Below are positions 1 to 39,420 of a stretch of 39,420 bases of DNA, piece by piece. The notes beneath the pieces were generated by a model, which saw only the letters and a program-made list of their open reading frames with translations, had not been told where the DNA came from and did not search any database. The first letter of the stretch is position 1. The number at the start of each line of letters is the position of its first letter. This DNA is from Pseudomonadota bacterium (lineage in GTDB: Bacteria; Desulfobacterota; Desulfobacteria; Desulfobacterales; RPRI01), in assembly GCA_043825875.1 (NCBI GenBank), contig JBDRRF010000089.1, positions 1 to 39,420 of the forward strand, read 5' to 3'. Made by a program: the position numbers and the translations under genes.

Positions 1-136
1 CATTAAACTGGGATATGAATGGTAACGGTTATTGTATTATTTCCCGAGGATCTTATTAATTGTTATTAAAGCGTTGTCAGGCAAGACATGAAATAACAAT
101 AGTTTTTATGATTCATAAAAACCAAAGGAGGAAAAA

Positions 137-1450
137 GTGAAGATAATAAAAATTAGGCTTTTTAATATTTTAGGGTTGTCGCTGCTTGTTCTACTCTTGG
201 GTGGTTCATTGCTGGCTATGGATTTACCCAAGGTGATCGATAATACCAACTGCGGCCAGTACAAAGACCTGCTTATACCGGTTATGTACCGGGCTGTTGA
301 AAGGGGTGAGTGGGTTGTTACACCTGGGAAAATAAACTTTGACTACAAACTTCCCAAAAGCTTTCTTGAGGCAAGCCCAAAGAATGAAGGGCAATTCGGC
401 ATAAATCCGAATGGCAATTTAATAGAAATAAATTCTAACAAAAGCGTATCGCATAATTTCTACGGTCTTCCTTTTCCCGAAATTGATTCTAAAGATCCTA
501 TGGCAGGTGATAAGATTATGTGGAACTTCGTTTTTGCGCAAGACCGTATGATGGGTAGAAAAGAGCGATTTCATTATAGATGGGTAAATAATAATGGTGA
601 AGAACGATATTTGCTTTCTATTTGGTACAACTTATATATGTACAGCCGGCCACCAGGTCAGGAAATAAAAAATCCTGATAATGTTCTTTTTTATGAAATT
701 ACGAATCTTACAGAACCTATGAGTATGAAAGGAACAAATACCTTGACCGCTATTTATATGGACGATAGACCGGACCTTAGTTATGCATATGTGCCTGCTA
801 TTCGTAGAATTCGGCAGACAGGTTCCACGACACGCTCGGATCCATATATGGGATCTGATGGATGGATGGATCTGCAGAATGGGTGGGCCGGGAAAAACTC
901 TTCGATGGAATGGAAGTATGTGGGAGAGAAAACAATTCTTGTAGGTTTTACTAGTCCGGATATGATTCCGGTAGCAGATATGCCGGATGGAAGCATTACG
1001 ATTAAATATCCATTTAGCGACCACTTTAAACTCAACTATGAAACCCAGGGGTGGCAGGGTGTCGCATGGGCACCGGCACCAGGCACTGTTACTTATGTTC
1101 CCAGAAAGGTCTGGGTTGTAGAACAGATGCCTAAAGATCCTTATTATAGCTGGGGATTGCATCTAAATTATATTGATCAGGAAACTTATACCATCTTTTA
1201 CAAGGAGGTATATGATAGATCCGGTAAATTCCGGACATGGACCTGTACTTTTCGTCACTACAATGAATCGCCAAGCGGGAAAAACAATATTGGTGCTCAA
1301 TATGATGTTATGTTCAACATAGACGAAGTACTTCATCATGCATCAGTTGCCGGCACGAAACCGTATCCTGACGCCAGATTATTTTTGCCTGCTTCAAAAA
1401 TGGACCCCGGCTTTTTTAGCACAAATAATTTTATACAGTTATCCAAATAG
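137..1450 (+). CDS. DUF1329-family secreted protein (outer-membrane lipoprotein-sorting/LolA-like fold)
   Basis: GTG start after AAGGAGG; N-terminal signal peptide; motifs GLPFPEID..DP.AG.KIMWN, YVPAIRRIRQ, PKDPYY..G, YIDQET, YDRSGKF typical of DUF1329. Confidence 0.85.
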   Translation: MKIIKIRLFNILGLSLLVLLLGGSLLAMDLPKVIDNTNCGQYKDLLIPVMYRAVERGEWVVTPGKINFDYKLPKSFLEASPKNEGQFGINPNGNLIEINSNKSVSHNFYGLPFPEIDSKDPMAGDKIMWNFVFAQDRMMGRKERFHYRWVNNNGEERYLLSIWYNLYMYSRPPGQEIKNPDNVLFYEITNLTEPMSMKGTNTLTAIYMDDRPDLSYAYVPAIRRIRQTGSTTRSDPYMGSDGWMDLQNGWAGKNSSMEWKYVGEKTILVGFTSPDMIPVADMPDGSITIKYPFSDHFKLNYETQGWQGVAWAPAPGTVTYVPRKVWVVEQMPKDPYYSWGLHLNYIDQETYTIFYKEVYDRSGKFRTWTCTFRHYNESPSGKNNIGAQYDVMFNIDEVLHHASVAGTKPYPDARLFLPASKMDPGFFSTNNFIQLSK

Positions 1451-1538
1451 AATGGTTTCGTGAATAGTCAGTTTTATAAAGAAATATTATTGGATAATTA
1501 AATCAAGTCAACATATTAAACATAAGGAGACTTTGATC

Positions 1539-2822
1539 ATGGTTCATAGTGCAGGACATGGGAAAAACAACGACGTGCCGACCATACCCAAGTCGCAGCC
1601 TGCGGTCGTTTGGTGGGCATGGACCGGAGTTGCCTGGCTGGTGTTCTGGGCCTACGTGCTGATCCGCTGGGTGACCGGGCCGTACTTCACGCCCGTGCCG
1701 ACCGGAGCGGTCGACCCACCGGGCTGGATGAACATGATTATGACTGTCTGGCAGGTCGCTAATTACCCGCTCCTCGCCATCGGCATCTACTTCTTCGTCA
1801 TCAAGCCGTGGCGACGCAATCGCACCATTCCGTTAGATGGTATGCTTATAATCGCATTCATGTTAATGTCGTTAGGGGACTCATGCTCGAACTTCTTCGG
1901 CTACTGGTACACGGTAAATTCGCACTTTTTCAACATGGGGTCGTTCATCAACGATATCCCCGGCTGGATGGGCTTCGGCCGGCCCGGGGCGCAGGTGCCG
2001 TGGGCGATATTTTTTCACCCGTTCGAGTATACGATCGGCTTTTTTGCCTTCTGTTTCATCGGCAGCGGCCTCATGAACTTTTTCAGGACACGATTCAACC
2101 TGAAGCCGCTCATGCTGATCATAGTCGTGTTTCCGGTCTGCATGGTGTTTGACCTCGTGATCGAGGGGCTTTTCCAAACCCTGGGCTTCTATACGATGGC
2201 CGGAGGGAAAATCTCCTTCTTCCCCGATACCTACGAAAAATTCCCGTTAATCGAGACATTCTTCATCGCGCTGATGGCCGTCTCGGTCATATCACTGCGC
2301 TACTTCAAGAACGACAAGGGGGAGACGCTCGTCGAACGCGGGCTCAACTCGATGGTCATCAGCGACGTGAAAAAACAGCTTGTACGTTGCCTGGCCCTCA
2401 TCGGTGTCACCCAGTGCATCTTCCTCTTCACCTACAACATCCCGATCGCCGCTTATATGGGTTCAAATCCGGGCCCGTGGCCGACCGACGTTATATCGCG
2501 TCCGTACTGGAACGACGGCCTGTGCGGTGCCGGTACTGACCGCCTTTGCCCTGGCCCCGGAGTGCCGCTTACCCAGCAGGCGTGGGTGACCACCTTGCCG
2601 GCCGGACAACAAGTGCCGGAGGAAGACTGGATTTCCAGATCTTTCGAACCTGCTACCGGGAAAGCCCTCCGTAGGGATGACGGCATGCGCAATCCTGAGT
2701 TCAGCGACGGTAAATGCCGCCCGTTTAATAGCCGCTTCATGGGCCGCGAAAGTAAAGACAGGTGTGACACCTTATTGTGCATTGAAGGAATAAAACCGAA
2801 TTTACCCGACTGGAACTGGTAG
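1539..2822 (+). CDS. AveC/DUF5135 spirocyclase-family membrane protein with Cys-rich C-terminal extension
   Basis: Multi-TM; motifs P.V.WWAW.G, YNSH.FNMGS...DIPGW, FDLVIEG, KFPLIE, LRYFKNDKGETLVERG, GLCGAGTDRLCPGPGVP. ATG at 1539 chosen by alignment with the paralog start at 38095 and RBS AAGGAG. Confidence 0.8.
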   Translation: MVHSAGHGKNNDVPTIPKSQPAVVWWAWTGVAWLVFWAYVLIRWVTGPYFTPVPTGAVDPPGWMNMIMTVWQVANYPLLAIGIYFFVIKPWRRNRTIPLDGMLIIAFMLMSLGDSCSNFFGYWYTVNSHFFNMGSFINDIPGWMGFGRPGAQVPWAIFFHPFEYTIGFFAFCFIGSGLMNFFRTRFNLKPLMLIIVVFPVCMVFDLVIEGLFQTLGFYTMAGGKISFFPDTYEKFPLIETFFIALMAVSVISLRYFKNDKGETLVERGLNSMVISDVKKQLVRCLALIGVTQCIFLFTYNIPIAAYMGSNPGPWPTDVISRPYWNDGLCGAGTDRLCPGPGVPLTQQAWVTTLPAGQQVPEEDWISRSFEPATGKALRRDDGMRNPEFSDGKCRPFNSRFMGRESKDRCDTLLCIEGIKPNLPDWNW

Positions 2823-2893
2823 TGATTTAATAGCCGCTTCATGGCCTTCATAAGCAAATATCCGGGCGTCCCGATGATCGCTTGCGCCATGTG

Positions 2894-2919
2894 GCGCGGG
2901 GCTTCCCCCGTGTTTTTTT
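2894..2919 (+). terminator. Rho-independent terminator
   Basis: GCGCGGGG-CTTC-CCCCGTGT hairpin followed by a T tract. Confidence 0.65.
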
Positions 2920-2942
2920 AAATAAGACATTGCTTAATGATT

Positions 2943-2958
2943 TGGCACTTTTTTGGCT
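2943..2958 (+). promoter_or_regulatory. sigma54 (-24/-12) promoter
   Basis: TGGCACTTTTTTGGCT: GG 2944-2945, N10, GC 2956-2957. Confidence 0.75.
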
Positions 2959-2988
2959 CAGGTAATGAAACTAAGGAGGCAAAATATA

Positions 2989-3282
2989 ATGAAACTTCTG
3001 GAGATCATAGCCGTTCAGGCATCCGGCCATTTTAAAGAGCAGGCCCGCCAATATTTGATTCAATTTTGCCGCACCTTCAAAGAGCCGACTCTCTCGGAAC
3101 TGAAACCTTATATTAATTCTGCCTTCAGCGGAGATATTGCTGTAATGCTTTTATGGCAAAAACTGGAGTTCACAGGCACTAAAACTGATGTGGGGCAGAA
3201 CCTATCTAGTGCTTTGAAGAGTTACGGTCTGGTTGACCATACTTGCTGGATCATGATAGAAGATCAATGTATAGCGAAATAA
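2989..3282 (+). CDS. small conserved hypothetical protein (97 aa), paralog of 25061..25342
   Basis: ATG 2989 after AAGGAGG; MKLLEIIAV..SGHF.EQARQYL..FC and GLVDHTCW shared with the second copy. The TTG at 2953 lies inside the sigma54 promoter. Confidence 0.75.
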   Translation: MKLLEIIAVQASGHFKEQARQYLIQFCRTFKEPTLSELKPYINSAFSGDIAVMLLWQKLEFTGTKTDVGQNLSSALKSYGLVDHTCWIMIEDQCIAK

Positions 3283-3336
3283 ATATGTAACATAGAAAGA
3301 TGGATTTACGAATGTGCAAAAAAAGGGGGTGAATTC

Positions 3337-4101
3337 ATGATTGGAAATTGGTTGGAAATTGGTCACAATGCCGGTGGCGCTGTCGGACATCCAGTTTATC
3401 CATGGGTTTTTGAAATTGGCTCGTATGCGGCCTGGATAATCATTGCTGCAATTTTTGTCAGAAGCTATCGAAGAACGGGTGAGCTAAGTCTTTATGCATT
3501 GATATTTATTGGTGCGACGACCATGTTTTGGCTTGAGTTTCCGGCAGACTGGGGTGCATTCTTAATATACTCACCAAAGTTTACCCTTTTTCCTATTGAG
3601 TTGCCATTCACCACCCCAAACAAGCCCACATGGATGCCGGCAGCGTATGGATGGTACTTTCTTGCGATTTATTCTTTGATATTGTTTTGGGTCGATAAGT
3701 TGCGCGCAGCCAAGCCACACATGTCCAGAGTTCTTGCGGTTGCGATGATCGCTACTCCGTTCTTTTATGCGTGGAACATGATGGTGGAAGGCTTTTCTGC
3801 ACTTGTTGGTTGGTGGACTTATCACGAGGTCTTTGGGCCCGCCATTACCTTTACGCGTGGAACTTATCCGCTGGTGTTTCCTGTGATCCCATTCACAATC
3901 TATGGTGTCATCCAGACCCTGATGCTGATATGGAAAACATCTGACGGTAAGCACTATATAGAGCAGATCGCGGGTGCCCACACCGCCCCAATCGGGCATG
4001 GCAAGGAGTTGCGCCGCGCACTGGCCTGGATCATTGCTATGAATTTAATTTTCGGCATGTTTGCTCTGTCCACGTTTCTTTTTAGATTAATGATCAGTTA
4101 G
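3337..4101 (+). CDS. AveC/DUF5135-like membrane protein (short form)
   Basis: Multi-TM; FWLEFPADWG.FLIYSP, TTPNKP, WNMMVEG...GWWTY, GPA, YPL motifs. Confidence 0.7.
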   Translation: MIGNWLEIGHNAGGAVGHPVYPWVFEIGSYAAWIIIAAIFVRSYRRTGELSLYALIFIGATTMFWLEFPADWGAFLIYSPKFTLFPIELPFTTPNKPTWMPAAYGWYFLAIYSLILFWVDKLRAAKPHMSRVLAVAMIATPFFYAWNMMVEGFSALVGWWTYHEVFGPAITFTRGTYPLVFPVIPFTIYGVIQTLMLIWKTSDGKHYIEQIAGAHTAPIGHGKELRRALAWIIAMNLIFGMFALSTFLFRLMIS

Positions 4102-4198
4102 CAATCTGTCGCCGTGCCCATCATCGGCATGCGTTAGGCACCGGAAACGAATTCCGCAAGGCCGACCAATTATCTGCTTATAAAATATAGAGAAAATT

Positions 4199-4972
4199 AT
4201 GGAACACCATGAACAGATACCTATACTAATAGGGAAAGGTGCCCGGATTGTAGATCGGGGAACCTTCATCGTATTCATTGCTTTGGTTATATGGTTATTG
4301 ATTGATACCAGTAAACGTCGAGAATTGAGTATATCCGCTCTTTGCACCATCGCTGGGTTAAGTATTTTTTGGCAAGAGTTTTATGCGGACTGGGGGGTTT
4401 ATCTATTGTGGAGCAACTCTTTTAAACTTATGCCGTGGGGTTCTACGCTTTGGACTACACCGAATAAGCCTTGGTTTGTAATTGTTGCATATCCATTGTT
4501 CATGTGTTTTAGTATTGGAACAATGTTGGCGCTCTGCCGTAAAGTATTAGCTAAACGCCCAAATAATAACCGATTTCTCATTTGCCTGCTCACTGCCGGC
4601 ATCTGCTTGATAGCAATTAACACATTAATTGAATATTTCGCAGTGTCAGGCTTTGGCGTTTGGGGCTATGTCAGTGCAATCGGCCCCGCCCTTGAAACCG
4701 GGCATGCTTTACAACCTTTACTTTATCCTAATATTCCTTTTGGTATTTGGGGGGCGGTTATTTGTTTCCTGATTTTAAGTCAAAGCGCGAATGGGCGGCC
4801 AAAATTCGAATCCATTACAAAACCGGACAACTTTTCAGCGGGCTGGCAGAGGGAGACTGCACGTGCGATTGCCTGGATATTTGTTTGGAATGTCAGTTAC
4901 TGGTTAATACTGTGTACGCCACTAATTATTACTCGTGAATTACTTGGTCGGCATAATGCATTAGTGCCTTAA
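4199..4972 (+). CDS. AveC/DUF5135-like membrane protein (short form)
   Basis: Paralog of 3337..4101: FWQEFYADWG.YL, WTTPNKP, IEY...GVWGY...GPA, QPL. Confidence 0.7.
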   Translation: MEHHEQIPILIGKGARIVDRGTFIVFIALVIWLLIDTSKRRELSISALCTIAGLSIFWQEFYADWGVYLLWSNSFKLMPWGSTLWTTPNKPWFVIVAYPLFMCFSIGTMLALCRKVLAKRPNNNRFLICLLTAGICLIAINTLIEYFAVSGFGVWGYVSAIGPALETGHALQPLLYPNIPFGIWGAVICFLILSQSANGRPKFESITKPDNFSAGWQRETARAIAWIFVWNVSYWLILCTPLIITRELLGRHNALVP

Positions 4973-5006
4973 ATGGGAAATTAAACCTTAAATCAAGGGC
5001 TTAATG

Positions 5007-5101
5007 AATGATCTTATCCCTACATATCTTTGAACCGCAGGGAAACATAAAGGCTTTCCGGAAAAGTTGGACCAGGCTGATTAAGAAAATCTACGAGGTG
5101 A
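5007..5101 (+). pseudogene. remnant of the C-terminal part of an IS91-like (rolling-circle) transposase
   Basis: Translates (with a frameshift) to DLIPT..EPQGNIKAFRKSWTRLIKKIYEV, matching the recalled W.RLI.KIYEVDPL motif of IS91-like transposases; cut off before DPLxCxxC. Confidence 0.55.
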
Positions 5102-5104
5102 CTT

Positions 5105-6058
5105 ATTAGCATCAAAACTTTTCAAAAGCAGGACCAAACTAATTTTTGCTCTCCGATAATCGGGTGGGCAATATTGGGCATAATCGCCACTATCTTTTCG
5201 CTTTCCATATTTGGTCAGTGGATATTTTCCGCTGCAGAATTTATGGCCGTTCCTATAACCTCATTAGACGCAATGCCGAAAGCTGACATTTTTAAGATTC
5301 GTATATTTGAAGTCATAAGCAGCAGTATAGCCTTGATTGCCTTGTATATATTTCTTATCCGTCCCTGGCTTAAGACAGGCCGCGCTCCAATCCTCGGACT
5401 AACGCTTATTGGCGCACTAATCAGTTATGTGATTGATACAACCGTGAATTATCATGGTTACTTTATGGCCTGGAATGTTCATTCGATCAACTGGGGCACA
5501 TGGGCAGCCTTCTTCCCCGGTCACACCGGACCTACCCGCTTCGCGGAAGCATTATTCTGGGGACCTCCGATGTATCTCTACTTCGGCGTACTTCTCGGCC
5601 TCATTCAGTACATGGTAATTCATACAGCGCAAAAGCGCTTTGGCTTCTCGCTTGTAGCTGCCGTTCTCACGTCTATGGTAGTTGCATTTTTCCTTGATTT
5701 GCTGGCCGAGTGGGGCATTATCTTTTTCACCCAAGCTTATGCCTGGGCAAGGACAATAAGCTGGCTCACGCTATTGCCCGGTTCTCAATTCCAGTTTCCG
5801 CTGTATGAATCATTTGCGGTAGCTATATATGGAACGATATATTCCTCGCTAATCAAATCGTCCAAAGAAAACAGAATCTCTTACATCGAGCAAGGGGTGG
5901 ATCGGCTCCCGGGTGCACTGCAATTACCTGCGCGATTCTTTGCGGCAACCGGTCTGGCTAATGTAATAACAGCCATCTATTTTGGCACCTTCTTTTTATT
6001 TTCGTGCTATGCCAATTCTCAAGCTGCGCTGCCGCATTATTTGATGTTTTCAAAATGA
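5105..6058 (+). CDS. AveC/DUF5135-like membrane protein; start uncertain (ATT 5105 or TTG 5174)
   Basis: Multi-TM; DTTVNY....AWN...INWGTW..FFPG, FFLDLLAE, QFPLYE, SYIEQG. Frame is open from 5102 and PIIGWAILG aligns with PAVVWWAWTG of the paralogs. Confidence 0.7.
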   Translation: MSIKTFQKQDQTNFCSPIIGWAILGIIATIFSLSIFGQWIFSAAEFMAVPITSLDAMPKADIFKIRIFEVISSSIALIALYIFLIRPWLKTGRAPILGLTLIGALISYVIDTTVNYHGYFMAWNVHSINWGTWAAFFPGHTGPTRFAEALFWGPPMYLYFGVLLGLIQYMVIHTAQKRFGFSLVAAVLTSMVVAFFLDLLAEWGIIFFTQAYAWARTISWLTLLPGSQFQFPLYESFAVAIYGTIYSSLIKSSKENRISYIEQGVDRLPGALQLPARFFAATGLANVITAIYFGTFFLFSCYANSQAALPHYLMFSK

Positions 6059-6135
6059 GAATTATAACCGAAAAAATAACTGTTTTTACCGCTGCCTGGA
6101 AGACTGCTTTGAGACCTTATTTTGTAGCAATCATT

Positions 6136-6328
6136 TTATTGACATACAAGCGCGGTTTCATTTTTTATCCCATCGCCCGGATAAACAAACATCCCTCCGT
6201 GTCTTTGGCTGTCGATTTTTTGGGCAATTTCTTTCATCGCTTTAATATCTTTTTCAACGACCGTGGTACGGCGTTTAATTTGTATTTCCCAAAACTTTTC
6301 TTCTGTGCAGTTCAATAAACCTTGGACT
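6136..6328 (-). pseudogene. probable C-terminal remnant of an AAA+/DUF4143 ATP-binding protein
   Basis: Minus-strand frame FWEIQIKRRTTVVEKDIKAMKEIAQKIDSQRHGGMFVYPGD resembles the EIK...G.VVY.G tail of DUF4143 proteins; no clear RBS or start. Confidence 0.35.
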
Positions 6329-6330
6329 TT

Positions 6331-7893
6331 TCAAACAGCACCTTTCCGGCCAAAGGGAATGCCGAGTTTGTGCATTTTCGACCGGAGCGTCGAGGGATTT
6401 ATGTTCAGAAGCTTTGCTGCGCCATTTTTCCCGCCTACGCGGCCACCGGCCATATTCAGGGCCTTTAAAATTGCTTGTGACGTTGTTTGCTCAAGAGTGA
6501 AAGGATTTCTTCCCACGTTGTTCTCGGGTATTATGATGTTTGTGCGGGGGATAGTGTTGCTTAGATTGTCAAAGGTCAGCGGTCGTTCCCTGCTGATGAT
6601 AAGGGCGCGTTCGACTGAGTTCTGCAGTTCCCGGACATTGCCTGGCCAGTTGTAATGCATGAGTTTGTCGATAGCACCTGGTGCGAGTGTGGGGATCTCC
6701 ATAAAACCCATCTCCCGTGCCTTCTTCGTCATGAAATACTGGACCAGCGCTGGGATGTCGGCTCGCCGGTCACGAAGCGGCGGAATCACAATGGGAAAAA
6801 CCCTGAGGCGAAAATAAAGATCCTCGCGGAACTTGCCCTCCGCCATCATGGCCTCCAGATTGCGGTGTGTAGCTGCGATGACGCGAATATCAATCTTGAT
6901 GGTCTCTGTTCCGCCAACCCGTTCAATTTCCTTTTCCTGGATTACCCGTAGTAGCCTAACTTGCGCTCCCGGCGTTAATTCGCCGATCTCATCAAGAAAG
7001 ATCGTTCCGCCTTGGGCCCGTTCAAAGCGGCCGCGTTTTTGGAAAAAAGCTCCTGTAAATGCTCCCTTTTCATGGCCGAAGAGTTCGCTGTCCATAAGAG
7101 ATTCAGGTATAGCCCCGCAATTCACCTTAATAAAAGGAGCATTTTTGCGCGAAGATAGATTATGAATGGCCGTGGCTATAACCTCTTTTCCGGTTCCGGT
7201 TTCTCCCAGCAACAGAACAGGGCTGGCCAGAGGAGCTACCTGGCCGACCATTTCCATAATCTGCTTTAAACCGAAATGGGCGCCAATGATCTCTTCCCCA
7301 GTTTGCTGCCGCAATTCTTCCTGTAAATACCGGTTGTCATCCGCAAGTATCTCTTTCAACCGCAAGACCTCCCGATAACGCAGATAATTGGAAAGGGCGA
7401 TGGAAAAGGGCTCATTCAAAAACGAAAACAATCGTATATGTTTTTCTGAATACTTTCCCCCCTCATTATTACCGACAAAGATACCGGCGATAAAATCCCA
7501 TTCCAGTTTTGGCCCGATCGCCATAAAAGTTGCATCGGGGTAGCCAATAATTTCCGATATATATCCCATAATAGGATGCTCGCCTATTCGGTCGGCCACC
7601 AATACTTTCGGTCTCATCTGAGGATTTATTTTCATTTCCTCGATTAGTTGTTTCGCATCTGCCGGGGTGACTCTTTTGATGGAAGTAAGTTTTCCTCCGC
7701 TTAAATCAGCCATTGCAATGATTTCCGAAATCCCATGCACCGGATCATAAACAGCTATGAGCATGATATCCGCGGGAATATAATCACGAATATACATAAA
7801 ACAATCCCACAGCGCATTCTCGATCTCCAGACTGCCGCAGATCCGCAGTGTGGCTTTCCGGAAAAAATAATTTTCATCTATTCTCATGAGCAT
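6331..7893 (-). CDS. sigma54-dependent transcriptional activator (GAF-like sensor, AAA+, Fis HTH)
   Basis: Walker A GETGTGKE, ESLMDSELFGHEKGAFTGA, FLDEIGE, RVIAATHRNL, WPGNVRELQN, C-terminal AAKLLNINPSTL. Confidence 0.95.
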   Translation of the reverse strand: MLMRIDENYFFRKATLRICGSLEIENALWDCFMYIRDYIPADIMLIAVYDPVHGISEIIAMADLSGGKLTSIKRVTPADAKQLIEEMKINPQMRPKVLVADRIGEHPIMGYISEIIGYPDATFMAIGPKLEWDFIAGIFVGNNEGGKYSEKHIRLFSFLNEPFSIALSNYLRYREVLRLKEILADDNRYLQEELRQQTGEEIIGAHFGLKQIMEMVGQVAPLASPVLLLGETGTGKEVIATAIHNLSSRKNAPFIKVNCGAIPESLMDSELFGHEKGAFTGAFFQKRGRFERAQGGTIFLDEIGELTPGAQVRLLRVIQEKEIERVGGTETIKIDIRVIAATHRNLEAMMAEGKFREDLYFRLRVFPIVIPPLRDRRADIPALVQYFMTKKAREMGFMEIPTLAPGAIDKLMHYNWPGNVRELQNSVERALIISRERPLTFDNLSNTIPRTNIIIPENNVGRNPFTLEQTTSQAILKALNMAGGRVGGKNGAAKLLNINPSTLRSKMHKLGIPFGRKGAV

Positions 7894-7922
7894 CTCCTAT
7901 TTAATATGATTTTATATATCAT

Positions 7923-7975
7923 ATTTCGCACTGTAACGCAATAAGTGCGAAATGTCATATATAATAGTGTGAAAT
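7923..7975. promoter_or_regulatory. putative enhancer (UAS) for the sigma54 activator
   Basis: Perfect inverted repeat ATTTCGCACT (7923-7932)-N11-AGTGCGAAAT (7944-7953), plus a near-copy AGTGTGAAAT 22 bp later (7966-7975), about 60-110 bp upstream of the -24 element. Confidence 0.6.
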
Positions 7976-8033
7976 ATCATATTATTGCTTGCTATGTTTA
8001 TATAACTATCTGTATATAAAAGCATAAATGCTT

Positions 8034-8049
8034 TGGCACGATTTGAGCT
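8034..8049 (+). promoter_or_regulatory. sigma54 (-24/-12) promoter of the oxidoreductase operon
   Basis: TGGCACGATTTGAGCT, GG-N10-GC spacing; divergent from the activator gene. Confidence 0.8.
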
Positions 8050-8146
8050 AAGACTATAAAAAGCTATATATAAATTAAAATGAAATACCTGAAGATGAAA
8101 GCCTTTGATTTGTTGATAACATAATCGTCATTAAGGAGGGTAAGAA

Positions 8147-9859
8147 ATGGAAAAGTATGATTTTGTAATCGTTGGTGGAGGGCACAATGGGTTATCAACT
8201 GCTGCCTACCTGGCTAAGTCAGGATATACGGTAGCAGTGGCCGAGGCGCGGGTTGAGGCCGGCGGATGTATGGACTTTTCCGAAGTCAGGGCAGGTTGCA
8301 TCATTCAGCCACATGCTCTTATAAGTTATGCGAACGCATCTCCAGGCATGGATCATCTGGATCTTTGGAGGTTTGGGCTTCGTTTTGCGCCAGTTAAAGG
8401 GCCGTTTATGCTGGTTAACTCGGATGACAGGCCTGTTCTGGGCCTTCATCCCCAAGACCCCGAAATGACCCGCAGGGCCTTTGAGGTTTTAAAAACGTGG
8501 TCGGTAAAGGATGCTCAGATATGGGAGAAGTTTGCATATGATTTAATCCCCCATATGAAGGATATATTGCGATCAATATACTGGGTTCCCCCATGGCCGC
8601 AGGATCTTGAGTATGAGCCTGAGGATCTCCCATGGTACCAAGTACTCAAAAAGGCCATGCCGCAACTGTTTAGTCCCGATTGGCTCGAGTTGAGCCTGGT
8701 TGAACTTATGGACGAACTTATGGAATGCGGACCCATGAAAGCCGCAATGATGTTTCAAGTCTACTATCAGGGAGTAGCACCGCATTGGCGGAAGCTGGCG
8801 ATCCCCGCCTTTGGAACCTATCTCTTGATGAATTATTCTGATGGAATGTTTGTAGGCGGTATGCATATGTATGCTCATGCAATCATCCGTTGCGCCATGC
8901 ACCACGGCGCCAAAATCCTCACCAACTCGCCTGTGGAAGAGATTATAGTGAAAGATAACAAAGCAGTGGGTATTCGTCTTTCAGATAGCGCTCAATACAA
9001 AGAGAAGCTCATCATGGCTAACAAGGCCGTGATAAGTTCTGTGGATACTCAGCAGACTTTCTTAAGGCTGGTCGGTTCCGATCATATAGACAAGTCATTG
9101 AAACAAAGGGTAGCGGACCTGGATATGAGATCCGGTTCCTGCGTCTACACGCATATTATTGCTAAAGATTACCCCAGATGCAAGGGGGAAGCGGGCAAAT
9201 TGATGGCCGAGTTTGACTTGCCGCCTGCTGCATATATTTACCCCATGGATGATACCAAAGGTTATATGGATTATATTCGGGATGTGGAGGGGTTTAGAAA
9301 CAGTGGAAAATTCGGTCCCCATCTGGCCGGGGGCGGCTATGCCAATGTAACGGCCTTAGATCCCACAATAGCTCCAAAGGGCTATACTGTCCTGGGTGGC
9401 TTTCAGACCAATGTTCCGCCTCCTGAATATCATTGTGACGGACCTGATGCCATTTCCTTTGAGAAAAAGGAGGAGTTTAACAATATGATCAAGGAAATGG
9501 TATGTCAGATGGCGCCGAACATGAGAGAAGACATAGTGTATTTCAATAGTAATACTCCACTTGAAGATGAGTTTCGCAATGCCGGACTTGGTGGTGGTGC
9601 ATGGTGCGGGCCTGCCGAGACCGCAGACCAGTGGTGGAGCAACCGGCCACTGCCGGAACTATCGAGATACCGTGCGCCGATAGAGAACCTTTACCTTGCT
9701 CATCAGTCACAATATCCCGGTGGCCTTTGCCTGATGGCGGTTGCATACAACCTGATGCATATCCTGATAGATGATGGGGTGGTGGAGCCTAAAGCCTGGT
9801 GGTATCCCTCACCGTGGCACGTTAAGGACGGAGACAAGACAATACCCCGAATCGGCTGA
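8147..9859 (+). CDS. FAD-dependent oxidoreductase, phytoene dehydrogenase-like (COG1233; CrtO/CtmA-like)
   Basis: VIVGGGHNGL..AAYLAKSG..V.V.E....GG Rossmann motif; C-terminal RPLPELSRYRAPIENLYL...YPGG; RBS AAGGAGG. Confidence 0.9.
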   Translation: MEKYDFVIVGGGHNGLSTAAYLAKSGYTVAVAEARVEAGGCMDFSEVRAGCIIQPHALISYANASPGMDHLDLWRFGLRFAPVKGPFMLVNSDDRPVLGLHPQDPEMTRRAFEVLKTWSVKDAQIWEKFAYDLIPHMKDILRSIYWVPPWPQDLEYEPEDLPWYQVLKKAMPQLFSPDWLELSLVELMDELMECGPMKAAMMFQVYYQGVAPHWRKLAIPAFGTYLLMNYSDGMFVGGMHMYAHAIIRCAMHHGAKILTNSPVEEIIVKDNKAVGIRLSDSAQYKEKLIMANKAVISSVDTQQTFLRLVGSDHIDKSLKQRVADLDMRSGSCVYTHIIAKDYPRCKGEAGKLMAEFDLPPAAYIYPMDDTKGYMDYIRDVEGFRNSGKFGPHLAGGGYANVTALDPTIAPKGYTVLGGFQTNVPPPEYHCDGPDAISFEKKEEFNNMIKEMVCQMAPNMREDIVYFNSNTPLEDEFRNAGLGGGAWCGPAETADQWWSNRPLPELSRYRAPIENLYLAHQSQYPGGLCLMAVAYNLMHILIDDGVVEPKAWWYPSPWHVKDGDKTIPRIG

Positions 9860-9890
9860 TACTATAAAGATAAATTAAAGGAGGTACAAT

Positions 9891-11630
9891 ATGTCAAGCG
9901 CTACGAATAATGCAATTGATAAACTGGTTCCCTATAAACGCGATGCTGTGGGGGCGATCCCCGAGTTTCCGATGGAATCTGAATTCGATGTGGTGATTAT
10001 TGGCGGGGGCCCCAATGGGCTTATTGCCGGTGCGTATCTGGCTCGTGCGGGCTTAAGTGTGATTGTGCTTGAAAAGCGCACGGAAGTCGGCGGCGGGCTG
10101 GCTACAGAAGAAGTTCTTTTCCCGTGCTATTATACCCACACCCATGCCATTTATCATATGATGACGGATTATATGCCCCTTTTGCAGGATTTTGATCTTT
10201 CAAAACATGGGGTGAGTTTTTATACTCCCAATTACCAGACCGGGATGGTCTACGAAGACGGATCATCCTTTGTCCTGTGCAGAAGCATTGACGATACCGC
10301 CGATTCCCTGCGCCGGCTGTCCCATAAAGATGCCGAAACTTTTTTGAAGTTAATGCGGACATGGGAGCCGATGTTCGATGAGATTCTGGGGCCTGCAACC
10401 TACTATCCGCCCATGCCCGCACTGGAACAGGTTGTCAGTATGCAGAGGACTGGGATAGGTAAAGCTTTGATTGATCTTACGGAAAAAACACCTCTTGAGG
10501 TGATTACAGAGTTATTTGAGAATAAAAAGATACAGGCCGCCATGCTCTATTGTGTCTGCATGTTTGGACTCGACCCCAATGGCGCAGGAATGGGATTCTT
10601 AATCCCCCTGTTGCTGCAAAGGGCGGGGTGGAACAAAGCCTATTGCAACGGCGGTTCACACCGATTAGCTGCTGCCCTGGCGAGGGAGATTATGGCAGCG
10701 GGGGGTATGATCATGAGTCCTGCGCCGGTTACCAAAATACTTGTCGCAAATGGTCGTGCAACGGGCGTGGAAATGTATGACGGCCGTCAGATAAAGGCGA
10801 AAGCTGTTCTCTCCAGCCTTGATCCGCAACAGACTTTCCAGGAGATGGTGGGACCGGAGCATCTGGATGGCTACCTGAATCAGACATCCAAAGCCTGGCA
10901 GTATGAAAAAAAGAGTTTTTTTACTACACATGCAGTGCTGTATGAGCCGCCCAAGTACAAGGCTGATGACGCCTGGGTAGATAAAGCTTTTATGACGGTA
11001 ATGGGATTTGAGAATGTGGACGAACTCTTGCAATACTGGAAGGGTGTTAAAGACGGGGATATTTCAGATCAACTGGCCGGGCACTCTACCTGTGAGACTT
11101 TAATTGATCCGCATCTGGCCAGAGTTCCTCCCGTTTCTATAACACCGGTAATGCTGGATACCTCCAAGCTCAAGCCGAGAGCACAGCATATAGCATTCTT
11201 CCAGATGCATGCTCCTTACGATCTTAAGGGCGGGTGGGAGAAGAGAACTGATGAAATTACCGAAAAGGTTCTTGAGAGATGGCGCAGGTATGCTCCGAAC
11301 ATGACAAAAGAGAATATGTACATGGTGCACAGCGAGACACCTGTGGATATCGAAACGCGCCTTGCAAGCATGCGCCGGGGCTCGTTCAAGCATGGAGATT
11401 ATATTCCGTTTCAGATGGGCATGTTCCGGCCCAATGAACAGTGTTCGTCCGGCCGGACACCGATTGAGGGTCTTTACACCTGCGGTGCTTCGAACTATCC
11501 CGGCGGTCTGGTACTGGGAGGGCCGGGGTATCTTGCAGCCAATGCTGTAGCTGAAAATTTAGAAATCAAAAAATGGTGGAAACCGACCAAGAATATGCGC
11601 CGGTATGAAAGGGTGTATCTGAGCAAATAA
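9891..11630 (+). CDS. FAD-dependent oxidoreductase, phytoene dehydrogenase-like (COG1233; CrtO/CtmB-like)
   Basis: VVIIGGGPNGLIAGAYLARAG..V.VLEKR.EVGGG; GGSHRLA; RTPIEGLYTCGASNYPGG...GGPGY.AA. Confidence 0.9.
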   Translation: MSSATNNAIDKLVPYKRDAVGAIPEFPMESEFDVVIIGGGPNGLIAGAYLARAGLSVIVLEKRTEVGGGLATEEVLFPCYYTHTHAIYHMMTDYMPLLQDFDLSKHGVSFYTPNYQTGMVYEDGSSFVLCRSIDDTADSLRRLSHKDAETFLKLMRTWEPMFDEILGPATYYPPMPALEQVVSMQRTGIGKALIDLTEKTPLEVITELFENKKIQAAMLYCVCMFGLDPNGAGMGFLIPLLLQRAGWNKAYCNGGSHRLAAALAREIMAAGGMIMSPAPVTKILVANGRATGVEMYDGRQIKAKAVLSSLDPQQTFQEMVGPEHLDGYLNQTSKAWQYEKKSFFTTHAVLYEPPKYKADDAWVDKAFMTVMGFENVDELLQYWKGVKDGDISDQLAGHSTCETLIDPHLARVPPVSITPVMLDTSKLKPRAQHIAFFQMHAPYDLKGGWEKRTDEITEKVLERWRRYAPNMTKENMYMVHSETPVDIETRLASMRRGSFKHGDYIPFQMGMFRPNEQCSSGRTPIEGLYTCGASNYPGGLVLGGPGYLAANAVAENLEIKKWWKPTKNMRRYERVYLSK

Positions 11631-11641
11631 AGAAAGGTTCC

Positions 11642-11692
11642 GGTGGGGTGTAAAACCCCGCCCTACCGTAGGGCGGCATTTTATATGCCGCC
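11642..11692. repeat. back-to-back pair of GTAG-type REP palindromes
   Basis: GGTGGGGTGTAAAACCCCGCCCTAC (reverse complement GTAGGGCGGGG...) adjacent to GTAGGGCGGCATTTTATATGCCGCC; may also act as a terminator or RNA stabiliser. Confidence 0.6.
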
Positions 11693-11747
11693 AAGAAACT
11701 TCTCTAATCAGGGGGAAGGTAGTCGTCAACTATGAAATGTACCAACC

Positions 11748-11821
11748 TGTCATTTCGACCAACGGGAGAAATCTTTATAAATCTTTTAAAAGCAAGATCT
11801 CTCCTTTCAGTCGAGATGACA
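11748..11821. repeat. TGTCATT-type palindromic intergenic repeat
   Basis: TGTCATTTCGAC...GGAGAAATCT / AGATCTCTCC...GTCGAGATGACA inverted arms. Confidence 0.65.
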
Positions 11822-11870
11822 AATGATGCATGACACGACAGTATGATTAACGCAAAAAGAGATTCAGGCT

Positions 11871-12076
11871 ATGGAGAGAAATCCAAAAATATATTGTCCC
11901 GATGAAAAATACAAGGGCCTTCGGCCGCAGCCGGGGATTATGCAACGGATATGTCCATCGTCAAGGATATCTCCGAAAGTCCTACCTTCATTGTCGAATG
12001 TCGCTGTTGCAATCAGGTCGGCTATGGACAAATCCAGTTCGGGGTCTATGGCAAGCAACCCAAATATGCACCGTAA
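11871..12076 (+). pseudogene. chimeric deletion remnant: N-terminus of a paralog of 13204..14196 joined out of frame to the C-terminus of a DUF7064-like gene
   Basis: First 25 codons MERNPKIYCPDEKYKGLRPQPGIMQ match MERDPKLYWPDEKYQGLRPQPGVMQ; another frame (11942-12076) reads ATDMSIVKDISESPTFIVECRCCNQVGYGQIQFGVYGKQPKYAP*. Confidence 0.7.
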
Positions 12077-12088
12077 CTACGGGAGACT

Positions 12089-13153
12089 GTGATGGCTGTA
12101 GTGAATTTAGATACTGCCCAGAGCAGGCTTAAGGATTGGTTCGCGAGCAAGCTGCCGCAGGCAAGCGATGTGGTGATTTCATCATTAAGGAGGCCCGACT
12201 CCGGTGCCTCCAACGAAACATTTCTTGTCGAGCTGCAGTGGCGTTGTGGCAGCGACACCCGCGTGGAAAAACTAGTGGTGCGCTGGCCGCCTGGGGGGTA
12301 CAAGTTGTTTCCTGACTATGCCTACGACATGACGCAGCAATACACACTGCTGTATCGTCTTGGCGATACCAGCGTACCGGTCCCCCCGGCGCGTTGGCTG
12401 GAGGAGGACGCTGCGGTGATCGGCGCCCCCTTTTATATTGTTGACCAGGTCGATGGGTGGGTTCCGGGCGACTTTCCGCCCTACCAAATCGCCGGCCCGC
12501 TGTTCGAGGCGAAGGCCGCAGAGAAGGCCAAGACCTGGTGGAGCGCCGTCGATACCATGGCTGCCATCCATACCCTGGACTGGCGAAAGGCTGGCCTGGA
12601 TTTCCTCGGCGTGCCTGGCGCCGGCAAGAACTACATAGAGCGGCAGGTTGCCTATTACGAAGAGGTGTTCCAGCAAAACAGGGAGCCCATGCCGGGCATC
12701 CTGAAAACCAGCCGGGACTGGCTCTTAAAAAACAGCTTCGAACCCAGGCACCTTTGCTTATGTTGGGGCGATGCCCGGTTGGGCAACATGATCATTCGCG
12801 ACCATCAGGTCTCGGCGGTACTGGATTGGGAAATGGCGTGTATAGGCGACCCGGAATCCGATCTCGGTTGGTTTGTCCACATCGATTGGGCCACCAGCGT
12901 CGGTCGACCGGCCTCGCCTTTCCCGCGCATGACGGGTCTTCCAAGCATGCAGGAGACTATCGCACACTACGAACAGGCGACAAAACGGAAGGTGGAAAAC
13001 CTGCATTACTACGAGGTGTTTGCTACTTGGCGCCTGGCCATTCTTTTCACCCGCATGGAGAACAACGAAAGTTATATGGAGCGCTCCAAGAACAAGAAGG
13101 GCTTCATCATCTGGCCCCATTTTGAAAAGCTGCGGAACCTTTTGGGTCTGTAG
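12089..13153 (+). CDS. phosphotransferase family protein (APH/ACAD10-11/LvaA-like kinase)
   Basis: GASNET, LVVRWPP, VPVP..RWLEED..VIGAPFY, LCWGDARLGNMI, VLDWEMA..GDPESDLGW; visibly GC-richer than its neighbours. Confidence 0.9.
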   Translation: MMAVVNLDTAQSRLKDWFASKLPQASDVVISSLRRPDSGASNETFLVELQWRCGSDTRVEKLVVRWPPGGYKLFPDYAYDMTQQYTLLYRLGDTSVPVPPARWLEEDAAVIGAPFYIVDQVDGWVPGDFPPYQIAGPLFEAKAAEKAKTWWSAVDTMAAIHTLDWRKAGLDFLGVPGAGKNYIERQVAYYEEVFQQNREPMPGILKTSRDWLLKNSFEPRHLCLCWGDARLGNMIIRDHQVSAVLDWEMACIGDPESDLGWFVHIDWATSVGRPASPFPRMTGLPSMQETIAHYEQATKRKVENLHYYEVFATWRLAILFTRMENNESYMERSKNKKGFIIWPHFEKLRNLLGL

Positions 13154-13203
13154 CTGCTTATTAACCATTAACAGAACAAAAAGAAATAAGGGAGGAAGAT
13201 ACT

Positions 13204-14196
13204 ATGGAGAGAGATCCAAAATTATATTGGCCTGATGAAAAATACCAGGGTCTTCGACCTCAGCCGGGGGTAATGCAGTTGTGGTTTCATGATGGTATTT
13301 TCACTAACGGATATTCTATGCAACTTATGTTTCATACTGCTCCTGCCAAGTCCAGTATTTGGCTTGACGTCTGTGGACCGGATGGAAAAAATACCAATGT
13401 AGTAACTTTTTTTGATACGGATACTATTTCCGCAAAAACGGAATACTGTGATGTCAGGATGGGCGATAATTATGTGTTTGGTAAATTCCCTAAATACGAG
13501 ATGCATTTTCGTCATGAAAACATGGGCGCGGATTTTGTCTACGAATGCCTGACGCAACCGATTTTTGAACCCCCCGACGGGGTTTATCAGGGAAGAGAGC
13601 AAGGCCCGCCTACACCATTATATTTTGGATATGCCGTTCGCCCCCGATGCCGGGTTACCGGCAAGCTGATCATAGATGGTAAAGAAATCCCGGTAGAGGG
13701 AGAGGGCTATGGAGATCATGAATGGAAATACGCTCCTCCAGGTCACTTCCAGCACCATTGCTGGACATGGGGAAAGGTATATCTTCCCGAACATACGCTG
13801 GTTTGGTGGGATGCGGTACTTAACCCTACCTTTGGTTTTCAAAGATGTAAGTGGCTTTGGTCTTTAAGCGGGGATAAGCTGTTCGAATATTCAAATCATG
13901 CCGCCATGTATGTGGAATTAGTCGACCTTGAATTAACGGAGTCTGGCGCCAGCCTGCCTAAAAAGATTATTCTTACTATTGATGAACCAAGGATTAAGGG
14001 AACGGCAACCTATAACATTAAGCACATAGCAAAAAACGTACCTATTGACGCTTTTGGCAGTTTTAAAATTGATCCTGAAACATGGATAGGCCTAAGGCAT
14101 TATGCCCGGTTTGTATCCGAATGTCATTCCGATTTTGAAATAGATGGTAAAAGGATTGTAGCAGACTCATTGGAATCCCATGAAGTGGGAAAATGA
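13204..14196 (+). CDS. CrtC/AttH-like (hydroxyneurosporene synthase / lipocalin-like) beta-barrel protein
   Basis: LWFHDGIFTNGYS, CDVRMGDN, PRCRVTGKL.IDGK...VEGEGYGDHEW...WTWG; RBS GGAGG. Confidence 0.7.
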   Translation: MERDPKLYWPDEKYQGLRPQPGVMQLWFHDGIFTNGYSMQLMFHTAPAKSSIWLDVCGPDGKNTNVVTFFDTDTISAKTEYCDVRMGDNYVFGKFPKYEMHFRHENMGADFVYECLTQPIFEPPDGVYQGREQGPPTPLYFGYAVRPRCRVTGKLIIDGKEIPVEGEGYGDHEWKYAPPGHFQHHCWTWGKVYLPEHTLVWWDAVLNPTFGFQRCKWLWSLSGDKLFEYSNHAAMYVELVDLELTESGASLPKKIILTIDEPRIKGTATYNIKHIAKNVPIDAFGSFKIDPETWIGLRHYARFVSECHSDFEIDGKRIVADSLESHEVGK

Positions 14197-14221
14197 TAAA
14201 TTTACATAAAATGGGGGAACC

Positions 14222-14503
14222 ATGGCTGAAGAAAAAGAAATTAGTGCAAGCATGCTGATGAAATCGACTGGTCTGGGAGAGACTATGCTTTATGCCGAAC
14301 CGGTAAGCTGTAATATAGTAGGAGATATTCTAGTTCTTCATGTCAAAACGGTTTCACCGGTGCAGTGGCATATAAGAACCGGGATTACATATAGGGGGAT
14401 ACTAAAGCTATTGTGGTGTATCTTTAAAAATTTCTCCGTAGTCAAATTCCTGTTTTCCGGTTTTATAAGACTTAAAAATCCCAGATTGCCCGAGGAATTT
14501 TAA
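14222..14503 (+). CDS. small conserved hypothetical protein
   Basis: 93 aa, RBS GGGGAA; STGLG.T.L and PVQWH.R motifs; amphipathic C-terminus. Confidence 0.65.
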   Translation: MAEEKEISASMLMKSTGLGETMLYAEPVSCNIVGDILVLHVKTVSPVQWHIRTGITYRGILKLLWCIFKNFSVVKFLFSGFIRLKNPRLPEEF

Positions 14504-14526
14504 AGAGTTTAAAGGCTGAAGTGAGA

Positions 14527-14663
14527 AGAATATGGTACGCTGTTAGGTTTTTAAGTTCATATAGCGCCTCTTGCCAACTTAACTTTCTAATTTGAAGGCT
14601 AAACCTTAAATCCTAGCAGCGTCCCATTTCTAAACCCCCTAGCAGCGTCCCATTTCTAAACCC
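14527..14663. repeat. imperfect inverted repeat with a 26-bp tandem duplication of its right arm
   Basis: AGAATATGGTACGCTGTTAGGTTTTTAAGTT pairs with AACCTTAAATCCTAGCAGCGTCCCATTTCT; CCTAGCAGCGTCCCATTTCTAAACCC occurs at 14612-14637 and 14638-14663. Confidence 0.7.
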
Positions 14664-14691
14664 CTATCATTTCCTGTTAGCTATCATTCCC

Positions 14692-14720
14692 TTGACATAA
14701 TATCGTTTTCTATTTAAAAT
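14692..14720 (+). promoter_or_regulatory. sigma70 promoter
   Basis: TTGACA-N17-TAAAAT. Confidence 0.6.
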
Positions 14721-14836
14721 TATTTCCACTAAAAGCAATGTCTTATCAAATCAAATCGGGCGTTTTGTCGTCAATCGACTGATGCGGCTCGTCGGGTAGG
14801 GTGATGGAAACCCTTAAAACATAACGAGAGGTGAAT

Positions 14837-15820
14837 ATGGACATCAATTTTAAAGCCAAACATGAAGTACCGATGTGGAACGAAACCCGCTGGGGTGGAT
14901 GCTACAATCCTGAGCAAGGTGTTGGACTCTATTTGCATGCCGGTCGACTGCGCGGTAATCTGGATTGGTGGTGGGCCCAAACAATTATCTACATGCCTGA
15001 TGATCGTGTTGCAGTAGAGCGTTCCTGGGTGCGTAACTCTGTCGAAGACGGCGTTAAAACCTCCAGCCTTGATCTTCGAGTAAGGAACAAAGGATGGACT
15101 GCTCATTATGACGGCATCGTCGAATTGACAACAACTGTGGCTCTATCTAAAGCACCGCGTGGCTGTATCGCACCTTCTATTCCGGCGAGTTTCAACATTA
15201 CCGCCGACGAGAGTCGACCTTGGTGGGATATGTACGTGGGTATGCCTGCTTTCAAGGAAGGGGAGTCCGGTACGCATCTTGAGCAGCCGGGACAAGGCAA
15301 GGGCACATTACAGGTTGGAAAAGAAAGTTATCTTCTGGATGGCGTCACATACTATGACCACTCCTCAGGCATACGCGACTGGACCAAATCCCACTCGCAT
15401 AACTTTGCTCATATTGTGATGCCGGACTATACGATTCATGCGGTCACAGTCTATGCAACGCCGACCAAGGCCCATGCTCACTTTGGTGTGTTCTCACCCA
15501 TAGAAGGCAAACCGCTCAATATTATTCAGTCGACTATGCCTAAATTAACCGATGTTTTTAGTATGCATGATCAGTATGATTGGATACTTCAAACCGAGGG
15601 TGAAAAACCGCAAACCTTCCGTGTCGAGGTCATGCACACCTTCCCTATGACTATTACTAACGAAAACGACAATATCAATGGGTTTTATTGGGATGCTCCA
15701 GGCGACCCAATGTTCTTTACTGAATGCCAGGTCAAAGTCACTGCGCCTGACGGAGCTGTCGGTTATGGGCACATTGAGCGTACCAACCGAAGGAGCTGTG
15801 TGCTTCACCGTGATAGCTAA
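14837..15820 (+). CDS. DUF7064/DUF7065-like (AttH/tocopherol-cyclase-like) protein
   Basis: WNETRW..., GLYLHAGR, HLEQPG...GTL.VG.E...LDG..YYDHSSGIRDW, DGAVGYGHIER; ATG 14837 after GAGGTG (GTG 14831 alternative). Confidence 0.65.
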   Translation: MDINFKAKHEVPMWNETRWGGCYNPEQGVGLYLHAGRLRGNLDWWWAQTIIYMPDDRVAVERSWVRNSVEDGVKTSSLDLRVRNKGWTAHYDGIVELTTTVALSKAPRGCIAPSIPASFNITADESRPWWDMYVGMPAFKEGESGTHLEQPGQGKGTLQVGKESYLLDGVTYYDHSSGIRDWTKSHSHNFAHIVMPDYTIHAVTVYATPTKAHAHFGVFSPIEGKPLNIIQSTMPKLTDVFSMHDQYDWILQTEGEKPQTFRVEVMHTFPMTITNENDNINGFYWDAPGDPMFFTECQVKVTAPDGAVGYGHIERTNRRSCVLHRDS

Positions 15821-15946
15821 GTATTAGAGAAAATTAGTCACTACAATTACTGCTTTGCTTCCTGAAAGCAGGAACACGACAGATGTCTTAGATCTACAAG
15901 GTTTCATTCTATAATCAACACAAATGCGGATCATTTCACCAATAAT

Positions 15947-15975
15947 TTGACAAAAGCTCTAATTTTCTTTATAAA
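15947..15975 (+). promoter_or_regulatory. sigma70 promoter in front of the cassette array (Pc-like)
   Basis: TTGACA-N17-TATAAA about 65 bp upstream of the first cassette boundary. Confidence 0.6.
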
Positions 15976-16064
15976 TTAACATCTTTTCATAAAGAATTTT
16001 TTCCCAACATCAAGTAAAGACAGATTACGTATATTAATTGTTATATTTCTCGGTACGAAAGAAT

Positions 16065-16406
16065 ATGAAAAAAATACATCTAAAAGCTGTAATTATTGGA
16101 ACTGTAGCGGATTTGTTGGCCACATTTCTATTTGGAATTATACTCTTTTTTTTATTTGGCCAAGGTGGTGATAAAGCCCTACCGTATGCTTTATTGACTG
16201 GATTGGCGTGTATAGTCCTTGGAGGATATGTGGCAGCATCAATAGCGCCAAATTATAAAATTTTCAATGCAACTATGATCGGCGTTGTTGGCATTTTAAT
16301 TGGAATACCATTTATAGGCTCATATCCTATTTGGTACTCAGCTTTATCAATAATATTAATGCCACCAGCTGCTTATTTGGGTGGAATAATCAAATTGAAA
16401 ATATAA
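16065..16406 (+). CDS. cassette 1: small 4-TM membrane protein
   Basis: Hydrophobic 113-aa ORF; ATG 16065 is downstream of the GTTATAT boundary; stop overlaps the attC R'' box. Confidence 0.75.
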   Translation: MKKIHLKAVIIGTVADLLATFLFGIILFFLFGQGGDKALPYALLTGLACIVLGGYVAASIAPNYKIFNATMIGVVGILIGIPFIGSYPIWYSALSIILMPPAAYLGGIIKLKI

Positions 16407-16462
16407 CCATTCACTGGTGCGGACGGCGAGTAGCATGCCGCCGCACAGCTCTATAGTTATAC
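16401..16462 (+). mobile_element. attC site 1
   Basis: ATATAAC...CTG(G)TGCGG(A)CGGC-loop-GCCGCCGCACAG...GTTATAC with typical extrahelical bases. Confidence 0.85.
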
Positions 16463-16478
16463 AAAAGGACAAATTCTT

Positions 16479-17189
16479 ATGGGATGGTTAGAAGATATTG
16501 CCAAAAGACTTCCTGTTGAAAAAGCATATTTTGATGCCTTACAACCTGCTTTCAGAGAAATAGGAGATGTGGCTAGAAATACTATTAAAGCCTCTCGATT
16601 TATACTTGCTCCTATAGATTACTTGGCAGCACAACAAGATAGATACCAGTCATTTCTAAAAAAGGTTAACGAAAGGGTTCCTGAAGAAAGAATGATTCCG
16701 GCACATCCTCAAATTTCTGGTCCGGTTATCGAGGGACTAAGGTATATTGAAAAAGACAGTATTTTGGCAGAACTATTTATAAATCTTCTTGCCAGAGCAA
16801 TTGACAAAGAAAGAGTAAATGAGGCTCATCCTGCATTTGCAAATATCATTTCTCAATTATCGCCAGATGAAGCCTTCATAATTTTCAATCTAAACAAGAA
16901 GGATTTCAAACTCAAACAACATTCAAAGTTTTTTCCTGAGACGCATACTTTTGGACCACGGAAAACTATTGCTAATGAATTTCCTGTAGCAGAATTGGTG
17001 TATCCAGATAATTTTTTTTTGTACATGGATCATTTGCATAGTTTAAATATGGCTGGCGTATGGCAACATGGAAATCAAGAATCAATAATGGATGGTAATA
17101 TTCAGACCGGGGTTCACATAAACAACATCACTCAGCTGACTATATTTGGGAAATTATTTGCCAAAGCATGTATGCCAAACAAATTATAA
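16479..17189 (+). CDS. cassette 2: DUF4393/Abi-alpha family protein
   Basis: P..P.I.GP..EGLRY, LFINLLARAID, HPAFANIISQLSPDEA, QLT.FGKLF..AC motifs. Confidence 0.75.
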   Translation: MGWLEDIAKRLPVEKAYFDALQPAFREIGDVARNTIKASRFILAPIDYLAAQQDRYQSFLKKVNERVPEERMIPAHPQISGPVIEGLRYIEKDSILAELFINLLARAIDKERVNEAHPAFANIISQLSPDEAFIIFNLNKKDFKLKQHSKFFPETHTFGPRKTIANEFPVAELVYPDNFFLYMDHLHSLNMAGVWQHGNQESIMDGNIQTGVHINNITQLTIFGKLFAKACMPNKL

Positions 17190-17195
17190 AACAAT

Positions 17196-17244
17196 GTATA
17201 ACCAGTTATTTAACGCGGACTCGCTGAATAATTCTATTTTAGCC
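17196..17244 (+). mobile_element. attC site 2 (degenerate)
   Basis: GTATAAC complementary to cassette start GTTATAC; ends TTTAGCC, complementary to GGCTAA of the next cassette; central hairpin eroded. Confidence 0.6.
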
Positions 17245-17257
17245 CCACGAGAAACAA

Positions 17258-17629
17258 ATGAAATATTTAGAAGAAGCAAAATCAATTTGGAAAAGCTTTG
17301 TACCTAAATCAGGACAATCTGATACTGTCCAAGGAGAATTACTCAGATCAGTTGAAAAACTACGTGATGAAGCTATTCGGAATGGAAATGGGAACTGGGA
17401 CAAAGGTTTCGTAATTTTATTAAGTTTCATCTCCAAAAAATTAGATGACCAAGATGTATTTAGCATGGATACCCGGATTGAAATTAACAAAATTCTTGAA
17501 AGATTATCAGATTTTGAGTCTCCCTATTTAGAGGACGACTATTACGATTTTCTTGGTGATTGTGTTGTTGAGTATTTTCAGCATTATGGTTCTCAACCCT
17601 ATAGTCACAATAAAGAGTTGTGGCGCTGA
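17258..17629 (+). CDS. cassette 3: hypothetical protein (immunity-protein-like)
   Basis: W...VP.SGQ.DTVQGELLR...KLRDEA..NGN.NWD motif, which I recall from domains attached to ankyrin proteins. Confidence 0.7.
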   Translation: MKYLEEAKSIWKSFVPKSGQSDTVQGELLRSVEKLRDEAIRNGNGNWDKGFVILLSFISKKLDDQDVFSMDTRIEINKILERLSDFESPYLEDDYYDFLGDCVVEYFQHYGSQPYSHNKELWR

Positions 17630-17631
17630 GG

Positions 17632-17737
17632 GGCTAACAATCGAATAAATGCTGATGACCAAAAAAGCCGAGTTTTGGTTTCGTAAATTTTATGGCTGTC
17701 GTTTCGGGTTTTTCGTCAGCTTATTCACGCGTTAACT
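17632..17737 (+). mobile_element. attC site 3
   Basis: GGCTAAC...GAATAAATGCTGATGACCAAAAAAGCCGA / TCGGGTTTTTCGTCAGCTTATTC...GTTAACT. Confidence 0.75.
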
Positions 17738-17751
17738 GCGTCATAAGAAAA

Positions 17752-18300
17752 ATGATTGATATTGAATCAGTAATACAGAAAAAGGCTAAAAAATTAAGGG
17801 CCATCGCTGATGGGCTTGTTGGTCTATATCCGATAGAAACAAAAACAGTTAAGTTTAATACGAAAATTCTCGATCATGAATCAAATCCTCCTGAATTAGT
17901 GAATGAATTTTATACTTGGGAAAAGGTGCAGAAATCAATTTTTGTTTATTATTTTTCAGTATTGCAAGATGCGGATTTGGAAATAATCCAGAAAAGAATT
18001 ACTGATGCAAAAAAGGAAAAGCTTGCCCAAAGAGCTTACCCTCGTATCAATTCACCTTCAAGATATCTTTATGTAGGAAGCTCAAGAGAAATCGCTAAGC
18101 GTATAAAAGAACATCTCGGATTTGGGTATGAAAAAACTTATGCTATGAATCTTGCGTTCTGGTGCAATGATTTGAATTTGGACATGGACATCTTTTGTAT
18201 GCGCTATAATCCAACAGCAACAAAAGAAGTCATCCAGGCATTTGAAGATGGATTATGGGATCATCTAAAACCACTTTTAGGAAGGCAAGGAGCAAGGTGA
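17752..18300 (+). CDS. cassette 4: GIY-YIG nuclease-like protein
   Basis: FVYYF ... YLYVGSS..IAKRIKEHLG ... E..LW..LKPLLG. The ATG at 17692 lies inside attC3, so 17752 is preferred. Confidence 0.65.
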   Translation: MIDIESVIQKKAKKLRAIADGLVGLYPIETKTVKFNTKILDHESNPPELVNEFYTWEKVQKSIFVYYFSVLQDADLEIIQKRITDAKKEKLAQRAYPRINSPSRYLYVGSSREIAKRIKEHLGFGYEKTYAMNLAFWCNDLNLDMDIFCMRYNPTATKEVIQAFEDGLWDHLKPLLGRQGAR

Positions 18301-18302
18301 GC

Positions 18303-18362
18303 AGTTAAACCAACAAATGGTGCCAACTCAAAAAGCCGGGCGGCACATTTTGATCGTTATTG
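18303..18362 (+). mobile_element. attC site 4
   Basis: GCAGTTAAAC complementary to cassette start GTTAACTGC; stem AAATG(G)TGCC / GGCACATTT; ends GTTATTG. Confidence 0.7.
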
Positions 18363-18374
18363 GCGTTGAAAGAT

Positions 18375-18806
18375 ATGAATGAAATACCATTAGGTGTTGA
18401 AACATTTGTATTATTCTTTGGAATTTTTTCTCTTGTCGCAATTCCATTAGTTTTTATAATTTATTTTGTGAACCTATGGCTTAATAAGAGAGATCCAAAC
18501 AGAGAAATTCGACGTTATGCTCGCCCGATATCAAAAATTGAGAAATGGATTCGATCATTTGCTGGTTTTCTAATGATCATTCTTGGTGTCATTCAGGCTT
18601 TGTGGCCCTTTTATGCAATATTCATTTTAAAAGAGCCGGAATATCTTAAGGGCATTAATTTTTCTGACAATATATTTATATTAATTTTTAAAATGAAACA
18701 GTTCTTTGTTTTACCTTTATTATTGGTCTCGGCTGGAATTTTTTATATAAAAACGAGTCGAAAAGGTTTTCGTAAAAAGCTAACAAGTGAAGAAATTAGC
18801 TTATAA
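18375..18806 (+). CDS. cassette 5: 3-TM hypothetical membrane protein
   Basis: Hydrophobic ORF whose stop overlaps TTATAAC. Confidence 0.65.
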   Translation: MNEIPLGVETFVLFFGIFSLVAIPLVFIIYFVNLWLNKRDPNREIRRYARPISKIEKWIRSFAGFLMIILGVIQALWPFYAIFILKEPEYLKGINFSDNIFILIFKMKQFFVLPLLLVSAGIFYIKTSRKGFRKKLTSEEISL

Positions 18807-18927
18807 CCTGGCAGTTCAGGTAACAGCCAGGGCTGAGCCGCTTTAGCAGTTTGATATTAAATTGAAATTTTATCGTTTATATAAAAGTCAGTGGGGACCC
18901 TGGCTGTCTCTGACTTCTGCGATTACT
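18801..18927 (+). mobile_element. attC site 5 (long form, R' mutated)
   Basis: TTATAAC...TCAGGTAACAGCCAGGG / CCCTGGCTGTCTCTGA...GATTACT with an AT-rich central loop. Confidence 0.65.
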
Positions 18928-19293
18928 CTCTTTCTATTAGTAATGAACCGTTTCTAAAAAATCCGATAGCATTTCTTTGTAGCATTTTAACCCGAAGCTA
19001 CGTACTGGTTTATTATCGGGTTATTAATGGAAGAAACATGCTTTTTAATACGGTCTGGCAGTGTAGTTTCTTAGGAGGTGCTATACGTAACAATAAAGAG
19101 GTTTATTTGGCGGAAAAAAAGTTTGTTATATAAAAAGGGGAATCAGGGATGTATTGATCTTTTAAACTTGCTGGGAATCGTTCAAGCGCGCAACTTTTAT
19201 ACCTCATAATTTAGAAAAATTGTGTTAACTTATTTGAAACTATCCGTTATCAGGCATTGGTAAGAAACATAGTGATTGTCTCCAGAGGTGGTG

Positions 19294-19341
19294 TGAAAAT
19301 CCAAAGTCGAACTTGATATTTTCACAAAAACAGGGTACTCT
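19294..19341 (+). promoter_or_regulatory. sigma70 promoter with overlapping inverted repeat; probably leaderless transcript
   Basis: TTGATA(19313)-N17-TACTCT(19336-19341), ATG at 19348, no SD; IR TGAAAATCCAAAGT-CGA-ACTTGATATTTTCA. Confidence 0.55.
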
Positions 19342-19347
19342 GTCGGC

Positions 19348-20517
19348 ATGATAAAAAGAGACATAACTGCAGAACTGCTTGAGGCCGCAGGCGAATACCC
19401 GGTGGTAACAGTATTCGGGCCGCGCCAATCGGGAAAAACTACGCTTGTTAAGATGGCTTTTCCAGGCAAATCATATTATTCTCTGGAAGATCCGGATGTG
19501 CGTATGGCTGCTGAAACAGATCCCAGGGGTTTTTTGGACAACCTTAAAGATGGTGCTGTGCTGGATGAGATTCAGCGAATGCCGCAATTGTTGTCTTATA
19601 TTCAGGGAATAGTTGATCGGTTGAATAAGCCGGGCATTTTCATTTTGACCGGAAGTCATCAGCCCGAACTGCACCAGGCAGTAAGCCAAACACTAGCCGG
19701 AAGAACAGCAGTATTGAAGCTTTTGCCTTTTTCACTTTCCGAATTGCTTAATTATAAAAAAAACTGGGATGCGTATGAATTAATATCCAAGGGATCATAT
19801 CCACGTGTCCATGAGGAAAATCTGAAACCGGCCCGTTTTTTCAACAGTTACATGCAGACCTATGTGGAAAGAGATATACGTGCTCTGATCAACTTAAAAG
19901 ACCTGACAACTTTTCAGCAGTTTGTCAGATTGCTGGCCGGACGTATCGGGCAGATTGTGAATTATGCTTCGCTCAGCAATGACGTTGGTGTGTCTGCAAC
20001 TACAATCAAAAACTGGATTAGTGTCTTGAAAGCTTCATTTGTTGTTTTTGAACTTCCTCCTTTTTTCCAAAATATAAGCAAACGAGTAGTCAAATCACCA
20101 AAAATTTACTTTAATGATACAGGACTGGGGGCTTATTTAATCGGAATAGAAACTCCGGAGCAGGCTTTTAGGGATCCATTACGTGGCGGTCTTTTTGAAA
20201 ATCTGGTTATAACTGAAATTCTAAAAGAACATCTTAATTGCGGGGAGAATCCGGAACTCTTTTTTTATAGAGACACACACGGCAATGAAGTTGATTTAAT
20301 TATCAGAAAGGGAAGAAAGCTGATTCCGGTTGAAATAAAATCAGCGGCAACCTTTACGCCCGACTTTCTTAGAGGTATTGAACAATTTCAAAAAACTGCC
20401 GGCGAAAGATGCGCACCTGGATTCGTTTGCTACAACGGCTCCGAAGAATATACACTTAAAGGTATTCGTGTGTTGAATCCCATAAAAAATGGAAGAGTTC
20501 TCAAGAATTATCCCTGA
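19348..20517 (+). CDS. AAA+ ATPase (AAA_14) with DUF4143 domain
   Basis: GPRQSGKTT, LDEIQR, ILTGS, SQTLAGR, TYVERDIR, KSPKIYF.DTGL, GGLFEN, FYRD..G.EVDL, PVEIKS. Confidence 0.92.
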   Translation: MIKRDITAELLEAAGEYPVVTVFGPRQSGKTTLVKMAFPGKSYYSLEDPDVRMAAETDPRGFLDNLKDGAVLDEIQRMPQLLSYIQGIVDRLNKPGIFILTGSHQPELHQAVSQTLAGRTAVLKLLPFSLSELLNYKKNWDAYELISKGSYPRVHEENLKPARFFNSYMQTYVERDIRALINLKDLTTFQQFVRLLAGRIGQIVNYASLSNDVGVSATTIKNWISVLKASFVVFELPPFFQNISKRVVKSPKIYFNDTGLGAYLIGIETPEQAFRDPLRGGLFENLVITEILKEHLNCGENPELFFYRDTHGNEVDLIIRKGRKLIPVEIKSAATFTPDFLRGIEQFQKTAGERCAPGFVCYNGSEEYTLKGIRVLNPIKNGRVLKNYP

Positions 20518-20564
20518 TTGGAATAACTTATAGCAGAGCTGGTGGAGTGCGATTAATTAAATAA

Positions 20565-21581
20565 TTAAATACCCCATCGTGCTCTGAATCCTCTGGTATC
20601 CACATGCACAAAAGGGCCGTGATTGTAATTTTTTTTGTACCTCCCAAGTCCTCCGATAAAAGGAACATAGAAATGCTTTTCATACATATTGTCGATAATA
20701 TCGTATAAAACAGCGGCATCCCGGTAATCTGTTTCACCGTTTATGTCAAGATCGTCCATCATGCCGTCTTCGGGATTTTCATCAATAAATATATCTGCCG
20801 CTCCTCCCCAAACATGGCGACTGTATTTTACGTTACCGATAAGTTTGTTATAATACGGTGTCCTGTAGCCACTCATTATGCTGAATGTACCACAGGGATA
20901 TCCCGATTCATTTGTTTTTTTCAGAATTAATTCCAATTTTAAAACCAATCTTTCTTTTAAAACCAGATATTTGGGATAACCGCCTGCCTGTTTGCATAAA
21001 AACTGATTTATTTTAAAATGGGGCGAAATGAGCGTTTCCTGATTATCCGCTGTTATTTCAATAAATCCTTTTGGCTTATTATAAATAGCTAATTTTTTTA
21101 AAGGAATGTCAGGATATTTTCCGATTCGATATTTATTTAAATATTCACCTTTTAATTGTTTAAATGGAATCATCACGAAAACATTTAACATCATTGAATC
21201 AATAGTTTGATTATTTTGAATCTTAAGCTTGTACAACCCTTTTGAAGCAGGCGCTTGCCATTTGTATTCTCTGTTGACTAATTGTGATGAAATGTCTTGT
21301 TCATTTGTCACCAGATAGCTGTTGTTTTTATTGTCATCAAGAATTTCGATATGTAATACTTCATTTGGCAAAACGAAAATACCAACTATGTTATATGGTG
21401 AAATTTCCTGTTTAAATTTAATCTTGAAACCGGCTTTTTCCGGCGAATACTTTGCGTAAATCAAATCTGCTTTGAAAACAATTAACAGTAAAAAAAGGAG
21501 TCCCCAAATAATATAACGAAACCTATGTGTTTTCATGCTTTTGATATTCATAACCTGTTTCTCATACGAATTTAATAACAA
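20565..21581 (-). CDS. peptidase M15A family (MepK/YcbK-like) with N-terminal extension
   Basis: ISPHFK...F.CK, IMSGYRTPYYN, SRHVWGGAADI, GGLGRY, FVHVDTRG..ARW; start may be 21551 or 21536. Confidence 0.8.
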   Translation of the reverse strand: MLLNSYEKQVMNIKSMKTHRFRYIIWGLLFLLLIVFKADLIYAKYSPEKAGFKIKFKQEISPYNIVGIFVLPNEVLHIEILDDNKNNSYLVTNEQDISSQLVNREYKWQAPASKGLYKLKIQNNQTIDSMMLNVFVMIPFKQLKGEYLNKYRIGKYPDIPLKKLAIYNKPKGFIEITADNQETLISPHFKINQFLCKQAGGYPKYLVLKERLVLKLELILKKTNESGYPCGTFSIMSGYRTPYYNKLIGNVKYSRHVWGGAADIFIDENPEDGMMDDLDINGETDYRDAAVLYDIIDNMYEKHFYVPFIGGLGRYKKNYNHGPFVHVDTRGFRARWGI

Positions 21582-21589
21582 ATTCGGGG

Positions 21590-23275
21590 TTAATTTGCCG
21601 GCGGGGCTTCTTTTAATGCTTTAAGAAGGGGCTGGTCCCGTTTATATATATCATTTCGGAAATTAATCTGACCATCTTCATTTGCCCAGGCAGTCCAGTA
21701 TAAAATATGTACCGGAATCGGTTCCGGCAAACGGACTGTTTGTTCCATCCGTTTATTAATCGAGGTTATGATTTTATCCCTAGTCCAGTTTGGGTCGTTT
21801 TTTAAAACATATTCTGCAAGTTCTATAGGTTTTTGAATGCGAATGCAGCCCGAACTGAATCCGCGTTCCGTCTTTTGAAACAATTCCTTGCTTGGGGTAT
21901 CATGTATATAAACATCAAACTGGTTTGGAAACATAAATTTTATATCACCTAATGAATTATCCGGGCCTGGTTCCTGCCTGAAACGATAAGACAGGTTTTT
22001 ACCGGTTATTTTAGACCAATCAATAGTTGCGGGGTCAATTTCTTTTATATTTTCACCCCAGCCCTGAAAAACTTTTATATTCTTTTTTGCCAAATAACCG
22101 ATATCTTTTTTGACATCGGTTAAAATATCTTTTACTGCAATTCCCGGGGGAATTTGCCAATAAGGGTTTAAAACCAAATATCTCATTAAACCACTAAATA
22201 CGGGCGTCCGTCTGTATGTTTTTCCAACAATTGCATGCATTGTCATTACTTCTTTGTTGTCTTCAAGCACATCCAATTCAAAGTTTGCTATGTTTACTAT
22301 TATGTATCGCTTCCCCAGATTATTCGGCAGCCAGCGCCAGCGTTCCATGTTTACTTCAATTTGCTCGATTCGCTCATTCACGGATTTATTCAAGGCGGAT
22401 AAAGTCATTTTACCAATCGCCCCGTCAATATCCATACCATGTCGTTTCTGAAATAGTTTAACAGCTTCCTCCAATTCATTATCGAAATAATCAGATTCGG
22501 GAGATTGATCGGCTTTTAAATCGTTTGTCATGGATAGCCGTTTTCGCAGGGCAACAATTCTTTCGCTTTTATCGCCTTTTTTTAAACTTTGGCCTTCAGG
22601 AATAGTTTGCCAACCACCTTTTTCTAAAATATTTCTATAAAATGCTAAGGCATCCCTCAAACTCTTATAACCTGATTGCGATGGAAGAAAACTCTGAAGT
22701 GAATCTTTTATATTATTATATTGAAATGCATTTTGAAGAACTTCCGACAAATCTATTTCATGGCGATATGCAAACCATTCCGAATCAATGGTTTGCGGAT
22801 TAACACGACCGGCTAAATAATGTGAACCTAAAAGAAGATAGGCATCAGTGAGAAGAAGTTCAAGATCGACTAACCGGCTATAGAAAAAAGGTTTCGGGTT
22901 TTTTTGATTCTTTTTAATATCTTCAAGCATTCTTGTAATATTTGCTATGTGATAGTCAGATGGTTCCAGTCCTTCTTTCGCTGCATCCTGGATTGATTTT
23001 ATCAATTCGTCAATATTGTTAACCGGTCCATTATTATCGAACCAAGCCGGTACATAAACTTTGTTTTCATAAAATTTTAATAACATGGTTGAGGCATGGA
23101 TTCTTTCTTCGCCAACCATCAAAGCCGGCGGGACTCCGGCAGATTCGATCCGATTGCGCAATTTTTCCTGTAACTGACCAATTAAATCCGGATCGTACGC
23201 CAAACCAAAGACGACATAAAAAAAGCAGCTTAAAAATAAAGTTACAATAGACATTGAAATAGTTTTTCTTTTCAT
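21590..23275 (-). CDS. ldtD: L,D-transpeptidase with peptidoglycan-binding domain (YcbB/LdtD)
   Basis: FQKRHG..DGAIG, NMERWRWLP, VNIANFEL, TPVFS..., NPYW, RQEPGP.NSLG.IKFMFPN, YIHDTP...FSSGCIRI. Confidence 0.9.
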   Translation of the reverse strand: MKRKTISMSIVTLFLSCFFYVVFGLAYDPDLIGQLQEKLRNRIESAGVPPALMVGEERIHASTMLLKFYENKVYVPAWFDNNGPVNNIDELIKSIQDAAKEGLEPSDYHIANITRMLEDIKKNQKNPKPFFYSRLVDLELLLTDAYLLLGSHYLAGRVNPQTIDSEWFAYRHEIDLSEVLQNAFQYNNIKDSLQSFLPSQSGYKSLRDALAFYRNILEKGGWQTIPEGQSLKKGDKSERIVALRKRLSMTNDLKADQSPESDYFDNELEEAVKLFQKRHGMDIDGAIGKMTLSALNKSVNERIEQIEVNMERWRWLPNNLGKRYIIVNIANFELDVLEDNKEVMTMHAIVGKTYRRTPVFSGLMRYLVLNPYWQIPPGIAVKDILTDVKKDIGYLAKKNIKVFQGWGENIKEIDPATIDWSKITGKNLSYRFRQEPGPDNSLGDIKFMFPNQFDVYIHDTPSKELFQKTERGFSSGCIRIQKPIELAEYVLKNDPNWTRDKIITSINKRMEQTVRLPEPIPVHILYWTAWANEDGQINFRNDIYKRDQPLLKALKEAPPAN

Positions 23276-24825
23276 TTAGTTCCTTTGGTACTGGCACGGA
23301 TACCAAGCTTGCGCATTTTGGTCCGAAGTGTTGAAGGATTTATTTCCAGAATCTTTGCTGCGCCGTTTTCACCTCCTACACGGCCATTGGACATTTGCAG
23401 GGCTTTTACTATTGCTTGCGACATTGTTTGTTCAAGACTGAAAGGATTTTTCCCGTTACTCTCAGGTGTTGTTGTTTCTGTGCGAGGGATGATATCACCC
23501 AGATTGTCGAAGGCCAGTGGTTTTTCCCTGCTGAGGATAAGGGCGTGTTCAACTGCATTTTGAAGTTCCCGGACATTTCCGGGCCAGTCGTAGTTCATAA
23601 GTTTTTCAAGTGCCCCGGGTGCGAGGGTGGGGGTCTCTAAAAAACCCAGCTCTTGAGTCTTTTTCACCATAAAATATTGGATCAAAGCAGGAATATCGGC
23701 GCGTCGGTCACGCAGAGGCGAAATTGCAATCGGAAAAACCCGAAGGCGGAAATAAAGATCTGTACGGAACTTGCCTTCTGCCAGCATGGTTTCCAGATTG
23801 CGGTGCGTAGCAGTAATAACACGGATGTCAACCTTGATGGTTTCTGTCCCGCCAACCCGTTCTATTTCCTTTTCCTGGATTACCCGCAAGAGCCTGATCT
23901 GTGCTCCGGGAGTTAACTCGCCGATCTCATCAAGAAAGATCGTACCGCCATGGGCCCGCTCAAAGCGGCCTCGTTTCTGAGAAAGGGCTCCGGTAAATGC
24001 TCCCTTTTCATGTCCGAAAAGCTCGCTGTCCATAAGGGATTCAGGGATGGCACCGCAATTCACTTTAATAAAAGGACCGTTTCTTCTAAGCGACAGATTA
24101 TGAATGGCTGTTGCTATGACCTCTTTTCCTGTTCCTGTTTCCCCCAACAAGAGAACAGGACTGGAAAGGGGCGCAACCTGACCGACCTTTTCCATGACCT
24201 GCTTCAGACCGAAATGGGCGCCCACGATCTCTTCTCCTGCCTGCTGCAGTAACTCATCCTGCAAGTACCGGTTGTCATCCGCAAGAACCTCTTTGAGCCG
24301 CAGTACTTCCCGGTAACGTAAATAATTGCTGAGCGCAATGGAAAAGGGTTCATTTAAAAGAGTAAACAGTCTTACATGTTTTTCCGAGTATTTTTCCCCT
24401 CTGTTATTACCGACAAGAATGCCGGCAATAAAATCCCATTCCGGGTTTGGCCCGATTGCCATAAAAGCGGCATCAGGGTGGCCAACAATATCGGACATTG
24501 GGCCCAAAATCGGATGATCGCCAATTCGGTTGGCCACCAATATCTTTGGTGTCATTTCAGGGTTTATTCGCAATTCCTCGATAAGCTTTTTAGTATCCGC
24601 CGGAGCAACGGTTTTGGCGGATATAAGTTTCCCTCCGCTTAAATCTGCTTTTGCAATGGTTTCCCCAATTCCGGTTTCCGGATCATAAATATCTATAAGT
24701 ATGATATCTGCCGGGATATAGTCACGGATATACATAAAGCAGTTCCATAGCGCTTTTTCGATCTCCAGACTACTGCAGATGCGCAGCGTAGCTTCCCGGA
24801 AAAAATAATTTTCATCTATCGGCAT
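23272..24825 (-). CDS. sigma54-dependent transcriptional activator, close paralog of 6331..7893
   Basis: Same architecture and near-identical motifs (GETGTGKE, GAFTGA, WPGNVRELQN, INPSTLR); stop overlaps ldtD start. Confidence 0.95.
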   Translation of the reverse strand: MPIDENYFFREATLRICSSLEIEKALWNCFMYIRDYIPADIILIDIYDPETGIGETIAKADLSGGKLISAKTVAPADTKKLIEELRINPEMTPKILVANRIGDHPILGPMSDIVGHPDAAFMAIGPNPEWDFIAGILVGNNRGEKYSEKHVRLFTLLNEPFSIALSNYLRYREVLRLKEVLADDNRYLQDELLQQAGEEIVGAHFGLKQVMEKVGQVAPLSSPVLLLGETGTGKEVIATAIHNLSLRRNGPFIKVNCGAIPESLMDSELFGHEKGAFTGALSQKRGRFERAHGGTIFLDEIGELTPGAQIRLLRVIQEKEIERVGGTETIKVDIRVITATHRNLETMLAEGKFRTDLYFRLRVFPIAISPLRDRRADIPALIQYFMVKKTQELGFLETPTLAPGALEKLMNYDWPGNVRELQNAVEHALILSREKPLAFDNLGDIIPRTETTTPESNGKNPFSLEQTMSQAIVKALQMSNGRVGGENGAAKILEINPSTLRTKMRKLGIRASTKGTK

Positions 24826-24912
24826 TAGTGTCTCCCATTATTTATGAACTCCAAAAAAGTCCGAATTTTGATAAGCAGTCAAAATAGGTAGTCAAAATAT
24901 AGCTTATTACAA

Positions 24913-24957
24913 TCTGTAAAGCAATAAGCGTGAAATGCAACGCGTAAGGCGTTGCAT
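24913..24957. promoter_or_regulatory. putative UAS
   Basis: CTGTAAAGCAATAAGCGTGAAATG resembles CTGTAACGCAATAAGTGCGAAATG at 7931; perfect IR ATGCAACGC-N5-GCGTTGCAT (24935-24957). Confidence 0.55.
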
Positions 24958-25014
24958 ACAATAACTTTGTTTGTTGCATTCGTTTATATATCTGTATTTG
25001 CTAGATAAATATTT

Positions 25015-25030
25015 TGGCACGTTTTTGGCT
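25015..25030 (+). promoter_or_regulatory. sigma54 (-24/-12) promoter
   Basis: TGGCACGTTTTTGGCT, GG-N10-GC. Confidence 0.8.
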
Positions 25031-25060
25031 AATACATAAAAAGGGAAAGTGAGGTAAATT

Positions 25061-25342
25061 ATGATGAAACTTCTGGAGATAATAGCTGTTCGAACATCCG
25101 GCCATTTTGCGGAGCAGGCCCGCCAATATTTGAAGGAATTTTGCCAAACTTTAAAGGGACCGCCGATTCCGGAAATGAACTTTTATATAAATTCTGCCAC
25201 CAACAGTGATATCAGCGTAATTCTCCAGTGGCAGGAACGGGAACAACCAAACACAAAAACAGATGTAGGATTTAGTTTGGCCAGTGGTCTGAAGCGGTTT
25301 GGTCTGGTAGATCATACCTGCTGGGTTATGATGGAAGATTAA
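25061..25342 (+). CDS. small conserved hypothetical protein, paralog of 2989..3282
   Basis: RBS GAGGT; shared N- and C-terminal motifs. Confidence 0.75.
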   Translation: MMKLLEIIAVRTSGHFAEQARQYLKEFCQTLKGPPIPEMNFYINSATNSDISVILQWQEREQPNTKTDVGFSLASGLKRFGLVDHTCWVMMED

Positions 25343-26706
25343 TGAATTATAAATCTATTAAGCATTATTATAAGATGGAAATATCTATGATCAGGATTTG
25401 GCAGGTAGTCTTGCTTACAGTGGCAATGCTCTTTTGTATTGTCTCTGTTACTGCTTATGCGGAGGTTCTTCCGGTAATAACTCTTTCTAAAGGTCTGAAA
25501 ATCGTTACTGAACAAGGCCGGGCTGTTAAAATCGCAGGGTTTAGCGAAAGAATTGCCGAGTCGGATGTTAATGTAGCACGTTCAGGTCTTCTGCCCAGAA
25601 TCGATGCTTCCGCAGGGCATACAAGTCTGGATCGTCAACCGGCTATGACCTTCAACGGGTTGGCAATCAATACTTCCGACTCCCATCACTATGCATACAG
25701 TATCAGCATACAGCAGATTCTGTTTGATTTTTATGGTAGCCTCTCACGATATGAGGCCAGCCGTATGCTCCTCGAAGCAAAACAATTCGATTCTGACAGA
25801 ATACGAAACTCAATCGCTTTAGAATTCACTGTAGCGTTTTATGAATTACTGGAGTCAGAACATCTGGTTGTTGCGGCAGACAAGGAGATTGAGCGGCTGG
25901 AGGCACATTACAGGGATGCGGACAAGCTTTACAAGGCAGGTGTTACTACCAGAAATGATCTTTTGCAGGTCCAGGTACGTCTGTCAGACGCCAGACAGAA
26001 GCAACTGACACTAAAAAATCTGGAAGCCTTGCGTTCGGCGAATCTTAACAATCTTCTTTTGAGACCCCTAAACAGTTCGGTCAGGGCCGAGGAGATAAAT
26101 AGTCCCATATTGCCGCCTTCCAATCCTGATCTGGAACAGTTATGGATGGAAGCTTTAAATAAGCGTGCGGAAATAAAAATTGTAGACCGGACATTAAATG
26201 CTATCAATCTTGAAACGGTTGCAAAAAAGTCGGAATTTTTGCCGAAATTTTTCGTGAGAGCATCAAATGATTATATGGAAAATTCCTACCAACTACATGA
26301 GAATAACTGGTCGTTGATGTTCGGGGTTAACATAAATCTTTTCGAGGGTGGACGTTCCATGGCAAACTTACAAAAAACCGGGTATCAAAAGAATCAGCTT
26401 CTGGAGCAACGGGCCAGGCTTGTTGATGAAATCAAACTGGAACTGCAGCGCTACACCCTTGATCTGCATAATGCTTATGCACGTATTCTGGCAAACCAGG
26501 ATGCCGTGGATCAGGCGCAGGAAAATTTGCGTATTAACAAAAGACGATATGAGGAAGGTGAAGGTACAGCTACACAAGTACTTGATGCCGTGACCCTTAT
26601 GACGAATGCAGAGACGAATCGCATCCGCTCTGTTTATGATTACCGAAGAGCGGAGGCAGCGACTCATTATGCTACCGGAATCGATTTAAGGGAAAGTTAT
26701 AAATAA
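25342..26706 (+). CDS. TolC-family outer membrane efflux protein
   Basis: Signal peptide (alternative start 25387); ARSGLLP, Q.LFDF, Y.AG.....DLL..QV, S.FLP, NLFEGG, RYEEG.GT...VLDA. Confidence 0.9.
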   Translation: MNYKSIKHYYKMEISMIRIWQVVLLTVAMLFCIVSVTAYAEVLPVITLSKGLKIVTEQGRAVKIAGFSERIAESDVNVARSGLLPRIDASAGHTSLDRQPAMTFNGLAINTSDSHHYAYSISIQQILFDFYGSLSRYEASRMLLEAKQFDSDRIRNSIALEFTVAFYELLESEHLVVAADKEIERLEAHYRDADKLYKAGVTTRNDLLQVQVRLSDARQKQLTLKNLEALRSANLNNLLLRPLNSSVRAEEINSPILPPSNPDLEQLWMEALNKRAEIKIVDRTLNAINLETVAKKSEFLPKFFVRASNDYMENSYQLHENNWSLMFGVNINLFEGGRSMANLQKTGYQKNQLLEQRARLVDEIKLELQRYTLDLHNAYARILANQDAVDQAQENLRINKRRYEEGEGTATQVLDAVTLMTNAETNRIRSVYDYRRAEAATHYATGIDLRESYK

Positions 26707-26720
26707 AAAGGAGTATTTAA

Positions 26721-27845
26721 TTGTTTGTGTCTAATCTCAGAAGAAAAAAAATATACATGGTTCTGTTGTTGATGTTTTTATTTTGCCTGATCTTTGCCGG
26801 GATTTTTTACAAAGACCGTTTTCAGGCAGCTCCTTTGATAGAGGATGATACCCCTCTGGTTCGTACCATGATTGTTGATAGTATTACTGATAATATAAAA
26901 AACTATTCGTATTCAGGAGAGGTTCGCGGCCGCAGGGAAAGTCAATTAGCCTTTCAGGTAGGTGGTAAAATAATCAAGCGATATGTGGAGCTTGGTTCCA
27001 TGGTCAAGCAGGGGCAAATACTGATGCAGATTGATCCTCAGGATATTGCAGAAACTGTAAACAGCCAAATTGCCCGGGTTGCTGCTATTAAATCCCAATT
27101 GGAATTGGCTGAAAAAAACCTGAATCGCTATCGGCAATTGTTTGAACAGGATGTGGTCAGCCGTGCACAACTTGACCGTTATGAAAGTACTTATGAAGTA
27201 GCACAAGCAACGTATCAGCAGGCAGAGGCTCAATATGTACAGGTATCAAACCAGTTAAAATACAGTTCACTGCGTACAGATCGTTCGGGTGTGGTTTCCG
27301 GAATCAGTGCCGAGGCAGGACAAGTCGTGGGTCCCGGACAGATTGTAATAACAATGGTAGATGAGAAAGAACTTGAGATTGAAATATATGTTCCTGAAAA
27401 CCGTATTGGTGATCTTAAAAATGTTACTTTGATCAAGATTACTTTCTGGGCTTTGCCTGATTTGATTGTTGCAGGCAAAATTCGTGAAATATCGCCTATG
27501 GCGGACCCCGTTTCCCGTACTTACAAGGTTCGCGTAAGTCTGTTACAACAATTGCCGGAAATCAAACTGGGCATGACAGCTAAAGTAGAAATCGCAGCTC
27601 CGGATGATCAAACCATTATTGCATCTATTCCCCTGTCAGCTCTGTACCAAACTAAAGAAACCCCCTGTGTCTGGATAGTCCGGGAAGAAAAAGTCTGGCT
27701 CAGACCGGTCAGGACGGGCATTTTCGGAAATGGCCGGGTTCAGATCTCGGATGGTTTGAAAACAGGAGAAGTTATTGTTACAGCCGGTGTTCATAAATTG
27801 CGTGAAGGTCAGAAGGTGAAAGTTATGGAAGGTGACAAAAAGTGA
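26721..27845 (+). CDS. RND efflux periplasmic adaptor (MFP)
   Basis: LAFQVGGKI..R.V..G..VK.GQ.L, coiled coil, GVV....AEAGQVV..GQ, ADPVSRTY.V, LGMTA.V, GL..GE.IVTAGVHKL. Confidence 0.92.
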   Translation: MFVSNLRRKKIYMVLLLMFLFCLIFAGIFYKDRFQAAPLIEDDTPLVRTMIVDSITDNIKNYSYSGEVRGRRESQLAFQVGGKIIKRYVELGSMVKQGQILMQIDPQDIAETVNSQIARVAAIKSQLELAEKNLNRYRQLFEQDVVSRAQLDRYESTYEVAQATYQQAEAQYVQVSNQLKYSSLRTDRSGVVSGISAEAGQVVGPGQIVITMVDEKELEIEIYVPENRIGDLKNVTLIKITFWALPDLIVAGKIREISPMADPVSRTYKVRVSLLQQLPEIKLGMTAKVEIAAPDDQTIIASIPLSALYQTKETPCVWIVREEKVWLRPVRTGIFGNGRVQISDGLKTGEVIVTAGVHKLREGQKVKVMEGDKK

Positions 27846-30800
27846 AATCCTTTAATCTGACAGAATGGGCGCTGAATCATAAGCAGATAATTTACTATTT
27901 TATCTTTATTACCTTTATTGGCGGCGTCATTGCTTATCAAAACCTGGGACGCATGGAAGATCCTGACTATACTATCCGCCAGATGATCGTAAGCGTTGCC
28001 TGGCCAGGTGCCAGCGCCAGAGAGATAGAAGAGCAGGTAACAGACAAGATTGAAAAAAAGCTCCAGGAAACGCCGGGTCTGGATTATCTCAAGAGTTACT
28101 CCACCCCGGGAAAATCCATTATATATGTTGCTTTAAAAGAAGATGATGTCCACGAAGACGAGGTTCGTCCAACCTGGCTTGAAGTGCGTAATATGGTCAA
28201 CGATATAAAGAGAACGCTTCCTCAAGGTGTTGTTGGGCCTTTCTTTAATGATCGCTTTGATGACGTTTTCGGTTGTGTCTATGCACTTACGGGTGACGGT
28301 TTTACATATGAGGAAATGCGGGAAAGAGCTGAAAAAATCCGCCGAAGCCTTTTGCGTATAAAAGATATCAAAAAAGTTGAGTTGTTGGGGGTTCAGCCCG
28401 AGATAATCACTATCGAGATAGAAAACGGCAAGCTTGCCTTATTGGGCATTGATCCGGCTGTTATTGCCCGCTTTGTTGCGGCTCAGAATGCCATGGCTCC
28501 TTCAGGCATGATGGAAACATCCACAGATAAGATATTTCTCCGAACAACAGGTATGTTTGAAAAGGTTAAGGAGCTTAAGAGTTTGCCAATTCGGGCCGGA
28601 GGACGTACCTTTCGCCTGGGTGACATTGCGGGTATCAAACGCGGTTACGCAGATCCACCGGAACCCAAGATGTTTTATAACGGCTTGCCGGCCATAGGTC
28701 TGGCAGCATCCATGGAAAAAGGGGGCAATATTCTGAACCTTGGGAAAAACCTCGATCAGGCTATAAAGCGCATCAAAAAAGAACTCCCCCTTGGTTTGGA
28801 ACTTAACACGGTGTCCGATCAGCCGCAAGTTGTGAAAGCTGCGATCAATGAATTCATTAAAGTTTTGGCGGAAGCAGTGATTATTGTAATCATTGTCTGT
28901 TTCTTAAGCCTGGGGCTGCGCTCCGGGCTTGTTGTAGCTCTTTGCATCCCACTGGTAATTGCAGGCGTATTTATTGCAATGCAACTCCTGGGAATCGACC
29001 TCCATAAGATTTCTTTAGGGGCGCTTATCATTGCACTGGGGCTTTTGGTGGATGATGCAATTATCGCCATAGAAATGATGACCGTTAAACTCGAACAGGG
29101 ATGGGACCGCTTTTCTGCGGCTTCCTTTGCCTATAAAGCAACGGCTTTTCCTCTTTTAACGGGAACCCTGGTTACGAGCGCAGGTTTCATTCCAGCGTTT
29201 TTTTCCAAGGGCAGTGCTACCGAATTTATCGGAAGCATTTTTTCGGTGGTAACGATTGCTTTGCTTATTTCCTGGGTGGTTGCAGTTACTGTCACGCCGC
29301 TGATCGGATTTAGCCTTGTGAAAGTAAAACATACTCCTGCTGGTCATGAGCATAATATCTATGATACATTCTTTTACCGGTTGTTCAAAAAAATTTTGGT
29401 ATGGTGTCTGACCTACCGTTGGCTGGTAATTGTGGCCACTGTGATATGCTTAATCGCATCCGTTTTTTTAATGGGAAAGGTGAAGAAAGAATTTTTCCCG
29501 GCCTCTACAAGACCGGAAGTAGTAGTTGAATTACGTCTGCCCGAAGGAGCATCGTTGCAAGCCACCGAACAGGAAGCACATAAATTTGCAAAACATATCG
29601 GCAACGATCCTGGCATTATCCAATATTCCTATTATGTAGGAAAAGGGGCGCCTCGTTTTGTTCTTACCGCCGAGCCTACGCTTCCCAACACCAATTTTGC
29701 GCAATTTATCATTTTAGCCAAGGACTTTGAAGCACGTAACAGGCTTGTGAAAAAAACAAAAAAAATATTTGCTACCAGCTTTCCAAATGTACGTGGTATT
29801 ACCAAAGTAATTAATACCGGGCCATCCGATGCCTATCCGGTAATGATTCGTGTTTCAGGGATCAACCATCAAAAGGTCCGTGACATTGCAAAACAGGTAC
29901 GTGATGTCATGGCGGCTGATAGTAATCTTAGGAATGTAAATCAGGACTGGAATGAAAAAAACAAAGTCATGCATCTAACCGTTGATCAGGACAAAGCAAG
30001 AATGCTTGGAATTGACAGCCGGACTTTGTCTCTTAACCTTCAGAGTCTTCTGTCGGGCGTACCGGTTGCCGAGTTTCGGGAAAAGGACAAGACCGTAAAC
30101 ATTGTGATTCGTGCAGATGCAAAAAACAGGTCCGATTTATCCGGAATCAAGGATCTTAATATACACATCGGCGGGGGCCGCTTTATCCCACTCGGTCAGA
30201 TCGCGACAATAAGCTACGATGCCGAAGAAGGCCTGATCTGGCGGCGGAACCTGAAGCCGACCATCACGGTACAGGCCGGAACAATTCCCGGTGTCTTGGG
30301 AAATGATGCAACTGCAAAAGTTTTCAAAAATCTGTCAGACCTTCGCAAATCTCTTCCACAAGGTTATAGCATTGAAATCGGTGGAGCCATGGAACTTAGC
30401 ATCAAGAGTACCCGCTGGCTTCTTGAACCTGTGCCATTGATGATTCTGATTATCACGACACTTTTAATATTGCAGTTGCATAGTATTTCCAAGGTAGTAC
30501 TGGTACTGCTTACGGCTCCCATGGGCATAATCGGTGTCAGCCTGGGGCTATTTCTTACGGGTCGGCCCATGGGATTTGTCGTCCAGTTTGGGATATTGGC
30601 TCTGGCAGGTATTATCATGCGCAATACCGTAATCCTGATCGACCAGATCGATCAGCAGCTTAAAGCCGGAGAATCGGTATGGAACTCGATTATAAATGCA
30701 ACAGTACTTCGTTTTCGTCCTATCATGCTAACCGCAGCAGCAGCTATTTTGGCCATGATTCCAATTTCATTCAGCGTGTTTTGGGGGCCTATGGCAGTAG

Positions 30801-30916
30801 CTATCGGAGGCGGCCTGTTTGGTGCGACAATAATGACACTTGTGTCTCTGCCGGCCATATATGCCGCATGGTACAAGGCGAAACCGGAAGATAAAGTACC
30901 ATCAGCTATAATTTAA
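27842..30916 (+). CDS. RND efflux transporter permease (AcrB/AcrD/AcrF family)
   Basis: 1024 aa; LGRMEDP, WPGASA.EIEEQVT, GLLVDDAII, GIIMRN..ILI, RFRPIMLT. Confidence 0.95.
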   Translation: MKSFNLTEWALNHKQIIYYFIFITFIGGVIAYQNLGRMEDPDYTIRQMIVSVAWPGASAREIEEQVTDKIEKKLQETPGLDYLKSYSTPGKSIIYVALKEDDVHEDEVRPTWLEVRNMVNDIKRTLPQGVVGPFFNDRFDDVFGCVYALTGDGFTYEEMRERAEKIRRSLLRIKDIKKVELLGVQPEIITIEIENGKLALLGIDPAVIARFVAAQNAMAPSGMMETSTDKIFLRTTGMFEKVKELKSLPIRAGGRTFRLGDIAGIKRGYADPPEPKMFYNGLPAIGLAASMEKGGNILNLGKNLDQAIKRIKKELPLGLELNTVSDQPQVVKAAINEFIKVLAEAVIIVIIVCFLSLGLRSGLVVALCIPLVIAGVFIAMQLLGIDLHKISLGALIIALGLLVDDAIIAIEMMTVKLEQGWDRFSAASFAYKATAFPLLTGTLVTSAGFIPAFFSKGSATEFIGSIFSVVTIALLISWVVAVTVTPLIGFSLVKVKHTPAGHEHNIYDTFFYRLFKKILVWCLTYRWLVIVATVICLIASVFLMGKVKKEFFPASTRPEVVVELRLPEGASLQATEQEAHKFAKHIGNDPGIIQYSYYVGKGAPRFVLTAEPTLPNTNFAQFIILAKDFEARNRLVKKTKKIFATSFPNVRGITKVINTGPSDAYPVMIRVSGINHQKVRDIAKQVRDVMAADSNLRNVNQDWNEKNKVMHLTVDQDKARMLGIDSRTLSLNLQSLLSGVPVAEFREKDKTVNIVIRADAKNRSDLSGIKDLNIHIGGGRFIPLGQIATISYDAEEGLIWRRNLKPTITVQAGTIPGVLGNDATAKVFKNLSDLRKSLPQGYSIEIGGAMELSIKSTRWLLEPVPLMILIITTLLILQLHSISKVVLVLLTAPMGIIGVSLGLFLTGRPMGFVVQFGILALAGIIMRNTVILIDQIDQQLKAGESVWNSIINATVLRFRPIMLTAAAAILAMIPISFSVFWGPMAVAIGGGLFGATIMTLVSLPAIYAAWYKAKPEDKVPSAII

Positions 30917-30956
30917 ACTTTATCTTGATTGATGAAATCATATAAAGCACTCAAAC

Positions 30957-31028
30957 CGTCATACCGACGAAAGTCGTTATCCAGAACATATTGAAATTGC
31001 TTGATACAGGATCGTGTTCTGCATGACA
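30957..31028. repeat. degenerate CGTCAT/ATGAC-type palindromic repeat
   Basis: CGTCATACCGACGAAAGTCGTTATCCAG ... GGATCGTGTTCTGCATGACA. Confidence 0.45.
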
Positions 31029-31410
31029 AAACAGGGATTATCCGACCTATTACATGTTTACTTTCTTCTTCAGTGTATTTCGTATGCTTCGTGGTTAAAA
31101 AAGAAATATATGTCTGCTATTAAAAATGTTTCCCGAAAGCCTTATCCTCCATCTTCAGACAGTATATTTTATTGATAGCTTCCTGCAATAGATCGAACCT
31201 TTTCATTAAAGTAATAGATTTCTTAAGAAAATTGTGATAACGGATTATTAAATCAGATTAGAAAAGAGACATCTCAGAAACAAACAAAACGAAAGAATAA
31301 GCAAAGGACAATATAGTTTTTGTGAACTTTTTTTGAATTATTGAACAATAAAAACCGGGTGCAGGCTGCGATCATAAAATATAAGGGTAAATAAGGAGGC
31401 AGGTCCGGGT

Positions 31411-32241
31411 ATGAGCAAAACGAAGAAGATCGAAGTCTTAAGCCGTGAAGTGTCGTTTTATCAGCATCGTGAGGAAGATTTTATTTCTCTGACGGATATT
31501 GCCCGGTATCGTGACTCAGAACGTGGTGACTACATCATACAGAACTGGATGCGAAACCGGAACACCATAGAATTTCTTGGTATCTGGGAGCAGCTTAACA
31601 ACCCAGATTTTAATTCCATCGAATTCGATGGAATTAAAAAACAGGCAGGATTGAACAGTTTTTCCCTGACGTCCAAACGGTGGATAGCCCAAACAGGGGC
31701 AATTGGAATCGTCGCCAAAACGGGCCGCTATGGCGGTACCTTCGCACATAAGGATATTGCCTTTGAGTTCGCCTCGTGGATATCGGTGGAGTTTAAGCTT
31801 TACCTGATCAAGGAGTTCCAGCGGCTGAAGGAGGAGGAACTCAAACAACTTGGGTGGGACATTCGGCGCAATTTGGCTAAAATCAACTACCGGATTCACA
31901 CAGATGCCATAAAAGAGAACTTGATCCCCCCGGAACTCACGCCGCAACAAATAAACTTGGTTTACGCCTCGGAAGCGGATGTTTTGAATATGGCCTTGTT
32001 CGGCATCACCGCCAAACAATGGCACAACAGCCATCCGGGTGAAAAGGGCAATCTTAGAGATTACGCGAATATGTCCCAACTCGTGTGCCTGTCCAACCTG
32101 GAAAATCTGAACGCACTTTTTATCCAGGAAAAGACGCCGCAGGGAGAGCGGCTCTGCAAGCTGAATCGGATTGCAATTCAGCAGATGAGTATTTTGACGA
32201 ACGACACCGGACTTAAACGCCTTGAAGCTGGGGACAAATAA
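31411..32241 (+). CDS. KilA-N domain DNA-binding protein
   Basis: DFISLTDIARY, IQNWMRNRNTIEFLGIWEQLNNPDF, GRYGGTFAHKDIAFEFASWIS.EFKLYLIKEFQRLK; RBS AAGGAGG. Confidence 0.9.
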   Translation: MSKTKKIEVLSREVSFYQHREEDFISLTDIARYRDSERGDYIIQNWMRNRNTIEFLGIWEQLNNPDFNSIEFDGIKKQAGLNSFSLTSKRWIAQTGAIGIVAKTGRYGGTFAHKDIAFEFASWISVEFKLYLIKEFQRLKEEELKQLGWDIRRNLAKINYRIHTDAIKENLIPPELTPQQINLVYASEADVLNMALFGITAKQWHNSHPGEKGNLRDYANMSQLVCLSNLENLNALFIQEKTPQGERLCKLNRIAIQQMSILTNDTGLKRLEAGDK

Positions 32242-32300
32242 CGAAAACATCGAGACGCTCTTTTAAAATTCAATTAAAATTCTGAATCTATCAATAGGAA

Positions 32301-32350
32301 AGCCAACAATCAGTTTCTGCCGATAAAGACGGCAGAACTGTGCGGTAGAT
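32301..32350 (+). mobile_element. attC site (short, R' mutated)
   Basis: AGCCAAC..CAGTT(T)CTGCCG-ATAAAGA-CGGCAGAACTG..GGTAGAT. Confidence 0.65.
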
Positions 32351-32370
32351 AAAAAATAATGTGAGGAAAT

Positions 32371-33069
32371 ATGATATCAAAGACAAAATGTATTTGTCTC
32401 TTTGCAGTAATGCTTATAATCACACCTAATATATCTATGGCAACATCGCCTGGATGTACAACTATTTTGGGTGCAATAATACATTTAAAAAATAATGAAA
32501 TATTAGATGGGTATATTGAAGCTAATGCGTACATGAATTCGTGTAATAAAAAAAGTCCTGATTATGAAAAAGACAATGAATATATTGAAACGTTTAAAGA
32601 ATATTTGGCAAAGGGCGGTGATATTGGTTCGTTAAGTGATGGACGAGACACAATTAAATTTATAAATAAATTAATAGATATTCAATATGGCAAGGTATCA
32701 AGACCTGTTATTACCAAGTCACACATTAAATTGATAAAAATGGACGATATAAGAAGCATTGAGAGCGTTTGCAGGAAATGGGATGGCCATAAGACCATGT
32801 CAAGTATTCCAATCATTACTGATTATATGGCCCAATATATATCTGCACATAAATTGGAAGCCTTTTATGAATATGATGAAGATGCCGAATTGCAAGCAGG
32901 TAAAATGTTGGAAGATTGTGGCCTTTGCGCATGTATTACAACATATTTAAGCTATAGCACTAAGTATTCCAGAAAAAAACTAATTAAATTAAGAAAAAAG
33001 ATTGATAAAATGCCAAGCAGTAAATTAGACAAGGAAAAAATAATCAAGTTCTTTGAGTGTTATGATTAA
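32371..33069 (+). CDS. cassette ORF: secreted Cys-containing hypothetical protein
   Basis: Very AT-rich; signal-peptide-like N-terminus; RBS GAGG; flanked by attC sites. Confidence 0.65.
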   Translation: MISKTKCICLFAVMLIITPNISMATSPGCTTILGAIIHLKNNEILDGYIEANAYMNSCNKKSPDYEKDNEYIETFKEYLAKGGDIGSLSDGRDTIKFINKLIDIQYGKVSRPVITKSHIKLIKMDDIRSIESVCRKWDGHKTMSSIPIITDYMAQYISAHKLEAFYEYDEDAELQAGKMLEDCGLCACITTYLSYSTKYSRKKLIKLRKKIDKMPSSKLDKEKIIKFFECYD

Positions 33070-33074
33070 TATTT

Positions 33075-33139
33075 TTCTAACCCGTCGCTGCACCCGATCG
33101 CAGCCCGCTGGGCTGCTCCGGGTGAGCTTTTCGTTTATG
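33075..33139 (+). mobile_element. attC site
   Basis: TTCTAAC-CCGTC-GCTGCACCCGATCGCAGCCC-GCT-GGGCTGCTCCGGGTGAGC-TTTTC-GTTTATG, classical architecture. Confidence 0.85.
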
Positions 33140-33161
33140 CCAAAAAACATAGAGAGACTTC

Positions 33162-33515
33162 ATGGCTTCAGGAGACGCACAACGAGTTTGGTTCCCTGAG
33201 ATGATTGAGGAACTTACAGCTCATTGGTCAACATCTATGACTTGAGCTGAACTAACTGACTTCTGTCAGAGAATGACAGCCAAAAGGAAACAAATTAGAG
33301 ACATCAGGGGAATCAAGCCTCCGCGATGTCGATGCAAAAAGTGTGGGACAGTATCTCAACAAGGTATTCATCCTATATCAATTCGATCAGCACTATTCAC
33401 TTTAAGGAATTCGGGTACTCTCTCAGAGGAAGAATTCAAGGAATTTGACAAAAAATGGAATAAATTTAGAAAAGAAAATAATCTTGACGCTTTTGGGAAT
33501 GAGATCGGGTTATGA
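33162..33515 (+). pseudogene. cassette ORF with a CxxC motif, interrupted by in-frame TGA at 33243-33245
   Basis: MASGDAQRVWFPEMIEELTAHWSTSMT*AELTDFCQR continues in frame into ORF 33273..33515. Confidence 0.7.
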
Positions 33516-33551
33516 CAGGAAGAAACATGCCCATTAGTTTAGGAGACAGCA

Positions 33552-33770
33552 TTGAGCAACAATAAGAACCAAAAATGGATTGAAGCAAAAAGGGAATTCC
33601 ATCTCTCAGATCTTCACATTAAAATGGCAAGAGAAATAGGATTGAATCCTAAAAAATTTGGTAGCCTTGCAAATCATAAACAAGAGAAATGGAAGGCACC
33701 CTTGCCCGAATTCATAGAAGAAATATATTTCAAACGATTCAAGAAAGAAAAACCCGATGAAAAGAAATGA
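33552..33770 (+). CDS. small basic conserved hypothetical protein
   Basis: TTG start after AGGAG; W..AK..F.LS...I.MARE.GLNPKKFG.L.NH.QE.WK.PL..FIE..Y.KRF. Confidence 0.7.
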   Translation: MSNNKNQKWIEAKREFHLSDLHIKMAREIGLNPKKFGSLANHKQEKWKAPLPEFIEEIYFKRFKKEKPDEKK

Positions 33771-34020
33771 GGTCACCCATTAAAGGGTTCGTCAAAAGAA
33801 AAAACACCCCCCTATTAAAAAAGATGGTCTCTTTTTTAAATGACGTGTCAGTCTGCACTCACTTGAAGAAATGGGGTCAATTCTATATTTGATCTTTTTC
33901 CAAATATATCATAGTTAAAATGTAAACTTTAATGGGTTACACCATTTGCTCTTCCCAAAAATCGAGGTGGATCTTTGTGAATCCCCCATTTACTGACACC
34001 GACCGTTCGCTTCAAACTCA

Positions 34021-34057
34021 TTGACATTAAAACGTTGTGATGTTATGATGTCATCAT
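34021..34057 (+). promoter_or_regulatory. sigma70 promoter and operator of the TA operon
   Basis: TTGACA-N17-TATGAT overlapped by TGATG repeats and the palindrome TGATGTCATCA. Confidence 0.7.
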
Positions 34058-34078
34058 CTTAAATTTGGAGGTGAAATT

Positions 34079-34312
34079 ATGGCAACATTATCAAAACGTT
34101 CAACTATCTATTTAGATCCGAATCTTCATCAGGCATTACGGCTCAAAGCTCTGGAGACATCGCGCTCAATGTCAGAAATAATTAATGAGGCATTGAAAGA
34201 AGCTCTTGCTGAAGATGCTGAAGATATTGCTGCATTCGATCAAAGAGCTGATGAACCTTTAATCAGCTATGAGCAAATGATCAAGAGGCTTAAAAAAGAT
34301 GGCCGAATATAA
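34079..34312 (+). CDS. RHH/CopG-family antitoxin
   Basis: KRSTIYLDPNLHQALRLKA.E..RSMS.IINEAL, acidic C-terminus; overlaps the toxin gene. Confidence 0.85.
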   Translation: MATLSKRSTIYLDPNLHQALRLKALETSRSMSEIINEALKEALAEDAEDIAAFDQRADEPLISYEQMIKRLKKDGRI

Positions 34313-34556
34313 AATATTTTTCAAAAAGTCGGTTTGGAATGATTTTAAATCAATTCCGGATAAAGATTTAGCAAAGATACTTAGCTGCATTGAATCACTT
34401 GGCGATAACCCGCACCAACCAACATGTAAAAAATTAAGCGGCCAAGAAAGATATCGTTTGAGATATGGCCGGTACCGCATAATCTATTCTATCCAAGATG
34501 ACGAACTTACTGTATGGATTGTTAAAGTTGGACATCGCAAAGATGTTTACAACTGA
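34299..34556 (+). CDS. relE: RelE/ParE-family toxin
   Basis: Y.I.F.KS..., L..NP....CKKLSG..RYRLR.GRYRIIY.I.D..L.V.IVKVGHRKDVY. Confidence 0.9.
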   Translation: MAEYKIFFKKSVWNDFKSIPDKDLAKILSCIESLGDNPHQPTCKKLSGQERYRLRYGRYRIIYSIQDDELTVWIVKVGHRKDVYN

Positions 34557-34804
34557 CGCTAACGAATAAAATAGGAATAGGGGGTCACCCCAATTTCGTG
34601 CCAATTTCCTTCATATAGTTTTTCCTTTGTTAATTTCCGGTATTTTGATATAGTTACATGTATTATGTGTTGAAATAGTAACTTATGTGAATATAATTCT
34701 TTGTAAATGAAAAAGACACAATGTTTTCGATAGATCATACAAAGAGTCAAAAATATGAAAGTTTAATGTGCTAAAAATCTGCACGATATGTTTAGAAAGA
34801 AATC

Positions 34805-35551
34805 ATGATTACCAAGACTATTGAATCAGCAAGTTCAGGATATTGCCGTAGTTGTGGCAAAACTCATTCCATAAAACAAGGTAAGGCTAAAGAGTATTGT
34901 TTTGAATTAATGAAAACGCTGGAGGAGAAAGGGCGTATTGATTTTCATGTTCCGGAGCAGAAAGCAGACCCTCGTTTATATTTGGATTATCTACTTGGTG
35001 AGGCCAGAGGGCAAATGTTTGGTGTGCTGGAGTGTATGGATTCGGATGGGCAGCCTGTAATGCTGAAGGCGTTTTCCGGTCAATATAATGCTGTTTGGAA
35101 TGTGGAAGGATGGGTGCCCCCGCTTTTGGATACGGGAAAATTCGAGTCTTTGGTATGTGATGTAGACAAACAGATCAAGGCTTTGGGAAGCCGGATCAAT
35201 GGATTGTCTGAAGGGGTAGAAAAGCGGGAATTGACTTACCGGCGGAAAACAATGTCGCAAAACCTGATGAAAGAGATTCACGCGCTTTACCATGTCCATA
35301 ACTTCCGATCTGAGGTGAGATCCCTTTTTGAGCTTTTTACAAACGGAATACCCACCGGTGCAGGGGATTGCTGTGCGCCAAAGCTGTTGAATGCTGCAGC
35401 GAAACAAAAATTGACACCCACGAGTCTTGCAGAATTTTTCTGGGGAAAAGAAAACCGTTCCGGTACCCGTCGGCAAGGAAGATTTTATACTGCCTGTTCG
35501 GAAAAGTGTCAGCCTATTTTGGGCTTTATGTTATGCGGGATCGAGCGTTAA
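34805..35551 (+). CDS. stand-alone homolog of the N-terminal (deaminase-like) domain of long RluA/TrcP proteins
   Basis: GQMFGVL, LKAFSGQ, GWVPP, short helical insert ending R...SQ.L, PTGAGDCCAPKLL, LAEFFWG, FYTAC..KC.PILGFML.G; no pseudouridine synthase domain. Confidence 0.75.
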   Translation: MITKTIESASSGYCRSCGKTHSIKQGKAKEYCFELMKTLEEKGRIDFHVPEQKADPRLYLDYLLGEARGQMFGVLECMDSDGQPVMLKAFSGQYNAVWNVEGWVPPLLDTGKFESLVCDVDKQIKALGSRINGLSEGVEKRELTYRRKTMSQNLMKEIHALYHVHNFRSEVRSLFELFTNGIPTGAGDCCAPKLLNAAAKQKLTPTSLAEFFWGKENRSGTRRQGRFYTACSEKCQPILGFMLCGIER

Positions 35552-35770
35552 ATGATCCGGGAGATGTTAGGGTAGTATTTGGGACATGCAACTTATAAAC
35601 TTAATTATTGAAAAGAAGACATTAATACTTTTTCAATCGAATCTTCCGACCACCTTGATTAACCGGATGAATTAAACCACTTCAAACTCTACGCTATGGG
35701 GCGGAGAGGAACGAGCCGGTTAATTAATCGATCTTGGGCATCAACGCCCAAATAGATGTTGGCCCGAATA

Positions 35771-35892
35771 TTTAAAGGCAAACAATCTCTGAAGTATTGA
35801 AATAACTTCCAACTGGTCTTTTGAATCTCTGAGTCTACGGTAGGGTCAAGGTTTGCTAAATAAATATCAAAACGATTCACTACCATTGCCAT
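35771..35892 (-). pseudogene. mazF: MazF/PemK toxin with a large internal deletion
   Basis: VVNRFDIYLANLDPTVDSEIQKT joined out of frame to QLEVISILQRLFAF; the catalytic RP core is missing. Confidence 0.75.
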
Positions 35893-36130
35893 TCTTCTTC
35901 ATCCCAAGAATTTGAAATATTATTATCAATTATCGGTTCGTCATCACCCTTTTCGCCCATAATTTCGAAAGCGGCATCCCAACCCTCACGAACATTTTTA
36001 ACAGGTCGAATGATGATTTGGTTTTTTTTACCTCAATTTCAACGTCATCCAAAATGCCAGTTTGATCAAGGATGGGCTTTGGAATACGCAGGCCTTGGGA
36101 ATTTCCAATTTTAATTACACGCGCTATCAT
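35880..36130 (-). pseudogene. mazE: AbrB/MazE antitoxin, frameshifted in an A-run (36022-36029)
   Basis: VIKIGNSQGLRIPKPIL; the shifted frame continues QIIIRPVKNVREGWDAAF...WDEEEWQW*. Confidence 0.75.
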
Positions 36131-36330
36131 CAGATTTCTCCTTTATCACTTAATGTGAACACATTGTAATTACAATAGCCTAAGAAGTAAAGTCCTAAAA
36201 TTTATAATGCCGGAAACACATAAACTATCCTGTATTGTAGTACTTAATCTGTCCGGTTTACAATGGTCACCAATGGAGAGATTATTGACAAAATAACGCG
36301 CTACGGTTATATAATCGACAGGAGATTCAA

Positions 36331-37332
36331 ATGCAGGCTAACGTTTCAACTGAGGCCCTCGATGAATTGGATTTGATGCTGATCAAAGAGATGGAACTTG
36401 ATGGCAGAATGACCTATCTCGAACTGGCCAAAAAAGTAGGTACTAGCGATACAACTGTGCGCAGAAGGATAACCAGCCTTCTGAATAGTGGTACCATTCA
36501 TTTGTCCATCATGACCAATTCGGATTACTTAGGGTATGGTATACCTATTTACATCGCTGTCAAAGCCCGCCAAGGAGAAGTAGATACCATGGCCAAACAT
36601 CTAAGTTCGTTTCAGAATGTTCAGAACATCATATCAACCAGTGGCCGTTATGATGTGATAATGGCGGCAAATTTTAAAGATGTAGAGGAATTGCATCAAT
36701 TCATCACCAACGAAATTGGCATAAAGTTGAAAGTGACCAGTGTAGAATCAATGCTGCCACTTAGCTTGGTTAAAAGAGCCCTTCCTCGTTTGGGGGACGA
36801 TCCATCAAACGAAACCAATATCTTTCCCAATAAAAACTCTAACTATATATTCGATGAGTTTGACCTGTCTTTAATCAGAGAATTAAAAATCTCTCCAAGA
36901 GAATCGAGCACTAAGCTTGCCAAAACACTTGGTGCCAATAGATTTGGTGTCAGCCGCAGATTGCAGAAACTCAAAGATATGGGTCTTCTTAAAGTGTTTT
37001 GCCACACCGATCCAGGCAAGTTAGGATACACGTTTCAAGTCGTAATCTTGATACGGGTCGATCCTTCCCAAACTCCCTCTGTTGCAACTGCACTTGCAGG
37101 GTATGACCAAATTAGATATGTGGCTATAATTACAGGGCGTTTTGATATCATTGTCTGGGCTTGGTTTCAAAGCTCACAGGATATGACTGATTTTATGCAG
37201 CGTCAGTTGTCGTCCATTCCAGGCGTTCTTAGCCATGAAACCTTGATCGGGGTCGGAATCCTCAAGTTTTTTGGTAGTGATAAAGTTGCAGGATTCGATC
37301 GATTCGGGTCCTTTGAGCAAAAACGGACTTGA
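36331..37332 (+). CDS. Lrp/AsnC-family regulator with two tandem HTH-RAM units
   Basis: LDELDL.LI..ME.DGR.TY.ELA..VG.S..TVRRR and FDEFDL.LI..LK..PR.S...LA..LG; two SGRYDV / TGRFDI motifs; TTGACA at 36285. Confidence 0.88.
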   Translation: MQANVSTEALDELDLMLIKEMELDGRMTYLELAKKVGTSDTTVRRRITSLLNSGTIHLSIMTNSDYLGYGIPIYIAVKARQGEVDTMAKHLSSFQNVQNIISTSGRYDVIMAANFKDVEELHQFITNEIGIKLKVTSVESMLPLSLVKRALPRLGDDPSNETNIFPNKNSNYIFDEFDLSLIRELKISPRESSTKLAKTLGANRFGVSRRLQKLKDMGLLKVFCHTDPGKLGYTFQVVILIRVDPSQTPSVATALAGYDQIRYVAIITGRFDIIVWAWFQSSQDMTDFMQRQLSSIPGVLSHETLIGVGILKFFGSDKVAGFDRFGSFEQKRT

Positions 37333-37421
37333 TGAGTATTCGGCGTTTGCTCCCGTTATAAGATTTATCCATCATCTCTTTGTAGCCTGTATCATAATTA
37401 CAATTAGCCTTCTACTTATCG

Positions 37422-37450
37422 TGTCATTTTGAGCAAAGCGAAGCAATCTC
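37422..37450. repeat. degenerate TGTCATT...GAAGCAATCTC repeat
   Basis: TGTCATTTTGAGCAAAGCGAAGCAATCTC, same family type as 11748. Confidence 0.45.
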
Positions 37451-38094
37451 CTCGATAGGTCAGATCATCTTCCTTGTCAGTCAAGATATAAGCTCAGTAT
37501 AGGATCGTTTGATACTGGGTGCCTATATTTTTCTTGCAAATAATCCTCTATTAGCCAGTCACTTGTTTGACTTGTCAATAATTCTTTAAGCAGGATAACT
37601 CAGCGCCAATAATATAGTGTTTACTATTTAAATAAGTATAAAAACGTTGTAATAGTGCATATTATTATTAATAATAGTACAAAATATGCAATAATATATA
37701 ATCTTATGACATATTATACTTGACAAACAAGGCCGGTTTCCATATTTTAAGTTACGCAAAAGCAAGTTCTTATCAATCAATTACAATGTTGGTGTGTATA
37801 CTGCTGTTCAAATGCTATACTTGATCGCCTAAGAGACACAATAATTGCAGATCAATAAAATAGACTGGAAACCGGTGAACAAGGAATTTGTAAAAGTCCA
37901 TAAGATCCGCAACAAAAAATCAAATAGACCGATTCGTCTCACAGCGAAAAAGAACCTTTCCAGTCTTTGAGGGAGGAAAAGGAGAGCGGTTAAATTTTAG
38001 CCCGCATTGACCTTGACCAAGCTGAAACGTTTTGGAAGTTGCTCTGTTGTTTATAATATAATTAAGCAATTCAATTCTAAAGGAGGCTTCTATC

Positions 38095-39411
38095 ATGGTT
38101 CAAAGTGCAGAATATGTGGAAGGGCATAAGGCAATGAAAGTAAAGGGAGCAAAAAACGATGCGCTGGCCATACCCAAGCCTCGGCCGCCGGTCGTCTGGT
38201 GGGCATGGATCGGGGGTGCCTGGCTGGTGTTCTGGGCCTACGTGCTGACCCGCTGGGTGACCGGGCCGTACTTCACACCCGTGCCGACCGGAGAGGTTCC
38301 CCCGCCGACCTGGATGCACAATCTGTTCATCGGAATGCAGTGTTTTGGGCCAGTATTCATCATCCTTATGTCGTACTTCTTCGTCTTCAAGCCGTGGCGC
38401 CGCAATCGCAGCATCCCGTTAGATGGTCTGCTGTTCATCGGGTTCATGTTCTTTTCGCTGCAGGATGCAGGCTCGAACTACTTAGGCGTCTGGTACACGT
38501 TCAATTCGCACATGTTCAACATGGGGTCATACTATAACGAAATCCCCGGCTGGCTGGGGTTCGGCCGGCCCGGGGCGGTAGTGCCGTATGCGCTATTACA
38601 TCACCCGACGCAGTACGCGACCGGTATGTTCGGCTTCTGTGCCATCGGTGCCTGGGTAATGAACTGGGGCCGGAAACGATTTAACTGGGGGCCGGTAAAG
38701 CTGTGCCTGTTAATGTTCCCGTTCATGATGCTGTTTGATCTTATTATCGAGGGGGCATTCCAAACCCTTGGCTTATATACGATGGCCGGAGGGAAATACT
38801 CGTTCTTCCCCAACACCTACGAAAAATTCCCATTAATCGAGATGCCCTTAGTAGCAATGCTGTGCAGCCCGGTTGTGGCACTGCGCTACTTTAAAAACGA
38901 CAAGGGGGAAACGCTCGTTGAGCGCGGGATCAATTCGATGGTCATGAGCGACTGGAAAAAGCAGGGTATGCGGTTGCTGGCCATAATCGGCGTCCTCCAG
39001 TGCATCTACCTCTTCTGCTACAACATCCCGACTGCCATGCTCATGGGTTCTAATCCGGGGGCGTGGCCGACCGACGTTACGTCTCGTCCGTACTGGAACG
39101 ACGGTATGTGCGGTGCCGGAACTGACCGTATATGTCCCGGCCCCGGAGTGCCGCTTACCCAATATGCGTGGGTAACCACCTTGCCGGAGGGACAGCCTGT
39201 GCCGGAGGAAAACTGGATTTCAAGAGCCGGCGAACCTGCTACCGGGAAAGCCCTCAGTATGAGGGGCGAGGGATTGAAAAATCCGGAGTTCAGTGATGGT
39301 AAGTGTCGCCCGTTTAATAGCAAGTTTCTTGGCTACAGTGAAGACAGGTGCGACACGTTATTTTGCATTGAAGGAATAAAACCGAATATACCCGACTGGA
39401 ACTGGTGGTGA
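38095..39411 (+). CDS. AveC/DUF5135-family membrane protein with Cys-rich tail; close paralog of 1539..2822
   Basis: RBS AAGGAGG; colinear with the first copy over the full length, near-identical C-terminal third. Confidence 0.8.
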   Translation: MVQSAEYVEGHKAMKVKGAKNDALAIPKPRPPVVWWAWIGGAWLVFWAYVLTRWVTGPYFTPVPTGEVPPPTWMHNLFIGMQCFGPVFIILMSYFFVFKPWRRNRSIPLDGLLFIGFMFFSLQDAGSNYLGVWYTFNSHMFNMGSYYNEIPGWLGFGRPGAVVPYALLHHPTQYATGMFGFCAIGAWVMNWGRKRFNWGPVKLCLLMFPFMMLFDLIIEGAFQTLGLYTMAGGKYSFFPNTYEKFPLIEMPLVAMLCSPVVALRYFKNDKGETLVERGINSMVMSDWKKQGMRLLAIIGVLQCIYLFCYNIPTAMLMGSNPGAWPTDVTSRPYWNDGMCGAGTDRICPGPGVPLTQYAWVTTLPEGQPVPEENWISRAGEPATGKALSMRGEGLKNPEFSDGKCRPFNSKFLGYSEDRCDTLFCIEGIKPNIPDWNWW

Positions 39412-39420
39412 TTTAATAGC

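Follow-up and report, generated by a model that had tools for sequence, protein, structure and literature searches.

The genes between positions 137 and 15,820 of the window (the whole 39,420-nucleotide stretch that we analyzed) lead us to lean, with reserve, toward a role in taking up a hydrophobic isoprenoid-type substrate and activating it without oxygen. Chances also seem slightly better than even that this span forms the core of an accessory island, assembled horizontally and under sigma-54 control.

In the envelope part (137-6058), the LolA-like DUF1329 protein, which is secreted, would pass a water-insoluble compound to four AveC-like inner-membrane proteins; these would either move it inward or, as hydro-lyases embedded in the membrane, already act on it. 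In the cytoplasmic part (8147-15820), a first barrel protein would hydrate a prenyl-type C=C bond to a tertiary alcohol, an APH-type kinase would phosphorylate this alcohol with ATP as in 25-hydroxysteroid kinase (25-HSK), and a second barrel resembling 25-phosphosteroid lyase (25-PSL) would eliminate the phosphate to leave an alkene at a new position. Finally, the covalent flavoenzyme FlavAB would oxidize the allylic carbon by water hydroxylation or desaturation, leaving the chain open to further oxidation. Neither signal peptides nor TM segments are present in the enzymes, whereas the DUF1329 protein carries a signal and 3-5 TM-like segments are seen in the AveC-like proteins. The initial annotation had proposed an isoprenoid catabolic line in an anaerobe and knew of no description of such a combination. 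The first idea is partly borne out by dsrA, the barrel folds and catabolic paralogous clusters, while we infer which class of substrate is used, in what order and direction (catabolism) the reactions run, and what the AveC-like proteins do. What the data show is each protein's family or fold, flavA's pairing with flavB and that of the kinase subfamily with DUF7064/DUF7065 barrels, a DUF1329 gene next to an AveC-like gene, the promoter-like sites and the foreign composition. The combination has a precedent, because the logic of tertiary alcohol, phosphate ester, alkene and allylic oxidation has already been described for the anaerobic sterol side chain (PMC8449060, PMC11061730).

Host, composition and regulation

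The host is a sulfate-reducing bacterium, a member of the Desulfobacterales whose 99.8% complete genome carries dsrA (619 bits). By composition the island genes are foreign, with up to 57% GC against 39% (genome 39.1%); an AveC-like gene (1533-2822) has 55.4% and the kinase gene (12089-13153) 57.1%. Every gene listed in the initial annotation was found in the window; remnants of two genes and a pair of sigma-54 promoter-like sites are likewise present in the span. We scanned 36 ORFs, picked out of the 78 ORFs of at least 80 aa in the window, with Pfam and, in agreement with that annotation, detected no oxygenase, prenyltransferase, phytoene synthase or PKS domains among them. The scans of the window also gave no CtmEF-like ferredoxin or reductase, which counts against the proposed pathway. 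Paralogous clusters elsewhere in the genome contain SDRs, old-yellow-enzyme/dienoyl-CoA-reductase-like proteins, aldehyde:ferredoxin oxidoreductases, Mo enzymes and SnoaL, and their enzymes are clearly catabolic.

Features described here are on the plus strand unless stated otherwise. A 520-aa sigma-54-dependent activator with an unassigned N-terminal sensor part (6331..7893, minus strand; Pfam Sigma54_activat 2.8e-70, HTH_8) is divergent from the flavoprotein genes and is one of six paralogues in the genome with 75-82% identity; a second activator (23272..24825, minus strand) is 80% identical to it. The first of these opposite-strand genes divides the span, which is not a single operon. TGGCAC-N7-GC sites occur three times (2943, 8034 and 25015) against 0.93 expected, a count reached in 4 of 100 shuffles. 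All three are intergenic and 5' of plus-strand genes, the first two within the span and the third outside it. The site at 8034..8048, about 100 nt 5' of flavA, has upstream blocks in common with the promoter region at 25015, and the site at 2943..2957 lies just 5' of a small ORF (2953..3282). This ORF, which probably starts near 2986, encodes a small soluble protein with no Pfam or NCBIfam match and 63% identity to the product of 25061-25342, the head of an RND efflux unit (promoter-like site, paralogue and OMF-MFP-RND genes, 25015..30916). Terminator-like hairpins follow the DUF1329-AveC pair (2893..2914; 9 pairs, then a T run) and flavB (11658..11676; the flavB-APH spacer of the closest relative retains its first half). 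Their total is not above that in shuffles, hence position alone is informative. Co-transcription is made less certain by the hairpin that follows flavB and by a sigma-70-like site ahead of barrel 2.

Flavoproteins, kinase and barrel proteins

The tandem paralogues flavA (8147..9859; 570 aa, with Rossmann FAD/NAD Pfam matches) and flavB (9891..11630; 579 aa) are predicted to encode the A-type and B-type subunits of a flavoenzyme that has the defining two-subunit architecture of CtmAB and the steroid delta-24 desaturase (delta-24-SD). The likeness, drawn from published features, lies in the tandem pair, the identity between paralogues and the flavin-linking histidine. FlavA and FlavB are 28% identical, compared to the 27% reported for CtmA and CtmB (PMC4109377) and 26% for delta-24-SD between its alpha and beta subunits (PMC11061730); covalent FMN on a histidine is described for both subunits of both enzymes (PMC11061730). 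All 85 A-type relatives keep His56 of FlavA, which lies in the motif AGCIIQPHA; His85-Ala86 of FlavB is invariant both in our alignment (A1) and across all 151 B-type matches. From the published motif G-F-L/R-X-N/S-T/L-H-A, the two proteins keep only His-Ala, and FlavA also the Gly, with differences at every other position, which counts against the likeness. In 68 of 78 related loci, the gene immediately upstream of the flavB relative is of the flavA type, and the two products would form a heterodimer.

We rejected the idea that FlavA and FlavB are true CrtI/CrtO proteins, since the best NCBIfam match of FlavA, to CrtO, scores 122 bits where the cut-off is 1000. The host genome does contain a carotenoid-type phytoene/squalene-synthase cluster on another contig, although FlavA and FlavB fall outside the group of its CrtI-like gene. 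On these features, the COG1233 pair is CtmAB-like, as first suggested.

The 354-aa APH-family small-molecule kinase (12089..13153; Pfam APH 2.2e-25) matches PDB entries 9fsg (7.5e-36) and 3ats (2.2e-34) as well as ACAD11 (1e-22), and scores far below the cut-offs of macrolide and aminoglycoside kinase models. LvaA and ACAD10/11 had been offered as its model; we replaced them with the 25-HSK and 25-PSL pair that acts when the sterol side chain is degraded anaerobically (PMC8449060, PMC11061730; PDB 9fzn/9g2i/9g4c), which fits better. The enzyme types of the island would probably be those that a nitrate-respiring bacterium employs on the side chain of cholesterol. Of 79 metagenome loci with relatives of the kinase, 19 have a DUF7064/DUF7065-type gene next to it, and among the 20 closest the figure is 10; homologues of about 45% identity carry a fused SCP2 sterol-carrier domain. 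Against the 25-HSK reading, the best PDB match, 9fsg, is titled just 'aminoglycoside phosphotransferase-like protein'.

Downstream of the kinase, barrel 1 (13204..14196; 330 aa, AlphaFold2 pLDDT 93.5) is a double beta-barrel of the CrtC/AttH/kievitone-hydratase kind. It reaches 21.0 bits against Pfam CrtC, just short of the 22.5 cut-off, although 47 of 60 aligned family members match that profile. Foldseek searches with the model returned 2ich (3.5e-13, TM 0.68), 7a0t (1.3e-12) and 9g4c (6.1e-9), and the best solved folds are those of AttH and kievitone hydratase. Barrel 2 (14831..15820; 329 aa, pLDDT 91.8) is of the DUF7064/DUF7065 type; it has no Pfam match and no sequence-level PDB match by phmmer or profile, but its homologues carry PF23212/PF23213. 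The top five Foldseek PDB matches to its AlphaFold2 model were all 25-PSL chains (5.5e-11 to 6.7e-10, TM 0.62-0.65), a likeness by fold only, at 12-13% identity, which counts against the lyase reading. Aligning the barrel-1 family to barrel 2 with hhalign gave only 23.7%. Barrel 2 is in the same fold class as barrel 1 and is not CrtC proper. The models support assigning both barrels to a fold class whose enzymes hydrate isoprenoid ends or carry out eliminations there.

Both remnants lie between flavB and the kinase gene. One (11871..11945) is the 5' end of a barrel-1-like (CrtC/AttH-type) gene, 25 codons with 80% identity to the start of 13204-14196. The other (11906..12076), directly before the kinase gene, is the 3' end of a 25-PSL-like DUF7065 gene, 58 codons and a stop, with 48% identity (E 3.7e-12) to the C-terminus of the protein at L001:972-2063, which itself matches 25-PSL (9fzn) over its full length (E 2.4e-29). 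A true 25-PSL-type lyase gene has decayed to a remnant in the window, and the absence of any intact DUF7065 match from the host genome counts against the proposal. A second unit in the closest relative runs from a barrel-1-like gene through this 25-PSL homologue to a paralogue of the kinase gene.

Envelope genes

The 437-aa DUF1329/LolA-like secreted protein (137..1450; Pfam DUF1329 6.1e-36, LolA_like 1.6e-11) has a hydrophobic signal-like N-terminal segment at residues 8-26; counting its own gene, the genome contains 14 full-length DUF1329 genes. Next to it is a long-form AveC-like polytopic membrane protein of 429 aa, Cys-rich in its C-terminal part (1533..2822; Pfam AveC_like 5.3e-37; TM 0.77 to the AveC family in Atlas structures). 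Two short-form proteins, of 254 aa with four TM-like segments (3337..4101) and 257 aa (4199..4972), have no AveC Pfam match of their own, and the second has an ECF_trnsprt match below the Pfam cut-off. The others are a 294-aa protein (5174..6058; AveC_like 2.6e-21) and a long form that runs to the contig end (38095..39411; 5.1e-37), whose last 43 codons are identical (100%) to the start of contigs C115 and C95. The earlier count of four AveC-like genes and a fifth at 38 kb is right because the family of the short ORFs (A6) aligns to the AveC-like profile (A5; hhalign probability 96.9%, E 1.3e-10) and two of their paralogues, at 37-49% identity, match PF17198 directly. One of these, L020:7836-8627, is 49% identical to 4199-4972 and matches at 3.8e-11.

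In four genomes of the genus, a DUF1329 match lies at most 1.5 kb upstream of 8 of 24 AveC_like matches, counted from profile matches. Sister loci pair DUF1329 with a DUF1302 outer-membrane protein. In Pseudomonas putida, DUF1329/DUF1302 are reported to give fitness on fatty esters (bioRxiv 10.1101/2020.07.04.188060), and a DUF1329 deletion impaired growth of Delftia on phenanthrene (as cited in bioRxiv 10.1101/2024.12.15.628547).

Co-occurrence in other genomes

The evidence for co-occurrence of the island families is mixed. Other families accompany flavB relatives in only 3 of 78 loci, none of these from the other phyla sampled, which goes part of the way toward refuting the initial annotation on its own terms. 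Outside the genus no recurrent partner besides flavA was found. Several arrangements count against the proposal: a congener (L003) has flavA, flavB, barrel 1 and orf93 without the kinase, the closest relative's flavoprotein unit has no adjoining AveC array, and two genomes (G067, G151) carry flavB-like and APH-like genes on separate contigs. Among 401 genomes of the phylum, just two others, of another family, are AveC-positive. Their clusters have no CrtC/DUF7064 barrel and the kinase belongs to a different APH subfamily, both of which weigh against the proposal. They nevertheless bear out, in part, the suggestion that the families co-occur elsewhere, as both combine AveC-like, DUF1329 and COG1233 genes: one has DUF1302-DUF1329-AveC_like-COG1233 flavoprotein-APH/EcKL kinase, the other DUF1329, two AveC_like genes and DUF1302, with a COG1233 pair 8 kb off.

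The 93-aa conserved protein orf93 (14222..14503), which has no assigned family, travels with CtmAB-like pairs and is present in 7 of the 78 loci. It is 61% identical to a copy next to the flavoprotein pair on C70, and homologues with 35-39% identity lie beside flavoprotein pairs in other phyla (L059, L077, L083, L090).

Gene content and the flavoprotein pair

Scanning 36 ORFs of the window against Pfam, and 17 of these also against NCBIfam, bore out the gene inventory of the initial annotation. That inventory, with four AveC-like genes in the island and a fifth at the contig end, is correct because the short membrane ORFs align to the AveC-like family and a fifth AveC-like gene does end the contig (AveC5, 38095-39411). 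On the plus strand, the island begins with a DUF1329 gene (137-1450; Pfam, 124.9 bits against a cut-off of 23.1), followed by a long AveC-like membrane protein (AveC1, 1533-2822; Pfam), a small ORF belonging to no family (2953-3282), two short AveC-like membrane ORFs recognized by profile-profile comparison only (3337-4101 and 4199-4972) and a further AveC-like gene (5174-6058; Pfam). A sigma-54 activator lies on the minus strand (6331-7893; Pfam). The plus strand then carries two COG1233 flavoproteins, flavA (8147-9859) and flavB (9891-11630), a 354-residue APH-family kinase (12089-13153; Pfam APH, 2.2e-25), barrel 1 (330 residues, 13204-14196) with a sub-threshold Pfam CrtC match, the 93-residue orf93 (14222-14503) and barrel 2 (329 residues, 14831-15820), which has no Pfam match at all. 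The DUF1329 protein has a signal-like N-terminus and the AveC-like proteins contain three to five TM-like segments, while all of the enzymes are soluble and lack a signal. The window is one entire 39.4-kb contig. The host genome is 4.77 Mb long and 99.8% complete, and it contains dsrA (619 bits against a cut-off of 393).

An alignment of about 570 residues gives flavA and flavB 28% identity (E 3e-40). In 68 of the 78 loci that we fetched from species-representative genomes, the flavB relative has a flavA-type gene directly upstream; most of the others are cut contigs. The two proteins share the architecture of two characterized oxygen-independent enzymes, to which we likened them by published descriptions: the limonene dehydrogenase CtmAB, for which Puentes-Cala et al. 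2018 is reportedly the reference, and the steroid delta-24 desaturase (delta-24-SD). The available text of PMC4109377 describes CtmA and CtmB of Castellaniella defragrans as adjacent, 27% identical COG1233 members, encoded by 1698 and 1650 nt, and places their nearest relatives in a sulfate-reducing deltaproteobacterium. According to the accessible part of PMC11061730, delta-24-SD from Sterolibacterium denitrificans has alpha and beta subunits that are 26% identical, uncharacterized relatives occur in Acidimicrobiales and Deltaproteobacteria, and CtmAB and delta-24-SD both hold covalent FMN in each subunit on a histidine of the N-terminal motif G-F-L/R-X-N/S-T/L-H-A. CtmA/B and delta-24-SD are 34-38% identical to each other.

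Our pair resembles CtmAB in consisting of two adjacent COG1233 genes of similar size and about 27-28% identity, with the histidine in both, an RND pump nearby and an oxygen-independent setting. It differs in that the window has neither CtmE/CtmF ferredoxin/reductase nor CtmCDG genes (no CtmEF-like ferredoxin or reductase domain was detected by Pfam among the 36 ORFs) and in that it has a sigma-54 activator, whereas the CtmAB locus has a LuxR-type regulator. The motif around the histidine, compared by published description, also diverges: flavA reads AGCIIQPHA and flavB PCYYTHTHA, and only His-Ala, plus the Gly in flavA, agree with the printed motif. The flavin-linking histidine itself is kept in every match that covers the site in the 78 loci (85 of 85 A-type and 151 of 151 B-type sequences). 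As with delta-24-SD, relatives of flavB (at 50-55% identity) are found in Acidimicrobiales and Deltaproteobacteria; a difference is that delta-24-SD is a desaturase requiring an existing delta-22 bond. The closest solved relative of flavB, 4rep (E 9e-13), is distant, the PDB matches of flavA cover the Rossmann motif only, and no CtmA/B or delta-24-SD structure occurs among the PDB matches of either protein. We infer that flavA and flavB form a heterodimer.

Many of the 78 loci carry CtmAB-like A/B pairs in tandem arrays of two or three (L078, L079, L072, L065 and others, from Chloroflexota, Binatia and Myxococcota), which suggests substrate diversification within this flavoenzyme family. The small orf93 is a real, conserved gene and not a remnant. 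Copies with 55-94% identity occur in the window's genus, and copies with 35-39% identity lie beside CtmAB-like pairs in four loci titled Binatia or Myxococcales/Myxococcaceae (L059, L077, L083 and L090); it may encode an accessory subunit or maturation factor.

The kinase, the barrels and a decayed lyase gene

The kinase (12089-13153) matches 9fsg (E 7.5e-36, residues 7-327), 3ats (2.2e-34) and the ACAD11 kinase domain (1e-22) in the PDB. The entry name of 9fsg is "aminoglycoside phosphotransferase-like protein", which does not say 25-hydroxysteroid kinase (25-HSK). An antibiotic-kinase reading was rejected, as the Mph and APH(3') models score far under their cut-offs. Relatives at 41-47% identity (P0221-P0240) are fused to an SCP2 sterol-carrier domain, and these fusions fit a lipid substrate for this kinase subfamily.

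Barrel 1 (13204-14196) belongs to a small family, with 339 representatives at E up to 0.001 among 1.84 billion. Pfam assigns CrtC to 47 of 60 aligned members, the Diels-Alderase N-domain to 20 and DUF7065 to 11, and barrel 1 itself scores 21.0 for CrtC against a cut-off of 22.5. Its AlphaFold2 model (pLDDT 93.5) matches AttH (2ich; E 3.5e-13, TM 0.68), kievitone hydratase (7a0t; 1.3e-12), fungal decalin-forming cyclases and, at 6e-9 and a TM of about 0.6, the 25-phosphosteroid lyase (25-PSL) structures 9g4c, 9fzn and 9g2i in Foldseek searches. Barrel 1 shares the two-barrel fold of CrtC, 7a0t and 2ich (TM 0.62-0.68) and a common G-x-G-Y-x-D-H-x-W stretch, but it has 14-16% identity to solved structures and no NCBIfam match. 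We predict from the model that it has the CrtC / AttH / kievitone hydratase fold, a membership at the superfamily level only.

Among solved folds, that of the lyase is nearest to barrel 2 (14831-15820). All five top hits of its model (pLDDT 91.8) to solved structures are 25-PSL chains (E 5.5e-11 to 6.7e-10, TM 0.62-0.65), and the Atlas groups it with DUF7064/DUF7065 and tocopherol-cyclase clusters at a feature score of 0.96. Among 53 homologues, 15 contain DUF7064 or DUF7065 (PF23212 or PF23213), and the set includes MAGs labelled Rhodocyclaceae, Steroidobacteraceae and Frankiales. Against PDB sequences, barrel 2 gave no phmmer or profile match, so 25-PSL is not reached at the sequence level. 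Pairwise BLAST found nothing significant between the two barrels, or between barrel 2 and the 25-PSL homologue of the closest relative genome. In hhalign, the barrel 1 family aligned to barrel 2 with 23.7% probability and to a 358-residue lipocalin-like family with 16.3%, both too weak to join them.

The closest relative genome, with flavA and flavB 96-99% identical to those of the window, holds two units side by side. In one, an activator diverges from flavA-flavB-APH-barrel 1-orf93, followed by DUF1302 and DUF1329. In the other, an activator diverges from a barrel-1-like gene (92% identity), a DUF7065 protein and an APH paralogue (56% identity), and along its full length (residues 2-361) this DUF7065 protein is homologous in sequence to the solved 25-PSL (E 2.4e-29). 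The 459-nt spacer between flavB and the kinase in the window contains two gene remnants on the plus strand, each in a frame of its own. One is the opening 25 codons of a barrel-1-like gene (11871-11945, 80% identity) and the other the last 58 codons of a 25-PSL-like lyase (11906-12073, 48% identity, E 3.7e-12). The lyase remnant ends 13 nt before the kinase start, and the corresponding spacer of the closest relative retains just the last few lyase codons. The remnants lead us to conclude that a true lyase gene once preceded the kinase and was lost by later deletion. No intact DUF7065 match exists in the window's genome, and barrel 2 is the sole lyase-like candidate remaining there.

The pairing of kinase and barrel recurs in metagenomes. 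A DUF7064/DUF7065-type gene adjoins the kinase in 19 of 79 metagenome loci (17 by tblastn and two by Pfam; 18 on the same strand) and in 10 of the 20 closest relatives (37% identity or more). These counts are lower bounds because many contigs are short and tblastn is weak at such divergence. More distant kinases among the 79 loci adjoin HAD hydrolases (eight loci), acyl-CoA dehydrogenases (four) and histidine phosphatases (two).

When anaerobes break down the cholesterol side chain, 25-HSK and 25-PSL carry out an ATP-dependent dehydration (PMC8449060). Our genes resemble them in combining a roughly 40 kDa APH-family kinase with adjoining double-barrel proteins, in the full-length homologue of the relative genome, in the window's lyase remnant and in the fold of barrel 2. 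The systems also differ. In the text available from PMC8449060, the lyase gene was not known in 2021 and there was no candidate near the S. denitrificans kinase gene, whereas here and in the 19 metagenome loci the two are adjacent. The window lacks a Mo-dependent C25/C26 hydroxylase, the alcohol perhaps being supplied by the hydratase-like barrel; the host is a sulfate reducer; and the intact barrel of the window is a relative at the level of fold only. The accessible part of PMC11061730 still termed the lyase putative in 2024, and the 25-PSL structures (9fzn, 9g2i and 9g4c) were released by the PDB in January 2026. The literature we searched held no paper on them, and such a paper may already describe the kinase-barrel pairing.

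Envelope genes, recurrence and regulation

AveC itself is a dehydratase/spirocyclase of avermectin synthesis. The window differs from that setting in having no polyketide genes, a Gram-negative host, and long and short forms arrayed after DUF1329. Three of the AveC-like genes score 76.6-128 bits against the PF17198 cut-off of 26.6; an alignment of the short form matches that of the AveC-like family in hhalign (96.9% probability, E 1.3e-10), and two paralogues of the short ORFs pass PF17198 directly. The Atlas clusters nearest AveC1 are mostly actinobacterial, with a structural match to the AveC family at TM 0.77. AveC_like is rare among relatives, occurring in two of 251 genomes of the class, both of the window's genus, and in three of 401 genomes of the phylum.

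DUF1329 is expanded here. The window's genome has 14 full-length genes and three flavB-positive congeners have 21-33 matches, compared with four and none in two congeners lacking flavB. Counted from coordinates in four genomes, 8 of 24 AveC_like matches lie within 1.5 kb downstream of a DUF1329 match, against a chance expectation of roughly 2% per gene (about 30 DUF1329 genes in 4.5 Mb). DUF1302 adjoins DUF1329 in sister loci. The same Pfam families are known from Pseudomonas and Delftia, where the published phenotypes concern hydrophobic substrates; in pseudomonads the partners are BNR and HAE3-type RND genes, whereas here DUF1329 reaches 14-33 copies per genome and is coupled to AveC-like genes. 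Our searches found no paper joining AveC and DUF1329 and nothing relevant on AveC-like proteins or PF17198.

A family of soluble, lipocalin-like proteins (358-360 residues, weak Lipocalin_9 match) also adjoins AveC-like, DUF1302 and DUF1329 genes, with 14 copies in the window's genome (L102:167-1243, L018:10604-11680, L101:3081-4163 and 11 more). Two other contigs, C115 and C95, open with a 100% identical copy of the last 43 codons of AveC5 (39283-39411), which puts the assembly break within an AveC-like gene that is repeated. Beyond the end of the window, a lipocalin-like-DUF1302-DUF1329 unit probably follows.

Close relatives do not count as independent evidence for the combination. The only two other AveC-positive genomes of the phylum sample (L183 and L184) come from another family, with 57-58% GC and proteins 25-33% identical to those of the window. 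L184 has, co-oriented, DUF1302, DUF1329, an ORF of no family, two membrane ORFs, AveC_like and a COG1233 flavoprotein, then an APH/EcKL-type kinase and two further membrane ORFs. Of two short membrane ORFs compared with the short AveC-like profile, one, from the last two in this list, matches it at 91% and the other does not; the kinase is of another APH subfamily than the window's. L183 contains two DUF1329 and two AveC_like genes, DUF1302 and a GMC oxidoreductase, with an aldehyde dehydrogenase and a tandem COG1233 pair within 8 kb. HMMs for barrel 1, barrel 2 and the 358-residue family found no match in either locus, and neither has a CrtC/DUF7064 barrel. Within the genus, smaller versions occur on C2 and G008:C51 (DUF1329-AveC-like-COG1233 flavoprotein) and on C16 (DUF1329-AveC-like-amine-oxidase flavoprotein-ferredoxin-AFOR). 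Together with L183 and L184, these clusters provide the strongest case for the envelope genes belonging with the flavoproteins.

The 78 flavB-relative loci, which span Chloroflexota, Acidimicrobiia, Myxococcota, Binatia, Desulfobacterales and others, tell a different story. AveC-like, APH, barrel 1 or DUF1329 genes appear in only three of them (L087, L092 and L098), none from the other phyla sampled. Genes in fetched loci were called with a simple ORF picker that is unreliable in high-GC loci, and three of seven prepared flavB-relative loci were left out; the four scanned, all of other lineages, showed no recurrent partner family among 51 neighboring ORFs. Of the 251 genomes in the class sample, 28 have flavB-like genes and six have APH-like genes; four have both, never on one contig outside the genus. 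Co-occurrence of the families, which the initial annotation had set as a check, is thus seen in part in L183, L184 and the own-genus clusters, but not in the flavB-relative loci at large.

Intergenic TGGCAC-N7-GC sites lie at 2943, before the small ORF, at 8034, before flavA, and at 25015, before a paralogous small ORF, the first gene of an OMF-MFP-RND efflux unit. The strict sigma-54 consensus TGGCAC-N5-TTGCW has no match; looser patterns gave mostly coding-region noise and were set aside, with only TGGCAC-N7-GC informative. The flavA and efflux promoter regions have further sequence blocks in common, and each has a divergent activator, one of six such activators in the genome (75-82% identity). 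A regular expression for the shared blocks found 11 genome sites, a set too small and too loosely matched for a regulon to be defined. Terminator-like hairpins lie after AveC1 and after flavB, and the island therefore comprises at least three transcription units, with uncertain read-through into the kinase genes. The two small soluble proteins behind the promoter-like sites (2953-3282 and 25061-25342) are 63% identical and belong to no family. Each is the first gene after its site, one preceding AveC-like genes and the other an RND pump.

Foreign genes, recently brought together as a mosaic, make up the island. Against a genome GC of 39.1%, the kinase has 57.1%, AveC1 55.4%, AveC5 54.7%, flavA and flavB 49-50%, barrel 2 48.8% and orf93 39.0%. 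Low-GC stretches (35-39%; 15821-21600 and 31400-35600) carry Abi_alpha, GIY-YIG, AAA_14/DUF4143, KilA-N and ParE genes. These mobile or defence-type genes flank the metabolic units, and the Abi, GIY-YIG, KilA-N and ParE genes come after the cluster.

A possible isoprenoid route and competing explanations

The observed basis for a pathway consists of the protein families and folds, the gene pairings and the conserved flavin-linking histidine. By analogy, the parts fit the logic of the cholesterol side-chain route. A tertiary alcohol would first arise on a terminal isoprenoid unit, made by a hydratase-type barrel from an existing prenyl double bond in place of a molybdenum hydroxylase. ATP-dependent phosphorylation of the alcohol and elimination of the phosphate would give an alkene, and the now-allylic carbon would then be oxidized with water as the oxygen source, a step at which the CtmAB-type flavoenzyme could stand in for the molybdenum C26 hydroxylase. 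We infer each reaction, the order and the substrate, along with an uptake role for DUF1329 and the AveC-like proteins, the latter being alternatively membrane hydro-lyases, a role that would be in keeping with AveC's own dehydratase/spirocyclase function and with a weak echo of CruF-type hydratases in the Atlas model (TM 0.40, a lead only).

A more far-reaching reading makes two claims, which together we regard as possible but put forward only tentatively. In the first, the APH kinase and the DUF7064/DUF7065 barrel would be a widespread, portable module for "ATP-dependent dehydration" of tertiary alcohols, ranging far past steroid-degrading denitrifiers. In the second, this module, DUF1302/DUF1329, AveC-like arrays and CtmAB-type flavoenzymes would make up a "hydrophobic isoprenoid utilisation locus" of a kind not yet described in anaerobes, where the AveC-like proteins would be membrane-embedded hydro-lyases or substrate translocators and the hydratase-type barrel would replace the molybdenum hydroxylase.

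The biochemical principle is already known. Enzymatic detail of the attack on chemically inert isoprenoids by strict anaerobes, meaning sterol side chains, terpenes, squalene, phytol, hopanoids and carotenoid residues, comes only from two denitrifying Betaproteobacteria. The island unites relatives of an allylic oxidase with covalent flavin, a kinase for alcohols and a barrel of the phosphate lyase type in the regulated gene set of a sulfate reducer, beside a hydratase-like barrel and a dedicated envelope apparatus. In the literature searched, we found no paper on a sulfate reducer in which the three enzyme types are encoded together, on the hydratase-like barrel, on a wide kinase-barrel gene pairing or on the association of DUF1329, AveC-like proteins and flavoproteins. 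If the isoprenoid reading of the island is right, it would offer a testable route that needs no molybdenum hydroxylase, genomic markers for anaerobic isoprenoid turnover in sediments and aquifers, and a first clue to what AveC-like proteins do beyond polyketide synthesis and to the role of DUF1329 expansions. It would also be evidence for the kinase-lyase couple as a general gene pair and not a steroid speciality.

The main competitor, which we consider rather unlikely, is a patchwork of independent sigma-54 units gathered in a recombination-prone region and acting on different substrates, not one pathway. The flavoprotein unit of the closest relative has no AveC array alongside, that of one congener has no kinase, and flavAB pairs stand alone in other phyla. 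Gene GC spanning 39% to 57%, the gene remnants, the hairpins between units and the mobile or defence genes directly after 15820 are all expected of a patchwork, as is the scattering of 14 DUF1329 genes and of six near-identical activators over many genome clusters. However, DUF1329, AveC-like and COG1233 genes stand together in two genomes of another family, one of which adds a co-oriented APH-type kinase, and the mix recurs in the smaller clusters C2, C16 and G008:C51. The closest relative also keeps efflux, DUF1302/DUF1329, flavoprotein and kinase-lyase units within about 30 kb.

Improbable in our view is a biosynthetic role, in which the island would tailor the cell's own isoprenoid lipids, such as the product of a carotenoid-type cluster on contig C35 (L099, G000:C35:60000-78000, 4832-10760). 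All on one strand, this cluster groups a CrtI-like amine oxidase, squalene/phytoene synthase, polyprenyl synthase, an acyltransferase, a GT2 glycosyltransferase and a CruF-type Caroten_synth gene. Carotenoid tailoring is a classic role of CrtC-type hydratases and COG1233 enzymes, and the Atlas model of AveC1 has a weak structural echo of CruF-type Caroten_synth (TM 0.40), a lead only. Grouping of the flavoproteins with true carotenoid enzymes had been named at the outset as grounds for abandoning a catabolic role; the carotenoid-type cluster is indeed present, but neither flavA nor flavB matches its CrtI-like gene at E 1e-5. We rejected both as true CrtI, CrtD or CrtO, since they fall far under every curated carotenoid cut-off: flavB scores 84.9 bits for crtI_fam (cut-off 238.1) and 194 for CrtO (cut-off 1000), and flavA 42.5 and 122 for the same NCBIfam models. 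The island also lies apart from C35, is compositionally foreign, was not found in 13 of the 16 congeners searched with flavB, and has dedicated sigma-54 activators with an efflux pump and secreted or outer-membrane proteins beside it. Carotenoid synthesis is not known to us to use a kinase together with a phosphate lyase.

We give equally little credence to an envelope-stress or detoxification response, in which membrane-active hydrophobic compounds would be made less toxic by modification and efflux and not used for growth. Such a response would suit the sigma-54-controlled OMF-MFP-RND pump of the window, with its like activator, promoter block and small leader protein, and an RND pump is part of C. 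defragrans monoterpene tolerance in the accessible text of PMC6394551. Yet known degradation routes use ATP-dependent dehydration and allylic oxidation for activation in the portions available of PMC8449060 and PMC11061730, the sister clusters carry full sets of dehydrogenases, reductases and aldehyde oxidoreductases, and the known monoterpene island, as described in the text available from PMC4109377, combines efflux with catabolism.

Finally, we think it very improbable that the kinase is a hydroxyacyl-CoA kinase of the LvaA or ACAD10/11 type in a beta-oxidation side route, the model favored in the initial annotation: ACAD11 kinase domains do match it, distant relatives adjoin acyl-CoA dehydrogenases in four of 79 loci and family III CoA-transferases flank three closer loci, but the stand-alone kinases 9fsg and 3ats are better PDB matches, the partner of this subfamily is a DUF7064/DUF7065 barrel and not an ACAD, and Pfam detected no acyl-CoA dehydrogenase, CoA ligase or CoA-transferase among the 36 ORFs of the window.

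Elsewhere in the genome, a 63%-identical paralogue of the kinase sits in a redox-enzyme cluster (L017, G000:C41:60001-80000, 7324-19384). On one side are a SnoaL-like gene, an aldehyde:ferredoxin oxidoreductase, an SDR and an FMN reductase, and on the other two Mo enzymes of 771 and 780 residues. One of these was searched against the PDB and best matches type II enzymes of the DMSO-reductase family, including perchlorate reductase and ethylbenzene dehydrogenase (4e-56). By analogy, this putative Mo hydroxylase beside a kinase recalls the sterol-pathway order of S25DH plus 25-HSK.
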